In this document: piece by piece, positions 1 to 64,000 of the stretch
Layout: every line of letters begins with the position of its first letter
Numbering within the stretch: the first letter of the stretch is position 1
IMG/VR virus record: IMGVR_UViG_3300025141_000034
Coordinates: 1-64,000 of that record
Reading direction: 5' to 3' (one strand)
DNA: 64,000 bases
Source of the DNA: a virus
The notes under the pieces: generated by a model
What the model was told of the DNA's origin: nothing
The model's database searches: none
What the model saw: the letters and a program-made list of their open reading frames with translations, nothing else
Position numbers and translations under genes: made by a program

Positions 1-1
1 T

Positions 2-265
2 ACTGTAGGATTTCACAAATCAGCTGCAGGATCTATGTACATTGGGACCACACCGATTGAGTCAATTACTAACTTTAGTGCAGCAGATGCTACTCCAGTT
101 GCATTTGATTTTACTGTAACAGGATCATCAGCACCTACAGCTAGATTCAATGCCGGCGACGTTGTTGGAATCTCAATAAATCCAACAAATTCACCAGATG
201 ACTGCAATGTAACAGTTATTTGGGAGCTCCATACACATAGAATTCTCAGTGGATCTTCTATCTAA
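2..265 (+). CDS. 3' end of a virion structural protein (5'-truncated by window edge); C-terminal beta domain paralogous to 47642..48253
   Basis: The frame is open from base 2 (TVGFHKSAAGS-MYIG...). It ends FNAGDVVGISINP...CNVTVIWE, matching TIAFHKGPDG...FSAGDTVAISIDP...VRMTCVWE in 47642..48253. Confidence 0.7.
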   Translation, partial: TVGFHKSAAGSMYIGTTPIESITNFSAADATPVAFDFTVTGSSAPTARFNAGDVVGISINPTNSPDDCNVTVIWELHTHRILSGSSI

Positions 266-285
266 GTTTTAATTTAAAATAAAAA

Positions 286-315
286 TTGTACATTTTAATA
301 AAATATCCCTATATT
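286..315 (+). promoter_or_regulatory. Possible sigma70-like promoter in AT-rich intergenic region upstream of the glycan locus
   Basis: TTGTAC (286-291), 18 nt spacer, TATATT (310-315); GGAG Shine-Dalgarno just before ATG 420. The region is very AT-rich, so a chance match is possible. Confidence 0.35.
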
Positions 316-419
316 AAAGAAATAGAGATCTAATTAATCAGCTTTCTCTAATATAGAGTATATTAATTAGATAAATTAAGTAGAATATCTAATAAAGATT
401 AAATTCTATTGGAGATTTA

Positions 420-2354
420 ATGATATCATTTAATAGTGATCTATTCTCATCTAAGCAAGAGATAGAAATACCCTCAGAGTGTGATATAGTATTTGTCTCA
501 GATATGTTTAGCTCAGACTACGTAGGTGGTGCTGAGATGACTACAGACTCACTTATTGATAGCTCTCCCTTTAGTGTCTTTAGGCTTCACTCCAAAGATG
601 TTGATATGGAAATCCTTGAAAGAGGAGTCTCAAAATATTGGATATTTGGTAATTTTTCCCAGCTTGATATGAATTTGATACCGAGTATTGTTTCTAATAT
701 GAAGTATTCCATTCTAGAGTATGATTACAAATACTGTAGATATAGATCTCCAGAAAAACACATGTTCTCAGAGAATACACCCTGTGACTGTCATAATCAA
801 ATTCATGGAAAGATTATTTCTGCCTTTTTTCACGGTGCAAAATCTCTCTGGTGGATGTCAGAAAAGCAAATGGAAAGATATCATACTATCTTTCCATTTC
901 TAGAGGAGAATACAAATACTGTCCTCTCATCAATTTTTGATGAGAATTTCTTTGTGTCTCTAAAGATGCTCAGAGAAAAGTATAAGGATCACGATAGAAA
1001 GGGATGGGTCACTCTGGGATCAACGTCTTGGGTAAAAGGAGCTCAGAAAGCAGAAGAGTGGTGCAAGAAGAATAAAAAAGACTATGATGTAGTTTGGAAT
1101 CTTCCATATGAAAAGCTTCTTGATAAGCTGGCAAGATCTAAGGGCTTTGTCTATCTTCCTGCTGGATCTGATACATGTCCAAGAATGGTTATTGAAGCAA
1201 AGCTTCTTGGGTGTGAGCTTAAGATAAATGAAAATGTTCAACATGCAAATGAGCTATGGTTTGACACAGATGATATGTTTGATACTGAGGCATATCTTTA
1301 TGCAGGTAGGGGTAAATTCTGGAATGGTATCAAGTACAGCATGGGATATAATCCAACGATAAGCGGATATACGACAACTAAGGATTGCATATCTCAAAAT
1401 TATCCATTTATTGAGTCTATTTCTTCATTGCTTACTTTTTGCGACCAAGTGGTTGTTGTCGATGGAGGGTCAACAGATGGAACATGGGAAGAGCTTCAAG
1501 CCCTAGCTGCTTCGAACCCCGATGGTAAAGTTATAATTCACAAACAAGAGAGAGACTGGAATAGTAAAAGATCTGCAGTATTTGACGGTCAGCAAAAAGC
1601 ACTTGCTAGATCACTATGCACATTAGATTTTTGTTGGCAGCAGGATGTAGATGAGATAGTGCATGAGGATGACATTCCAAAGATTAGAAGTATAGTAAAT
1701 CAACTTCCAAAGGGTGTGGAGCTAGTTGCCCTTCCTGTTATTGAATACTGGGGCGGTCCTGAAAAGGTAAGGATGGATATTAATCCGTGGAAGTGGAGAT
1801 TATCAAGAAATCTACCCCACATTACCCATGGAATTCCAGCAAGTCTTAGAAGATTTGATAAGAATGGTGAGATGTTTTCATCTCCCGGAAGCGATGGATG
1901 TGACTATGTTAGAAGTGATAATTTTTCCCCTATTCAGTTTGTCTCATTCTATACAAAGGATGCAGAAAATCTAAGAAGAGATGCAATGATAAATCCATCT
2001 TCATTAAAAAGATATCAAGCTTGGTTTAGCGAGGCACTTGGTAGACTTCCATGTGTTCATCACTACTCCTGGTTTAATATTGAGAGAAAGATAAGGACAT
2101 ATTCTGGATTTTGGTCAAGACATTGGCAAAGTCTATACAACATACATCAAGATGACATAGCAGAAAATAACATGTTTTTTGACAAACCGTGGTCTGAAGT
2201 TACAGATGAAGATATATCTTTACTTGCTTCATCGCTTAAAGAAAAAATGGGAGGGTGGATATTTCACACCAAGGTAGACTTTTCTAAACCTACACCCCAT
2301 ATATCTCTAGATACAGATCATCCAGAAATTATAAAAGATTGGATTAATAGATGA
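420..2354 (+). CDS. Bifunctional glycosyltransferase: N-terminal GT-B (GT4-like) + C-terminal GT-A (GT2-like)
   Basis: N-half: GGAE motif and FVYLP..SDTCPRMVIEAKLLGC. C-half: ESISSLL..CDQVVVVDGGSTDGT and QQDVDE (DxD). Confidence 0.85.
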   Translation: MISFNSDLFSSKQEIEIPSECDIVFVSDMFSSDYVGGAEMTTDSLIDSSPFSVFRLHSKDVDMEILERGVSKYWIFGNFSQLDMNLIPSIVSNMKYSILEYDYKYCRYRSPEKHMFSENTPCDCHNQIHGKIISAFFHGAKSLWWMSEKQMERYHTIFPFLEENTNTVLSSIFDENFFVSLKMLREKYKDHDRKGWVTLGSTSWVKGAQKAEEWCKKNKKDYDVVWNLPYEKLLDKLARSKGFVYLPAGSDTCPRMVIEAKLLGCELKINENVQHANELWFDTDDMFDTEAYLYAGRGKFWNGIKYSMGYNPTISGYTTTKDCISQNYPFIESISSLLTFCDQVVVVDGGSTDGTWEELQALAASNPDGKVIIHKQERDWNSKRSAVFDGQQKALARSLCTLDFCWQQDVDEIVHEDDIPKIRSIVNQLPKGVELVALPVIEYWGGPEKVRMDINPWKWRLSRNLPHITHGIPASLRRFDKNGEMFSSPGSDGCDYVRSDNFSPIQFVSFYTKDAENLRRDAMINPSSLKRYQAWFSEALGRLPCVHHYSWFNIERKIRTYSGFWSRHWQSLYNIHQDDIAENNMFFDKPWSEVTDEDISLLASSLKEKMGGWIFHTKVDFSKPTPHISLDTDHPEIIKDWINR

Positions 2355-3055
2355 AAGTTATCTTTATTTCACCTTGCTTTAATGCATCTCAAAATTTAAA
2401 AAATCTCTTAGGATCTGTTAGATCTCAAAGTGATGATAGGTGGTTTCACATACTTGTTGATGATCTATCTATTGATAACACCTCAGAAGTATTTAACACA
2501 GTTGCGGGAAGTGATGATAGGTTTTCTCTAATAAAGAATGATGAAAAAAAATATGCTTTAAAGAATATTATTGATGTTGCTAGAGAGTATCAAGATGAAG
2601 AGGATACAATTATTGCTGTTATCGATGGAGATGATCAGCTCTGTAATGATGATGCAGTCTCGCTACTAATAGAAGAATATGAAAATGGAAATGATGTAGT
2701 TTGGACAGGACACAAGTGGGATATTAATGGAATAAACATATCTCGAGCCATGCCTGGCCCTGTAGATCCCTATGGGTGGCCGTGGTGCACATCTCACTTA
2801 AGAACATTTAGATCAACACTTTTAAAAAATGTCTCTGATAATAATTTCAAAGATCCGTGGGGAAACTGGTTTCAGCGAGGATATGATCAAGCACTCATGC
2901 TACCACTTCTAAAGCTAACAAATAAGAGAAAGTATATTGATGAGATATGCTATCTCTATAACATAAAATCTGTCTCTGTCAATGATCGCGACTGGGCAGA
3001 AATGAAACAGCTTTCTACAATAAATCTTGTCAGAGCTCGGGGGTTTCTAGATTGA
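2351..3055 (+). CDS. Glycosyltransferase family 2 (GT-A)
   Basis: ISPCFNA, ILVDDLSIDNT, IDGDD motifs; ATGA overlap with upstream gene. Confidence 0.9.
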   Translation: MKVIFISPCFNASQNLKNLLGSVRSQSDDRWFHILVDDLSIDNTSEVFNTVAGSDDRFSLIKNDEKKYALKNIIDVAREYQDEEDTIIAVIDGDDQLCNDDAVSLLIEEYENGNDVVWTGHKWDINGINISRAMPGPVDPYGWPWCTSHLRTFRSTLLKNVSDNNFKDPWGNWFQRGYDQALMLPLLKLTNKRKYIDEICYLYNIKSVSVNDRDWAEMKQLSTINLVRARGFLD

Positions 3056-3960
3056 AAGTTTTTTTTGATAATGTTAATTTTAACTCTTCTAGTGGACCAA
3101 ATTCATTTGCAAAAAGACTTTCTGATGAGCTGATAAGAAGAAATTATCAAATTTCTAATGTAGCATCTAAGAGCTTTATTCCCGATGTTCAGCTTTCATT
3201 TATTATGTCTCAAAAGAAGATTGCTCCGCTAGTTCAAAGACTTGATGGAATATATTTTAACATAGAGCAAGATTATCAGGTTTTAAATAAGCCTCTTCTT
3301 GAAACATATGAAAATTCTGAATCAGCTGTATTTCAGACAGAGTTTAATAAAAAACTATCAGAGCATTATTTTGGAAATCACTTGAATTCTACAGTAATAA
3401 GAAATGGAACAGATTTAGACCTAATATCATCAATACAACCAGTTAAAAATAAAATTTTAGATAAGTTTGAAAAAGTATGGTGCTGCGCCTCTTCTTGGAG
3501 ACCGCACAAGAGACTATCTGAAAATGTTAGATATTTTCTTGAAGTAGCGCCGGATACACACTGTCTTGTTATTCTTGGATCTAATCCTGATTTTATTACT
3601 AAGCACCCCAGGGTCTTCTACGGAGGTGAGGTAGGATGGGGAGATCTTATTTCCATATACAAGAGGTCTGACTATTTTATACACCTTTCGTGGCTTGATC
3701 ACTGTCCAAACGTTGTCGTAGACGCCAGGGCATCCGGTTGTCAAATAATTTGTTCTTCAGCTGGAGGAACAAAAGAGATTGCTGGAAAAGATGCAACTGT
3801 CATAAAAGAAGATGATTGGGATTTTTCTCCTATCAAGCTTTATAAGCCTCCTGAAATGGACTTTTCTAAAACTGTTAAAAATGAATACGATATTGATATC
3901 TCTATTTCTAGGGCAGCTAAAGAATATATTGACGTGTTTAAGGGGGTCTTAAGAAGATGA
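3052..3960 (+). CDS. Glycosyltransferase family 4-like (GT-B)
   Basis: SGPNSF, VIRNG, SDYFIHLSWLDHCPNVVVDARASGCQII..GGTKE; TTG start overlapping the upstream TGA. Confidence 0.85.
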   Translation: MKVFFDNVNFNSSSGPNSFAKRLSDELIRRNYQISNVASKSFIPDVQLSFIMSQKKIAPLVQRLDGIYFNIEQDYQVLNKPLLETYENSESAVFQTEFNKKLSEHYFGNHLNSTVIRNGTDLDLISSIQPVKNKILDKFEKVWCCASSWRPHKRLSENVRYFLEVAPDTHCLVILGSNPDFITKHPRVFYGGEVGWGDLISIYKRSDYFIHLSWLDHCPNVVVDARASGCQIICSSAGGTKEIAGKDATVIKEDDWDFSPIKLYKPPEMDFSKTVKNEYDIDISISRAAKEYIDVFKGVLRR

Positions 3961-4871
3961 AGGTGTTTTGTGTTGCGCCTAGGGAAAACTGGATATGTGA
4001 TCGAATCGCCGAAGAATGGTATAAAAATTGTCCAGATATTTCTACTAAAAGTATCTTAGATGCAGATATCATATGGCTACTGGCATCGTGGTGCTGGAAT
4101 CAGATTCATCCTGACATACTAAATAAAAAGAAAGTTATCGCAACAATTCATCACATAGTTCCGGAAAAATTTACTAAACAAAAGCTATCAGACTTTCTAC
4201 TAAGAGATCAGATTGTTGACCTCTATCATGTTCCAAATAAGAAAACGTGTGAATTTATTCGTCAGCTAACTAAAAAGCCTATAACTATAGTGGGATACTG
4301 GTTTGATAAAGATAAGTGGCCCATTGAAGATAAAAAAGAATGTAGGGAAATTTTAGGGCTATCTCAAGATGACTTTATTGTAGGATCGTTTCAAAGAGAT
4401 ACAGAGGGCGGAGACCTAAAGACGCCAAAGCTAGAAAAGGGTCCAGATTTATTTTGTGACTATGTTGAAAGAATTAATCGTAAAAATTTACACGTCTTGC
4501 TAGGCGGATGGAGAAGGCAGTACGTTATATCTAGATTAAAAAAGTCAAAAATCTCTTTTACATATTTTGAGCTAGCAAACCTTCAAAAGCTAAGACAGAT
4601 GTATTGCACACTTGACCTATATGTTATATCATCTAGGTATGAGGGAGGTCCCCAGTCAGCTCTAGAGGCTTCAGGAATGAAGGTCCCGATAGTATCGACA
4701 GATGTCGGAATGGTTTCAGAAATTCTTCACTCTAGCACTATTTTTGATTCACTAGATGAGAACTTTTACCCTGGTGAAGATGTTGTCAAATTTAATTTTG
4801 AACAGGTCTTAAAGTTTGAAATAAAATCTCATATGGAAGACTATATTAAAATGTTTAAGTGTGTTATATGA
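3957..4871 (+). CDS. Glycosyltransferase family 4-like (GT-B)
   Basis: EKGPD and DLYVISSRYEGGPQSALEASGMKVPIVSTDVG (E-x7-E). Confidence 0.9.
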   Translation: MKVFCVAPRENWICDRIAEEWYKNCPDISTKSILDADIIWLLASWCWNQIHPDILNKKKVIATIHHIVPEKFTKQKLSDFLLRDQIVDLYHVPNKKTCEFIRQLTKKPITIVGYWFDKDKWPIEDKKECREILGLSQDDFIVGSFQRDTEGGDLKTPKLEKGPDLFCDYVERINRKNLHVLLGGWRRQYVISRLKKSKISFTYFELANLQKLRQMYCTLDLYVISSRYEGGPQSALEASGMKVPIVSTDVGMVSEILHSSTIFDSLDENFYPGEDVVKFNFEQVLKFEIKSHMEDYIKMFKCVI

Positions 4872-5830
4872 AAAAAAGAGCATTAATAACAGGTATAAAT
4901 GGAATGGACGGAAGCCACTTAGCTGACCTCCTACTTGAGAAAGATTATGAAGTCTTTGGTATTGAGAGAAGATCATCTACAAGAAGTAGAGTAAATACAT
5001 CTCACCTTATGGGAAAGATAGAGTTTTTAAACGGTGATCTCACAGATCAGAATTCACTATTTAGATGTCTAAAGCAAAGCGATCCGGATGAGGTCTACAA
5101 TCTAGCAGCACAGTCTTTTGTTGGAGAAAGCTGGAATACACCAGAATACACATCAGATGTTACCGGTCTCGGTGCTTTAAGAATGCTTGAATCAATTCGA
5201 GAGTTCGGGAGGACCACAAGATATTATCAAGCAAGCAGCTCAGAGATGTTTGGGAGAATGGTTGAAAATCCAGCAAGAGAGACTACACCTTTCTACCCTA
5301 GAAGTCCGTATGGTGTTTCAAAGCTTTATGCACACTGGATTACAAAGAACTATAGAGAGTCATACGGAATGTTTAATTGCTCTGGAATACTCTTCAATCA
5401 CGAGTCAGAAAGACGAGGTGTTGAATTTGTAACCAGAAAAATTTCTGACGGTGTCGCTAGAATTCACCTCGGACTATCTGATCATATTACATTGGGAAAT
5501 TTAGAGGCAAAAAGAGATTGGGGATATGCTCCAGACTATGTAGAGGCAATGTGGCTAATGCTACAACAAGATAGTCCCGATGACTATATTATTGCAACCG
5601 GTGTGTGTTATTCAATAAAAGATTTTCTAAATGAAGCTTTTTCTATAGTTGGAATAAGTGACTGGACTCCGTACATTAAGCAAGATCCTAGATTCATGAG
5701 ACCTGCAGAGGTTGATGTGCTTATTGGCGATAACACAAAGGCTAAGAATAATCTAGGATGGTCACCTAAAACTTCATTTAAAGATTTAGTTAAGATCATG
5801 GTGGATAATGACATCAATTCTCTTAAATAG
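4868..5830 (+). CDS. gmd: GDP-mannose 4,6-dehydratase
   Basis: ALITGINGMDGSHLA, YNLAAQSFV, QASSSEMFG, PRSPYGVSKLY, GILFNHESERRG, FVTRKI, LGNLEAKRDWG. Start placed at ATG 4868 (ATGA overlap). Confidence 0.97.
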   Translation: MKKRALITGINGMDGSHLADLLLEKDYEVFGIERRSSTRSRVNTSHLMGKIEFLNGDLTDQNSLFRCLKQSDPDEVYNLAAQSFVGESWNTPEYTSDVTGLGALRMLESIREFGRTTRYYQASSSEMFGRMVENPARETTPFYPRSPYGVSKLYAHWITKNYRESYGMFNCSGILFNHESERRGVEFVTRKISDGVARIHLGLSDHITLGNLEAKRDWGYAPDYVEAMWLMLQQDSPDDYIIATGVCYSIKDFLNEAFSIVGISDWTPYIKQDPRFMRPAEVDVLIGDNTKAKNNLGWSPKTSFKDLVKIMVDNDINSLK

Positions 5831-6701
5831 AAGGCCTGTAGAGGGTCCGTGGGGTGGTGGAAATCTTCTCGTAAGCGCCATTTGTAAAAACTTTACAGAG
5901 CAAGGCGTCAAAGTAGCTCACGACTTTAGTACTGATATCGATGTGATCTTTATGCAAGATCCCAGACCAGGAAATACTGGAATTTCAATAAAGGAAATTA
6001 TAGCCTATAAAGATCTTCATCCTAAAGTAAAAATAATACACAGGGTTAATGAGTGTGATGCTAGAAAGGGAACACAGAATATGGATTGTTTTCTAAGACA
6101 GTGTAGTAAATTCACAGATCATACTGTATTTGTATCTGACTGGATGAGAGATTATCATCTTTCGAGAGAGTGGCATTGTAATAGCACTAGTGTGATCTAC
6201 AATGGTGTAAATCTAGATCACTTTAAAAAGGGTCATAAGATTGACAATGGCAAGGTAAATATTGTAACTCATCACTGGTCAAGCAATAGAATGAAAGGTT
6301 TTGACGTGTATGAGGCAATTGATGAATTTATAAAAGATACTGATTTTACTTTTACGTACATCGGAAGAGAGCTTGGCACATTTAAAAATACCAAAATTAT
6401 TCCTCCTTTATTTGGAGAGAAATTGGGTAAAGAGCTTTCTAGATATGACCTATACATTAGCGGATCACTGTGGGATCCGGGTCCAAATCACATTTTAGAA
6501 AGTATAGCATGTCAGATACCCACATATGTCACAAGTGACGGAGGAGGGGCAGTTGAATTTGCAGGAGAGGATCATGTATTTGAGAACATGGATCAGCTAC
6601 TTAGAATTATCAGATCCAGGAGTTATGTCAATAATAGCCTATCGATTAATTCTTGGAGACAGTGTACCGATCAGTATTTAGATATTGTGAGATCACTGTG
6701 A
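5808..6701 (+). CDS. Glycosyltransferase family 4-like (GT-B)
   Basis: GPWGGGN, TVFVSDW, VIYNGV, MKGFD, DLYISGSLWDPGPNHILESIACQIP. Confidence 0.85.
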   Translation: MTSILLNRRPVEGPWGGGNLLVSAICKNFTEQGVKVAHDFSTDIDVIFMQDPRPGNTGISIKEIIAYKDLHPKVKIIHRVNECDARKGTQNMDCFLRQCSKFTDHTVFVSDWMRDYHLSREWHCNSTSVIYNGVNLDHFKKGHKIDNGKVNIVTHHWSSNRMKGFDVYEAIDEFIKDTDFTFTYIGRELGTFKNTKIIPPLFGEKLGKELSRYDLYISGSLWDPGPNHILESIACQIPTYVTSDGGGAVEFAGEDHVFENMDQLLRIIRSRSYVNNSLSINSWRQCTDQYLDIVRSL

Positions 6702-7183
6702 AATTTATATCACATAGGGGAAATATAGAGGGCTCTGATCCAAGAAGAGAAAATACCCCAGAGTATATTGACGAGGCCATTAGCAAGGGATTTGATGTCG
6801 AGACTGACATAAGACTGGAAAATGGGTATGTTCCTCCAGGAAGTTTCTATCTAGGGCATGATATTCCAGAATATGAAGTCAGCCTAGACTGGCTTATTGA
6901 GAGAAAAGATAGACTATGGCTTCATGCTAAAAATGTAGGTGCACTTAGGTGGTTTTTAAATTCAAATGTAAGCTGGAATATATTCTGGCATCAGGAAGAT
7001 GATTACACGATTACAAGTAAGGGATACATTTGGGTATACCCTGGGCGTCGTCCTTGCCACGGCTCCGTTATTGTAATGCCTGAGAGGACAGAATATTCAT
7101 GGAAATTTATTAAAAAATGTGGTGGCATCTGTAGCGATAATATAAAGAAGTATTATGAAGAATTTAAAGCTGGTAATTTTTGA
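6698..7183 (+). CDS. Small PI-PLC/glycerophosphodiester phosphodiesterase-like protein
   Basis: ISHRGN...EN.P.YI..A...GFDVETD...LGHD...WLHAKN...ICSD; GTG start at 6698 overlapping the upstream TGA. Confidence 0.75.
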   Translation: MKFISHRGNIEGSDPRRENTPEYIDEAISKGFDVETDIRLENGYVPPGSFYLGHDIPEYEVSLDWLIERKDRLWLHAKNVGALRWFLNSNVSWNIFWHQEDDYTITSKGYIWVYPGRRPCHGSVIVMPERTEYSWKFIKKCGGICSDNIKKYYEEFKAGNF

Positions 7184-7775
7184 TCTCGATGGTGTCCTAG
7201 TTGATGCATGTGAGTGGCACAGGCTTGCGCTAAATGAAGCACTATTGACTGTCTGTAATTATGAAATACCTGTTGATGAGCATGGATTGATATTTAATGG
7301 AATCCCAACAAGCGTTAAGCTTAAAAAGCTATCAGAAATGGGAAAGATACCAGAGACCTGTCATGAAAAAGTTTACTCTATTAAGCAAAAAAAGACCATA
7401 GAGATAATTGAGAAAAATTCAAAGATTAGATCTGAAAAAATTAACATGATAAGGGATCTCAAAGACAGGGGTCTAAAGGTCTGCTGCTTTACAAATAGTA
7501 TTAGAGAGACTGCTGAGCTAATGCTATCAACTTGTGGAGTTCTCAATATGCTAGACATGATTGTTACAAATCAGGATGTTAAAAATCCCAAGCCAGATCC
7601 AGAGGGCTATTTAAAAATCTTAAATCATTTCAATATCTCCTCAGATGATACCGTAATTGTAGAAGATTCTCCGAAAGGGATCGAATCAGCAATTAGATCT
7701 GGCTGTCTTGTAATTGGTGTGGCAGGTTGTGACGATGTTAATATTGATATATTTGACGAGATCTTAAATGAATAA
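7155..7775 (+). CDS. HAD-superfamily phosphatase (beta-PGM-like, C1 cap)
   Basis: IFDLDGVLVD (motif I), FTNS, KPDPEGY, IVEDSPKGI. Confidence 0.92.
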   Translation: MKNLKLVIFDLDGVLVDACEWHRLALNEALLTVCNYEIPVDEHGLIFNGIPTSVKLKKLSEMGKIPETCHEKVYSIKQKKTIEIIEKNSKIRSEKINMIRDLKDRGLKVCCFTNSIRETAELMLSTCGVLNMLDMIVTNQDVKNPKPDPEGYLKILNHFNISSDDTVIVEDSPKGIESAIRSGCLVIGVAGCDDVNIDIFDEILNE

Positions 7776-8118
7776 AATTCAAAAACCGTGGGGTCATGAA
7801 ATTATATGGGCTCAAACTAGCACATATGTCGGAAAAATTCTTCACATAAAGGCTGGTAATAGGCTATCAAAACAATATCATCAGATAAAAGAAGAAACCG
7901 TCTATGTTATAAGTGGAATACTTTACAATTATGATGACTGTGATAATATTCAAAAATTTTTACCAGGAGAGTCATTTCACATACAACCACATCAAGTTCA
8001 TAGATTTGGAGCAGGTGAAATATCTGTCACATTAGTTGAAGTAAGTACACCCCATCTCGAAGATGTTGTGAGAATAGATGACGACTACGGCAGAGTGAAT
8101 AGTGGGAAGAGTAAATGA
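7768..8118 (+). CDS. Cupin, mannose-6-phosphate isomerase type II C-terminal-like
   Basis: KPWG, LSKQYHQIKEET, HRF, VEVSTP..EDVVRIDDDYGR. Confidence 0.85.
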   Translation: MNKIQKPWGHEIIWAQTSTYVGKILHIKAGNRLSKQYHQIKEETVYVISGILYNYDDCDNIQKFLPGESFHIQPHQVHRFGAGEISVTLVEVSTPHLEDVVRIDDDYGRVNSGKSK

Positions 8119-8945
8119 AGAGATCGTGCACCCTTCTTCTACAGAGAAATCTACCAGAAGTAACTGAGAAATTTGCTGAAAATTTAATAAAGTACAATGG
8201 TGATGTAACTGACTTATATGTTGTAGAAAGTGGGTCTGATGATGACAAAATTACAGAAAATAAAACATTCCATGCTAGCTGGGAAGATGCAAGAATAAAT
8301 GGGTTAAGGACGGGACGAGGATTTAATTTTGGACTTAAGTCTCTTATTGAAGAAGGGCTGGACTATGAATTTATTATGATGGCTACAGGCGATACTCAGC
8401 TTCCTGATGAAAATGTTATTGAAATCCTAATAGAAGAAATGGATAGAATACCAAGGCTTGGAGTTATATCACCAATTTCGTGGAACTGGGGCGCAAGAAT
8501 TACTGGATTTATTAACAATAAAACAACTAAGGCAATATCCATACCAATTCCTCACATCTGCTGGATGTTTAGAAAGAGTGCAATTGACGATGTTATCATG
8601 GGAAAAGATCCGGCTGTGTATGAACAGTTTCTTTACGATGGAACAAATTTTAGATGCTATGGTGTAGACACAGAGTTGATGATGAAGATGTATATGAATG
8701 ATTGGATTTTTGCAATAACGTCTAAGACATCACAAAAAGAAGACTATAGCCTGACTGATAGAAATTATAAGAAAATGAAAACTGATTCTCATAATGACCA
8801 TAGAAGAATGATGTGGGAAGAGGGCTTAGCATGGTTTGATAAAAAGTATGGGTTTAAGGATAAACATGGATTATCCAGTCTATTGAGAAATGAATATAAT
8901 AATTTTTTTAATAGGCATCCTGAATTATCTGATTTGATTTATTAA
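8115..8945 (+). CDS. Divergent GT-A (GT2-like) glycosyltransferase
   Basis: LYVVESGSDD, GFNFGL, MATGD, LGVISP, YGVDTEL pattern typical of GT2-like folds. Confidence 0.65.
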   Translation: MKRSCTLLLQRNLPEVTEKFAENLIKYNGDVTDLYVVESGSDDDKITENKTFHASWEDARINGLRTGRGFNFGLKSLIEEGLDYEFIMMATGDTQLPDENVIEILIEEMDRIPRLGVISPISWNWGARITGFINNKTTKAISIPIPHICWMFRKSAIDDVIMGKDPAVYEQFLYDGTNFRCYGVDTELMMKMYMNDWIFAITSKTSQKEDYSLTDRNYKKMKTDSHNDHRRMMWEEGLAWFDKKYGFKDKHGLSSLLRNEYNNFFNRHPELSDLIY

Positions 8946-8987
8946 AGCAGATAATTGTGTAAAATTAAAATATTGGAGAGCTAATAA

Positions 8988-10697
8988 ATGATAATTTTAG
9001 GACTTCCTTCAAGTCATCATAGTGCATGGGGGATTGTTAAAGATGGAAAGGTCTTAAGGGCAATTCTGGAATCAAGACTAAATAGAATCAAGCACTACCC
9101 ATATTATACTAACTTAAAAGAAAATCCCATGACTCTTGGCCTAGAGTACCTTCTAAGAGGGCAAAACTTCTCTGTTGGGGATATTGATGTTGCTACAATT
9201 CCTGTTCTACCTAAAGATTCAAAGTTTCATCATTTAGACATCGTAGAAATGGATAGTATTGATGATGTAATACAAACCAATGCTGCTCCGTGGTATAGTG
9301 CAATTTTAGAGTTTATCAAGTCAGAAGGATTTAAAGGCAAGATAGTATTTGTCAATCACCAGCTATCTCATGCATCATATGCCTATAACCTCTCAGGATA
9401 CAAAGAGTGCGATGTTTTATCTTATGATGGTGCAGGTTGTGGTTGGCCCCCTGAAGTTGTTGTCGGATTCCATGTGAATTCTCACAGATATAATAGACTA
9501 TTTTCAGTTAGAGTTCCTCACAGCCTGGGTCATGTGTATTCAAATACGACAAATAGAATATTTGGAAATAGATCTGATGGATGCGAGGGAAAGGTAATGG
9601 GCCTTGCACCATACGGGGTGCCTGATGAAAGATTGACAATGCTTAAATTAGATGAAAATAGTGAAACATATATTTCAACATATCCAAGCACAACAAAGAT
9701 TCAATATTCAGGAATAGAGCCTCATTCAAGCATATTCGGATTACGTCAACAAAATATACCCCAGAGAGAAAATAAGAAAAAATGGAATTTCGATGATGAG
9801 TCAGATATGTTCTATGCAAATCTAGCAGCATCAGCACAAAGATCTGTTGAAAATGCGGGAATGTATTACGCTAAAAAACTTTTAGACGAAACAGGCAGTG
9901 ATAACCTATGTCTGGTCGGAGGTGTTGCTTTAAATAGCTGTCTAAATGGAAAGATAAGAAGATCAGGTATTTATAAAAATGTATTTGCAGGCCCTGCATG
10001 TCATGACGGCGGTCACGCAATAGGTGCACCTCTTTATTATAGTAATTTAAAAAATCCAAAAAAGACAGAAAGATTAAAAGATGATTTTTTTGGATATCCC
10101 TATAGCGATGACGAATGTTTAAGTGCGGCGGAAGAATTTAATTTAACGTATAGTTCATTTAATAATACTGAAAGTCTTTCTGCTGATATTGCAAAATCTA
10201 TTGCTGATAAGAAGATTATTGCCATCTTTAATAAAGGTTCAGAATTGGGACCAAGAGCCCTTGGACATAGAAGTATTGTTGTAGATCCAAGGACACCTGA
10301 AATGAAAGATACACTTAATGCTAGAGTTAAATTTAGAGAGGCATATAGGCCATTTGCACCGTTTGTATTGCAAGATTATGCATCTGATTATTTTGAATTT
10401 AAAGATAGTGAGTTTATGCTATTTGTTGCAAAGGCTACTGAAAAAGCAAAAAAAGAAGTTCCGGCAGTCATTCATGTCGATGGAACTGCAAGAATGCAAT
10501 CTGTTAGAAAAAATAACGAGCCTTTTTATAGCACTTTAAAGAATTTTTATAAAATGACTGGTGTACCTGTTTTATTAAATACAAGCTTTAATATTGCTGG
10601 CGAGCCAATAGTTGAAACACCCCAAGATGCAATTAGATGTTTTTTAGGAACCTCTATTGATATTCTCTATCTGAATAATTTAAAAATTGAAAAATAG
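8988..10697 (+). CDS. O-carbamoyltransferase (NodU/CmcH/TobZ family)
   Basis: ESRLNRIKH, HQLSHA, DGAG, EGKVMGLAPYG, GGVALN, GPRALGHRSI, KFREAYRPFAP, HVDGTARMQ, LLNTSFNIAGEPIVETP. Confidence 0.96.
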   Translation: MIILGLPSSHHSAWGIVKDGKVLRAILESRLNRIKHYPYYTNLKENPMTLGLEYLLRGQNFSVGDIDVATIPVLPKDSKFHHLDIVEMDSIDDVIQTNAAPWYSAILEFIKSEGFKGKIVFVNHQLSHASYAYNLSGYKECDVLSYDGAGCGWPPEVVVGFHVNSHRYNRLFSVRVPHSLGHVYSNTTNRIFGNRSDGCEGKVMGLAPYGVPDERLTMLKLDENSETYISTYPSTTKIQYSGIEPHSSIFGLRQQNIPQRENKKKWNFDDESDMFYANLAASAQRSVENAGMYYAKKLLDETGSDNLCLVGGVALNSCLNGKIRRSGIYKNVFAGPACHDGGHAIGAPLYYSNLKNPKKTERLKDDFFGYPYSDDECLSAAEEFNLTYSSFNNTESLSADIAKSIADKKIIAIFNKGSELGPRALGHRSIVVDPRTPEMKDTLNARVKFREAYRPFAPFVLQDYASDYFEFKDSEFMLFVAKATEKAKKEVPAVIHVDGTARMQSVRKNNEPFYSTLKNFYKMTGVPVLLNTSFNIAGEPIVETPQDAIRCFLGTSIDILYLNNLKIEK

Positions 10698-10713
10698 GGA
10701 CAAAAAAGACTTT

Positions 10714-11424
10714 ATGAATATTTTAATACCAATGGCAGGAGAGGGAAGCAGATTTAAAAAGGAAGGATATACATTTCCAAAACCGCTGATTGAAGTTAAC
10801 GGAAAGCCAATGATTCAATGTGTTGTTGAAAATCTAGACTTTGATGCAAACTATATTTTTCTTGTCAGGTCAGAACATCTTAGCAAATATAACATAGAAT
10901 CTGTTTTAAGATTTGTAACAAATGAAAGGTATGATATTGTCACTGTTGAAAGCCTTACTGAGGGTGCTGCTTGTACTGCTCTACTGGCAAAAGATCTCAT
11001 TGATAGTGATGAAGAGCTGCTAATAGCAAACTCTGATCAGATTATTGAATATTCAAAGGAGAATTTTAATACAGTTAGAAGGTTTACTAATTTTGACGCC
11101 TCGGTCTTTACGTTTAGAGCCGTTCACCCAAAATGGAGCTTTGTAAAGACGAATTCTAGAGGTGTTGTAACAGAGGTCGCAGAAAAAAATCCAATATCTG
11201 ATATAGCAACATGTGGAGTCTATTATTATAGAAAGGGATCTGATTTTGTCAAGTATGCAGAGAGAATGATAGAGAAGAATACAAGGGTTAATGATGAGTT
11301 CTATATTGCACCCGTCTATAATGAGCTAATTCTAGATGAAAAGATACTCATTCCATTTTTTGTAGATAAGATGCATGGACTGGGAACACCTGAAGATTTA
11401 AAGAAATACTTGAGCATGAAATGA
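10714..11424 (+). CDS. Sugar-phosphate nucleotidyltransferase (NTP_transferase, GT-A fold)
   Basis: ILIPMAGEGSRF...PKPLI, TEGAACT, IANSDQ, EKNPISDIATCGVYY, GLGTPEDL. ATG 10714 preferred; TTG 10687 is possible. Confidence 0.9.
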   Translation: MNILIPMAGEGSRFKKEGYTFPKPLIEVNGKPMIQCVVENLDFDANYIFLVRSEHLSKYNIESVLRFVTNERYDIVTVESLTEGAACTALLAKDLIDSDEELLIANSDQIIEYSKENFNTVRRFTNFDASVFTFRAVHPKWSFVKTNSRGVVTEVAEKNPISDIATCGVYYYRKGSDFVKYAERMIEKNTRVNDEFYIAPVYNELILDEKILIPFFVDKMHGLGTPEDLKKYLSMK

Positions 11425-11427
11425 CTT

Positions 11428-12297
11428 ATGATAATAATTCGAGGAAATTCTGGATGCAGTGTCGAAATCAAGGATAGTCTATCAAAAAAGATAGTTAAAA
11501 AATCATCTGCAGATTCCTCCTACTATCATAGATTAAAAAATCAGTGTGAGAAGCAGAGTGATGCATTCTTAAGAAATGAACTAGACTTTATTGAAATTCC
11601 AAAAATTCTCAATAGACAATTTTTATTTAAAGATGATATCTGCTACTTTGAAATGGATTTTTGCAGATCACTTGACTGTATTACATTTTTTCATAGATGC
11701 TCAATAGAAGAGGTTAATTTTTTAATATCTTCAATTACAGGCTTTGTTGATAGGACAATAGCAGATTCTAAGATTTCTAAATTTGATAAAAAGATATTTT
11801 TACTAAAATATGATTCTGTAAAAGACAATCTAGCAAATTCTAATTTTTTTAAAGATATAGATAGAAGATTTCTTAAAATAGATGAGATATTTTATTCTCT
11901 GGATGAGAATCTTATTCCAGCTGGATTCTGTCACGGAGACTTGACATTATCAAATATTTTAATTAAGCGAAAGAGTAGGAAGATATGCCTTATAGACTTT
12001 CTTGATACATTTTTAGAGTCACCGCTTCAAGATATGGTCAAGGTTAGACAAGATACGAAATATATGTGGTCCCTAAATCTATATCCAGACTCAGTAGATT
12101 TAACAAAGGTGTCAATAATTTTTGACTATATTGATAGAAAAATTGACAACCACTTTAAAAAATATGATTTCTATAAATACTTCTATCAATCCTTTCAAAT
12201 AATGAACTTATTGAGACTTTTGCAGTATTGTAATAATAAAGCTGTTGTTACACAGGTAATTCAAAATATAGATCAATTGATATTGGAGAAATATTGA
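11428..12297 (+). CDS. APH/choline-kinase-like phosphotransferase
   Basis: GNSG, VKK, CHGDLTLSNIL (Brenner motif), LIDFLD, D.VKVRQD. Confidence 0.85.
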   Translation: MIIIRGNSGCSVEIKDSLSKKIVKKSSADSSYYHRLKNQCEKQSDAFLRNELDFIEIPKILNRQFLFKDDICYFEMDFCRSLDCITFFHRCSIEEVNFLISSITGFVDRTIADSKISKFDKKIFLLKYDSVKDNLANSNFFKDIDRRFLKIDEIFYSLDENLIPAGFCHGDLTLSNILIKRKSRKICLIDFLDTFLESPLQDMVKVRQDTKYMWSLNLYPDSVDLTKVSIIFDYIDRKIDNHFKKYDFYKYFYQSFQIMNLLRLLQYCNNKAVVTQVIQNIDQLILEKY

Positions 12298-13361
12298 ATC
12301 TTATTATACCCATTGCAGGAAAATCATCAAGATATCCAGGAATGAGACCAAAATGGCTTCTGACACATCCGTCAGGAAGACTTATGGTAGTAGAGTCTAT
12401 ATCTGGTCTAAATTTAGATCTTTTTGAAAAGATATTCGTGATAGCACTTCAGGAACACGAAGATCAATATTCTTTTTCTAGCGGGATGGAGCGATGTTTT
12501 TTTGACGCATTTGGAAAAGAAATCTATAAGAAGCTAGATGTCGTTCTGCTAGACGCAGAGACACAAAATCAACCTGAAACAATATTTCAAGCAATTGATA
12601 AAAGAAAGATTGAGGGTCCAATATTCATTAAGGATTCTGATAATTTTTTTAAATGCAATATAAATACTGGAAATTTTGTGACGACTTACGACATTAGCTC
12701 AATGGAGTCAGTTAATGCTGGAAATAAAAGCTACGTTGTTACAGATGACAATGGTGTCATTACATCGATAGTTGAGAAAAAAGTTATTAGTTCAGAATTT
12801 TGTGCCGGAGGATATTCATTTGAGTCTGCGTCTATCTTTAGAGAATCCTTTCTTAAGCTAAGAGAGCACAAGAATCTCTACATTTCTCACATGATATATT
12901 CAATGATGCTTGAGGGAATAGAGTTTGCAACAGAGCTTGCTAGTGGATATATTGACTGGGGAACACTTAAAGACTGGAATGAATATAAGTCATCATTTGC
13001 AACCATCTTTATTGACATGGATGGCGTCCTTGTAGAAAATTCTGGAAGATATTTTGGAAAATTGTGGGGAGAGACAGGTCCCCTAGAGGATAATGTGAAA
13101 AAAATCAGAGACCTATATGATACTGGAAAGTGTCAGATTATTATCACTACATCAAGAGATGAATCCTTTAAAGCGGCAACAGAGACCCAGCTAGAAAAAA
13201 TTGGTGTAAAGTATCATCAAATAATTTTCAATCTGATGCATTGCAAGAGGATTATAGTAAATGACTATGCGACTACTAATCCATATAAGAGCTGTGATGC
13301 AATCAATATTTCAAGAAATAGCTCTGACCTAAATGACCTTATTATAGATAGTATATGCTAG
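12294..13361 (+). CDS. Fusion: NTP-transferase + C-terminal HAD (capsule biosynthesis phosphatase-like)
   Basis: IIPIAGKSSRY...PKWLL, IKDSD, EKKVIS, DWGT, then IFIDMDGVLV...IITTSR...IVND; TTGA overlap. Confidence 0.85.
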   Translation: MNLIIPIAGKSSRYPGMRPKWLLTHPSGRLMVVESISGLNLDLFEKIFVIALQEHEDQYSFSSGMERCFFDAFGKEIYKKLDVVLLDAETQNQPETIFQAIDKRKIEGPIFIKDSDNFFKCNINTGNFVTTYDISSMESVNAGNKSYVVTDDNGVITSIVEKKVISSEFCAGGYSFESASIFRESFLKLREHKNLYISHMIYSMMLEGIEFATELASGYIDWGTLKDWNEYKSSFATIFIDMDGVLVENSGRYFGKLWGETGPLEDNVKKIRDLYDTGKCQIIITTSRDESFKAATETQLEKIGVKYHQIIFNLMHCKRIIVNDYATTNPYKSCDAINISRNSSDLNDLIIDSIC

Positions 13362-13367
13362 CATTAT

Positions 13368-14333
13368 ATGAAAATTAATACTTACATACCTGAATATAGA
13401 AGACAGTTTTTTAAATATGAAAATTGTTTTGATATATTTGTTTCTGAGCTTATCTTGCAGCTAGTGAGAGAAGGTCACGAAATAGTTGATGAAGATGAGA
13501 CATCAGACGTTAGTCTAATCTTTAATCATGTGGGACAAAAAAGAGATGGTAAGCCGTCTATTTTAACTATTGACGATTCAATTATGCCAGAATTAATCAA
13601 ATATGATTCTGACACTGATAAATTAAATAGCGATGCCTTCTTAGAAAATTTTCAAAATGCAGATGGGGTAATTTATAGATCTAATCTTATTAGAAACTTT
13701 ATTCACCAGGCTGTGGGAGAAAAGAAAAAAGAATTCATAATTCCAGGTGGATTTAATATTGATTCACTAAAGACTTCTAATAATCTCTTTCAAACTCCGC
13801 GGGGTGATCTTATTAGTGAAAAGACGTGGCTATACGTAAACATCTTAGGATCTGAGAATGGATTACGAGAGTCTTTTACATATTTTGATAAAAATGCTCC
13901 AAGTGATTCAATTTTACTTGTTATGGGAGAGCCTGAAGAGGAGAGGTGGAGTGCCATCAAAGATCTTAAAGAGTTAGACTTTTTTAATGAGAATCGATTT
14001 GTACAGCTTGGGAACCCTGGTGAGAGGGACGTCTTAAGCTCATTAAAAACCTGTGAGACCTATATCAATCTATCTTGCTTTCCATACTATTCAGATCTTG
14101 CAATTATTGCAAGTATCTACGGTTCGCACATTATATGCTCAGATATGACTGTAGAGAGAGAAATATTTGGAAATAATTGTACAGTAATACAAAATAGCAC
14201 TATTATCTTAGATGAAGATTTTAAAAATAATCATCTAGTTCCATATGATGGTTCAACGCCTACCTTAGAGGAAGTTGGCATAGAAAGCGTTTGTAAAAAA
14301 TATATTAGTGCAATTGATTCTATTTTAATATAA
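13368..14333 (+). CDS. Degenerate GT4-like protein, paralog of 3052..3960
   Basis: ETYINLSCFPYYSDLAIIASIYGSHIICSD..REIFGNNCTVI aligns with DYFIHLSWLDHCPNVVVDARASGCQIICSS..KEIAGKDATVI. Confidence 0.65.
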   Translation: MKINTYIPEYRRQFFKYENCFDIFVSELILQLVREGHEIVDEDETSDVSLIFNHVGQKRDGKPSILTIDDSIMPELIKYDSDTDKLNSDAFLENFQNADGVIYRSNLIRNFIHQAVGEKKKEFIIPGGFNIDSLKTSNNLFQTPRGDLISEKTWLYVNILGSENGLRESFTYFDKNAPSDSILLVMGEPEEERWSAIKDLKELDFFNENRFVQLGNPGERDVLSSLKTCETYINLSCFPYYSDLAIIASIYGSHIICSDMTVEREIFGNNCTVIQNSTIILDEDFKNNHLVPYDGSTPTLEEVGIESVCKKYISAIDSILI

Positions 14334-14346
14334 CAGAGAGAAATTA

Positions 14347-15039
14347 ATGTCAAAAGGACACAGTAAACAATTTTTTAGCTTTTTAAGGGCTTTAGATGAC
14401 AGCAATGTGAGATATGTAATAATCAGGGGATTTGGAAAATTTCCAAAAACTCCAGACACAGATGTTGATCTTGTATATCACATAGATGATCATGAAAAGT
14501 ATATATCGCTAGCAAGAGAAAATCTTGAAGAATTTGTAAGTGCAAATGGCTCAGAGTGGCAAAGCTTCGGATCTGGCGAGTGGTGTGAGATGCTTTACTC
14601 TCCGTGTAGAACAATCGGAGAAGAAGATCCGGAAATAGAAAACGGCTGCTTTAGAGTTGATTCATATAATTCAATTTATTTTAAGACCCCATACCATAAC
14701 TTTTCCACATACTGGACTATTTCTAAGCAATTTAATGAATTTATCATAGATAAGAGAATCAGAGTTGAAGAGGATTTTGGATCATACTATATTCCAGAAC
14801 CTGAGTGTGAAATTGCACTCTTAATCGCTAGAAATGTTTTAGACAATAAGAAAAGACCTGCGTGGTCAACCAAGCACATATCTAGAATTCAATCTCTAAT
14901 ATCAGAAAATAAAGCCCAAAGAGATGTGATCATTAATAGGGTCTCTCAATTATTTCCAAACGCTGATAAGATTGCTGATTTAGTATATCAGAACTCATTT
15001 AGGCAAATAATGCAGCATGCTCTAGGGTTGACAAGATGA
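14347..15039 (+). CDS. Pol-beta-fold nucleotidyltransferase-like protein
   Basis: YVIIRG...DTDVDLV motif and downstream RVD. Confidence 0.55.
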   Translation: MSKGHSKQFFSFLRALDDSNVRYVIIRGFGKFPKTPDTDVDLVYHIDDHEKYISLARENLEEFVSANGSEWQSFGSGEWCEMLYSPCRTIGEEDPEIENGCFRVDSYNSIYFKTPYHNFSTYWTISKQFNEFIIDKRIRVEEDFGSYYIPEPECEIALLIARNVLDNKKRPAWSTKHISRIQSLISENKAQRDVIINRVSQLFPNADKIADLVYQNSFRQIMQHALGLTR

Positions 15040-15257
15040 GTCTAGTAGCCAGTGTTATTGTCAGAGGAAAGATCAATTTTCCTGTTGATAATAGTGACTT
15101 TATAATAGAGGATAACCCAGGTGATGACTGGCCGATACACATTCACATCGGACCTGCTGGGAATTGGAAAATTAGAATTCATTTCACATATGAAGAATTT
15201 AATGAATTAGTAAAAAATATGGAGAAAGAGAGGGAAGAATATGGGTCACGTTATTAA
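15036..15257 (+). CDS. Small hypothetical protein (paralog of 15241..15489)
   Basis: ATGA overlap; FIIEDN...IHIHIG..IRIHFTYEEFNEL. Confidence 0.7.
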   Translation: MSLVASVIVRGKINFPVDNSDFIIEDNPGDDWPIHIHIGPAGNWKIRIHFTYEEFNELVKNMEKEREEYGSRY

Positions 15258-15489
15258 AAAGATACTTGGAGATAGAGATGATGATCCTTTCTATGAAACA
15301 TTCACAATTGAAGTTAACGAGTCAGTATCACATAGAAAGCTTCAGGGAATAAGAAACCACCCAGGAGAGGTTCACTTTCACGCTAAAAATCTAAGATTTG
15401 ACATAAAGTGGGAGGACTATAAGACACTAAGAGACGCATGCATATCTGCAAATAAAATTATAGAAAAAAGAAATGAAAGCGAAAGATAA
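15241..15489 (+). CDS. Small hypothetical protein (paralog of 15036..15257)
   Basis: FTIEVN...VHFHAKNLRFDIKWEDYKTL; tiles the operon. Confidence 0.7.
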   Translation: MGHVIKKILGDRDDDPFYETFTIEVNESVSHRKLQGIRNHPGEVHFHAKNLRFDIKWEDYKTLRDACISANKIIEKRNESER

Positions 15490-16393
15490 TTTACCTCTAC
15501 CGGTAGATAAAGAGAATCTATTGGGCAAAGATAAGATTCCTATCTCATCAGAAAAGAACGGCTTCGTGGGCTATCTTGAAGTTCCAAGATATCCGAATGA
15601 TAAAATTATTCAAGAAATACACGGAATGAACTATCAGGTATACAGAATTGTTGAAAACAACGGAAAAGAATATTTTGACTCGATATTTCCACTACCAGCT
15701 TCTTATATTCGTCAAGAATCACCTAAGCGATTTTTAGATATATTATCTTTATCATCTAAAAAGTATAGAAAGCTTAAAGAGGTATCAAATAGAGATACAA
15801 ATAATATAGTTGAAATAGATAAAATAGAGTCAGATCTTAGCCACTATATTTTAATTAGAATGAAACTAGTGCAGGGTCTCCCGCTAGTCCCGGAACCTAG
15901 CTCAATCATGCCATCAGATGAAGCCTGTAAAGCCTCAGCTAAGATTTATAGCGCAGTACTTGGTGAAAGAAATAAGAGAATAGTTCAAAGACTATATGAC
16001 TGCTTCGTTAACTCAAATATTGAAATAATACGCGACTGTGGAATGTACATGTCAGATATTGCGCCTAATAATGTCTTAATATCATTTCAACAATCAGATC
16101 AAGAAGGATATCAGCTTGATATGACAGTTAGATTTATTGACATGCTAGACCTAAAAAAGTATAGAAGGCCAGTTATGGTGGACATGGTGTCTCTATTTAC
16201 TATAACTAGAGATAGGCTTCCCAAGGCATTTATTGAAAATCTAACAGATTCTGCGCTAATGATGTTTCCATCTCTTGATGATCGAAACGATAGATTTAGA
16301 AACTATCTGTGGGAAAAAAATATTAGTGATTTCTTTAACTCTATCAATAGAGATCGATATCTAAAGTTTGACAGGAGAGAGTATGAAAAATAG
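15473..16393 (+). CDS. Divergent kinase-like (protein kinase/APH fold) protein
   Basis: IRMKLVQG (hinge-like), MSDIAPNNVLI (catalytic loop-like), FIDM. Confidence 0.5.
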   Translation: MKAKDNLPLPVDKENLLGKDKIPISSEKNGFVGYLEVPRYPNDKIIQEIHGMNYQVYRIVENNGKEYFDSIFPLPASYIRQESPKRFLDILSLSSKKYRKLKEVSNRDTNNIVEIDKIESDLSHYILIRMKLVQGLPLVPEPSSIMPSDEACKASAKIYSAVLGERNKRIVQRLYDCFVNSNIEIIRDCGMYMSDIAPNNVLISFQQSDQEGYQLDMTVRFIDMLDLKKYRRPVMVDMVSLFTITRDRLPKAFIENLTDSALMMFPSLDDRNDRFRNYLWEKNISDFFNSINRDRYLKFDRREYEK

Positions 16394-17168
16394 AATCGGT
16401 GTTGCAATATCTGTGTATGATAAGGGAAATTTTGTCATGACTGGTATAAATGTCATAAATAATCTCTGGACAATATCACCATATATCTCTATCTGCTGCA
16501 ATCATCAAGAAACATTTGAGAAGCTAAGTAGAGTAGACGGTGTCAATGTTGTGAGAGGTGATGACCTTCCCTTCTCTAATAAGAATGAACTGAGACTTCG
16601 ACAGTACGACTGTATTAAAAAATCAGTCCTTCAGGCCTGTCAAAATTCTGAATATGTCATTCACTGGCACGGTGATGCACTTTCTCTTTCTGATTCTGCA
16701 ATTCTTGAGATAGTTGACCACATGGAGTCAAATGACATCTACTTTTCTGGAAGAGGATTTTGGAAAGACTCTACATCACCAAAGATTCCGCTAGGAGATA
16801 TCGACGATCATTTTTTCATCATAAAGTCTTCACATGTTATATCCTCAGGAATGTACGATGATGATAAGGTTGATTACGTTAGGATGCTTGCTAGAAACGG
16901 TGTCTGCTCTGAGGGAATTCTTGTCATACTAGTGCAGGGTTGCACAAGTGATGATAATATCTACATTTATTCAGACATGTCAGAGTGTGTGGTTCTTCCC
17001 AGCCAGAAGGTAGACGATAGATACGATGATAAAATTGCTCACAGAACACTACCACCCGTAAATTTTGATCCCATTAGAAAGTTTTTACACTGTGATGACA
17101 TGGCTCACCTTAAGAGAATATTTGAATCTGAAAGAATTGATACAGAATTAATTTGTGAGAATCTATAA
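16383..17168 (+). CDS. Divergent GT-A-like protein
   Basis: IGVAISVYDK start, YVIHWHGDAL (xGD at DxD position). ATG 16383 is preceded by AGGAG. Confidence 0.5.
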   Translation: MKNRIGVAISVYDKGNFVMTGINVINNLWTISPYISICCNHQETFEKLSRVDGVNVVRGDDLPFSNKNELRLRQYDCIKKSVLQACQNSEYVIHWHGDALSLSDSAILEIVDHMESNDIYFSGRGFWKDSTSPKIPLGDIDDHFFIIKSSHVISSGMYDDDKVDYVRMLARNGVCSEGILVILVQGCTSDDNIYIYSDMSECVVLPSQKVDDRYDDKIAHRTLPPVNFDPIRKFLHCDDMAHLKRIFESERIDTELICENL

Positions 17169-17186
17169 AGTGTGTAGAGATAGAAT

Positions 17187-18080
17187 TTGAAATATTTAAA
17201 TAGCTGCATTCTTAAGACATCTAGAGAAAAAAATATAAAAATATTTGGAATGCAAAAGTGCGGATCAGGAACACTTAGCCTTTATTGCAAGCTATTTGAT
17301 AATTTATTGTGGGCTGGTCACGGAACTTTTTTAAGTGAAGATATAAAAAATAATATACAACTTCCAGGTTCTTCCTGGGAGAAAAATTTAAGACAAGGAC
17401 TCAGTGAGTATGTATCACTTCGTCCGGAGGACGATGACCTCTATCGTAGTATTCGAAAAAGCATCATTGACTCATATGCTGGTAAGATCTTTGATAATAA
17501 GTTTAATATTCAAGACACCTGTATCAATGTTGCAATGATAAGAAATCCATACGATCTTTTATTAAGTTTTTACTTTCATGGCATATGGGGAGCTAATAAT
17601 ATTGCTAAGAAATATGAAAGTGATACTTCAAATGGCCCCACTATCGATGGATTTAGCAGTTTCATTCTTTCTCTAGGGAGACCAGAGAATTTTGGATTTC
17701 CAGCATTTATATTGAGCTGTTTTTATCCTTACTATAGTAAAGATGGTGAATTTATTCCGGAATTTGCCTTTAAACTCGAGAGACTTGATGAAATAATCAG
17801 CAAAAGGGGAGGATGGCTAAAGAGCACTAGTAGAAGTGACATTGATTCCCTAAAGCACAGATCAAATAAGCCACGATTACCCATTAATCAGATATACAGT
17901 AATGAAATGATTTCTATCATGGAGTCTATTTTTTTATATGAATTAGAGATATTTGGTTATAAAATTGGATATTCAGATGATAGAATTATCATACCAAAAT
18001 CTGACATACCAAATCTTCCTAACCCTAAGTTAGATAATTTTTTTAAATTACTAGAATCGTATCGTTTAAATAAAAAATGA
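17187..18080 (+). CDS. Sulfotransferase (Sulfotransfer_2-like)
   Basis: MQKCGSGTL (5'-PSB loop), IRNPYDLLLSFY (3'-PB), FKLERL, ELEIFGY. Confidence 0.8.
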   Translation: MKYLNSCILKTSREKNIKIFGMQKCGSGTLSLYCKLFDNLLWAGHGTFLSEDIKNNIQLPGSSWEKNLRQGLSEYVSLRPEDDDLYRSIRKSIIDSYAGKIFDNKFNIQDTCINVAMIRNPYDLLLSFYFHGIWGANNIAKKYESDTSNGPTIDGFSSFILSLGRPENFGFPAFILSCFYPYYSKDGEFIPEFAFKLERLDEIISKRGGWLKSTSRSDIDSLKHRSNKPRLPINQIYSNEMISIMESIFLYELEIFGYKIGYSDDRIIIPKSDIPNLPNPKLDNFFKLLESYRLNKK

Positions 18081-18089
18081 GATATCAAA

Positions 18090-18764
18090 ATGTTTAATAA
18101 GCACCTATCAGAAAAGATGTATGGTGTTTCAACAGAGGCTGATTTAAGAAAGCTTCTCTACGGAACAAGAACGGATCTAACAGCTGGTGAATTTAACTCT
18201 ATATGTGATCATCTTTCTAAATTTGACAATCCGCAATATCTTGAGATAGGCGTCTACTTCGGTGGAAATTTCAATAAGGTTGCAAATTTTTTAAAAAATA
18301 ACTTTAAAGACTATCATATAACAGGTGTAGATCTTTTTGAAACTCTGATGGCACAGGATCAGTGTGATCTTACTCATGATATTTTAAATAAGTGGAATAT
18401 TTTAAATGTTGCATTTAAGGATGATCTTTCAGACTTTCTTCAGTCCAGCGGTATTGAAAATTTTTCCCTTGTTATGGGATTTTCTGACACAGCAGTTAAG
18501 AATCTAGAAAGCGCCTTTGATGTTATGTTTATAGACGGTAATCATACATTTGATCAGACATTAAAAGACGCTGAGGCATGTCTTGAAAGATCAAAGAAGG
18601 GTTCATTTTTAATATTTCACAATGCAAGTAGCGATATTGAGCCAGATCCGCAGTATATTGAAAAAGACGGTGGTCCGTGGAGAGTGTGTGAGCTTCTCAA
18701 GAAGAGAGATAGCTTAAGACATGTTGGGCTATTTGATAGATGCTCTATATTTGAGGTTATTTAA
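18090..18764 (+). CDS. Class I SAM-dependent methyltransferase (Methyltransf_24-like)
   Basis: YLEIGVYFGG, GVDLF, FDVMFIDGNHT. Confidence 0.88.
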   Translation: MFNKHLSEKMYGVSTEADLRKLLYGTRTDLTAGEFNSICDHLSKFDNPQYLEIGVYFGGNFNKVANFLKNNFKDYHITGVDLFETLMAQDQCDLTHDILNKWNILNVAFKDDLSDFLQSSGIENFSLVMGFSDTAVKNLESAFDVMFIDGNHTFDQTLKDAEACLERSKKGSFLIFHNASSDIEPDPQYIEKDGGPWRVCELLKKRDSLRHVGLFDRCSIFEVI

Positions 18765-19582
18765 TGATAGAAACCACTTTATGTGTGACATCATATAACA
18801 GGCCAAATAAGCTTAAAGAGGTTTTAAGGTCATTTTTTATGACAACCACATATGACCCTAGCAAGCTAGAGGTTATAATAGTTGACAATGGATCTACAGA
18901 TAGCTCTGTTACTGATTTTATTAAAAGCTATAGTCCAGATTGCTCTTATAACTTTATATTAAATGAAAAGAATGACTATCCAAGCTGTCTAAGATATTCA
19001 AAAATTCAAGCTAGAGAGATTGCCAAGGGTGACTTTTATATAGATTGTCCAGATGATCACATTTTTGTTGCTAGGGCATCATGGATTGAAAACTGTATAT
19101 CAAGAATTAAAAGTGATGATACAGTGGGATGTATTAATTACTACGCATACCCGATGTATAGATTTTCAAAACCAAAGAACAAAATGACAATTGATAGTAA
19201 AGCTACTGAGTTTTCTGTTTCTTCTTATAAAGGCTACGCAGATTTTCACATAATGTCGAAGAAAGCGTATAATAAAATAGGAGAATACAAATATAAGCTC
19301 GGTAGAAAGGCTGAAAGTGAGTACATGGATAGATCTTTAAACGAAGGATATTTTAGAAATTTGATGGTTAATCCCGTTGCGATTTGTATGGATGACGGAA
19401 GCTTTGGCGAGGGAAGTTGTGGATTTGAATTAATACGACCAATACCCTCAGATGAATATAATTCAAAGCTAATTGGATTTATGAGAAAGTGTCACCCTGA
19501 TAGAGTTTCACTTCCTATTCACAATGAAGCATTAATAAAGTTTTGCTTACAAGAAGGATATATTAGGATAAAGGATGAGTAA
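18764..19582 (+). CDS. Glycosyltransferase family 2 (GT-A)
   Basis: VTSYNRP, EVIIVDNGSTD, AKGDFYIDCPDD; TAATG overlap. Confidence 0.88.
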   Translation: MIETTLCVTSYNRPNKLKEVLRSFFMTTTYDPSKLEVIIVDNGSTDSSVTDFIKSYSPDCSYNFILNEKNDYPSCLRYSKIQAREIAKGDFYIDCPDDHIFVARASWIENCISRIKSDDTVGCINYYAYPMYRFSKPKNKMTIDSKATEFSVSSYKGYADFHIMSKKAYNKIGEYKYKLGRKAESEYMDRSLNEGYFRNLMVNPVAICMDDGSFGEGSCGFELIRPIPSDEYNSKLIGFMRKCHPDRVSLPIHNEALIKFCLQEGYIRIKDE

Positions 19583-20396
19583 TATTTGGCATGATGATCT
19601 CTGTGAATATTACGGTGTTGATAGAGAAACAGCATTAAAGCTAGGCACAAGATCATCTGGAAGAAAACCAGACCTACCGGGATCTAAAACGTGCAAACCT
19701 ATTTCAGGAATGACATTTGAAGATATTTGGGAGCTAAGGGATCGGACAGATATTGAATCTGTATTTCAGTTTTATGTAGACCAGGGTGCATGGAGCACAT
19801 TCAGACAGTGTGTTAGGCATAAAGATCTTTCACAATTTCATCTAGCAAATCTTGTCCCTGTTCTTAACGCAAGCGAACCAAGAAATGGATTTCATATTTG
19901 TGAATATGGCTGCGGAGTCGCTCCTTTTTTAAATACATTTGTTACATTTTTAAGCCCAGAAACAAGAAATGTTAGACTTTCAATTACAGATATAGCGGAT
20001 TGTGAACACTTTCTTTTTGCTGAGTGGAGATTAAAAAAGAAAATTTTAAATAGATCACTAGATATTGACTTAGACATTAAGCCTGTTATCCCCAGCTCTC
20101 TTCCAACGTATAGTGATAAGCTTGATGTTGTTCTAATATTTGAAGTTCTTGAGCATGTCCCAAGTCCAATTTTGACAATTAAGAATATCTACAATCAGCT
20201 AAATGAAAGAGGGTTTATTTTAGAAAATTTTATTAAGCATTCTGAGGAAGATATTAATGACGACGGTCCTGACTTAGTCTCTGCTGCAAGAGAAAGGGAT
20301 GCATATTATTCGTTCTTAATTGAAAACTTTGATCTTACAGGCGGCGAGCCCCTTAGTCAAAATCAAAATGGAACTAGAATTTGGAGAAAAAAATGA
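19575..20396 (+). CDS. Class I SAM-dependent methyltransferase
   Basis: ICEYGCGVAP, DVVLIFEVLEHVPSP, L..RG. Confidence 0.85.
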   Translation: MSNIWHDDLCEYYGVDRETALKLGTRSSGRKPDLPGSKTCKPISGMTFEDIWELRDRTDIESVFQFYVDQGAWSTFRQCVRHKDLSQFHLANLVPVLNASEPRNGFHICEYGCGVAPFLNTFVTFLSPETRNVRLSITDIADCEHFLFAEWRLKKKILNRSLDIDLDIKPVIPSSLPTYSDKLDVVLIFEVLEHVPSPILTIKNIYNQLNERGFILENFIKHSEEDINDDGPDLVSAARERDAYYSFLIENFDLTGGEPLSQNQNGTRIWRKK

Positions 20397-21154
20397 GAAA
20401 GATTCATATAAAAGAAAAATTAGAAGAAATCGAAGTAGATCTAAGTGAGTTAAAGCTAGGAGACTTTGATCAGATTGGAGAATTTACAGCAAAGAAAAAT
20501 AGATCACCTGGTAGTGATCTCTATAATAATGTTGGATTTTACTTTAGACCAAATTATGAACGGGGTATTTTAATCTATTCATTGATCACTAAGTACAAGT
20601 TGACATCATTTTTAGAGATAGGATTTGGAAGAGGATATTCAACATTCTGTGCTGCTAAGGCGTTTAGTGACATAGGTGTTGCAGGAAAAATAGCCACAAT
20701 AGATGTAAACTTTGATGAGAATCTATTAAACGGTCTAACACAAGTTTTTCCAAAGCAGTGGTTTAATATGATAGAGTTTAAGAGAGGGACTTCTTCATCA
20801 GTCTTACCTCAAATTAAGGAAAATTTTGACATGATCTATATTGATGGTGATCACACATATGATGCAGTAAAGAGTGATTGGGAAAATTGTAAGGATAAGT
20901 TTAATGCATTTCTTCTATTTGATGACTACCACCTTCCGACAAAAGATAGTGGTCCAGGAATTGAGTGTGCAAAATTAATAGATGAGATAGAAGACGAGGA
21001 AAAAGACTTCATAATAATGGATAGAAGAATATTTTTGGATGATAGGGGATATAGTGACGATGAGATAGATTATGGTCAAGTTCTTTTGACAAGAGAGTAT
21101 GAATCTGAAATGATTAAAGAAAGAGTCTATATAGAAGACTGGTTAAATACCTGA
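20393..21154 (+). CDS. Class I SAM-dependent methyltransferase (Methyltransf_24-like)
   Basis: FLEIGFGRGYST, FDMIYIDGDHTYDAVKSD, LFDDY; ATGA overlap at 20393. Confidence 0.9.
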   Translation: MRKIHIKEKLEEIEVDLSELKLGDFDQIGEFTAKKNRSPGSDLYNNVGFYFRPNYERGILIYSLITKYKLTSFLEIGFGRGYSTFCAAKAFSDIGVAGKIATIDVNFDENLLNGLTQVFPKQWFNMIEFKRGTSSSVLPQIKENFDMIYIDGDHTYDAVKSDWENCKDKFNAFLLFDDYHLPTKDSGPGIECAKLIDEIEDEEKDFIIMDRRIFLDDRGYSDDEIDYGQVLLTREYESEMIKERVYIEDWLNT

Positions 21155-21166
21155 CCGGGAGCTTGG

Positions 21167-22294
21167 GTGAATATTGGATTCTTTATAGACAAGGCTCAAA
21201 CTGTACAGTTAATTTTAGGCCTTTTGATAGAATCAAAGAGAAGGGGTCATGAATGTGGTGTATTTTCCACATGCGATCCTAGCTGTCTATCTTCTGAAAT
21301 GCACAGTCAAATTGACATATCTGGAGTTAGCTGGCATGTGAGACGGGACAGGCACTCACTTAAAGATTGTGTATTATCAAATGCTGACATGTATCATGCA
21401 ATGGTTGGGATAAATCTATTTAACAATATCTGGAGAGACGTCTACGAGACGAGAAATATACCCACAACTGTATATTCTGTTGAATATTGCTGGAATGAGA
21501 TCTACAATCACAGATCTGACTATAACGGTAATTCAACACTCTTTTCTAATAGTGAGTGGACAAAAAATGTAATCGAAGATCTCACGGGATACTCAAATAT
21601 TAAATTTCTCGGAAGTCCTTGGTTTGAGCTCATTAAGAGATTTCGTGTAGAAAAAAAAGATAGAAAAGAAAATAGATTTATTACATTCATGTCTCCTCAC
21701 AATAGCTTTATTAATAACTACCCTGGGTTTTTAAATAAGACTAGAGTCTTTTTAGAGTGTCTAAGAGGGTATTGTGACAAGAAGGGTTACGGTCTCGTTC
21801 TTAAGACGAGAAATAAATACGGTCATAAACTTGACAAGGTTGTGAATTTTGATAGCGTAATTTCAGATAATAAGGCTCTATCACATCTCTGTCTATACGC
21901 AAATTCTGAATGTGTTATTAATTTTTCATCTTCTACAATTAATGAGCTGTCATTTTTAGAGGTCCCAAGTCTATGTGTATTTCCAGATTTTCATGCAAAC
22001 CTTCACAAGGAAAGAGATAATCTATTTAGAGCAATGTCAAAAATTAATGAGAAATATTATTCAGGAGATATATTCGACGGCATTCACACAGACATGATAG
22101 AGTCCGGTGAGTTTCACAGCAATGATCAATTTAGAGATAAGATGAGTGACAATATGGAGAAACTCGATAATCTTATACTTTCAAATAAGAGAGACTGGCA
22201 AAGTTTTCAAAAAACATATTTTCCAGGAAATCATGAAAATTCATCAGGTAGGATTCTCGACTATATTGAAAAACAATGCTTCAAAAAAGTATAA
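21167..22294 (+). CDS. GT-B fold transferase (CDP-glycerol glycerophosphotransferase / sialyltransferase-like)
   Basis: LGSPWF, VLKTR, INFSSSTINELSFLEVP, SSGRILDYIE C-terminus. Confidence 0.55.
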   Translation: MNIGFFIDKAQTVQLILGLLIESKRRGHECGVFSTCDPSCLSSEMHSQIDISGVSWHVRRDRHSLKDCVLSNADMYHAMVGINLFNNIWRDVYETRNIPTTVYSVEYCWNEIYNHRSDYNGNSTLFSNSEWTKNVIEDLTGYSNIKFLGSPWFELIKRFRVEKKDRKENRFITFMSPHNSFINNYPGFLNKTRVFLECLRGYCDKKGYGLVLKTRNKYGHKLDKVVNFDSVISDNKALSHLCLYANSECVINFSSSTINELSFLEVPSLCVFPDFHANLHKERDNLFRAMSKINEKYYSGDIFDGIHTDMIESGEFHSNDQFRDKMSDNMEKLDNLILSNKRDWQSFQKTYFPGNHENSSGRILDYIEKQCFKKV

Positions 22295-23289
22295 ATCTTC
22301 AATTAAGAACAAACGGCTTATTAAACTGGTTCTTACTACCTAGATCAAACTGTCTTAATGATCAGCCAGGATTTGTTAAAGATTTAATATCTAGCTCTAT
22401 TTTTACAGCCTACGATCACTTGAGACCTGAGGATTTTAATACAGTTAATTTTGAACATAAGCTTATACAGCTAGATAGATCAAAATATAAATCTAAATTT
22501 CTTAGTCCGGTTTTAGAAATTTCTGATACACTCATAGACGCGTGTGGAGAGTATATTAGTGATTTTATATTGCATGGTAGCCTATCAACTCTTGATTTCA
22601 TTCAAGGGTGGAGTGATTTTGACAGTATTGTCATTATTAAAGATGAAACCTTAAAAGATCCTGTAAAGATGAAAAGATTAAGAGCAGTATCTCTTCATGT
22701 AGACAGGATTATTAAAAAAATTGACAATCATCAGCACCACGGTATCCACTTTATAGCTGAAAAAGATCTTTTAATGTATCCTGATCTCTACCTTCCGCAT
22801 AATCTCTTTAAGAGTGGTACATCTCTTATGGGAAAATCTAAGATTTTAGGAAAACTAAGAGATTCAAAAAAAGAACAAGCTGATAGATTTAATTCAATCT
22901 ATGCAACATTTAAAAATGCATATGGTGGTGGTACATTACAGCATCACGCCATCGATGGTGTATATCTTATGAATAACTTTAGAAATCATTCAAACGGAAT
23001 GTATCAGTTAAAGTATTTTTTATCTGTCATTGTTATCCTTCCCTCCTATTTTATGAACATTACGGGAGTTAATCTCTCTAAATCAGATTCAATCGTAGCA
23101 TGTAGAGAGATTATTAGCGAAAATAATTTTGAGATAATTGACAGGGCAACAGCAATAAGAAATATGTGGAATACACATCCAGTTGTTTCTAATTCAATTC
23201 CTGATAGTGTTAGGGAAATATTGGGTAAAAACTACTTTTTTAGAGGGTATAATCTTATTAAGGAAATGAAAGAACATCTAGGCATCTAA
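22276..23289 (+). CDS. Pol-beta-fold nucleotidyltransferase
   Basis: ILHGSLSTLDFIQGWSDFDSIVII (GS...SDxD motif). Confidence 0.7.
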   Translation: MLQKSINLQLRTNGLLNWFLLPRSNCLNDQPGFVKDLISSSIFTAYDHLRPEDFNTVNFEHKLIQLDRSKYKSKFLSPVLEISDTLIDACGEYISDFILHGSLSTLDFIQGWSDFDSIVIIKDETLKDPVKMKRLRAVSLHVDRIIKKIDNHQHHGIHFIAEKDLLMYPDLYLPHNLFKSGTSLMGKSKILGKLRDSKKEQADRFNSIYATFKNAYGGGTLQHHAIDGVYLMNNFRNHSNGMYQLKYFLSVIVILPSYFMNITGVNLSKSDSIVACREIISENNFEIIDRATAIRNMWNTHPVVSNSIPDSVREILGKNYFFRGYNLIKEMKEHLGI

Positions 23290-23290
23290 G

Positions 23291-24151
23291 TTGGAAACAA
23301 GAGAAGATTATGATAGTGCAATTTTAGAGTTCTGCAGGGACAATCCAACCCTTCAGGTCTATCAGGTTGGTGATATTTCTCATCCTGGAATTTCTGATTT
23401 AGACTTTATAGTTCTTGACTCTAAGCCGAGAATTAGTGAAAAGGTTGCTCACTTTCTTCAGGGTGGAAATGTTATTATCATGCCATCAAGAATCTTTTCT
23501 AAGATAAATTATATTGAAAAATTTAATCTCAATCTTATTCAAGGTGTAGACATACCTGTTGAGGACGTTAGATCAGAATATTTTGATCTCATAGAGATTC
23601 TTGAGTGGCTTCCTGAGAGAATTTTACTAATTGAATCTCTTTTACAAGACTGGTGTGTGAGTGACAGAAGAATTCTTTTGCTCCTGAAGTCTATTGATAG
23701 AAGTATTAAGAAGATTGAGAAAATGACACTTTCTCACTTTAGCAGGTCTTCAATACTTGATGTAAGAAGAGACTATAAGCACTTTGATCTTAAAAGAGTT
23801 TGCTATGAATATCGTAATGCAGCTGAAAATGCTTGGTATACATTTTCTTCAAGCATGAAGGCGATATCAGGTAATTTATCAGGCACAGTGTCTATTTCTA
23901 ACCACTATGCATTTAAAAATAGATTTCATAAGCTAATGATTTATTTTGACATGCTCTCAGATTTAAACCTTGATATTTCAAAATCTTTAAATGAGTGTAT
24001 TCAAATTGAGCATAGTGATTATTATATTAATGACAACTTTAAAAGTTTTGCACTTAATCGATGGAATATTCTAAATGATACTTTTTGCTGGTTTAAAGAG
24101 AATAATATTGATTCAGGAATGGTAAAGTATGGGTGGTTTCTCAAAAAATAA
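23291..24151 (+). CDS. Pol-beta-fold nucleotidyltransferase-like protein
   Basis: VYQVGDISHPGISDLDFIVL motif near the N-terminus; TTG start. Confidence 0.6.
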   Translation: METREDYDSAILEFCRDNPTLQVYQVGDISHPGISDLDFIVLDSKPRISEKVAHFLQGGNVIIMPSRIFSKINYIEKFNLNLIQGVDIPVEDVRSEYFDLIEILEWLPERILLIESLLQDWCVSDRRILLLLKSIDRSIKKIEKMTLSHFSRSSILDVRRDYKHFDLKRVCYEYRNAAENAWYTFSSSMKAISGNLSGTVSISNHYAFKNRFHKLMIYFDMLSDLNLDISKSLNECIQIEHSDYYINDNFKSFALNRWNILNDTFCWFKENNIDSGMVKYGWFLKK

Positions 24152-25307
24152 AGCCCAGGTGCTAGCAGTTCACTGTGTGGACACAGAAGGACCTATAGGG
24201 GGAGATGTTAGGAGAAGGCCAGATGGGTCCAAAGAATTTATGGACAACTGGAAAGATATAAAGAGCTCACTATCAGACATAACATCTGATAAATTTAGAT
24301 TTGATGCTAGAGATTCTTTTGGAAATTATTTTATTCTAAATTGGTTCATCATGGACTTTATGGGCTTTAAGAGTAACCCCAAGAATAGAATTGAAAAATA
24401 TAATGACACATATGACAACATTAAATCGCTAAGGACAGATTGTGACCACTTTTACTGGCACTATCACCAGCCCCCAAGGAGCGGAATGGGTGATCAGTGG
24501 TCTGACGACTGGAATAGTTCTGACATACACTATCAGATACTTGGGCATAGGCTTATTGAGAGAGAAGACTTTCCAGAAGCATTTAGAGCCGGTGGAACAA
24601 TAGAAGATAATAAGTGCTCCCTATGGCTTGAAGACAATTTAATGCTCGACTACTCCAACAGGGTCTCACACACCTCAGCTAAGACAGATGATATTTTTGA
24701 CTTTAACTGGTTTTATGCTCCTCGTCACTGGGGATATTATCACCCAAGTAGAAGTGATCTATTTTCTCCTGGAAGGATGAGAAGATACGTCGTCAGATCT
24801 GTTGACTTAAGATCTAGACTTCACGAGCTTCAACAGTGGGAGGTTGATGAGGCATTTGGGTATGCTAAGCAGAATAACTGTCCCATTATTCTTTCATATT
24901 TTAGTCATGATCATAGGGATATGAGAGATGAAACTCATTACGCTATAGAATTGATAAGAAATGCTTCTAGAAAGTTTGACGTCCCATTTAGATGGTCAGG
25001 GGCAAAAGAAGCCATTCAAATATGTGAAGACATAAGACCGATCGAGGTAAAGATTGGACTAGAGAGATGGTCAAATAATAGATTAATGATAACATTCCGA
25101 AGCCAGATATTTCAGAGCAATCCGTTTGTTTTCACACAGAAGAGAAACGGTGATATAGTATTCCACAAGCTTGATCTGGAGATTTGTCCTGCGTGTCCGT
25201 ATTACCTCTTAAGGTGTTTCTTTAAACATGAAGAGGATGATGTTAAAATTGGAATCGCATGTACTTCAATGACAGGTGATAAGTCAATTCTCGTGGAGGA
25301 TCTTTGA
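24129..25307 (+). CDS. Hypothetical protein, possible polysaccharide deacetylase/hydrolase (NodB-like barrel)
   Basis: VHCVDTEGP, WHYH, FRAGG, DYS, SHDHRD: metal-binding pattern reminiscent of CE4-like folds. Confidence 0.45.
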   Translation: MGGFSKNKAQVLAVHCVDTEGPIGGDVRRRPDGSKEFMDNWKDIKSSLSDITSDKFRFDARDSFGNYFILNWFIMDFMGFKSNPKNRIEKYNDTYDNIKSLRTDCDHFYWHYHQPPRSGMGDQWSDDWNSSDIHYQILGHRLIEREDFPEAFRAGGTIEDNKCSLWLEDNLMLDYSNRVSHTSAKTDDIFDFNWFYAPRHWGYYHPSRSDLFSPGRMRRYVVRSVDLRSRLHELQQWEVDEAFGYAKQNNCPIILSYFSHDHRDMRDETHYAIELIRNASRKFDVPFRWSGAKEAIQICEDIRPIEVKIGLERWSNNRLMITFRSQIFQSNPFVFTQKRNGDIVFHKLDLEICPACPYYLLRCFFKHEEDDVKIGIACTSMTGDKSILVEDL

Positions 25308-25921
25308 AGATAGTTTGTATCATACCAGCAAGGGGAGGGAGCAAGAGGCTCCCAAGGAAAAATATCTATCCTATTCTTGGTAAGCCCTTAGTCTGCTGGT
25401 CAATTGAAGCATGCCTGGAAAGTAAGCATCTTAATTATGAAAATATATTTGTTAGCACAGAAGATCAGGAGATAAAGGATGTTGTAGAGGCTCGAGGAAT
25501 AAAGGTCATAGATAGACCAAAAAACCTTTCAGAAGACAATGTCTGGACACAGGAGGTGTTATCTCATGCTCAAAGATTTTTAAATAATTCAGGTATAGAC
25601 TTTGACATAATGGTGAGAATCCAGGCAAACTCTCCACAAATAGAGTCTAAGAAGATAGATGAGTGTATTGAAAAGCTAATTGATAAAGAGCTGTGGGAGG
25701 TATTTACAGTTGACAAAGATGGAATTGAAGATGCAGCCATACACGTTCTTTTGAAAAGGTGTGTCAATCAAAAGGCACTTAGTGTGTATAAGGGCATTGT
25801 AAGGACTGACTATATTGATGTCCACGAGAAAGAAGATATTTACCTTGTTGAAAAAGAGATCTCTAAGAGAGACAGGGTGAAAATAATGGATTCTGAATAC
25901 GATATAGTGAAAAATGATTAA
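25304..25921 (+). CDS. neuA: Acylneuraminate (CMP-nonulosonate) cytidylyltransferase, compact
   Basis: IIPARGGSKRLPRKN, VSTED, RP..LS.D, QANSP, IDV...ED; TTGA overlap. Confidence 0.88.
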   Translation: MKIVCIIPARGGSKRLPRKNIYPILGKPLVCWSIEACLESKHLNYENIFVSTEDQEIKDVVEARGIKVIDRPKNLSEDNVWTQEVLSHAQRFLNNSGIDFDIMVRIQANSPQIESKKIDECIEKLIDKELWEVFTVDKDGIEDAAIHVLLKRCVNQKALSVYKGIVRTDYIDVHEKEDIYLVEKEISKRDRVKIMDSEYDIVKND

Positions 25922-26573
25922 AGTTAGTGTCATTATCACGTGTTTTAACTTAGAGGGGTATATAGCAAGATCAATAAATAGCTGTCTAAATCAAACGTTA
26001 CCAGAAGATTCTTATGAAGTTATAGTTGTAGACGATATGTCTACTGATAGATCATGGGATGTTATTTCTGGATTTGGAAGCCTTGTGAGTACAGTAAGGA
26101 TGAATAGAAATTCAGGTGTCTCTGCAGCTTCTAATGCTGGTATCAAATTTGCTTCTGGAAGATACGTTGTCCGTGTCGACGGTGATGATTTTATAAATAA
26201 GAATTTTCTTCTCTCAATGTCTGAAGTGCTAGAGTGGAATGAGGATATCGGATTTGTCTACTGTGATCACATTATTGTCAATGAAAATCTTGAGAGAAAG
26301 CAGGAAATAAACACTCTCGAGATGCTTTTAGATCACGGTGCTGGTGTCATGTTTAGGAAAAAATATCTAGAATCTATAGGTCTCTATGATGAGTCACTAA
26401 GAAATAGAGAGGACTATGATCTCATTCTAAGATACATTAAGAACTTTAATGGGTACCATTTAAGGCTACCGTACTACAGATACTTTAAGAGATCTGGAAG
26501 CCTCTCTAGCAAGATTGAAGAAAGAGAGATTCTTAAGAAAAAAATAGATGAGGATCAAAATGTCACCAGTTGA
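25914..26573 (+). CDS. Glycosyltransferase family 2 (GT-A)
   Basis: VSVIITCFN, EVIVVDDMSTD, N.GVSAASN.G, RVDGDD, EDYDLILR. Confidence 0.93.
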   Translation: MIKVSVIITCFNLEGYIARSINSCLNQTLPEDSYEVIVVDDMSTDRSWDVISGFGSLVSTVRMNRNSGVSAASNAGIKFASGRYVVRVDGDDFINKNFLLSMSEVLEWNEDIGFVYCDHIIVNENLERKQEINTLEMLLDHGAGVMFRKKYLESIGLYDESLRNREDYDLILRYIKNFNGYHLRLPYYRYFKRSGSLSSKIEEREILKKKIDEDQNVTS

Positions 26574-27612
26574 TGAACTATGGGCTCGAATTACTTCTGG
26601 TGATCCATTTTTTATTGCAGAGGCAGGTGTTAATCACTTAGGGTCACTAGAGCTTGGTGAGCTATTGATAAGAGAGGCAGCCCAGGCTGGTGCACATGCT
26701 ATTAAGTTTCAGTCCTACAAGGCTAAAAATCTTTGCACAAAAGATGCACCTAGATTTTGGGATTGGGATGGTGAAATAGAGAAAGAGGGATCTCAATTTG
26801 ACTCGTATTCTCATCTAGATTCATTTGGTGAGAAGGAGCACTTAGAGCTAAAGAGGCTCTGTGATTCCTATAAAATAGAGTTTATGTCAACTCCTTTTGA
26901 TGATGAAGCTACAGACTATCTTGATAGAGTTGGAATTAGAGCGTATAAGATTGCCTCATGTGATCTGACAAATCATCCGCTTTTAAAAAATGTAGCACCC
27001 AAGGGAAAGATAGTCATGCTATCTACTGGTGCCGGATCTATTGACGAGATAAAGTCAGCAGTCAGTGTATTAAAAGAGGGTACTGATAAAATTGTTGTGA
27101 TGCACTGCAATCTCAAATATCCAACAGAAGATCATGAAATTAATCTAAGAATGATAGAGCACCTGAAAGAGGAGTTTCCAGAGTGTGTGATAGGCCTATC
27201 AGATCACACAATGAATCTCTGGACGCCTGCATTTGCTTATGCTCTCGGTGCAACAGTATTTGAGAAGCACTACACTGTAGACAAGACTCTTGGAAAAAGT
27301 GCAGATCACTGGCTTTCTGTAGATCCGACAGAAGTTAGCAAGATTATTGAAAATATAAATCTTGCTGTAACACTTTTGGGATCTCGTGAGAAGAAGTGTA
27401 CTGAGAGCGAGGAGAGGGCAAGACTCTATGCTAGAAGAAGCATAGTCTCTACTTCAGAGATTAAGAAGGGCGAGATGCTTACAGATAAAAATATGTCGTG
27501 TAAGCGACCAGGTACCGGTCTCTCACCAGCCATGCTACATAAGATTTTAGGAAGATTTGCCTCTAGAGACATCTCAGATGATCAAATTTTAACAATGGAT
27601 GATATAGAATGA
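26560..27612 (+). CDS. neuB: N-acetylneuraminate/nonulosonate synthase with C-terminal SAF domain
   Basis: FIAEAGVNHLGS, AIKFQ, STPFD, KIASCDLTN, LSTG, HC...YP, GLSDHT, EKHYT, RRSI, KRPGTG. ATG 26560 follows GAGGA. Confidence 0.95.
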   Translation: MSPVDELWARITSGDPFFIAEAGVNHLGSLELGELLIREAAQAGAHAIKFQSYKAKNLCTKDAPRFWDWDGEIEKEGSQFDSYSHLDSFGEKEHLELKRLCDSYKIEFMSTPFDDEATDYLDRVGIRAYKIASCDLTNHPLLKNVAPKGKIVMLSTGAGSIDEIKSAVSVLKEGTDKIVVMHCNLKYPTEDHEINLRMIEHLKEEFPECVIGLSDHTMNLWTPAFAYALGATVFEKHYTVDKTLGKSADHWLSVDPTEVSKIIENINLAVTLLGSREKKCTESEERARLYARRSIVSTSEIKKGEMLTDKNMSCKRPGTGLSPAMLHKILGRFASRDISDDQILTMDDIE

Positions 27613-27644
27613 ACTTAAAAGAAATTACACCCAAGGGATAAGAT

Positions 27645-28502
27645 ATGATTAATACTATTGGAATAGTCGGACAAGGTTTTGTCGGAGGCGCGTTAAATGA
27701 GGGAATGAAGCATGCATTTAATATTGAAACGTATGATAAATTTATATCTGAGAAGTCTACATGTGAATCGCTGAAGAGCCTTATTGAAAAAGTTGACACT
27801 ATATTTGTCTGTCTGCCAACCCCCATGAGACAGGATGGATCTTGTGATTTAAGAATTGTAGAAGAAACAATCTTAGAGATTGATAGCTTTTGCAAAAAAG
27901 CAGATAGCAAGGTAGTCGTAATTAAGTCAACAATACCACCAGGAACAACTGAAGACTTAAATAAAAAAGTTTCAAATATACAGGTTGTATTTAATCCTGA
28001 ATTTCTAACTGAAGCCAACGCAGTAGAAGACTTTAAGAATCAGACTAGAATAATAGTCGGCGGTCCGAGACCTGGGTCTTCAGTCGTAAAGAATATCTTT
28101 AGAAAGGCATTTAAGCAGACTACTATTGTTAAGACTGGATCAAATACAGCAGAAATGGTCAAGTATTTCACCAATTGCTTTCTTGCCACAAAGGTTATCT
28201 TTTCTAATGAGATGAAGCAAATTTGTGACCCTCTCGACATAGATTACGACAAAGTTGTTGAGTATGCACTTTACGATGAAAGGCTTGGAAGGTCACATTG
28301 GTCAGTTCCTGGTCCAGACGGAAGTATGGGATTTGGAGGACACTGCTTTCCAAAAGATCTAAATGCACTTATTAAAGTAGCAAAGAACAATAGTGTTGAC
28401 CCAAGAATTCTTCGGTGTGTGTGGGAAAAGAATCTAGAAGTCAGGAGTGAGAATGATAGAGACTGGGAAAAGATGACGGGTCGAGCTGTTAGTGAAGACT
28501 GA
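27645..28502 (+). CDS. UDP-glucose/GDP-mannose dehydrogenase family, short form lacking the C-terminal domain
   Basis: GIVGQGFVG, CLPTP, IKSTIPPGTT, NPEFL, AEMVKY..N, GFGGHCFPKD; 285 aa. Confidence 0.92.
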   Translation: MINTIGIVGQGFVGGALNEGMKHAFNIETYDKFISEKSTCESLKSLIEKVDTIFVCLPTPMRQDGSCDLRIVEETILEIDSFCKKADSKVVVIKSTIPPGTTEDLNKKVSNIQVVFNPEFLTEANAVEDFKNQTRIIVGGPRPGSSVVKNIFRKAFKQTTIVKTGSNTAEMVKYFTNCFLATKVIFSNEMKQICDPLDIDYDKVVEYALYDERLGRSHWSVPGPDGSMGFGGHCFPKDLNALIKVAKNNSVDPRILRCVWEKNLEVRSENDRDWEKMTGRAVSED

Positions 28503-28507
28503 TATAC

Positions 28508-28536
28508 GTGTAAAATCCTAGTGGGATAGGTATAAT
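28508..28536 (+). promoter_or_regulatory. Sigma70-like promoter, probably yielding a leaderless transcript for 28543
   Basis: GTGTAA (28508-13), 17 nt spacer, perfect TATAAT (28531-36); ATG 6 nt downstream with no SD in between. Confidence 0.5.
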
Positions 28537-28542
28537 ATTAGT

Positions 28543-29376
28543 ATGACTGAAAATAATTTTCCGACAGGTAAGCCCCATATTTCTTTTTCCGAAGTCAAGA
28601 TATGGAAGGAATGTTCCTGGAGGCATAAGCTCATGTACGTTGATAAGGTTGATACATTTAAACCCTCTCCTTATTTAGATTTTGGAACTGCCGTTCACGA
28701 GGGATGTGAAACACTCCTTGAGACAAGAAAGGTTGATAAGAAAAAGCTTTTTAATGACATCACAGATGCATGGAAAAAGCACAGATTTGATGAGCCTGAG
28801 TGGTATGAAAAGATGCCAAAGTGGTATAAGCACGTACCCGTTGAAGAATGGTGTAGGTGGGCTGAAAATATGTGGGCTGAGGTTCCTGACTTCTTAGATG
28901 AGACATTTCCCAACTGGAATGCTGTAAAGGCCGAGGAGTATCTCTATGAGGAGATAGAGGGAAAGGATATTAAGTTTAAGGGATTTATTGACGCAGTTAT
29001 TAAAGTTCCAAAAAAGCGCGGCGAGGGATTTAACTACTGGATCCTTGACTGGAAGACATCGCAATCTTATGGGTGGCGAAGACAAAAGAAGCAAGATCTT
29101 TTAATGACAGCACAGCTTATTTTATATAAGCATTTTTGGGCTAGAAAGCACTCTGTACCTCTCAAGGATGTGCGTTGTGGTTTTATCCTACTAAAGCGCG
29201 GGGGTAAGCCAGGACGTATCTGTGAGCTGGTTACAGTATCTGTAGGACCCAAGACTTTAGATAGGGGGATTAAGCTTATGAATAGCATGATAGCCTCCGT
29301 CTATAATAAAATGTTTCTAAAAAATAGAGACTCCTGCACATACTGTCAGTTTAAAAATACAGAACATTGTACCTGA
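28543..29376 (+). CDS. PD-(D/E)XK nuclease, Cas4/RecB-like with predicted Fe-S cysteines
   Basis: ISFSE...EC, FGTAVH, FKGFIDAV, ILDWKT, QLILY, C-terminal CTYCQFKNTEHC. Confidence 0.88.
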   Translation: MTENNFPTGKPHISFSEVKIWKECSWRHKLMYVDKVDTFKPSPYLDFGTAVHEGCETLLETRKVDKKKLFNDITDAWKKHRFDEPEWYEKMPKWYKHVPVEEWCRWAENMWAEVPDFLDETFPNWNAVKAEEYLYEEIEGKDIKFKGFIDAVIKVPKKRGEGFNYWILDWKTSQSYGWRRQKKQDLLMTAQLILYKHFWARKHSVPLKDVRCGFILLKRGGKPGRICELVTVSVGPKTLDRGIKLMNSMIASVYNKMFLKNRDSCTYCQFKNTEHCT

Positions 29377-29391
29377 TTTACTTTATAATAT

Positions 29392-29414
29392 CTCAGTGTT
29401 AATATTTCACTGAG
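29392..29414 (+). other. Inverted repeat / hairpin overlapping the RBS of 29427
   Basis: CTCAGTG-ttaatattt-CACTGAG; the 3' arm overlaps the GAGG SD. Confidence 0.45.
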
Positions 29415-29426
29415 GTTTATAGACAT

Positions 29427-30674
29427 ATGACAGAAAAGAAGAAGGTGTTGATCTTATCTGATCACGCCCTTTCAACTTCGGGTGTGGGTACTCAAACTAG
29501 ACATCTTGTTAATGGTCTTTTGACCAAGAATGAGTGGACATTTAGACAGTTCGGTGCTGCATTAAAGCATGGCACATATGATACAGTTGTTGTCAATGAG
29601 GATTTTATAATTAAGCCTATTGACGGCTTCGGTAGCAGAGACCTAATCAGGGTTGCACTTGCAACAGAAAAGCCTGATATTTTATTTATTTTCACAGATC
29701 CGAGATTCTTTATCTGGCTATTTGAGATGGAGGATGAGATCCATCAAATTTGCCCGATAGCGTGGTGGCATGTATGGGATAATGAGCCATATCCTAGCTT
29801 TAATCATGTCTTATACGAATCTGTCGATCTCATTAATTGTCATTCAAACATGACATACAACTTAATTAAAGACAGGGTCAATAGTAAGACAAACTTTATT
29901 CCACACGCTGTCCCAGAGACATTATTTTTTCCACTATCTCAGACTGATAGACTCTCTTATAAAATGCAGATCTTGGGAAAAGACAGACTAGATCATTTTG
30001 TTGGAATTTGGGTTAATAGAAATGCTAAAAGAAAAAGGCCTGCAGATGTTGTAGAGTCCTGGAAGATTTTTGTTGACAATATTGAGAAAGAACACGGTCA
30101 TAGAAAGGCTACATTAATAATGCATACAGACCCCCACGATCAGGAGGGTCCAAACCTGTTTAAGAATGTTGATCTTCACAGCATCTCAGATAATGTTTAC
30201 TTTTCCACTGATCGGTTAGAGTTTGAGAAAATGAACGTTCTTTATAACATATCTGACGTCTGTATTAACATAAGCTATGCAGAGGGCTTTGGCCTCTCAA
30301 CACTCGAGGCCATGATGACAGGTTGCCCAATGGCTGCAGTTAAAACAGGCGGATTGACAAGACAGGTTGTCGATCACACAGACGGATCTGAAAATGGTGT
30401 TGCTCTTCCTGTTGAATTTAGGTCGCTTGTAGGCTCTCAGCAGGTACCATTTATTTACGAAGACTACGTCACATGTGAGACAACAGCTGCTGGGCTGATG
30501 AAACTCTTCAATCTTTCAGGTAGTGAAAGGACTAGTCTAAGAGATAAGTGTCTAAAATATGCAAGAGAAAACTTTGCCTTAGAAAAGACTATTGATGAGT
30601 GGCACGATACAATGAAAAAACTCTCTACTGAGTGGAGAGGGGACTATAAGAGATGGGAATGTTTTACGCTATAG
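29427..30674 (+). CDS. Glycosyltransferase family 4 (GT-B)
   Basis: SGVG, IPHAV, NRNAKRKR, YNISDVCINISYAEGFGLSTLEAMMTGCP. Confidence 0.92.
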   Translation: MTEKKKVLILSDHALSTSGVGTQTRHLVNGLLTKNEWTFRQFGAALKHGTYDTVVVNEDFIIKPIDGFGSRDLIRVALATEKPDILFIFTDPRFFIWLFEMEDEIHQICPIAWWHVWDNEPYPSFNHVLYESVDLINCHSNMTYNLIKDRVNSKTNFIPHAVPETLFFPLSQTDRLSYKMQILGKDRLDHFVGIWVNRNAKRKRPADVVESWKIFVDNIEKEHGHRKATLIMHTDPHDQEGPNLFKNVDLHSISDNVYFSTDRLEFEKMNVLYNISDVCINISYAEGFGLSTLEAMMTGCPMAAVKTGGLTRQVVDHTDGSENGVALPVEFRSLVGSQQVPFIYEDYVTCETTAAGLMKLFNLSGSERTSLRDKCLKYARENFALEKTIDEWHDTMKKLSTEWRGDYKRWECFTL

Positions 30675-30685
30675 GGGACAAATAG

Positions 30686-31852
30686 ATGAAAAAAGTCATT
30701 ATTAGAGCACCGCTTCTATCATATAGCGGATATGGAACACATTCCAGACAAATTTTTAAGTGGCTTCTTACAAGAAGAGACTTCGATGTAATAACACAGG
30801 TAGTCCAGTGGGGAAATACAACGTGGATGCTTAATCAAGAGTTAGAGAATGGGCTGATTGGAGAGATAATGAAAAGATCTGGTCCCGAAAATCAGTATGC
30901 AGATATCTCAATTCAGGTTCAATTACCAGATGAGTGGGATCCGACATTAGGAAAATTTAACATCGGTGTTAGCGCATTTGTTGAGACTGACATGTGCAAC
31001 CCTGAGTGGATTAAGAAGATTGATACAATGGATCTTGTCATAGTTCCATCTGAACATGTTAGAGAGACGATAATGAGAACTGGAAGTCCAAAGACACCGA
31101 TCCACGTTGTTCATGAGTCCTACATCGAGGAAATTGAACAAAATTTAGATCCACTTCCGCTAGAGATTGATACAGACTTTAACTTTCTTGTTCTTGGACA
31201 GTTTACAGGAAATGATCCGTACAATGATAGAAAAAATCTACTACACACATTAAAGTGGCTATTTGAGTCATTTAGTGACGATCCAGACGTTGGAATAGTA
31301 ATTAAGACAAATCACGGGCGAGGAACTAGAATAGACAGAGAGATTACAAAGCAAAAGGTCCAGCAGGTAATTTCAGAGGTTAGAAAGGGTCCATACCCAA
31401 GGGTTCACCTCATTCACGGTAATTTAAGTAATTCTGAGGTTGCATCGCTGTATGCTGTGGAGTCTATAAGGTGTCTAGTCAGTCTCACTCGAGGAGAGGG
31501 GTTTGGCCTCCCTTTGCTAGAGGCATCTGCTGCTAAAATACCTGTAATTGCAACAGCCTGGTCTGGTCATTTGGACTTTTTAAATATTGGAAAATTTATA
31601 CCCATAAATTATAATATTGTAACAATACCTGAAAATAGAGTTGACGGAAGAATCTTTCTTAAAGATTTTAAGTGGGCTGACCCATCTGAAAGCGACTTTA
31701 AGAAGAAAGTTAAAAAATTTAGAAATAATTATAAAAAACCCAAAGAGTGGGCAGTTGAGCTATCTAGCAGGCTAAAAGATACATTTTCTCAGAGAGCAAT
31801 CAGTGTGAAGTATGACGCTTTAATTGATAGTGCATATTGGAGAAGATCTTGA
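30686..31852 (+). CDS. Glycosyltransferase family 4 (GT-B)
   Basis: SGYGTHSR, IVPSEH, RKN, SLTRGEGFGLPLLEA...PVIATAWSGHLDF. Confidence 0.92.
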   Translation: MKKVIIRAPLLSYSGYGTHSRQIFKWLLTRRDFDVITQVVQWGNTTWMLNQELENGLIGEIMKRSGPENQYADISIQVQLPDEWDPTLGKFNIGVSAFVETDMCNPEWIKKIDTMDLVIVPSEHVRETIMRTGSPKTPIHVVHESYIEEIEQNLDPLPLEIDTDFNFLVLGQFTGNDPYNDRKNLLHTLKWLFESFSDDPDVGIVIKTNHGRGTRIDREITKQKVQQVISEVRKGPYPRVHLIHGNLSNSEVASLYAVESIRCLVSLTRGEGFGLPLLEASAAKIPVIATAWSGHLDFLNIGKFIPINYNIVTIPENRVDGRIFLKDFKWADPSESDFKKKVKKFRNNYKKPKEWAVELSSRLKDTFSQRAISVKYDALIDSAYWRRS

Positions 31853-32148
31853 ATTGGGCTTGGGTGATATCTACCTCAATTCTCACTCTACTTCTCTGCG
31901 TGTCTATATATTACAATTATAGATTTGCTTTAATATTGCTCAATCTAGAAGATGGAATAGAGGATGCGCTCGATAGACTGGATGAAAAGTATAATTCTAT
32001 GAGTAAGATTCTAGAGAAGCCTGTTTTTTTTGATAGTCTTGAAATTAGACAGGTTATTAAAGATATAAAGGGCTCAAGAGATGCCGTCCTACATGTTGCA
32101 AATATTCTCGGATCCATTGATGAAAAATCAGCAGAGACTGAAAAATAA
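31849..32148 (+). CDS. Small membrane protein with a single N-terminal TM helix and coiled coil
   Basis: WAWVISTSILTLLLCVSIYY hydrophobic stretch. Start placed at TTG 31849 (TTGA overlap, GGAG upstream); 31837 is an alternative. Confidence 0.7.
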   Translation: MNWAWVISTSILTLLLCVSIYYNYRFALILLNLEDGIEDALDRLDEKYNSMSKILEKPVFFDSLEIRQVIKDIKGSRDAVLHVANILGSIDEKSAETEK

Positions 32149-32165
32149 CCTTCTGGAGTGTGGTA

Positions 32166-32909
32166 ATGAGAAATGGAAAAAAGAAGTTTATAAAAATAAG
32201 AAGGCGTAGGGGGAAGGGAAAGCGTAATCTATATTTTCATATGGGAACGCATAATGCAATAGTAAAATTTCAAAGTCTGGAATGTCTTAAGGAAAAAGAG
32301 AAGCTATATATTTCTGAAATCTTTCCTGCTTTTGATAAATTAGTTGAAAATTTAATCTTTATTCACGGATTTCAATCAACTCACGGATCGTTTGAAGATC
32401 TAAAAAATGACTGTGTTGTCTTTCTCTATGAGACTTTAAATAAGTTTGACCATACAAGAGGAACAAAGGCATTTTCTTACTTTAATGTTGTTGCAAAGAA
32501 TTGGCTTATAATAAAGAGCAAGCAAAGATCAAAGCAAATTAGGAGACAGCTCAGCCTAGATGATCCTCTTTCAATCAGTAGAAGAGACATGACTGCAATT
32601 GAAAGCTATAAGGTGATTCCCTCTCAAGACACAGAAATGATCAAAAAAGAGTCTATCGAAAGCCTATTCGCACTTATGAAGGAGATAAAGAAAAAGCTCT
32701 CAGGAGAGAATGAAATTGCGTGTATAAACGCTATCATCGCCCTTTTTGAAAAAATTGACGACATTGACCTTCTCAATAAAAGGGCGATATTCGTGTATCT
32801 TAGAGATATATCAAGTCTTAATCCAAAGCAGCTGTCAATAGCAATGTCATCAATAAGAAAGCACTATAAATCACTGGTGAAACAGGACGAGTTCGATATA
32901 TTCTTTTAA
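32166..32909 (+). CDS. Phage sigma factor (T4 gp55-like late sigma / sigma70 region 2)
   Basis: DLKNDCVVFLYETLNKFDHTRGTKAFSYFNVVAKNWL resembles the region 2 'FD...AF(S/A)YF...N' motif. Start at 32160 (GTG) or 32166 (ATG). Confidence 0.7.
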   Translation: MRNGKKKFIKIRRRRGKGKRNLYFHMGTHNAIVKFQSLECLKEKEKLYISEIFPAFDKLVENLIFIHGFQSTHGSFEDLKNDCVVFLYETLNKFDHTRGTKAFSYFNVVAKNWLIIKSKQRSKQIRRQLSLDDPLSISRRDMTAIESYKVIPSQDTEMIKKESIESLFALMKEIKKKLSGENEIACINAIIALFEKIDDIDLLNKRAIFVYLRDISSLNPKQLSIAMSSIRKHYKSLVKQDEFDIFF

Positions 32910-32919
32910 GGGGGCACAA

Positions 32920-33285
32920 ATGTCAAAAAAAATATCAGATCTTCAAAAGAGAATCGATAAGAAAAATAAGAAGATAGACGATTTTGGAGATATCCTAGAT
33001 GCAATAGAAAGCTCAGAGGATAAGAAAAAGCTGCTATGGAAGGAAATATATGAGAATGCTCTCAATGATAGAGAGAATGCTGGAATCCTATTCATGGATC
33101 TCATGACTCAGTCCCAGGGAAATGCAGGAAATCACACGACATTTGGACCAATTATGGCAAAGTATCTCGAGAGAATGTCAAAGTCAAATGATCAAATTTT
33201 AAGGCTTGCAGAGATAATTGACAAGGCAGACAGGTCCTCTGACGTGATAAACCCTGATGATATCTTTAATGAAATAGGCGGATAA
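32920..33285 (+). CDS. Hypothetical helical protein
   Basis: Clean ORF with GGGGG SD; coiled-coil character. Confidence 0.75.
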   Translation: MSKKISDLQKRIDKKNKKIDDFGDILDAIESSEDKKKLLWKEIYENALNDRENAGILFMDLMTQSQGNAGNHTTFGPIMAKYLERMSKSNDQILRLAEIIDKADRSSDVINPDDIFNEIGG

Positions 33286-33287
33286 AG

Positions 33288-34649
33288 ATGTCATATGATG
33301 CTTCAAATCCCTATGGAAATAATTCTGATAGGAGCGCAGGCAGGATATTTTATACCGTTGTTGTTGCTGACTTTATCACAAATCCGGCAAGCATTTCAAA
33401 ATCTAGACTAAAAAGCCTAAGAGCACAGAGCCTTGCACAAGGCGTGTCTAATAGTGACTTTGTTACGAGAATGCCTAGAAATAGCATTTTAGGGTATAAG
33501 GTTAGCGATGGTGAAGGAGATATGGGTCAGCTTGAGATATTTTATCCATTCTTCTCTCCCCACCTGTGTCTTCCAGTTAAACCCGGAGAGCAGGTCTGGG
33601 TAATGTATGAGACAATTAACGGTGATGAGTCGCTTGGCTACTGGATGACCAGGAAGTGTGTAGATCTTCAGGTCGACGATATAAACTACACCCACGCTGA
33701 TAGGATGAACACATATAGGAATAAGAGAGAGACCGACGGTACGACGTCAGACCTCACTGATCCCATCATGCCTGATTTTCCAAATGGTGATACTTTATCG
33801 TCTGAGGGAAGAACGCTTAAGCATAGGGGCGGATATAAGAGAATTCTTCAAAATTCAATAGCACTTGGAAGGGAGGGAAGAAACCAATTCATTGGTGAGC
33901 CAGTCCCAAGAATTAGCAAGGATCCTGGTGATACTGTCCTACAAGGGTCAAATAACACAAGTATAGTTCTTGGTACTGAGGTCAATCCTGCTGGGTCAAA
34001 TACAAATAGAATTTTTCCAAAAAGCACCTCAGATACAAACCAGGGTGCAATTGATATATGCGCTGGGCGCGGACAGACATCAAAGACAGCAACAGCATTT
34101 ACCACAAAAGGTGTTGAGAATGAAAGGGGGTACAGGGAGGCTTCAAAGTATCCAGCTAGAGAGTTTAAAGATAAGGGTGAGAATATAGCTGAGGGATTTC
34201 CAGACTTTACAAATGATCTCTCAAGAATCTACCTGTCAATGAAGACCAGCGCAGATGAGAAATTCTCAATCAACATAGATGGGATAGATCAGACAGAGGG
34301 CGGTCAGCCCGCAATAGTTCTTAAGACTACACAGCTCAGGCTCGTCGCTCACGAGGATCTCAAGATCGTCATCGGTGAGGAGGGTGTGGGCTCAGCAGTC
34401 GTTCTCAAGTCTGACGGAAATATCGTTTTCGTCCCCGGCCCTAGCGGAATCATCAAGCTTGGCGGAGAGGACGCAGATAAGGCAATACTGACAACAACAC
34501 CTCAGTTTACTACAGACCTGGGAGGATCTGTGACACCGTCCACACCTGTCCAGACACCCTCGGGAGGCGTTCTTGGCTTTCCTGAAGAGACAACAGAGGC
34601 CATAGCAGTTCACTTTAGCACGTTTGCAAGTAAGATACTGGTGAAGTAA
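33288..34649 (+). CDS. Baseplate hub/central spike (gp5/VgrG-like)
   Basis: OB-fold-like LPVKPGEQVWV...GYW; GDTVLQGSNNTSIVLG and C-terminal beta-repeats (VVLKSDGNIVF, IKLG); upstream of gp25/gp6. Confidence 0.65.
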   Translation: MSYDASNPYGNNSDRSAGRIFYTVVVADFITNPASISKSRLKSLRAQSLAQGVSNSDFVTRMPRNSILGYKVSDGEGDMGQLEIFYPFFSPHLCLPVKPGEQVWVMYETINGDESLGYWMTRKCVDLQVDDINYTHADRMNTYRNKRETDGTTSDLTDPIMPDFPNGDTLSSEGRTLKHRGGYKRILQNSIALGREGRNQFIGEPVPRISKDPGDTVLQGSNNTSIVLGTEVNPAGSNTNRIFPKSTSDTNQGAIDICAGRGQTSKTATAFTTKGVENERGYREASKYPAREFKDKGENIAEGFPDFTNDLSRIYLSMKTSADEKFSINIDGIDQTEGGQPAIVLKTTQLRLVAHEDLKIVIGEEGVGSAVVLKSDGNIVFVPGPSGIIKLGGEDADKAILTTTPQFTTDLGGSVTPSTPVQTPSGGVLGFPEETTEAIAVHFSTFASKILVK

Positions 34650-35923
34650 TGGCTACAGCTCTCGGTCCGGAAGGCGCCGGTGTCATAGACGAAGACGGTG
34701 TGATTACAGACACCGAGATAGAGAACTTTAAAACTGCTGCATTTGATATCGTTAGAAACGGAATGAGTTCAGAGTTTGCATATATCATTCCTGGTGTTGT
34801 AATAATACCAATAGAAGATGCAATAGGTTTTTCTCTTACACCTAGCCCAGACGTTGCTGACCTTCTTGAGTCACAAAATAGCACTGAGGGAATAGAGTCA
34901 TTTGAGACAACCATTGTAGGTGCTCTAGAGGCAATGGCAAGCACACTCGACATGAATATTGACAATCCAATTGGTAAGAATTTTGGACTCATAGATCCTA
35001 CTGTTGTTATATCTACAGCAATAGCTCAAATAGCTGCATCTATCGAAGGCATCATGGAAAATATAGAGGATGCTGTAGCTGATGCAAAGGATGCACTCGG
35101 TGACTATCTTCAAAACTTTCTGGATGGCCTTAGTGAAGTTTTTGCATTTGAAATGCCGGGCCTTACAGAGATACTTGACAATCTTGTAGAGCTCTTAGGG
35201 TATATCTTCCCACACCCGATACTTCCTGATGGCCACGGTCCAGATATCGAAGGGCTGTTTGGATTCCTTGGAATACCGACCATTTCAGAGATGATGGATA
35301 AGCTCTTTAATAAGATTTACGAGCTCATAGTAAAAATTACTACACTTGATATCGGTGAAGATCTTATCGATGAAATAGTAAATAGATTATTAAACTTTGC
35401 AGAGATCATCATCTCCACGACTCTAGAAAATATTATAGAAGCAGTCACTGAGAAGATCACACAGCTTATTCAGGCAATTGAGATTCCCACAGTATTTCTT
35501 CCACCATGGGTATATACTCTACCAGAGATTACTGGTGATCTGTTTAATATAGATTTATCCTGGAATGAATTTTTCAACCTTGGCTTCTTAGACCCACCGC
35601 CTATAACATTGCAATTATATAACTTGTTTATTGCAATTATGGATTGGTTTAATAATCTATTCACAGGTGACATTGCAGCATTTGTACTTGGTCTTATTGA
35701 TGCCCTATCTAAAGGCGTCGCAGGGGTTGTAGAGTTTATAATTGAGATAGTTGTTGGCTGGATTGCAACTGCGATGGGGCTTGTAGCTGGTGCTGTTTTT
35801 AAAATAGCTGCATCTGTAGCACTGATAAATAGAACAGTTAGATATCTTGCTGTGTGCCTTGTTGGAAAACTAGTAGGTCAAGGATTGATCTTTGATGCTG
35901 TAGCTGCTGAGCTTTTAGGCTAA
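34649..35923 (+). CDS. Acidic, hydrophobic alpha-helical virion protein
   Basis: I/L/E/D-rich amphipathic helices, hydrophobic C-terminus; TAATG-coupled to the spike gene. Confidence 0.6.
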   Translation: MATALGPEGAGVIDEDGVITDTEIENFKTAAFDIVRNGMSSEFAYIIPGVVIIPIEDAIGFSLTPSPDVADLLESQNSTEGIESFETTIVGALEAMASTLDMNIDNPIGKNFGLIDPTVVISTAIAQIAASIEGIMENIEDAVADAKDALGDYLQNFLDGLSEVFAFEMPGLTEILDNLVELLGYIFPHPILPDGHGPDIEGLFGFLGIPTISEMMDKLFNKIYELIVKITTLDIGEDLIDEIVNRLLNFAEIIISTTLENIIEAVTEKITQLIQAIEIPTVFLPPWVYTLPEITGDLFNIDLSWNEFFNLGFLDPPPITLQLYNLFIAIMDWFNNLFTGDIAAFVLGLIDALSKGVAGVVEFIIEIVVGWIATAMGLVAGAVFKIAASVALINRTVRYLAVCLVGKLVGQGLIFDAVAAELLG

Positions 35924-35970
35924 TAGTGAAGATAGTGAAGCTTAAGGGGTTTGATTATTTAAATAAGCAT

Positions 35971-35987
35971 ATAATTAGTGGTAGGAG
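35971..35987 (+). promoter_or_regulatory. Candidate late promoter motif + SD (ATAATTAGTG..AGGAG)
   Basis: The same 10-mer plus AGGAG recurs at 48250-48267, upstream of another structural gene. Confidence 0.45.
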
Positions 35988-35996
35988 CAATCTAAG

Positions 35997-36470
35997 TTGG
36001 CAAGTAAAAGTTTTAAAAGTGTCGGAGATAAGATCTCTGACAGACAGTTTAATAGGGAGTTTGATCCTCTTCCGTTTGGAATCAAGACACCGCTAAGGTT
36101 TGGAACTGGCAGGTCTGGAATCTTTGACATGCACTATGGTCTCGGTGATCAGATACATGATAATCTAAGAAATCTACTGTTGACAAATCACGGAGAGCGG
36201 CTCGGTCACTATGAGTTCGGTGCAAATTTGAGAGCACTTACGACTGAGCGACTCTCAAATGATAGTTTTGACAATGAGGCAATGATAAGAATTAGAGACG
36301 CTGTTTCTCGCTGGATGCCGTTTATTAACTTGGATTCATTTGATTCATCATTTAAGTCTCCTCCAGATGTAGATTCTATTGCTGAGATTAACATAAGGAT
36401 ATTCTATAGTATTCCCAAGCTTAAGATAGTGAATAAGGGAATCGAGGTTATCTTACATTGTATAGGGTAG
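35997..36470 (+). CDS. Baseplate wedge protein, T4 gp25 / P2 gpW-like
   Basis: QIHDNLRNLLLTNHGERLGHYEFGANL...IRDAVSRWMPFI. Confidence 0.92.
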   Translation: MASKSFKSVGDKISDRQFNREFDPLPFGIKTPLRFGTGRSGIFDMHYGLGDQIHDNLRNLLLTNHGERLGHYEFGANLRALTTERLSNDSFDNEAMIRIRDAVSRWMPFINLDSFDSSFKSPPDVDSIAEINIRIFYSIPKLKIVNKGIEVILHCIG

Positions 36471-36474
36471 TGTA

Positions 36475-38307
36475 ATGGCAGTAAAGACAAATCTAAAGAA
36501 AGATCAACTAAGATCTTATCTCAATAAAGATTTTAACAGTTTTAGGGCAGATCTCTTGCTATATGCAAAGACGTTCTTTCCAGATCATATTCAGGATTTT
36601 TCTGAAGCCAGTCTCGGAGGTCTTCTACTTGACATGACAGCGTATGTTGGAGATGTCATGAGTTACTATCTAGATCATCAATTTAATGAGCTTGACATCG
36701 AGACTGCAGTTGAAAGCAAGAATATTGAGAAGCTTCTACGATCAGCGGGTGTTAAGATATCTGGTGCATCTCCCGCCGTCGCTGACGTTGATTTTTACAT
36801 CAGAGTTCCATCAGACTCATCTGACACAACTCTTCCTGTCCATAATTATCTGCCAAAGATCAATGAGGGAACAACACTTCAGTCTACAAACGGAATTACA
36901 TTTACTCTCTATGCTGATCTTGACTTTGCAGCGAAGGACGAAGATGGAAATTATCTATTTCAGCAAATTACACCCTCTGGTGCAGGATCTACACCGTCAA
37001 GTTATATACTAAAGATGTCAGGAAGGTGTGTCTCAGGTGACGTAAGCACTGAAAGATTTTCAATACCAAATGTCTTTATACCATTTAGAAAGATAACGAT
37101 ACCAAGAAGTAATGTGACTGAGGTTGTATACGTGTTTGACAGCGAGGGAAATGAGTACCACGAGGTTGGATCTCTTGTTCAGAATATTGTCTACAAGAGA
37201 GTTTCAAATGTCAGCTCTGACTCGTATGAGGTACCAGAAAACTTAGAGCTACTACCGGCTCCATACAGGTATGTTGCTGAGACTAGTGTGGTTGATGACA
37301 GAACTACTATTTTATTTGGATCGGGTCGAGCAGATTCACTCGATGATGATATCATTCCAGATCCTAGCGAGCTATCATTGCCACTATACGGAAAGAAGTC
37401 AGTTAAGAGATTTTCAATTGATCCAAACAATCTTTTAGAAACACAGAGTCTTGGAATTTCACCTATTAATACGACAATAACTGTGAAATATAGAAGGGGC
37501 GGCGGGCTATCTCACAATGCATCTCCTGGTGAAATAAATGCAGTTAGCACTCTCTTAACCACCTTTAACTCTGCAGTTCCTCCCTCAAGAGTCTCATCGA
37601 TAAGGGCATCAGTTGATGTTTTGAATCCACAGGCTGCTGCTGGAGGTGAGAATCCACTCCCACTTGAGGATTTAAAGCGTCTAATGGTGTCTGCTAGAAA
37701 TACACAGTCTAGAATAGTGACAAGGGATGATTTACTATCACATGTGTACATGATGCCTTCAAACTTTGGTAGAGTATTTAGGGCCGGTGTAAGATCTAAT
37801 CCAGACAATCCTCTCTCAACTAGACTTTATATCGTTAGCAGGACTAAAAGCGGGCTACTCACAACATCGCCTGATTCACTAAAAGATAATCTTTCTATAT
37901 TTTTAAATCAGAATAGACTGATATCAGATGCAATTGACATTCTAGATTCACCAGTTGTCAATATAGGTGTTAAGTATAGCGTAGTAATTAATAATATAGC
38001 AAATAAGAATACAGTGCTCCAGACAATAAATTCTAAGATTAAGAATTACTTTGGTACAGCAAATTTTCAAATAGATCAGCCTATATTTCTTACTGAAATT
38101 CAAAATATTATCATCAATACAAGCGGAGTTATTTCATTTTCTGAATTTGGTGTAATAGCACTAAGCGGAGAGTCGTCAGGTAGAATCTATTCTGATGTTA
38201 TTTTTGATGTTGATAATTCAACATTTAAGGGAATTTTAACACCACCAGACGGAGGTATCTTTGAAATGAGATACCCGACAGATGATATTATCGGTGTTGT
38301 GGAGTAG
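36475..38307 (+). CDS. Baseplate wedge protein, T4 gp6 / baseplate J-like
   Basis: YLNKDFNSFRADL, DFSEASLG, AYVGDVMSYYLD, ILFGSG, VKYRRGGG, AAGGENP, QSRIVTRDD. Confidence 0.92.
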   Translation: MAVKTNLKKDQLRSYLNKDFNSFRADLLLYAKTFFPDHIQDFSEASLGGLLLDMTAYVGDVMSYYLDHQFNELDIETAVESKNIEKLLRSAGVKISGASPAVADVDFYIRVPSDSSDTTLPVHNYLPKINEGTTLQSTNGITFTLYADLDFAAKDEDGNYLFQQITPSGAGSTPSSYILKMSGRCVSGDVSTERFSIPNVFIPFRKITIPRSNVTEVVYVFDSEGNEYHEVGSLVQNIVYKRVSNVSSDSYEVPENLELLPAPYRYVAETSVVDDRTTILFGSGRADSLDDDIIPDPSELSLPLYGKKSVKRFSIDPNNLLETQSLGISPINTTITVKYRRGGGLSHNASPGEINAVSTLLTTFNSAVPPSRVSSIRASVDVLNPQAAAGGENPLPLEDLKRLMVSARNTQSRIVTRDDLLSHVYMMPSNFGRVFRAGVRSNPDNPLSTRLYIVSRTKSGLLTTSPDSLKDNLSIFLNQNRLISDAIDILDSPVVNIGVKYSVVINNIANKNTVLQTINSKIKNYFGTANFQIDQPIFLTEIQNIIINTSGVISFSEFGVIALSGESSGRIYSDVIFDVDNSTFKGILTPPDGGIFEMRYPTDDIIGVVE

Positions 38308-38309
38308 AG

Positions 38310-39848
38310 ATGTATAGAATACTTACAGCTAGTAAAGATGCTTATATCACAAATAAGATCATCAATAATGACATAAGGGCAACAGATGCTAATACAGGTC
38401 AAGCTGGAACGCTTGATCTATTTAAGCTTTATGCTGAATCTACATCTGGATCAGATACCTCTCCCACTGAGCTTTCAAGAGTGTTGATAAAGTTTGATCT
38501 AGATCCACTTAGGTCGATCACAGGATCATTTTTAGACTATTCTCACTCCTCGTTTAAGTGCTTTTTAAAGCTAAAAGATGTCTACGGTGGCCAGACAACA
38601 CCCTCTAATTTTAGATTATTAGTTGCTCCGCTATCTAAGTCATTTGATGAAGGTGTGGGAAGGGATATAATTTCATTTTCCGACCTTGACTCTTGCAATT
38701 TTGTCACGTCCTCTGTATCCGGTGAGACTCCAGCGACATGGACACTTACGGGATCAAATAAGGAGGGTGTTCTTGGAAGCGATGATCTTGACATCATTAC
38801 AAGTGGCAATCTTCATGATGGTAACGGTGTTACCTTCTTATGGAAAGATCAGCTATTTGAAACCGGAGATGAAGATCTTAATATTGATATAACCACCATC
38901 GTATCCGGCGTCTTGGCTGGACAGATTCCAGATCACGGGTTGAGAATCTCATATTCAGGAACACAGGAGACAGATGAGAAGACTAGGTTTGTTAAGCGGT
39001 TCGGATCTAGACACGCAACTACTTTTGAAAATAGACCTAGCATAGTCATTCACTATAACGACAGGCAGGAGGATCATCACAAGAGCTTCTTCTTTAATCT
39101 CACGGGATCTATATTTTTAAATAACTTTCACAGAAGCCAGCCTGCCAATATGCTATCAGGATCAACTGCAACTGCCGTAAAGGGAGATAATTGTGTAGTT
39201 GTTCGTGTTGTATCTGGATCAAATTCTCAAGGAACCTATTTTTCAAAATCAATAACAGGATCTCAGCACAAGATAGGAGACAGTTATATAACTGGTGTAT
39301 ACTCTGCTACTTTTGCCATATCTGAATTTGCATCAGGGACATTGAGAGATGAGGTAATTAATGCAGCTTCAGCATCTTTTGATGTCTTCTGGGGCTCAAC
39401 TGATTACACACTTGGATATCACACCGGTTCTCTTGTGATTAACAACGTCAGGAGAACAAGCTTTGATAACTCTCCAGATAAGCTATTTTTAAATGTGACA
39501 AATTTAAAGTCTAACTATAGATCATTTGAAAAGGTAAGATTGAGGGTATTTGTGGAAAATCTAGGAAAAGAGGTTGTCTTTAAAAAGGCACCGCTTGAGT
39601 CATCAAGTGAGATATTTACTCAGATGTACTATAGGGTGAGAGATGCATTTAATGGAAAAATTGTTGTTCCATTTGACAAGGCATACAAGTCGACACTTCT
39701 CTCAACTGACTCTGATGGAATGTTTTTTGACTTCTACATGGATACTCTGTCATCAGGTAGGGTATACATCTTTGACTTTCTAATAAAGGATTTCGGAGCT
39801 GATAGGGTCTTTACCAATGTGGGAAATAAATTTCGTGTGGATGAATAA
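38310..39848 (+). CDS. Virion/baseplate-associated protein (DNRLRE-like N-terminal beta domain)
   Basis: ASKDAYI, SRVLIKFDL, NIDITTIV, HGLRI, RPSIVIHY pattern; lies within the baseplate module. Confidence 0.6.
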   Translation: MYRILTASKDAYITNKIINNDIRATDANTGQAGTLDLFKLYAESTSGSDTSPTELSRVLIKFDLDPLRSITGSFLDYSHSSFKCFLKLKDVYGGQTTPSNFRLLVAPLSKSFDEGVGRDIISFSDLDSCNFVTSSVSGETPATWTLTGSNKEGVLGSDDLDIITSGNLHDGNGVTFLWKDQLFETGDEDLNIDITTIVSGVLAGQIPDHGLRISYSGTQETDEKTRFVKRFGSRHATTFENRPSIVIHYNDRQEDHHKSFFFNLTGSIFLNNFHRSQPANMLSGSTATAVKGDNCVVVRVVSGSNSQGTYFSKSITGSQHKIGDSYITGVYSATFAISEFASGTLRDEVINAASASFDVFWGSTDYTLGYHTGSLVINNVRRTSFDNSPDKLFLNVTNLKSNYRSFEKVRLRVFVENLGKEVVFKKAPLESSSEIFTQMYYRVRDAFNGKIVVPFDKAYKSTLLSTDSDGMFFDFYMDTLSSGRVYIFDFLIKDFGADRVFTNVGNKFRVDE

Positions 39849-42800
39849 TGTCAAAAGAAGATCGTGTACTTGTTCAAAATAAGCCCAAGCTATTTAAACC
39901 TGCTACAATTAGAGGAATTAAAAAAGGGCCGGGAAGAACCAGAGAGACAAGTCTCTCAGATCTAAAAGATACAAACATAGAGAGTACGTCGTCATTTAGG
40001 TATGATCAGCCTGGTGATGGAATAAAGTCAACACAGCAGCTTGACATAGACTGGAGTGACTTTGAGAATCACACATTCTTTAACTCAGCAGTCTCAAAGG
40101 TAAATGTCGCATTTGATAGAATAATCAATGACTTTCCCTTCGATGGAACGAGAAGGAATATTGAGGCGTACACAGACTCTCTAACGGGATATGAGAAGTA
40201 CATTCTAGACATATTCCCTAGGAATGTAGGATATCTAAATTTTTTGGGAAGTAGCACAGCAGGTCTCGACCAGGGAATCTTTATAAAGGTCAGAGATCAG
40301 GCAGGAAGTCTATTTCCACAGTTTTCAAGTCTCAATACCGGAGAGAACGTCTTAGATCCAAGCACAGGGTCGTTCTCAATTGAGATGCAGCTTCTTTGTG
40401 CAGCAGCCACAAATAATGAGCAGGTCATATGTCAGCGTCTAGTGTCAGATAGCTATGGATTTGGATTACTCCTGTCTGGATCATCTTCAACAACAGAGGC
40501 ACGAATTCTTTTCTCTGTAATGTCTGGATCAAGCACCCAAATAGCATCTGGAACAATTGACAAAGGATCATTTCAACACGTATGCGCTGTGTGTGATAGA
40601 ACAGATGGAGTCAATAAGCTTAGGCTATATTCAAATGAAAAGTTCATTGGTGAGTCAGATGGTCAAGTAGAGATAGGTGACGTGGGATTTACAGCTGATC
40701 ACTACTTTACAATCGGATCAGGATCAATACAGCACCTAAGCGGAACTGATAGCGGATCCGAGACACCCGCTTCGAAATACACTCCTTTGGAAACATTTTC
40801 AGGTTCTATGGATGAGTTTAGATTCTTTAATTCTGTTAGAGCACTTGACGATCAAAAGCGGTATGCTAAGAAGACAATCTACTCATCTCACGATCTTAGG
40901 CTGTACTTTAAGTTTAACGAGCCAAGCGGATCTACAGGCGTCAATGATGTTGTCTTAGACAGCTCTGGTAAGTCACTACACGCTAGGGTGACAAACTACC
41001 TTGATGCTGGTTCCGGAATAGCTCTGAGAAGCTCTAGCTCCTTCTATGGATCAGAAATTAAGTCTCCCATGGTTGATGAGGATATTAACCTCGCACCTGT
41101 GCTATTTCCAAAATTTGAAAGAGTCACTGAGTTAAATACGAAACTTTTAACAACTGCAAGCCTGTACGATAATGAGAATCCAAATCTCATAACGAAGCTA
41201 ATTCCACAACACTACCTCGAGGACGGTCAGTACTTTCAAGGGCTTTCGTCAATAGACGGAGGAATAGGTGGGCACTACTCTGGATCATCCATTCCGGGAA
41301 CAGGCGACCTGGGCTCAGCACAGCTTCTTTCTGCCCTTCTATTCATATACGCAAAACAGTTTGATGAGATCAAGCTATTCATCGATGAATTCTCAAATAT
41401 CATTCACGTCGACTACGATGCCTCAAACTCTGTCTCAGATCCATTTCTTCAATTTGCTGGAAAGTATCTCGGAATAGAGCTTCCTAGAATCTTTAACAAT
41501 GCAAGCATCATTCAAGGTGTAGATGGAGAGAATCTAGGCTTGGATCAGGCAAAGGCTGCTAACTCACTAAACTATGTTCAGAACTTGATTTGGAGAAGAA
41601 TTCTGACAAATATGGGTGAAATTACAAGGTCGAGAGGAACTAAGCACAGCGTCAAGGCGCTTATCAGATCAATTGGAATTGAACCAGATAACATCTTAAG
41701 AATTAGGGAGTTTGGTGGCCCCTCTACAAAGACGCTTAGAAATTTACGCGTCAACAGATCAGAGGTCTCAACCATGCTAGACTTCTCTGGATCACTTGGA
41801 GTTCCTTCCCAGGGCTGGACAGCTTCTAATCTCAACTATCAGGGATTTTCAACTGGCTCATCACAATCACCTAGAATAATGTCACCCTATCTAAGCGCAA
41901 GTAGATTTGAGGTGGGATTTCCAACACCGATCGGAACCTTTGTAAGTAAGCACATAGACTACACCACGACAGTGCTCACTGGGTCAGTTAATTTTTCAGA
42001 TGGTAAGTTTAATCCCATATGGAATCACAGCGTTCACGGACACTCAAATAATAATAATGATGGTCTTTTTACATCTGGCTCCTGGTCCTATGAGGCAATA
42101 TACCAGATTCCAAAGCTTACAACAGGCTCTCACTTCTTAACTCAAAGCCTCGCTAGAATGCATGTTACAGGAGCATCATCACCTTGTGATAAGCATGGTG
42201 TTATTTTTAATTTAATTGCGTACTCTGGTTCAAGAAGAATTGACTTATTTGGAAGACCGGGATGGGCTCAAAATCTAGTTTCATCACCTGAGATGAGACT
42301 TATCTTAACAGGTCCTGATATTTTTGATGGAAATCTCTGGAATGTTTGCTTCGGAAGGTTTAGATCTGATGACCCAACCTCAGGGAGCGGAGTTCACGGT
42401 AGCTCCTCTTTTTATCTACGTTGCTCTAGAAATAATTACGGAGAGCTCAAGGAGTATTTTACCACAGCTAGCCTGTTTAAGGGTGAACGTGATTCAGCTA
42501 GCATCTATCAGGGCGGGCTACAACAGAGAGTCTTATCGTCCTATAACGAGCTAGGATCGTTTATTGTAATCGGCTCTCAGAGCATTGATAGATCAACCAG
42601 GCTTTTAAACGACGTTACTAGACTACCAGATGATGAGTGGTCTGCCGCTAGGTACACACAATTTTCAGGAAGAGTAGGTCACATTAGATTCTGGTCAAAA
42701 GCAGTGACGAATACTGAGTTCGAGGAGCACACTAGAAACTTTAAGTCGCTAGGAGTTGACAATCCAAAGATTAACTTTAACTTTGATAGAACAACAACAG

Positions 42801-43621
42801 GTTCGTTTGGAAAATTAAGACTTGACGTCTCTACAGATCAGCCGACCACAAAGTCAGATGCGCTTGGTACGATAACACTTACAGATTTTTCTCAACATTT
42901 TGTGTTCAGCGGATCAGCCCAGCGTCCTTGGAGCATATTTCAGTCATCTGCAAAGCTCGAAGCCTCCGCTGTAAAGGTAGCCTCAGCCAGCTTCTTTCAC
43001 ATGTCAGGATCAGGATTTGAGCCCAATAGAGAGAGGGTGATTAAGCCTCACACATTTCACTATAGCCATATTTCTCCTCACTTTGACCTATCTGAGACTG
43101 ATAGCAAAGTGAGGGTTAGAAGCTACCTGGAACCAGATAAGATAGAGGCAAGTGACTACGCATATCCCGCACCGCTTTATGACATCCCAAGGTCAGATAT
43201 TCCAGATGATGATATAAGATTTGCCATCGACTTTTCAATTGTCCAGGCATTAAATGAAGATATCATGACTCTCTTTTCCTCACTGGACTTCTTTAATAAT
43301 GCACTCGGCGATCCAAATTTAATGTTCGACGACTACTATCCAGATCTCGAGCAGCTAAGAAAGATTTATTTTAATCGTCTTGTAGATAAGATTAATATTA
43401 AGCAATTTTTTGAGTTCTTTAAGTGGTTTGATACAATGCTAGGTGTCATGATTGAGCAATTAATTCCCAAGAAGACTAATTTTAATGGAATTAATTTTGT
43501 GATAGAGTCTCATGTTCTTGAGCGACACAGGATGAGATATTTATCAGATGATATTTATTTAAAGCTATCTGAAAGAGAGTCAACATTTTCAGATCTTGTT
43601 GACAAGAATCTCGAGGACTAG
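39848..43621 (+). CDS. Large baseplate protein with two LamG-like domains and a gp7/gpI-like wedge segment
   Basis: FQHVCAV...FSGSMDEFRFFN...LYFKFNE; WRRILTN...RGTKHSVKALIRSIG; WNVCF...FSGRVGHIRFWSKA. Confidence 0.75.
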   Translation: MSKEDRVLVQNKPKLFKPATIRGIKKGPGRTRETSLSDLKDTNIESTSSFRYDQPGDGIKSTQQLDIDWSDFENHTFFNSAVSKVNVAFDRIINDFPFDGTRRNIEAYTDSLTGYEKYILDIFPRNVGYLNFLGSSTAGLDQGIFIKVRDQAGSLFPQFSSLNTGENVLDPSTGSFSIEMQLLCAAATNNEQVICQRLVSDSYGFGLLLSGSSSTTEARILFSVMSGSSTQIASGTIDKGSFQHVCAVCDRTDGVNKLRLYSNEKFIGESDGQVEIGDVGFTADHYFTIGSGSIQHLSGTDSGSETPASKYTPLETFSGSMDEFRFFNSVRALDDQKRYAKKTIYSSHDLRLYFKFNEPSGSTGVNDVVLDSSGKSLHARVTNYLDAGSGIALRSSSSFYGSEIKSPMVDEDINLAPVLFPKFERVTELNTKLLTTASLYDNENPNLITKLIPQHYLEDGQYFQGLSSIDGGIGGHYSGSSIPGTGDLGSAQLLSALLFIYAKQFDEIKLFIDEFSNIIHVDYDASNSVSDPFLQFAGKYLGIELPRIFNNASIIQGVDGENLGLDQAKAANSLNYVQNLIWRRILTNMGEITRSRGTKHSVKALIRSIGIEPDNILRIREFGGPSTKTLRNLRVNRSEVSTMLDFSGSLGVPSQGWTASNLNYQGFSTGSSQSPRIMSPYLSASRFEVGFPTPIGTFVSKHIDYTTTVLTGSVNFSDGKFNPIWNHSVHGHSNNNNDGLFTSGSWSYEAIYQIPKLTTGSHFLTQSLARMHVTGASSPCDKHGVIFNLIAYSGSRRIDLFGRPGWAQNLVSSPEMRLILTGPDIFDGNLWNVCFGRFRSDDPTSGSGVHGSSSFYLRCSRNNYGELKEYFTTASLFKGERDSASIYQGGLQQRVLSSYNELGSFIVIGSQSIDRSTRLLNDVTRLPDDEWSAARYTQFSGRVGHIRFWSKAVTNTEFEEHTRNFKSLGVDNPKINFNFDRTTTGSFGKLRLDVSTDQPTTKSDALGTITLTDFSQHFVFSGSAQRPWSIFQSSAKLEASAVKVASASFFHMSGSGFEPNRERVIKPHTFHYSHISPHFDLSETDSKVRVRSYLEPDKIEASDYAYPAPLYDIPRSDIPDDDIRFAIDFSIVQALNEDIMTLFSSLDFFNNALGDPNLMFDDYYPDLEQLRKIYFNRLVDKINIKQFFEFFKWFDTMLGVMIEQLIPKKTNFNGINFVIESHVLERHRMRYLSDDIYLKLSERESTFSDLVDKNLED

Positions 43622-43624
43622 AAG

Positions 43625-46600
43625 ATGCCAGTATCTCCCTTTAAAGATAGGTTTGGAAAGGCTTTAGCTCTAACCGGCTCAGCTTCAGGATCATCTCCGC
43701 CTTCTGTCGGCGTAAGCTCATCATTTAAGATACTGAATACAGCAGCTGGAGGAATGAAGACAGCTAAGATTGACATCTATAGACAGGGTGTGAGCATAAC
43801 ATCAAGACGATATATCAGGAGAGATTCACCCTCAACAGTTAACGTATCTGGTCAGACTGCAACAATTGGCTCACTTCCAGTCTTAACATCTAACGGCATG
43901 GACGGTGAGACACTAGAGGAGATCCACGCTATTGAGGTTAGGGATTTTGGTCAACCCAAGCTATTCGTTGACGATGAGCCATTTGAAGACATGGCCTCCA
44001 TGAAGATCCATACCAGAATCTCATCAGATATAACCTCCGCGTATGGTGGTGCGATAGCGTATCTAAATGATACCAATCAGCAGCTATATCCAGTAATATT
44101 ATCTAATGTTTCAATGAAATATCCGGATCAGATGGACGGTGTCATCGAGCCATTTCCAATCAGAGAGGTTATAAGTAACAGATCTGCTGAGACTCCGTTT
44201 GTTGCCCACAGGGTAAGGGCAGATATTTTAGATGGAAATATTGAGGAATCTTACGGCTCTGATAGGGTGACACAGATTATGTCTGTGACAGCTTCACAGC
44301 AAATTGATCCATTTATAGATTCTGCTGAGATAGCTATGGCAGATGGTGGTACATTTACGCTATTTGCACCAGGATTTACATCTGATCTTCAGCGAATTTT
44401 ACCACCCTTTCTTGACAGAGGTTCACCCGGTGCTGAGGGTAAGGAGAGATTTTGTAAGATTCTTGTTGGAACAGGATCTCTAAGGGATTTAGGTCTCATT
44501 GACAGCCATCACAAGTCAGCAGGTTCAGGATTCACCTATGGAAATAATCCAGAAGGAACAGATTCACTAGCATTCGGTGGGCTTCTCAGTACAGGCTCTA
44601 CAAGCATGTCAAGATTCTTAAGCAAGCCCCCGCGTCTTGAGTTAAGGGAGACAGACTCTAGAACTGGATCATATCCGACTATCAATAGAACAGGTGATAG
44701 GAGTAGACATGGAAAGTATAGCATTAACTTTGACGATAGAAAGACAGTCATCTTTACATCTGCTTCTGCTGTGTACCCACAGGTTTTAAACTTTGACTCC
44801 CCAAGCTTTATCTTTCCAACGAGCTCACTAGGAAAGGTCACAAGAAATCTAAGAAAAGGTGTGTCAGACATACGTGTTGAGTTTACACCAGGAGAGGCCT
44901 TAGGGCCATATGACGATAGCCTGATATCTCTGGGATCAAGTTCATTCTACATGACAGGAACAACAACCGATATAATGGATGGATTTTCTGGTCCGCTCAA
45001 GAGTAAGACACAGATATTTTTTGACGTCACTCCCAGTGAGACACTTACGCTGACTAGATCGCCCAATAGTAGATTTAGTATATTGGATTCAGGTGCAGAA
45101 TCTACAAAGACAGGATTTGCATACTGGAATAGCACATCTCGACGGTGGGAGCAAATAGGGCTTAAAGATCCTGCAACAGGGGCTGATATTAAGTTTGACT
45201 ACGCAGCAGAAGGCTCCGCAATAAACAATGTCACTAGTGGAACAAACACATATCCCCAGCAGTTTACACCATGTCAGCACACGACATTTACAAAAGGTCA
45301 AATAATTGGAAAACCTTTCAATAGTGTTCTTAGGTCAAGGCTATATCACCTAATAGGTTCTCCAACAGTCTCTTCTTTTGCGCCGTTTAAGACCACCTAT
45401 CACGCAACAAGCAGCCAGACGATAAGCATGTCTGACTATATCTCACACCCATTTCTCTTAGAAAAAATCGTCGTTAAGATGGAGGGGCGTGCACAGAGAG
45501 TGCACCCTAGGGCAAAAGAGGGTGCTGCGATTAGGCATCAAGATGATTACATGTTTTTCATCTACAGACAGGAAAGGAGAAATCCAAGCGGAAGCTTTAG
45601 AGGGGGTGGGCCTGACGATAACTCACCAGGAACGCCGACGCCGTCAAATTTCTTCAGAGTGGATTCTGCGACTGATATCTCAGGAAGCCAACGATTTCTT
45701 GTTTGCAGCGGAGCGATGACATTCTATCAGGGAACTGTTGCTACAACAGATGCAGGATCAAATAGAGTTACTTACGACTATAAGCCAGTTAACTCTCCAG
45801 CATTCTCCTATGATTTTAACATTCTAGCTGCAGGAGCAACACAGAGAGTTGGAGCGTTTACAGGATCCATTAAGCTAGAGATCGAACCAGCAGTGGCAAC
45901 ACAGGGAATAAAGGGTAGGTCAGTTATCTTTGATAGTGATTCTCCAAATGCAGCAACAAGAGGTGCTGGTATCTATCACTACTGGCCCGGTGGAACAACG
46001 TCAAAACCATTTATGCACGGTGGGCATAGAGTCAATATTACAGACTCCTATGACATGGTCAAACCCTCAATATATACAGGAAAGGCTGGAATTGATGCGT
46101 CATACGGCCAGTGGACATTTACTCAAATAACAAATGGTACTGTTCCAAAGTCAAGTCTCGGACCAAGACAGCTTCCAATAACTGAGATAGATTCAAGAAC
46201 CTTTAGGCCTTTAGGCGGACCCATCGGTGACCCTATTGAATTTGGAAATAATACAAATGCAGCTAAGGGAATGGCTCCGAGAAGGGATGCAAATCAGTCA
46301 GCTAAGTCACCCTACATTCTATTTCCTGAAGATAAGATTGTCTTTGGTCTAGAGGCAGCCATTGCGCCAGGAGACATATCAAGCATGACAGGGTCAGGAA
46401 ATGCTGGTGGAGGATTCGGTGGGCAAAATTCACTTACCGGATCTAAGCTTGAGATATTTCAGTCAGACTCTAGACAGACAATTGTATTTTACGGATCACT
46501 CATAAGAGATGGAAAGGAACATCACGACACACTTAACCAGCCGTTGACATCTGACGCCATTCACGAGATGATCTTCGAGCCAGTCGTTGATCAGTGGGAC

Positions 46601-47632
46601 ATATCTTCAGAAGCTGTAAATGCAGGAACATATGCTGACAACTATGTTACAGGGACTATGACATCTGCTCCATATCCTCACAACGCAGATGCAGATGAGT
46701 TCTCTAATAATCTCAATTCAGTTGTTAGAGGTGTGGCTGGAAGCTTTATCAAGGGGACAGCACCTAATCGTGCTGGGTCTTTTCAAAGATCTGTCACCAT
46801 GTTTGACAGCTCTCAGAGATTCTATGACACGATAATGCCAGATCTTAAGACATATGTCAGACGATCAGGCGGATTTCAAGAGCTGCAAGCGTCAGGATCG
46901 ATGAGCACAATAGTCTTTAATCCGACTAAATTTTACATCGAGGGCGACGGTCATAGAATGCCATTCCCATATGATGGAAATCCTACGAGAAATATATCTG
47001 ATTCTACAAACCTATTAGTAATATCAGCCGCAGGATCTAGCTATCTGTATGGATCGTCGCAGTCGTCTCTAATTAGAAGACTTCTCTTTATGATTGGATT
47101 TGAAGGCGGAACATTTGACACGTATACCACATTTACCGGTAAGACGGGAGCAACCACTACAACTATAGCGTCATTTGCTCACGCACACCCACAGTCAACT
47201 GGCGCAATGGGATATAGGTATGGAATACAAAATATCTATCCAGAAAATCCCAGAGCCGTATTTAGAAGAGATAGCTATGGTCAATTTAGAGATATGCTTG
47301 AGCAGAGAAAAGAGGGAAGATTTTTTGAACCATTTTTATCTGACATAGATAATTTAAATCTTAGAGGTAAGAGTGAGAGCACCGTCGGCGATCCAGCTGT
47401 ATTCTGTAAGTTTACTAAACCAAGTTCAGATGAATCAGAAGATCCCTATCTAACAACGTGCTCTAATATGAGCTTTGCCTCAACGTCTTCACTTCCATTC
47501 TTCGATGGTGAGATTGTTAATATTACCAATCCAACTCTACTTAAGACAGTTGCTGTGGTGAAGGGAACAACCCTCCCAGCTGCAGTTCAGACAGCCCTGC
47601 AGACTCCTGGAATTAATTCTAAAAAGGGTTAA
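43625..47632 (+). CDS. Large S/T/G-rich virion structural protein
   Basis: 1335 aa ORF in the tail module with beta-rich composition; no specific family recognised. Confidence 0.65.
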   Translation: MPVSPFKDRFGKALALTGSASGSSPPSVGVSSSFKILNTAAGGMKTAKIDIYRQGVSITSRRYIRRDSPSTVNVSGQTATIGSLPVLTSNGMDGETLEEIHAIEVRDFGQPKLFVDDEPFEDMASMKIHTRISSDITSAYGGAIAYLNDTNQQLYPVILSNVSMKYPDQMDGVIEPFPIREVISNRSAETPFVAHRVRADILDGNIEESYGSDRVTQIMSVTASQQIDPFIDSAEIAMADGGTFTLFAPGFTSDLQRILPPFLDRGSPGAEGKERFCKILVGTGSLRDLGLIDSHHKSAGSGFTYGNNPEGTDSLAFGGLLSTGSTSMSRFLSKPPRLELRETDSRTGSYPTINRTGDRSRHGKYSINFDDRKTVIFTSASAVYPQVLNFDSPSFIFPTSSLGKVTRNLRKGVSDIRVEFTPGEALGPYDDSLISLGSSSFYMTGTTTDIMDGFSGPLKSKTQIFFDVTPSETLTLTRSPNSRFSILDSGAESTKTGFAYWNSTSRRWEQIGLKDPATGADIKFDYAAEGSAINNVTSGTNTYPQQFTPCQHTTFTKGQIIGKPFNSVLRSRLYHLIGSPTVSSFAPFKTTYHATSSQTISMSDYISHPFLLEKIVVKMEGRAQRVHPRAKEGAAIRHQDDYMFFIYRQERRNPSGSFRGGGPDDNSPGTPTPSNFFRVDSATDISGSQRFLVCSGAMTFYQGTVATTDAGSNRVTYDYKPVNSPAFSYDFNILAAGATQRVGAFTGSIKLEIEPAVATQGIKGRSVIFDSDSPNAATRGAGIYHYWPGGTTSKPFMHGGHRVNITDSYDMVKPSIYTGKAGIDASYGQWTFTQITNGTVPKSSLGPRQLPITEIDSRTFRPLGGPIGDPIEFGNNTNAAKGMAPRRDANQSAKSPYILFPEDKIVFGLEAAIAPGDISSMTGSGNAGGGFGGQNSLTGSKLEIFQSDSRQTIVFYGSLIRDGKEHHDTLNQPLTSDAIHEMIFEPVVDQWDISSEAVNAGTYADNYVTGTMTSAPYPHNADADEFSNNLNSVVRGVAGSFIKGTAPNRAGSFQRSVTMFDSSQRFYDTIMPDLKTYVRRSGGFQELQASGSMSTIVFNPTKFYIEGDGHRMPFPYDGNPTRNISDSTNLLVISAAGSSYLYGSSQSSLIRRLLFMIGFEGGTFDTYTTFTGKTGATTTTIASFAHAHPQSTGAMGYRYGIQNIYPENPRAVFRRDSYGQFRDMLEQRKEGRFFEPFLSDIDNLNLRGKSESTVGDPAVFCKFTKPSSDESEDPYLTTCSNMSFASTSSLPFFDGEIVNITNPTLLKTVAVVKGTTLPAAVQTALQTPGINSKKG

Positions 47633-47641
47633 TGAATAGTA

Positions 47642-48253
47642 ATGGCAACAACGACACTATATGATTCTGATCTTAGAAAAGTAGAATCCATTACTGTCAG
47701 GTCAGGATCAGATGAGGGAGATATTGACGTAACAATATTTCCAAACAGGATTCAGATAGGTTTGGATGATAGCGACTTCAATCATGTCAATGTAGTGTCA
47801 GGAAGCCTCAAGGTAACTGACAGGATTAACGGAAAAATACTTCACTATACACATCATAACTTTACCGTTGCATCAACAAGTGTCAACTATATTCCTATGA
47901 GCTCAACAACAGAAACTACAACTGTAACAGATCAACAGGTAGGATTTCAAGCACCCCACAACGGCCAGCTTAAGAAGGTTTTAACTAAGGTAAATGTTGT
48001 GTGGGGAACTAACCTGGCCCATAGCACAACAATTGCATTTCACAAAGGTCCTGACGGAACTGAGAGTGTTAGTGCGTCAGCAACAGAATCTGGCACAGTA
48101 GCGCTGATAGCTTCAAATACTACTAAAACAGCATCTTTCTCAAGCTCAACATTTAGTGCGGGTGATACAGTTGCAATTTCAATAGACCCATATGCAAGCA
48201 CTTCTGGAAAGGTAAGAATGACTTGTGTGTGGGAATATGACACTAACACATAA
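47642..48253 (+). CDS. Small T/S-rich virion (fibre/decoration) protein
   Basis: C-terminal domain paralogous to the ORF at 2..265. Confidence 0.65.
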   Translation: MATTTLYDSDLRKVESITVRSGSDEGDIDVTIFPNRIQIGLDDSDFNHVNVVSGSLKVTDRINGKILHYTHHNFTVASTSVNYIPMSSTTETTTVTDQQVGFQAPHNGQLKKVLTKVNVVWGTNLAHSTTIAFHKGPDGTESVSASATESGTVALIASNTTKTASFSSSTFSAGDTVAISIDPYASTSGKVRMTCVWEYDTNT

Positions 48254-48267
48254 TTAGTGAATAGGAG
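48250..48267 (+). promoter_or_regulatory. Candidate late promoter motif + SD (ATAATTAGTG...AGGAG)
   Basis: Identical 10-mer to 35971-35980, followed by AGGAG and a GTG start. Confidence 0.45.
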
Positions 48268-48272
48268 AGACA

Positions 48273-49253
48273 GTGGCTGGAATACTTGACAACAAACTTC
48301 GGATCATGGACGTTGTAGTAACAGAGGAAGGAAAGCGCCAGATCACATCTGGAAAGATGAATATTGAGTTTGCAACGTTTACTGATGGCCACACATTTTA
48401 TCAGGGAGATGTGGCTAGCGGATCAGCAGATGCTTCAGATAGAATATTTTTAGAGGCTGTGTGCCTTCCAAGGGATCAGATCACGTTTGAGACAGATGAC
48501 TCAGGAAATCTAGTGTCATTTACTGGAGGAGATTACGAGGTCGGATCTGATGGAACTCTCTATCAGGGAACAGACAACAGGAGGCTTGATCCTGTTTCAA
48601 GTGGATCAGTCTTCTCAAGCCTTGTGGATACAGTTCTCTCTTCTTCTATTGATAATTTTAAAAATCTTCAAACAATTGGAACAAAGACAATATTTGATGA
48701 TCATGCGTTTCAAACAGATGTTGACTTTATTGATTTTTATATTTCAGAAAATTCTCCAATGATAGGAGGTGCTGATGATGTTGATGCATCAATTAGCATA
48801 GACATCATAGAGCCGTTATTTTTGGATTATCGAACGTCTCACATCGATAATTTTCAGTTTCTACCTCCAATAATCACGTCTGATAGGTCGTCAACTGGAG
48901 CTGAGGAGTCATTTGGAGAGTACACAGACCTTAATCAGCTTGTGTATCAGGGGACCGAGGCGACGTGGATGACAGCATATGGTTCACGAAGCACATACTC
49001 TACACTTTACGGATATCAGTATTCTGATATTGAGTTTACAAAGAATAGTAAAGATGCAAATATCATGTTTCAAGTCTTTGAGTCAGGTGGAACAGTTGAC
49101 TCGAGGCTGAAGAAGCTTGACGTTATTGATGCAGGTGTGTATGTCACAGATGAGGGACTTTCCTATCAGACATTTTTTGTCGGAAAGGTCTTTATTGATA
49201 GTGTTGGACAGCCTACATTTGTTAACATATTTCAGATAACACTGGCGGAGTAA
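48273..49253 (+). CDS. Virion protein; N-terminus paralogous to 58585..59292
   Basis: MAGILDNKLRIMDVVVTEEGKRQI...FATFTD vs MGFLDHSTNNIILDAVLTDKGRQLL...YALSD. Confidence 0.65.
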   Translation: MAGILDNKLRIMDVVVTEEGKRQITSGKMNIEFATFTDGHTFYQGDVASGSADASDRIFLEAVCLPRDQITFETDDSGNLVSFTGGDYEVGSDGTLYQGTDNRRLDPVSSGSVFSSLVDTVLSSSIDNFKNLQTIGTKTIFDDHAFQTDVDFIDFYISENSPMIGGADDVDASISIDIIEPLFLDYRTSHIDNFQFLPPIITSDRSSTGAEESFGEYTDLNQLVYQGTEATWMTAYGSRSTYSTLYGYQYSDIEFTKNSKDANIMFQVFESGGTVDSRLKKLDVIDAGVYVTDEGLSYQTFFVGKVFIDSVGQPTFVNIFQITLAE

Positions 49254-49256
49254 AAA

Positions 49257-52040
49257 GTGAAGATAAGTCTACCTGTAATTTCTGCACTTCAAGATGGTGA
49301 TGAGATATGCGAGATTAAAGACTATGCGACAACATCAACTGGAGACATTGTCTATAACTACTCCTTCTCTATTGATGCAACTACAAATGATCTTTTAAAT
49401 AATGACGTCGTAAGCCTAAGAGTTACACTGCTATCTACAAAGACGTCATCACCTACAAATGACTTTAGAAAGTTAGCTTCCGGAGATCTCTCTCCCGTAT
49501 CAGATTCAGTCGGATTGACTATTTCCGATAAGAAAGAGCAGTCATTTTCTAAAAATTCTACAGTCGCAACTTCTATTCTTAAGTCACACATACAGATGAA
49601 ACAGTCAATAAGAGATAATAAAATATCTGAATCACTATCTAGAATTGATTATGCAGAAATTTCTGTTGATTCAATAATGAATGCAGATTCAAAATCTGCA
49701 CTTCTAGAAGGAAAGACTAGGACGGCAATCACGTCAGGAACTGGCGATGAAATTTCGCTGGGCTCAAGAGTTTCTGATATATTTTTTGATGGCGACTTTG
49801 AGATATCAACGCAGAGAAGAAAGAATATATCCGCTGCTAAGTCATCACAGGCTAGCGATATTCCCGTCTTAGATACAATTCTTGTTCAACCGCCTAGCCC
49901 AAGTGCTAGATCGAATCGTGGAAGTTCATCAAAAAACTATGAGACAGATGCTAGCGGAAATGTTGTAGAGGTCTCAGGAATTCCAAACATTAGCCAGTCT
50001 ACAACACAAGATCCTCTCTCTGGAATACTTGAAAGATCTGGAAAGGGAAGTTCTACTCCCTCATCTATTGACTCAAGTCCGCAGGCAGCGAGTTGGACAT
50101 CTGCAATGGCTCACGGTCTGGCTTCTTCACAGATTATTGCAAAGGATATGGGTAGTATCATAAATTCAGCACATGATAACTTTGCAGGTACATCAACAAA
50201 ATTTTCATCAGATGTTAGTGGGAAATCAGCTTTAACAACAGATGACGTTGATCAGCTTGCAGCTTCTCTAAGGTCGGGATTGGAAAAAATTCCAAGTGTG
50301 CCACCGTCAAAGATGTCAGATATCAATGGTAGTGAATATGTCTCAGTCAAGGTTGACACAACTACAGAAAATCTAATATTTAAGACAGATTTAAGTGTTC
50401 CTTCATCGTTACTGTCTAATCCGTCATCTTTTTATGTGGTTTTAGATCTAATGGACACGAATGGAAGAACTGTTCAAACAAAAACAAGAGTTATAGATCA
50501 CGCTAAAAAAGTTTCCGAGCTATATTATTTAACAATTCCGCCATCCATTACAGCAATTCAATCTGAAGATTCAACGATTCGTGTTACTTTAAATCAGATG
50601 GACCCTAGCGGGAAGAAAATCCGTCTGCTTACAAAGGTCATGGATGAGATAACATTTACTAATGGTGATGTATTTCAAACAGTTGGAACATACAATGCAA
50701 CCCATAAGGGTGACTCAGTGAGCATTGGAATCAACCCGCATCCTGGAAATACAATTCTAGTTAGAGCAATTGCAATGTCTTCAGCTGGTGCCTTAGGAAC
50801 ATTTTCAGATGTAATAATAAAATCCGTCTCCAAACCTCCGGCAATATTACTTGGAAATGAGCTTGGTGAACCTGCAATTTCTTCTAAAAATATTTTATCT
50901 GGAATAGAGGTTTCAGCAACAGTTATGATAGGAAGCCCGGTTGCAATATACTTCTTACGCAAGGATCTGACTGCTGGTGAGAGACTATTTACAACTCTAT
51001 CACCTAAGTCTTATGATGCATTCTACAGGGGTGGAAAGAGATGTCAGCTAATTGATACAGCTGTAACAAAAGATCATGTGTATGAATATAAGTGTAAGTT
51101 AATTTTTAAAAATGGTTTAGAGAAAATTTCTAAGAATAGTGCAATTATTTTAAATTTTAAAATTCAGGATAATATTTCAATAGAATCTCAGACTCCCAAG
51201 ATTAAAAAAATAAGCTCAAAAGGTGCATATTCAATTAAGGTTGATATGAAAATTAATATTCCTGAATCAGATGCCGATACTGTTAAATCTATTTTTGACA
51301 ATTTAGGACTGTCAGATATCTTTAGTGACGAAATATCAGATATTAAAGATGAACTTGAAACTATTGCTGTCTTTAGCGTTAAGCGATTTGACTTTAAAAC
51401 TGGAATCGAGCATGACTTAGGAATGTTTCCACAGGGCTTATTTACAGATGAAGGTGATTTAACAAAGGGTATTCCCACACCTGATAGCGGCGGTGAATTT
51501 TTGTATAAGTTTGAGGCATTGATTAGGGTGCCTAGTGAAGCTCTCTCTGACGTTTCTGTAAAGACTGATCCAAACTTTAGTGAGAAATTTATATCACCAA
51601 TAGCAATTCGTGATGGAACACTGTCGTATGGAAGCTCACTTATATCTAACCACGCTGAAAATGTCTTCGAATTAGGTAAGACGGGAATTGTTAAGACTGT
51701 GAGAGTCACAATACCCTCTACAGATTCAGTTCAAATAAATTCTAACAAGATTAAAGTGACAAATAAGAATGATGTGAGAGTTTCATGGACAGTTTCAGGA
51801 AACATTGCCAAGATAGATCACTTTATTATTTTAGCATCTAGAAATGGTGTGACGATCCCAGTGGGAACACATCACAGTTCATCAAGGGGAGGTGGATTCT
51901 CCTATGTAGACACATCTCAGAAAAATATTCTAGGAATGATTAAGTACAGTATTGTACCAGTTTTTTCAGATTTTACAAGAGGCTTACCGTCATCTGTGGG
52001 CTCAGCAGTGATCAGTAAGGAGGTTTCAAATGGCAGGTAG
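49257..52040 (+). CDS. Virion protein with FN3/Ig-like domains
   Basis: LIDTAV.KDHVYEYKCK, FTDEG...FLYKFE, VSWT...SYVDTS...KYSIVPV repeats. Confidence 0.6.
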   Translation: MKISLPVISALQDGDEICEIKDYATTSTGDIVYNYSFSIDATTNDLLNNDVVSLRVTLLSTKTSSPTNDFRKLASGDLSPVSDSVGLTISDKKEQSFSKNSTVATSILKSHIQMKQSIRDNKISESLSRIDYAEISVDSIMNADSKSALLEGKTRTAITSGTGDEISLGSRVSDIFFDGDFEISTQRRKNISAAKSSQASDIPVLDTILVQPPSPSARSNRGSSSKNYETDASGNVVEVSGIPNISQSTTQDPLSGILERSGKGSSTPSSIDSSPQAASWTSAMAHGLASSQIIAKDMGSIINSAHDNFAGTSTKFSSDVSGKSALTTDDVDQLAASLRSGLEKIPSVPPSKMSDINGSEYVSVKVDTTTENLIFKTDLSVPSSLLSNPSSFYVVLDLMDTNGRTVQTKTRVIDHAKKVSELYYLTIPPSITAIQSEDSTIRVTLNQMDPSGKKIRLLTKVMDEITFTNGDVFQTVGTYNATHKGDSVSIGINPHPGNTILVRAIAMSSAGALGTFSDVIIKSVSKPPAILLGNELGEPAISSKNILSGIEVSATVMIGSPVAIYFLRKDLTAGERLFTTLSPKSYDAFYRGGKRCQLIDTAVTKDHVYEYKCKLIFKNGLEKISKNSAIILNFKIQDNISIESQTPKIKKISSKGAYSIKVDMKINIPESDADTVKSIFDNLGLSDIFSDEISDIKDELETIAVFSVKRFDFKTGIEHDLGMFPQGLFTDEGDLTKGIPTPDSGGEFLYKFEALIRVPSEALSDVSVKTDPNFSEKFISPIAIRDGTLSYGSSLISNHAENVFELGKTGIVKTVRVTIPSTDSVQINSNKIKVTNKNDVRVSWTVSGNIAKIDHFIILASRNGVTIPVGTHHSSSRGGGFSYVDTSQKNILGMIKYSIVPVFSDFTRGLPSSVGSAVISKEVSNGR

Positions 52041-55000
52041 TGATTATATGGCACAGGCATCAGGAGCTGAACCATCAGTGACATCAGGGGATCTTGTTCC
52101 CTCTGAGGTCTTGGATCAGGTTTTAAATATGCCAGCTGTCAACCTCGTCTCTCCAGCTAAGAGTAATATAGACAGCCTGGAAGAATCAACATCTGTCCCA
52201 TCTCAAAGTGACACGTCGACAATTGAGGGAAGCGTTGACTTTATAGATGCAACAGACCAGGCATTGACAAATTTGACAAATCCTGCTGCAGTTGCAGGTC
52301 TATCTACAAAGGCACCCGAGTTGATCGGATCCTTTGACTTCGTTCCGCTCTATCCGTCTGACTCAGATATTCCACACCAGAGCGTCTTTAACGCGATCCA
52401 CATGAATGTCATGCTAGATAGCCTGACAAGGGAGGCTGCTAAAAACTGTCTCAATAAGATTCTTCAAAATGATGGTAACGTGACAGATACACTGATCTCA
52501 TCTCTTCAGCCAAGTTCATTTAACACATACAGTGAGTTCCTAGATGCTTTTGGAAATATAGCAAGATACGCATTCTTTGTCCAGAAGCTATATGGTGTTA
52601 ATTTCGGGTGGGACGATCTATACTCAGCATTTGATGCCATGAGATCTGCACTTAAGTCTAGGTTTAGTATAGATGCCTCTCAATCAACGTGGGAAGAGAT
52701 GGCAGGAGCTGGTCATTCCGGAGCAAGCGCAGTTGCTGACACACAGGGCTACCTATGGGCTGTATCAGGAGGCTCTGGATCTGATGAGCTTAGCACTGGT
52801 CACATATCAAAGCAAGATCACATGTCTGATCTTGTCAATGTAAGTAATAAGAATGAGATATCCGACACAGCGTTTATCGGTCAGATCATTCAGGATCTAA
52901 GAAGAAGCGTTTTACTTATCTCACCTCAAATGAGAGATGGAGATAGGGACGGAGAAGATGTATCTACAGACGGTGCGTATTCTGTCAGAGATGACATGAA
53001 TGATACCGATTCTTTCGTCAACAAGATGATCATGGGACTGAATGCGCTTAATACATCAAGCGATATTGAAGCTACTGTTACATCTCAGGTTGAGCAGATT
53101 TTAATGCTCTCACAGGATGACTACTTGACATTTACGTCAAATCTACTCGGACCGGATGCTGGAACGTCTGGAGCTCAAGACCTAATCTCCATCTGCCACC
53201 TCATCACACGTGATGTGTATATGTCATTTATGAAGAGGACAACAGCTGTGCTGTATGATGCATACAAAGCTCTCGATGCCCAGTCGATTGGAACAAATCC
53301 CTCAGTTGAGCTTCTTGTCAATGAGACTATAGGTAATATCGGAGGAAGTCTTTCAACAAGCACACCCGCATCAGAGTCTATTGCCTCTCTTTTAAACCCA
53401 GTAAGTGATGCAACAGGTGGAGAGAGAACATTCACATTTGAAAGATTCTCAATAGACTCATCATTTGGTCTAAATGCTAGGGCAGGATTTGACGTATTTT
53501 CAGGAGACCTCTTTGACATGCTCAAGACACCACTTTTACTTAGATCCGCTGCAATTTTAGACTTTAGCTTCGGTGTATTTGCTGATGACTTTACCAGAAA
53601 AGCTCAGTCTATAGCACAAATGGTTCCAATTCTTATCGGAGGCGCAAAGGGTTCAAACTCCCTGTGGAAGGCTACAACGACATTGTTGGCAGACTATCTT
53701 TTAGGTCAAAACTTCACAGAGGTCGGTTCGGATCTTGCATTTCATGATATCTCTAGTGATGCCTGGGAAGATGCACTTGGAGGCTACGGAGACTGGTCGG
53801 GAGAACAGGACGAGTATGAGTTTATTAGACTTGGAATCTTCGGACACGCTATCGATAGCGAGGAGATCGGCTATCTATTAACAAGATATCTAGATCTCAG
53901 GCACCTGCTGAAGGTGATGGATGCTAGCTGGGAGTCTAAGATGTCTGGATCTGAGATCTTAGATGAAGGTTCAGTTGAAACTGAATTTGAGGAAAATTAT
54001 GAGCAATTTTATGTGATAGCAAAAGAGCTAGCAGAGAAGGTCACTGAGGTCTTAGGAGTAACAAGCTATGGTGATTTTACAGGTGCAATTGATGAGGCAT
54101 CGTATGATGTATCTTCTGCACAAAGTGTTTCATTCAAGCCTTCCGGGTTTATGACATCAGAGGAAAAAAAGTCATATGCTATTTCAGAGCTAGATGTCAT
54201 GGAGACTCCGATAGGAATAGCCCTCTTGACTAGTGTTAGTAGCTCTGAGAGCATATTTGATCTGCCCTATAGGGTTCTGGCATCATTCTATGACACGCTT
54301 TTAAATGAAGCCTTTGTTTCAGACGAGGGTGATCGAGTTTCATCAACTGATCTCACAGAAGATGATAACACAAGAGTTTCTGCTGCAAAAGCGCTAATGA
54401 GCGCGGGACTTGAGAAGCTGGAAATTACAACTGACTATCGAGGCTGGTCTGACACGCTGAGAAGGCGTGCTATAACTCACATGATAGCCACCCTTATTGA
54501 CAGATTCATAGATCCAAATCTATGGGTATATTCTAGCGCTGTAGTGACAGATGCCGCAGTGGGACCGATGCCAGGTGCCCGAGGCGGCGAGGATTTCACA
54601 ATACTTGGGCAGAATGTATCTGCTCAAATATTTACACAGATCTATCTTATCATTGATAGCATGAAAGTCACACAGTTTACTGCAATCGTGAGAGACATGA
54701 ATGATCTCGGCTACGGCGGAGGCGGATATGTGATATATGATGACGTCATTGACCTCCTTAAGTCACTAGATGATGGTGGAGCATTTGAGGAGACAGAGGG
54801 GTCTATCAAGTATGTTCACACACAGCTTCTCAATGAGTATGCCAAGACTGAGTCATACTGTGAGGCTCTCAAGATAGTCGGAGAGACACTGAAAAATGAG
54901 TATGATGCTGTTTCAGCTACAATCGTGGGTCAGGGTGTATCCAATCTAGTCTCGCTAGTTGAGCTAGCTGCAAGCAATGCTATCAGTAATTCAGATAATC

Positions 55001-56451
55001 CAGTTGCCTCAACACTGACCTCAGACGACGCATTTTCAGCAATATTAAGCACAGCAATGTTTCCTGAGACCCTCAGCGCAAAGACAGTTGCTAAAGAATG
55101 CTCTCGATACGTGTCTTCTGGAGGCTACTACGATAGTGAGATTAGCTCAGGAGAGCAGAATGCGGCTGTAGATCTGCTTATTCCCTCTTCTGAGGTCATT
55201 CCTGCAAATCGCCTATCACAGAGAATAATTCCATCTCTTAAGCTAATGACTGCCCAGGGAAGGGAGCAGACAACAGGTGAAAAAAGTGATCCCATATCAG
55301 TCAAGGGTGATCCTGACAATGACCGAAAGGAGATACTTGCTGTCGGTCTGCCTCCAGGACTCACAGAGAGATTGAGAGAGGAGGCTGCAGTTTTTAGCTC
55401 TGGCGGATATAGCCCAGAGGACTATGAGCAGAGCCCGTTAGTATGCATCAAGGTGTGGAAGAAGGATCTCGACCGAGGTGATGTCGTCTACAAGCCCCAG
55501 AACTACGTTTTTGATACACGTGTGTATCCATCTGTTTACGACGGATGGGATGGCGGAAACACTACAAGCAAGATCGTAGCTAAGGGAATCGGTGCATCAG
55601 CTAAGTTGAGTGAAACTGACTTTGGGGAGCCTGTGTACACAATCGACACTTCGACTGAAGACGTTTCTCTGGACTGGGAGACCCTTATGTCGACAAGAGG
55701 TATGAGTACAGTGGAATACTCAGACCCTTCACAGTTTGTTGATCTATATGATGATCTTCGATTTCGCCTTATTTTAAGATCACCTCTTCGGGGAACATCC
55801 TATGGATGGGTGCAAGAGTCAGGCAGCCTAAATGACATATTTGAAAGCTCCTCTGCAGATGAGATTAAAAAGAATCATCTTCAGGATTACCTTCTAAGTC
55901 AGTACCTTAGGGTTGTCGCAGGAGTGAACGTAGAGAATGTAGCATTTCAATTATTTAAGAAGGGGACGTCCACGATGGCAACAGGTGACGGCGCCGGGCT
56001 TGGAACAGGCGCAGATGATTTTTCATTTATAAGTGACATACTTAGCATGAATCCTTCTTTCTCGGATGACTTCAGGGACGGCGACTATATTAAAAATGTC
56101 AGATCAGACATCTTAAGCATGATAGACAAGGGCATCACAGACGATATTATTAGCAACTTTGGTGTTAGTAGCACGATATCTAAGAATGTTACCTCAAAGA
56201 TCAGTCAGTCCCTTCTATTCTCTCCTGAAAAGTATTTTAATAGACATGTTCTTCCCCGACTCTTTGAGAGGGTATTCTGTATTCTCATTGATCCAGACGG
56301 ATTTGACATAGACACAGATGAGACGACTGGAATTGACACTTCTGATGATAATGTTCTCGCGGCATATAAGTCCGAGATATTTAATTTTTACGTTACAGTT
56401 GAGATTTTACCGGTCCAATCAGGTGACGGATTTGAAACCTCTGCAGACTAA
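52030..56451 (+). CDS. Very large acidic virion-associated protein
   Basis: 1473 aa, D/E/S-rich, largely helical-looking; lies in the structural operon with GGAGG SD. Confidence 0.6.
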   Translation: MAGSDYMAQASGAEPSVTSGDLVPSEVLDQVLNMPAVNLVSPAKSNIDSLEESTSVPSQSDTSTIEGSVDFIDATDQALTNLTNPAAVAGLSTKAPELIGSFDFVPLYPSDSDIPHQSVFNAIHMNVMLDSLTREAAKNCLNKILQNDGNVTDTLISSLQPSSFNTYSEFLDAFGNIARYAFFVQKLYGVNFGWDDLYSAFDAMRSALKSRFSIDASQSTWEEMAGAGHSGASAVADTQGYLWAVSGGSGSDELSTGHISKQDHMSDLVNVSNKNEISDTAFIGQIIQDLRRSVLLISPQMRDGDRDGEDVSTDGAYSVRDDMNDTDSFVNKMIMGLNALNTSSDIEATVTSQVEQILMLSQDDYLTFTSNLLGPDAGTSGAQDLISICHLITRDVYMSFMKRTTAVLYDAYKALDAQSIGTNPSVELLVNETIGNIGGSLSTSTPASESIASLLNPVSDATGGERTFTFERFSIDSSFGLNARAGFDVFSGDLFDMLKTPLLLRSAAILDFSFGVFADDFTRKAQSIAQMVPILIGGAKGSNSLWKATTTLLADYLLGQNFTEVGSDLAFHDISSDAWEDALGGYGDWSGEQDEYEFIRLGIFGHAIDSEEIGYLLTRYLDLRHLLKVMDASWESKMSGSEILDEGSVETEFEENYEQFYVIAKELAEKVTEVLGVTSYGDFTGAIDEASYDVSSAQSVSFKPSGFMTSEEKKSYAISELDVMETPIGIALLTSVSSSESIFDLPYRVLASFYDTLLNEAFVSDEGDRVSSTDLTEDDNTRVSAAKALMSAGLEKLEITTDYRGWSDTLRRRAITHMIATLIDRFIDPNLWVYSSAVVTDAAVGPMPGARGGEDFTILGQNVSAQIFTQIYLIIDSMKVTQFTAIVRDMNDLGYGGGGYVIYDDVIDLLKSLDDGGAFEETEGSIKYVHTQLLNEYAKTESYCEALKIVGETLKNEYDAVSATIVGQGVSNLVSLVELAASNAISNSDNPVASTLTSDDAFSAILSTAMFPETLSAKTVAKECSRYVSSGGYYDSEISSGEQNAAVDLLIPSSEVIPANRLSQRIIPSLKLMTAQGREQTTGEKSDPISVKGDPDNDRKEILAVGLPPGLTERLREEAAVFSSGGYSPEDYEQSPLVCIKVWKKDLDRGDVVYKPQNYVFDTRVYPSVYDGWDGGNTTSKIVAKGIGASAKLSETDFGEPVYTIDTSTEDVSLDWETLMSTRGMSTVEYSDPSQFVDLYDDLRFRLILRSPLRGTSYGWVQESGSLNDIFESSSADEIKKNHLQDYLLSQYLRVVAGVNVENVAFQLFKKGTSTMATGDGAGLGTGADDFSFISDILSMNPSFSDDFRDGDYIKNVRSDILSMIDKGITDDIISNFGVSSTISKNVTSKISQSLLFSPEKYFNRHVLPRLFERVFCILIDPDGFDIDTDETTGIDTSDDNVLAAYKSEIFNFYVTVEILPVQSGDGFETSAD

Positions 56452-56462
56452 TAGGATTTAAC

Positions 56463-58529
56463 ATGTCGTCTACGCTATCTGATCTAATAGAGAATTATGG
56501 TTATTCATCAATGCCCAGCAAGGGAGTAAATCAGTCTGACATACCAATTCCAGGTGATGTCGAGGCTGAGTTTCAGTACAACTACTTTGTCAAAGATGAG
56601 ACAACGACACGTGATGTATCTATCAGAGGTGACTCGATAACTGCATTCACAACCCTCTCAGATGACGCATCTGAGGCAGAGAGATTAGTTGCCCTTGCTC
56701 AATTTGACGTTCCTCGATTGGTCAATATTAGGTGGACACCTGCAGTTCTGGAGTCAATAATTACTGATGAGGGCTCTGAAACATCTTCTAGTATTGGTGT
56801 GACAATAGGCGATAATTTATCTAATGTGTTATACGAGGAGGTGATGACAAGCAACCAGTATAGCGGAATAGGCCTCCAGGACGCCGAGGGCCTAGGGATG
56901 TTGACAGATATGGCAAAGATATGTGTCAATGCATCTAGCCTTCCAATTGAATTTGTAACATCTGACTCTTCTAGCGAGGCAACAGAGTCAAATCTTGACG
57001 TTGTCAATCAGTGGTTCGATGCACTGAGCTCTGGCCTGGATTCTTCAATGCTTGGGTATGGAGGTGACACTCACGGCGGCAACAGGACATTAGATGGATC
57101 AACTAAGGAGCTTTTAAGAAATGCTCTTGCAAGCTATCAGTCCGAGGGAACATATAGTTTTGCAAATAGGACAGCAGAGAGAGAGGCTGCAATTAATGAC
57201 ACCCTTAGCAATAATCCTACAACATTTGATATCGGAATATCTATTAGTAATGTACTAGCAGATGTCCTTGGTGATAAGTGGTCTTCGGACGGCGGTAGCG
57301 CATATTTTGAGGAATTTAACTCTATCAAGGATGTTCTTAGTATGATAGCCACAGCTGCAATTACACAAGAAACAGCTGGTCAGATAAGCGATAATGATTA
57401 CGACATTAGCGGAACGCCAGTGACATACAGAGTCGTCCAGAGCATCGCAGATCAAACGTCTGATAGTCAGTATGTCGCTCAGGTCACCGGTTATATAATT
57501 GAGAAACAGGAGATAGATGAGAACGGAAATATCCTACAGATGGATCCACTTGTCTGTGAGGGAGGTGACATAGGATCTTTTGTTGATCCGAATATCATGT
57601 ATGGACGGGGATATCGCTACAGGGTCAGAACTGTTACTTATCTAGAGTTTAGCGCAATTAATACCTATCCCGGAAATGAGTCTAGAAACGAGACTGTTGT
57701 TGTGGGGATGTTTGTTGCATCAAAGGCTAGCAAGGCTGTATCTGTAATATGCATAGAGACGACCCCGCCAAAGCCTCCGGCTGACATAGAGTTTAACTAT
57801 GACGGCTTTAACGGATCGCTTGATATATCATGGTCATTTCCCTTAAACAGGCAGAGAGATATTAAGCAGTTTAGGGTATTTAGACGTGCCTCAATAGATG
57901 ATCCATTCGAGCTAATTAAGTGTTATTTCTTTAATGATGCTGACACAGTTCCAAAGACTCCAGAGATTTCTGATCCAGATAGCTTGCTAAGCTCAACATC
58001 AGCAAGGCTAAGCGGTGCATTAATTCAGGTTACAGACTCTGCAGTAGCTCTATGCAGAGATTCTGACTTTAATGAAGACTCTAGGTACATATATGCCCTT
58101 ACAAGCGTAGATGCGCGAGGAATGAGTTCAAACTATTCTTCTCAATATGAGCTCTCATACGATAAGTTTAAGTCAAGGATTGTCCTAGACTACGTGTCTC
58201 AATCAGGTGCCCCAATGCCCTATCCAAATCTCTATCTTAAGCGAGAAGTATTCATTGATGCGCTAAAAACATCAGGATACAACAATATGACAGTTTTATT
58301 TAGACCTGAGACGCTGGTCGTTACAGACTCTAGCGGAACAAGTCTTGATTATCTATCAAATAGTGATGATATGCCTAGCTATAAAATATCAATGATAAAT
58401 CTTGATAATCAAAAGTCTAAGATGATTGATATTTATGTTAGAGATATCAGGGGTGCATCATCTGAGATAGAAGAGGGAGTTGAGTATGAGACGACAACTA
58501 GAGTTGCCACGCTAATAGATTCTTCCTAA
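56463..58529 (+). CDS. Acidic virion protein with C-terminal FN3-like domains
   Basis: GYIIEK...FVDPNIMYGRGYRYRVR; PPKPP...LDISWSFP...FRVFRR...YIYALTSVDARGMSSNYS. Confidence 0.65.
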   Translation: MSSTLSDLIENYGYSSMPSKGVNQSDIPIPGDVEAEFQYNYFVKDETTTRDVSIRGDSITAFTTLSDDASEAERLVALAQFDVPRLVNIRWTPAVLESIITDEGSETSSSIGVTIGDNLSNVLYEEVMTSNQYSGIGLQDAEGLGMLTDMAKICVNASSLPIEFVTSDSSSEATESNLDVVNQWFDALSSGLDSSMLGYGGDTHGGNRTLDGSTKELLRNALASYQSEGTYSFANRTAEREAAINDTLSNNPTTFDIGISISNVLADVLGDKWSSDGGSAYFEEFNSIKDVLSMIATAAITQETAGQISDNDYDISGTPVTYRVVQSIADQTSDSQYVAQVTGYIIEKQEIDENGNILQMDPLVCEGGDIGSFVDPNIMYGRGYRYRVRTVTYLEFSAINTYPGNESRNETVVVGMFVASKASKAVSVICIETTPPKPPADIEFNYDGFNGSLDISWSFPLNRQRDIKQFRVFRRASIDDPFELIKCYFFNDADTVPKTPEISDPDSLLSSTSARLSGALIQVTDSAVALCRDSDFNEDSRYIYALTSVDARGMSSNYSSQYELSYDKFKSRIVLDYVSQSGAPMPYPNLYLKREVFIDALKTSGYNNMTVLFRPETLVVTDSSGTSLDYLSNSDDMPSYKISMINLDNQKSKMIDIYVRDIRGASSEIEEGVEYETTTRVATLIDSS

Positions 58530-58584
58530 GAATTATTTTACCAGAATACAATGTGAATTGTATATTTACAACCAGGAGTAAAAA

Positions 58585-59292
58585 ATGGGCTTCTTAGACC
58601 ACAGTACTAATAATATTATTTTGGATGCTGTTTTAACAGACAAGGGAAGACAGCTTCTTTCAAGAAACGACGGATCCTTTCAAATTGTTAAATACGCGCT
58701 ATCTGACGACGAAGTGGATTATACAATTGTTAAGAAATTTGGACGAACAGTCGGAAAAGAGAAGATAGAGAAGAATACACCAATTCTCGAGGCACTTACA
58801 ACTACAAATGTTGCTCAAAAATATAGGCTGAGAAGCATATCAGTGCCGAATCTCACAAGGCTACCGTCGTTAACACTAGACGGAGTGACGTCTGATACGA
58901 TAACACTGAATGTTGTTAACACTAGAAGCTCATCAGTCACAGTAAAGCAGTCAATCGGCGGTGATCAGCTAGTTCCAACTGAGCTAGTTGACCAGGTCTT
59001 TAGAGTGACAATGAACAACCTATTCCTACAACTATCCGGTGTTAGGCCTGTCACAATTGATTCTGAGAATATTGCAACATATCTTGTTACGAGAGGGTCT
59101 TCACTAGACACTGTAACAGGTGGCGCATCTTTCGCAGGAACAGTTCAGGTTAAATCATCACTCACAACAACGATGTTCAATACATACGGTGTAGCTAGTG
59201 ATAAAACACTAATTAGAACATATGTCACCGTGACTGGTCAACAGTCAGGTGCAGTTAAGAGCTTTTTAATTAAGATCAATAAGACGTCATGA
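58585..59292 (+). CDS. Baseplate/tail-fibre attachment protein (N-terminal half of the P2 gpH-type collar motif)
   Basis: VLTDKGRQLL...IVKYALSDDEVDY; AGGAG SD. Confidence 0.6.
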   Translation: MGFLDHSTNNIILDAVLTDKGRQLLSRNDGSFQIVKYALSDDEVDYTIVKKFGRTVGKEKIEKNTPILEALTTTNVAQKYRLRSISVPNLTRLPSLTLDGVTSDTITLNVVNTRSSSVTVKQSIGGDQLVPTELVDQVFRVTMNNLFLQLSGVRPVTIDSENIATYLVTRGSSLDTVTGGASFAGTVQVKSSLTTTMFNTYGVASDKTLIRTYVTVTGQQSGAVKSFLIKINKTS

Positions 59293-59309
59293 TTGGTAAG
59301 AGATAAAAT

Positions 59310-60608
59310 ATGGCCACATTTAAAGAAATTTCCGCAGCTGACATTAAGACAAGCAGGTCAGTATTAAATCAGTTAGTTGATATTATTCAAGAGGATATCT
59401 CAGGATCAACAACAAGAAAGAAGTACCAGGTATTTGTAACCGGTGGTGTGGGCCCAGGTGTGACATCATCCCTATTTCAGACTGTATATGACCAGGACTA
59501 CACACTTCAGACTGCAAATCCAATTTTCGATATGACCTTTGGAATGTACTCAGGTAGCGCAGATGTAGCGTCAGCCTCTAGTGGTCAAGACAGCGCGGGT
59601 AAGATTCTATTTCCATCTAACTCACTAATGATGCGTGAGAAGATCAACGTATACAGACAGTTTTCACAGCTGCTTCTCGGTAATGCAACATATCAGTTTG
59701 CGTCGCCCTTTACGACAACACAGCCTCCAACTTCAAATGGAATTGATAACGCTTTATTCTTTACATTCAAGAGGCTATTTGCTCGCGATAAGATTAAGCG
59801 TGAGACCTTCGCTATGAAGTTCTACCAGTCAGCGTCAAGGGCTCCGGGTGATCCCACAGCATCTGGTCAGGGTCCACTGTTTGGAAATATGGGTCCAAAT
59901 ATTAATCTTGCAACAGTCTCTGGTTCAGCCATTTTTACAGATATTGGATCTGCTACAGCCAAGGAGACCTCTATAGGCGGTGAGGTTGGTAACATTGTAG
60001 ACTCGTCTAACACAAACAGAAATGTTGGACTTCTCTTCTACGATATGGGAATTGGAATCCTTGACGTCGACAAGGTGATCTCTGCATCACAAAAGGCATC
60101 AGGAGTCATAGATGCGATGACCAATGCAGCGTTTCAGGGAGCAGCGAAAGGTCAGACCATAATCGGCTACGGTCCTGCAGGTCCTGTTGGAGCACATCCG
60201 GGATTAGACGGAGGAAGGGGAAATAGACAGGCAAAGTTCGTTCCTGACTTCGTGGTTTCAGCGTCAATGGATAACATTCTTGATCACTTCGCCTCAGTTA
60301 GATTCCAGTCAGGATCTCTCACAGCTATCACGTTTCAGAATGTCACAAACATCAATTCAACTTTAATATTCTGCAGGGCGACGTCAGATGAGTTTAACTA
60401 CTCTTCCAATCCAACATTTACTGACTCTACGGGAAGAATTAATGTTATTGATGAGGGTGAGGAGAACACACAGAGAACATTTTCATTCGTTAGCACGATC
60501 GGCCTATATGACGGAAGAAATAATCTACTAGCAGTAGCAAAGCTAAGCAGGCCCGTTGAGAAGAATGACGAGAAGGACATGACATTCAGGATTAGGCTTG
60601 ACTTCTAG
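59310..60608 (+). CDS. Baseplate/tail-fibre attachment protein (C-terminal GLYD..LLAVAK motif)
   Basis: FNYSSNPTF...TIGLYDGRNNLLAVAKLSRPVEK...FRIRLDF. Confidence 0.65.
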   Translation: MATFKEISAADIKTSRSVLNQLVDIIQEDISGSTTRKKYQVFVTGGVGPGVTSSLFQTVYDQDYTLQTANPIFDMTFGMYSGSADVASASSGQDSAGKILFPSNSLMMREKINVYRQFSQLLLGNATYQFASPFTTTQPPTSNGIDNALFFTFKRLFARDKIKRETFAMKFYQSASRAPGDPTASGQGPLFGNMGPNINLATVSGSAIFTDIGSATAKETSIGGEVGNIVDSSNTNRNVGLLFYDMGIGILDVDKVISASQKASGVIDAMTNAAFQGAAKGQTIIGYGPAGPVGAHPGLDGGRGNRQAKFVPDFVVSASMDNILDHFASVRFQSGSLTAITFQNVTNINSTLIFCRATSDEFNYSSNPTFTDSTGRINVIDEGEENTQRTFSFVSTIGLYDGRNNLLAVAKLSRPVEKNDEKDMTFRIRLDF

Positions 60609-60630
60609 TCCTAACTGGAGGTTTTAGCCC

Positions 60631-63600
60631 ATGTCAATCATTAAAATAACTCCAGACCTAATTGAACAGGTTACGATGACAACACACCCAAAGAGGGTGT
60701 TTGTCTCATCCTCACAGGGCGGTGTTAATGACAAACCTGTGATGGACTCTGGCGTCTTAAGTCCGACAGGAACCATGGGTCAGGTCAGCCTAATGGCGAG
60801 AAATAACCGTGTGATCAAGGGAATTAGAGAGTTTAATCCTGATAGTGCGCTATTCAATGAAGACTTATCTAAGACGTTAATCTTTTTAGATTCAGCTGCT
60901 AAATGGCCTGCATTAGCAGAAACAATCGGATGGAATCCGTACGACCTCGGAAACTTCTTGGGAGTTGCAACATCAGGATCTCACATATCAACAGATGATG
61001 GAAACTGTGCAGGTGCTCTTGTTACAATTAATAGCATTCCTACAAACGGTCATACACTTATCTTGACAGATGCTGATGGAACTTCTGACACATATACGTT
61101 TAGCACTAGTGTTACACAGGAAGATAGCACAAAATCCAATGTCGGGATATCAGGTGTTGATACGACTTCAGGTGTTGCTACCTCATTAAGAATATCAATT
61201 AATCTCGCCAGCCTAGACGATGATATTCAAATCACAGCAGCTATTCCAGCATCTAATGAGCTAACTGTCTATATGTTGACAAAAGGCACAGCAGGAAATG
61301 GAAAGACGATAACAGGAACTGCGGTATCTGCTGAGTCTATCTCTGTAAGCTCATTTAGCGGAGGTACACCTAAGCTGGACTCTGAGGGCAGATACATGGG
61401 TGCTGTTAGACAGCTAAGCTTACCAGCAAAGAATTCAAAGGCCTTTAGCATCACAAGGTTCAGACCTCCATTTCTATTTCAGAGTGATGAGAATCAAGGT
61501 CAAGGAGGTGATAACTCATCTCCTGAAAGCTTTGACGCCAAGAGGCGGATTGTGAAGAACCAGGTGAGGAATATTCTTCTCCCTCACTACATGTCAAAAT
61601 TCACACATCCCAACTACGCATACACAAACTACCACACGTTAAACTTCTTTACATCATCGATTAACTGGCAGCTCACCAAGCCATACGCCACGTCCACAGA
61701 AATTACTAGCTCACCCTATAAGTGGATGAATGGAAGTGTGCTAGCCTATCCCTGTCTAACAGGATCACTGAATACAACATTTACTAGTAATGAGCAATAC
61801 GCGCTTAGGGCTAAACGATTTGACGGTCGGTACACACCTGAGAGTGCATTTACATTTGACTTCTACATAAATCCCAGGTATGGAAATGATGTTAGACCTA
61901 CAGCTGGAGGTCCCAAGAAAGGAGACTTTAGGCCGGGAACAATCTTCCACATGAGTGGTACATACGCAATAAGTCTTGTTTCAGGATCAAGCAAGGCTGC
62001 AGACGGCTCTGCGAATGGATTTAGGATACTTGTACAGCTATCACAGAGCGCTGAGTATCCTCCCTCAAAGTGGAAGATATTACCGGGTCATGATAGACCA
62101 ATTTTTGGAGCAAACAACTCAAACTATAAGCAAGATCCGTATGGGTATGCCTGGGTCTCACCTGATAACGTTCTTAGGCGAGACCACTGGCATCACGTCG
62201 CGATTCGGTGGGGAGGATCAAAGGTAAATAACGGCACAGGTAGCTTTGTTATTGACGGAAATATTGTCTCTGAGTTTGTAATTACAGGAACAGATAGCAT
62301 CAGGCCTTTTGTAAATCATTCATTTGGAGGTGTTAGGGCTAGGGCAGATAGATTCCTAGCAGGAAGGGCAGATCCGAATGCTCTGTTTATAGGAAACTTT
62401 TATGAGGGAACAAATGTAACTGGCTCTGGTGGAGCAAATACAACAATTGAGAGATTTTTTAATCAGGCCGCTCAAAAAGCAGAGGGATTTACACCAGCTG
62501 TCTCAGGAGTTCTCGGAAGAGGAGGTGACCCTAGCAGCTTTACGTTTAATCATCCTTTAAATGCTGAGGTCCATGATCTAAAGATATTTAACTCACACAG
62601 GACACTCCACCAGATAATGACAAGCTCAGTGGAAGGTCCCACTGATACATCTGATCTTATATTTTATGTTCCGCCATTTTTTATAAATGAAAATAGAAAA
62701 AGAAATTTTCTAGTTACTGCTGTCTCATCATCAAGAAGAGAGTACTTTACTGACACAGGCGGTGCTAAATATGACGATGAGTCAGCTGAGGAGCCCTTTA
62801 ATTATCCGACTGATGTCTTTACACAGCCATATACATCACTTCCGTTCAACGCCGGTCTGTCAATGACAGTTGACGCAACTGATATCAGTGTTGAGAATTT
62901 TACAAAGGATATTGCCAATAATGTATATCCCAGGCTTGTGTATCTTACATCGTCAGTTGACTCATCTCTGGTCACATCAGCTGCAGCAACAAGGGCATCA
63001 AAAGGTGCAGTACAAGACTATCTATTTTGGAATTTTAATACGGGATCTATTAGAAAGAGATCTTTAACAGTTCTTCCATGTGATAATGGAAAATTTAAGC
63101 CGAACTATTCTCTAATCTACACAGGATCAGATACAGATGGCGTAATGCTCACTGGATCTGAAGGATACCTTTATAGGGATGATCTCGGTGAATTTGACGC
63201 AAGTCTGATAAATCTAAGTGACATGTTTGTCACAAGACCACAGCCGCTAACACCAATGATGGGCTGGGATGGGCTTGGTTATAATAGAATATCACATACA
63301 CTATCTGTCTACACAGGCTCAGATCACGCTAGCCCGCCTGAAGCGTCACCCTATAGCCCAAATGCTAAAATTAAAGATGGAACAGCAGATGTTCACTTTA
63401 TAGCATATCAGGCATCACTTGATCAGTCTAGCAATGAGATTGTCTTATTTAACATACCAAATCTATTCTATGGAAATAGAATTGAACCTGGAAGCTTTAA
63501 ACTAGAAGATGAGAACATATCTGGCTCCAATGGAAAGATAAAGATCACACTTCGAGATGATGGTCTGGGAACACTGTATAGGGCAGACTGCGAGACTGCA

Positions 63601-63966
63601 CACGCGACATCTAATGGTGTTGGAAATATCTTTTACGATGAGGGAGTTGTCTTAATTAAGTCACCCCATCTGGCTCAGCTTGGAAAGGAGCAGTTTAAGA
63701 TGACGTTTAACGGCGAGCAAAATACTCATGTTCTATCAATAAGGGTTCCATGTCAGCCAGGTCTCATCAATAGCTCATCAAATCCTGGATTTAAGGTTCT
63801 ATCTGCCTCACTAGACGCAAATGATATTGAATCTGAGTTTGTATACATTACAGGGATCAATTTTCACGATGACAACATGAATGTTATAATGAAAGCTAAC
63901 CTTGCGCAGCCTGTTGTGAAGAGAGACGACGACGACTTTCTATTCAGGGTAAAGATGGATTTTTAA
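60631..63966 (+). CDS. Large virion protein with LamG-like domain; C-terminus paralogous to 59310..60608
   Basis: FTFDFYINP, WHHVAIRW, LFIGN, EVHDLKIFN; GVGNIFYDEGV...NSSSNPGF...ITGINFHDDNMNVIMKANLAQPVVKR...FRVKMDF. Confidence 0.7.
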   Translation: MSIIKITPDLIEQVTMTTHPKRVFVSSSQGGVNDKPVMDSGVLSPTGTMGQVSLMARNNRVIKGIREFNPDSALFNEDLSKTLIFLDSAAKWPALAETIGWNPYDLGNFLGVATSGSHISTDDGNCAGALVTINSIPTNGHTLILTDADGTSDTYTFSTSVTQEDSTKSNVGISGVDTTSGVATSLRISINLASLDDDIQITAAIPASNELTVYMLTKGTAGNGKTITGTAVSAESISVSSFSGGTPKLDSEGRYMGAVRQLSLPAKNSKAFSITRFRPPFLFQSDENQGQGGDNSSPESFDAKRRIVKNQVRNILLPHYMSKFTHPNYAYTNYHTLNFFTSSINWQLTKPYATSTEITSSPYKWMNGSVLAYPCLTGSLNTTFTSNEQYALRAKRFDGRYTPESAFTFDFYINPRYGNDVRPTAGGPKKGDFRPGTIFHMSGTYAISLVSGSSKAADGSANGFRILVQLSQSAEYPPSKWKILPGHDRPIFGANNSNYKQDPYGYAWVSPDNVLRRDHWHHVAIRWGGSKVNNGTGSFVIDGNIVSEFVITGTDSIRPFVNHSFGGVRARADRFLAGRADPNALFIGNFYEGTNVTGSGGANTTIERFFNQAAQKAEGFTPAVSGVLGRGGDPSSFTFNHPLNAEVHDLKIFNSHRTLHQIMTSSVEGPTDTSDLIFYVPPFFINENRKRNFLVTAVSSSRREYFTDTGGAKYDDESAEEPFNYPTDVFTQPYTSLPFNAGLSMTVDATDISVENFTKDIANNVYPRLVYLTSSVDSSLVTSAAATRASKGAVQDYLFWNFNTGSIRKRSLTVLPCDNGKFKPNYSLIYTGSDTDGVMLTGSEGYLYRDDLGEFDASLINLSDMFVTRPQPLTPMMGWDGLGYNRISHTLSVYTGSDHASPPEASPYSPNAKIKDGTADVHFIAYQASLDQSSNEIVLFNIPNLFYGNRIEPGSFKLEDENISGSNGKIKITLRDDGLGTLYRADCETAHATSNGVGNIFYDEGVVLIKSPHLAQLGKEQFKMTFNGEQNTHVLSIRVPCQPGLINSSSNPGFKVLSASLDANDIESEFVYITGINFHDDNMNVIMKANLAQPVVKRDDDDFLFRVKMDF

Positions 63967-64000
63967 TGGTTCTCGGTCTGGACATATCTACAAGTTGCAC
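63966..64000 (+). CDS. 5' start of a RuvC-like/RNase H-fold nuclease (truncated by window edge)
   Basis: TAATG overlap; reads MVLGLDISTSC, the typical first strand of RuvC-like resolvases. Only 11 codons are visible. Confidence 0.55.
   Translation, partial: MVLGLDISTSC

Follow-up and report, generated by a model that had tools for sequence, protein, structure and literature searches.

The transferase HMW1C glycosylates HMW1 in the cytoplasm, at N-X-S/T and at multiple sites, and the heptosyltransferases TibC/Aah act on AIDA-I/TibA at a strand-loop-strand motif. In the GtfA/GtfB pair of the accessory Sec system, which adds O-GlcNAc, GtfB is the non-catalytic partner. Among phages, virion O-glycosylation by phage-encoded glycosyltransferases is described for mycobacteriophages, on the C-termini of capsid and tail-tube subunits (PMC12619734, in its summary of Freeman et al., 2023). 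Marine myophages contain host recognition clusters or "LPS" glycan islands, for which the excerpts of PMC7029224 at hand propose a modification of the host O-chain and describe no peptide motif. A literature search covering titles and abstract openings found no published description of the [ST]GS motif, and the words glycosyl, glycan, tail fiber, baseplate and sheath are all absent from the Far-T4 paper (PMC4360716). Here we describe an approximately six-fold excess of the tripeptide [ST]-G-S over chance in the outer tail proteins of a marine T4-like phage that has not been cultured, and in those of relatives in culture.

The window analysed is a stretch of 64,000 nt, positions 1 to 64,000 of IMG/VR record IMGVR_UViG_3300025141_000034, and the features whose coordinates are written below with two dots are on its plus strand. 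The phage is a myovirus of the Far-T4 type, as judged from Pfam matches to Gp23 (4e-76), Portal_T4 (1.4e-75), Peptidase_S77 (1.9e-26) and sheath domains, together with a GPW_gp25 match whose 28.4 bits exceed the cut-off of 27.2. Its nearest portal proteins are those of phages Mel-JY01, immuto and RM378.

Pooled, the five proteins singled out in the preliminary description of the window contain 51 [ST]GS, versus 8.35 ± 2.81 in composition-preserving shuffles (z 15); the highest total among 5000 pooled shuffles was 21. Local 51-aa composition gives a pooled expectation of 9.5, and dipeptide frequencies one of 22.1. Over 91 sites, TGS (47 versus 7.73, z 12.6) and SGS (44 versus 10.88, z 8.8) were the two most over-represented tripeptides, the third in rank having a z of 4.4. 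SSG, GSS, SGT, GTS, NGS and DGS occurred at chance level, so that the excess is specific for the order of the residues. Because permutations of the same composition are at chance and the local-composition expectation is 9.5 for 51 observed sites, an origin in low-complexity or patchy composition was rejected. The (S/T)AS variants reported alongside the motif do occur, but with a weaker excess (SAS 18 versus 7.96, z 3.3; TAS 9 versus 5.67). In alignments of homologues, position 1 is nearly always S or T, and not D/N, the G is near-invariant and position 3 prefers S to T and T to A. Hydrophobic residues flank the motif at positions -1, -2 and -4 and at +1 after it, and the earlier remark that a hydrophobic residue often precedes it agrees with its presence in 51 % of 91 sites, versus 30 % in the background. 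The sites are dispersed and not in tandem, as had been noticed, and their spacings show no period.

Expectations for individual proteins are means of 2000 composition-preserving shuffles. Just after the gp6-like gene lies the gene for an outer baseplate protein of 512 aa (38310..39848), with 8 [ST]GS versus 0.90 expected (p 0.0005). Its AF2 model (pLDDT 86.8) predicts several beta-sandwiches, which match CBM and Ig-like sandwiches in Foldseek, and 78 pooled orthologues contain 440 [ST]GS versus 67.2. The next gene, for a baseplate/fibre protein of 1257 aa (39848..43621), holds 18 [ST]GS versus 2.17 (p 0.0005). A model of its residues 140–900 (AF2) predicts a LamG-type sandwich, a helical middle and a second sandwich. 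The first assignment agrees with a Pfam match to Laminin_G_3 (PF13385; 32 bits, cut-off 27.6) and with a Foldseek probability of 1.00 for the similarity of the model to LamG/pentraxin chains. Seven motif sites fall inside the LamG domain, which covers residues ca. 140–385. In a tblastn search for homologues in cultured phages, this protein had no match in the phage collection at E 1e-5; its 120 homologues contain a mean of 11.3 [ST]GS versus 2.0 expected. The third gene codes for a tail protein of 1335 aa without known family (43625..47632; 11 versus 2.89, p 0.0005), whose pooled orthologues have 553 [ST]GS versus 142.3. Two smaller proteins follow, of 203 and 326 aa (47642..49253), with 2 sites versus 0.44 and 2 versus 0.52, values that are not significant individually; 27 pooled orthologues of the product of 48273–49253 have 58 versus 10.6.

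Further along the window are a tail protein of 432 aa (59310..60608; 4 versus 0.72, p 0.0045) and a fibre-like protein of 1111 aa (60631..63966; 10 versus 1.79, p 0.0005). The last 93 residues of the former are common to both, and this domain also occurs in immuto, Mel-JY01 and RM378. The Laminin_G_3 score of the fibre-like protein, 18.5 bits, is below the cut-off of 27.6, and it is not assigned to that family. The approximate counts first given for the five proteins (18, 8, 10, 10 and 4 for the genes starting at 39848, 38310, 43625, 60631 and 59310), were exact or off by one (18, 8, 11, 10 and 4), and the enrichment in each holds against shuffled controls (p 0.0005–0.0045). The motif was also correctly noticed in the fragment 2..265 (2 versus 0.23, p 0.02), which is the C-terminal part of a gene whose start lies close to the opposite contig end: joining the contig ends gives a single open frame, with a full product of ca. 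180 aa and 4 [ST]GS.

Beyond the window, five further proteins of the phage are enriched: those of 84162–85352, 119217–123002 and 123004–124248 and both sheath paralogues. The enriched set is made up only of proteins of the outer tail, the fibres, the sheath insertions and the neck. BLAST among ten enriched proteins found no mutual similarity except for the sheath pair and the one shared C-terminal domain of 93 aa, and a tandem repeat or shared paralogous domain was rejected as the source of the excess on these grounds.

Other virion proteins do not contain the motif in excess. The gp6-like baseplate wedge protein (36475..38307; PHROG baseplate wedge) has 0 [ST]GS versus 0.71, and its family is depleted, with 10 in 68 orthologues versus 38.8–45.6. 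A Ser-rich late protein of 927 aa (49257..52040) likewise has 0 versus 2.05, and 19 orthologues (21–52 % identity) contain a single [ST]GS versus 17.7–18.8. The motif is also missing from the product of 56463–58529 (0 versus 1.10) and from the gp25-like protein, and occurs at 3 versus 2.44 in the acidic protein of 52030–56451. Added to 7 versus about 5.5, summed over the 35 ORFs of 420–31852, these values bear out the statement that it is rare in the glycan enzymes and in the gp25-like, gp6-like and acidic proteins. A PDB sequence search with three large motif-poor proteins found nothing. In the ESM Atlas, the product of 49257–52040 gave only leads below 0.9, to Ig/FN3-like families, to which we attach no evidential weight. 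The major capsid protein (2 versus 0.97) and the tail tube (0 versus 0.06) are not enriched; the motif is no simple marker of solvent-exposed virion proteins, contrary to what had been proposed.

The excess is a property of a clade. All 80 related loci are enriched, the [ST]GS ratio ranging between 2.8 and 8.7. The enrichment in immuto, Mel-JY01 and RM378 is in genes downstream of their gp6-like gene, and SGS and TGS are within the top four tripeptides, with their permutations at chance. In contrast, T4 has 2 [ST]GS versus about 8.8 in 23 virion proteins from a stretch that excludes long tail fibre genes 34–38, and cyanophage P-RSM6 has 24 versus 16.9 in 15 proteins from one 50-kb stretch, which we count as lacking the signal. 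A general property of T4-type tails was rejected, since neither phage shows the excess. The three cultured relatives infect hosts from three phyla, Flavobacterium (immuto), Microcystis (Mel-JY01) and Rhodothermus (RM378), which makes a host enzyme unlikely as the reader of the motif. Within the alignments, the excess is in old conserved columns: those with a motif frequency of at least 30 % hold 8.64 sites per sequence, and rare columns 1.76, about chance. Since the excess is confined to conserved columns, there is no sign of continuing site gain. Conservation of the motif S/T is barely above that of other S/T (p 0.06 and 0.046), and that of the motif G is no higher than that of other G.

Two glycosyltransferases accompany the motif in this clade. 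GTa (29427..30674; Pfam Glycos_transf_1), a GT4 enzyme and a core gene of the clade, has an EX7E motif invariant in 45 sequences and is 65–79 % identical in the best 120 of more than 6161 homologues. Of 50,697 phage records only 7 match it, and these all belong to this clade. The second GT4, GTb (30686..31852; assigned by Pfam), keeps EX7E in 41 sequences. Adjacent homologues of both occur in immuto, Mel-JY01 and RM378, and the two are always neighbours where GTb was seen. GTb was found in 47/47 related loci with a long enough flank; the 33/80 loci without a GTb match all end short upstream, and no natural loss of the pair was found among the relatives. Tblastn with all the ORFs of the phage identified, as conserved non-structural neighbours across relatives, a nuclease and the GT4 pair. 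The expected co-occurrence of motif and transferases is seen in immuto, Mel-JY01, RM378 and the 47 loci. One relative, LR756508.1, has a GTa homologue but only a weak excess in the five proteins after gp6 (6 versus 1.8), and the 100 kb covered of its 484 kb contain no match to GTb.

The pair is situated ca. 4.6 kb upstream of the gp6-like gene, so that phage glycosyltransferases lie beside structural genes. Further upstream, between the fibre and baseplate genes and on the same strand, is a glycan-building island of 28 kb with ca. 32 soluble enzymes assigned by Pfam (420..28502). These include GT2 and GT4 transferases, a GDP-mannose dehydratase, NeuB with a CMP-sugar synthetase, a UDP-glucose dehydrogenase, a carbamoyltransferase, methyltransferases and sulfotransferase-like proteins, plus a choline/aminoglycoside-kinase-like protein beside two nucleotidyltransferases (10687–13361). 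The same tblastn comparison showed the island to be mostly unconserved in immuto, Mel-JY01 and RM378. A crude hydropathy scan of 420–31852 detected no polytopic membrane protein and one marginal hydrophobic segment, and among 38 island proteins there was no Pfam family for an initiating phosphoglycosyltransferase, flippase, polymerase or ligase of a lipid-carrier pathway; host enzymes could supply these steps. A flagellin glycosyltransferase of the Maf type was discarded, with no Pfam match in the island even at E 0.5. Among the genome proteins scanned, many of whose ORFs have no family, there was no Pfam family for a thymidylate-synthase-type hydroxymethylase or a dioxygenase route, which weakens the case for DNA as target of the transferases. 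Both show weak matches to Pfam "GT4-conflict", below the cut-off (E 6e-5 and 2e-5), and another target is thus possible.

We give a probability of about 45 % to [ST]-G-S being a sequon read by a phage-encoded modifying enzyme, most likely for O-glycosylation, with either the first Ser/Thr or the final Ser as acceptor. We infer each of three points: modification of the motif, a sugar as the group added, and the GT4 pair as the enzyme, with GTa as the candidate. Late in infection, soluble phage enzymes would make activated sugars in the cytoplasm, and the two clade-conserved GT4s (29427–31852) would initiate a glycan at [ST]GS loops in already folded proteins of the outer tail, that is, peripheral baseplate proteins, fibres, sheath insertion domains and the neck protein. 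The variable island (420–28502) would then extend the glycan with strain-specific sugars, and inner virion proteins would avoid the motif. This is supported by the order-specificity, the occurrence in unrelated proteins, the clade pattern, the conserved GT pair, the depletion elsewhere and an island of soluble enzymes only. The co-occurrence of the motif with the GT pair amounts, however, to about one evolutionary event rather than many independent ones. Other observations also count against a sequon: non-virion proteins are at chance, and a promiscuous cytoplasmic enzyme might impose avoidance on them; no enrichment is seen in the capsid protein or the tail tube, which offer the largest exposed surfaces; the excess is in ancient columns, and motif residues appear only marginally better kept; and LR756508.1 has GTa yet a weak excess. 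The preliminary interpretation of the motif as a glycosylation acceptor is partly supported. Its association with neighbouring transferases holds for the GT4 pair, but not for the bulk of the adjoining island, unconserved in the relatives. We give slightly less probability to the complete picture, in which a very abundant aquatic T4-like clade would have its own cytoplasmic O-glycosylation with an [ST]-G-S sequon. The core GT4 enzymes would start it on dozens of outer tail loops, the hypervariable island would continue it as a chain particular to the strain and containing nonulosonic acid, and a changeable sugar coat would cover the tail and not the head.

Almost as likely as a sugar-attachment signal is that this lineage favours [ST]-G-S where beta strands are joined by a tight turn or bulge, as a Gly-Ser type turn with a small hydroxyl residue in front; the motif would then have been inherited with ancient beta-sandwich modules and maintained by ordinary constraints of the fold, with no reader at all. 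The models place the motif in the LamG and CBM/Ig-like sandwiches and also in loops of the helical domain, and every modelled motif-rich domain is predicted to be beta-rich. The proposed placement in turns fits with a motif G outside strands and helices in 19/23 modelled sites, never in a helix, with many sites directly flanking a strand; by DSSP on the models, however, it is no closer to strand ends than other glycines (8/15 versus 27/59 and 5/8 versus 23/31). Hydrophobic flanks at -1, -2, -4 and +1 are expected beside beta strands, and an excess in conserved columns, with young sites at chance, agrees with inheritance with the fold. A weak alignment with the pentraxin PTX3 (E 0.09) puts at least 2/3 motif glycines on fold glycines, although the flanks differ in PTX3 (G-G-E, Q-E-K, S-G-R). 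Against a purely structural origin, the turn-equivalents NGS, DGS, SGN, SGT and TGT are not enriched, the motif occurs in several unrelated folds and in proteins without detectable homology, and the outer tail proteins of T4 and P-RSM6 do without it. Fold constraints do not predict, either, a depletion to 0.05–0.25 of chance in other virion proteins. This depletion, like the order-specificity and the many unrelated proteins, fits any trans-acting reader, so that the motif could also serve phosphorylation, sulfation, transfer of phosphocholine or another phospho-head-group, or the binding of an assembly factor, the GT4 pair and the island then serving host polysaccharide or phage DNA. The kinase-like and sulfotransferase-like proteins of the island would suit such a role, and marine myophage islands are read as modifiers of host O-chains in the available extracts of PMC7029224. 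We consider this improbable: the kinase-like and sulfotransferase-like genes are unmatched in immuto, Mel-JY01 and RM378, and the tblastn-conserved neighbours include no protein kinase or other protein-modifying enzyme.

Finally, the peptide motif could be a by-product of selection for GGATC in the coding strand, read as GGA-TCN. In the window, 30/51 motif sites are coded GGA-TCN, versus 39 % expected from codon use, and GATC is mildly over-represented (406 versus 343.7 ± 17.3). However, 21/51 sites use other codons, GGA-TCN also codes for 12/31 non-motif GS pairs, and position 1 uses all six Ser and four Thr codons. When four of the enriched proteins are followed through their orthologues at the 80 loci, GGA-TCN codes for 641/1975 motif GS (32.5 %) and 446/1503 others (29.7 %; Fisher p 0.08), with 29.7 % expected from codon use. 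Codon use in the orthologues thus refutes the DNA-word explanation (GGATC/GATC) for practical purposes, its likelihood being negligible, and the motif, earlier described as selected, is indeed a protein-level signal.

Islands of sugar genes are common in marine myophages, and the combination of the motif with a conserved transferase pair makes the question of their target directly testable; the three cultured relatives, immuto, Mel-JY01 and RM378, open the motif to experiment. If the sequon reading is true, [ST]-G-S would be the first sequon defined for a phage-encoded system of protein glycosylation and would supply a rule by which glycosylated phage proteins could be predicted in metagenomic sequence, and a sugar-coated tail could play a part in recognising hosts, in the stability of particles or in escape from defences. 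If purely structural, the motif is still of use as a marker by which to recognise outer tail proteins of this lineage.

The LamG/pentraxin/ConA-like lectin fold is represented at the locus by the domain in 39848–43621 that holds seven motif sites; the motif is not a feature of that fold as seen in PTX3, and occurs outside LamG domains as well. As proposed here, a soluble transferase would read a short or structural motif repeatedly in large beta-rich surface proteins, ahead of their export or assembly, as with HMW1C and TibC/Aah, although enzyme families and motif differ, the substrates are phage tail proteins, and neither Pfam nor NCBIfam gave a match of the HMW1C or heptosyltransferase type. 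Like GtfA/GtfB, the phage enzymes are an adjacent pair of the GT4 type that might act jointly on Ser/Thr of surface proteins. However, both keep EX7E, their substrates would be proteins with a dispersed motif instead of serine-rich repeats, and the match to the NCBIfam GtfA model TIGR02918 reaches 15.8 bits where the cut-off is 574.6, which places them outside GtfA/GtfB. The large, variable, glycosyltransferase-rich island by tail-fibre genes in the structural region resembles those of marine myophages as outlined in PMC7029224, in a phage that is of the Far-T4 type and not a pelagimyophage. Compared with the mycobacteriophage system as summarised in PMC12619734, capsid and tube are unenriched here, an ordered tripeptide scattered over outer tail proteins provides the candidate sites, the island is far larger, and the system is a prediction from sequence; both have phage transferases beside structural genes, with the phage's own virion proteins as the proposed target.

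Five proteins of the window contain Ser/Thr-Gly-Ser tripeptides ([ST]GS) well in excess of the mean of 2000 composition-preserving shuffles of each protein, with 8 sites against 0.90 in 38310-39848, 18 against 2.17 in 39848-43621, 11 against 2.89 in 43625-47632, 4 against 0.72 in 59310-60608 and 10 against 1.79 in 60631-63966. Pooled, they hold 51 sites against 8.35 ± 2.81 (z 15.2; maximum of 21 in 5000 shuffles), so that the enrichment proposed in the preliminary description is borne out by shuffled controls; local composition and dipeptide frequencies predict 9.5 and 22.1 sites, respectively. Ten of 100 ORFs in the whole genome were flagged as enriched, and the five outside the window encode a neck protein resembling gp13 (4 vs 0.42), two paralogous sheath proteins (5 vs 1.44 and 6 vs 1.63), and the products of 119217-123002 (18 vs 5.81) and 123004-124248 (7 vs 1.29). 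The sheath paralogues are adjacent (contig 87308-90499 and 90538-94023; 1063 and 1161 aa, 33% identity), and every site lies in the large N-terminal insertion that each contains. The motif was also said to be rare in glycan enzymes, gp25 and gp6; indeed, the 7 sites counted across the 35 ORFs of 420-31852 are at chance (about 5.5 expected), and the gp25-like and gp6-like proteins have none. Zero sites were likewise counted in the proteins starting at 49257, 56463 and 58585, and the capsid and tail tube proteins are not enriched.

The genome is a single contig of 125,024 bp, of which the window covers the first 64 kb, with all large ORFs on the + strand. Its virion genes form a T4-type module with a gp23 capsid protein, a gp20 portal, a gp21 protease, the wedge proteins gp25 and gp6 and the two sheath paralogues; PolA, RecA and DnaB-type replication genes are present as well. 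Judged by the best relatives of its portal, from the cultured phages Mel-JY01 (Microcystis, 40.7% identity), immuto (Flavobacterium, 39.9%) and RM378 (Rhodothermus, 33.3%), the phage is a myovirus of the 'Far-T4' kind. A single open frame bridges the contig end (about 124,740-125,024) and positions 1-265, coding for a product of about 180 aa (N-terminus MANKTQIRVTQLSGS) with 4 [ST]GS sites; this indicates a closed or circularly permuted genome and, therefore, a continuous gene order from the fibre-like genes at the contig end into the glycan-building island. Motif-rich fibre-like genes (119217-125024 plus 1-265) are thus followed by the island (420-28502), a PD-(D/E)XK nuclease gene, two GT4 glycosyltransferase genes (29427-31852), then the baseplate genes and finally the window's motif-rich genes. 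The C-terminal 93 residues of 59310-60608 and 60631-63966 are homologous (29% identity), and this domain, also found in immuto, Mel-JY01 and RM378, may be an attachment or receptor-binding module. Directly upstream of the gp25-like gene, the product of 34649-35923 (424 aa) has four hydrophobic segments and weakly matches tape-measure PHROGs. The gp23-type capsid protein (contig 79196-81127, 643 aa) matches Gp23 only over residues 369-634, beyond an N-terminal extension of about 370 aa, and contig 82797-84029, between the capsid and neck genes, weakly matches a tubulin/FtsZ GTPase domain (27.6 bits, below the cut-off of 33).

When all tripeptides of the ten enriched proteins are ranked, TGS (47 vs 7.73, z 12.6) and SGS (44 vs 10.88, z 8.8) come far ahead of the next, at z 4.4. 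This ranking is partly circular, because the proteins were picked by the motif, but the test against permutations of the same composition escapes that problem, and SSG, GSS, SGT, GTS and STG, as well as NGS, DGS and SGN, are at chance. Hydrophobic residues occupy positions -1, -2, -4 and the first position after the motif in 42-51% of the 91 sites (background 30%), in agreement with the earlier remark that the motif often follows a hydrophobic residue. In immuto, Mel-JY01 and RM378, in protein sets again picked by motif, SGS and TGS both come within the four highest-ranking tripeptides, while their permutations stay at chance. Nine proteins are enriched in immuto (e.g., 26 vs 5.91, 8 vs 1.46 and 12 vs 1.26), eight of them encoded after the gp6-like gene, several in Mel-JY01 (11 vs 1.38, 9 vs 0.60 and 13 vs 2.47, among others), and six adjacent ORFs in RM378 have 3-5 sites each against 0.27-0.81. 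In immuto 84179-100819, HAE (10 vs 0.23), SHA and AEG are also strongly over-represented, which suggests a repeated fibre motif of the SHAEG type. Of the T4-type controls, T4 has 2 sites against about 8.8 in 23 virion proteins (genes 34-38 left out), and cyanophage P-RSM6 has 24 against 16.9 in 15 proteins of one 50-kb stretch, the sole standout in a phage otherwise at chance being a gp9-like tail-fibre connector (record 100776-102278; 7 vs 1.45).

The 1257-aa protein (39848-43621) has more than 868 homologues, and the best 120 of these (42-100% identity, itself included) carry 5-19 sites each (mean 11.3 vs 2.0 expected), with the motif kept at reference positions 226, 291, 360, 647 and 743 in 81, 82, 98, 94 and 115 sequences. 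Position 1 is nearly always S/T, G is nearly invariant and position 3 prefers S over T over A, as in the family of the 512-aa protein (38310-39848). Conserved columns carry the excess (8.64 sites per sequence), rare columns being about at chance (1.76), and motif S/T are kept only marginally better than other S/T (p 0.06 and 0.046). Pooled orthologues from 80 IMG/VR loci are enriched 6.5x, 6.2x, 3.9x and 5.5x for the families of 38310, 39848, 43625 and 48273, with single-locus ratios from 2.8x to 8.7x in 80/80 loci. Conversely, the gp6 family shows 10 sites where 38.8-45.6 are expected (68 sequences) and the 49257 family 1 where 17.7-18.8 are expected (19 sequences at 21-52% identity), figures inflated by relatedness; in both families, no permutation of the same composition is as rare, although low counts are also seen for other permutations that contain GS. 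In the model of the 1257-aa protein (residues 140-900, pLDDT 78), two sandwiches, the first of LamG/pentraxin type, flank a helical domain, and the 512-aa protein (pLDDT 86.8) is modelled as a chain of CBM/Ig-like sandwiches. At 19/23 sites the motif glycine belongs to neither a strand nor a helix, often immediately before or after a strand (3 sites are in helical-domain loops and 2 in strand interiors); motif glycines are no closer to strand ends than other glycines. A weak PTX3 profile match (E 0.09) places fold glycines under at least two of three motif glycines, with differing flanks.

Homologues of the GT4 pair, GTa (29427-30674) and GTb (30686-31852), are adjacent in immuto (E 2e-59 and 2e-52), Mel-JY01 (7e-47 and 6e-47) and RM378 (7e-28 and 3e-6), phages with no homologues of most of the island. 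Of 50,697 phage records, only 7 match GTa, namely those of Mel-JY01, RM378, four isolates of immuto and the uncultured LR756508.1 (484 kb). Among more than 6161 homologues of GTa, the best 120 are 65-79% identical to it; like GTb, it retains EX7E. GTb is present in 47/47 related loci with a long enough flank. The expected co-occurrence of motif and transferases holds for the three cultured relatives but falters in LR756508.1, with no GTb match in the 100 kb examined and 6 sites against 1.8 in five proteins after gp6. Products of the island include GT2 and GT4 enzymes, a GDP-mannose dehydratase, a UDP-glucose dehydrogenase, NeuB together with a CMP-sugar synthetase, a carbamoyltransferase and methyltransferases, and no lipid-carrier, flippase or polymerase family or polytopic membrane protein was found in it. 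The CMP-sugar cytidylyltransferase and NeuB-family synthase at 25304-27612 suggest a phage-made nonulosonic (sialic-acid-like) sugar. At 10687-13361, Pfam identifies three neighbouring genes, for two nucleotidyltransferases, the second of which has a HAD domain, and between them a choline/aminoglycoside-kinase-like protein; this arrangement resembles that for phosphocholine activation of the LicA/LicC type, and a phospho-head-group on the glycan may follow from it.

The peptide motif could be a by-product of a GGA-TCN DNA word, which codes 30 of the 51 sites in the window. In orthologues of four enriched proteins from 80 related loci, however, GGA-TCN occurs at 641/1975 motif GS pairs (32.5%) and 29.7% of other GS pairs (p 0.08), codon use alone predicts 29.7%, and position 1 uses all Ser and Thr codons, which all but rules this origin out. 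GATC is mildly over-represented in the window (406 vs 343.7 ± 17.3; 0/100 dinucleotide-preserving shuffles reach 406).

From sequence comparisons, we favor [ST]GS as a putative sequon read by a phage enzyme for O-glycosylation, with a probability of roughly 0.45. A motif held by fold constraints is a serious possibility and stays close, because the excess sits in conserved columns and the motif occurs at beta-edge positions. Nevertheless, independent fold constraints fit less well than a tag for a phage-encoded enzyme with an ordered tripeptide that is dense in many unrelated outer tail proteins, spans phages of three host phyla, is absent from T4-type controls and is avoided by other virion proteins. 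The same observations would suit another trans-acting reader unrelated to O-glycosylation, which we consider unlikely. The two GT4 enzymes are the only conserved candidate readers; under the sequon reading, the pair would recognize the tag on outer tail proteins, the soluble island being a plausible source of glycan. The weak excess in LR756508.1, the unenriched capsid and tube, and the non-virion proteins at chance speak against the motif being simply coupled to the transferases. A literature search for the motif found no description of it. Published work takes glycan islands of this kind to act on the host O-chain (PMC7029224), and virion glycosylation is known from mycobacteriophages, at the C-termini of capsid and tube proteins, as summarised in PMC12619734.
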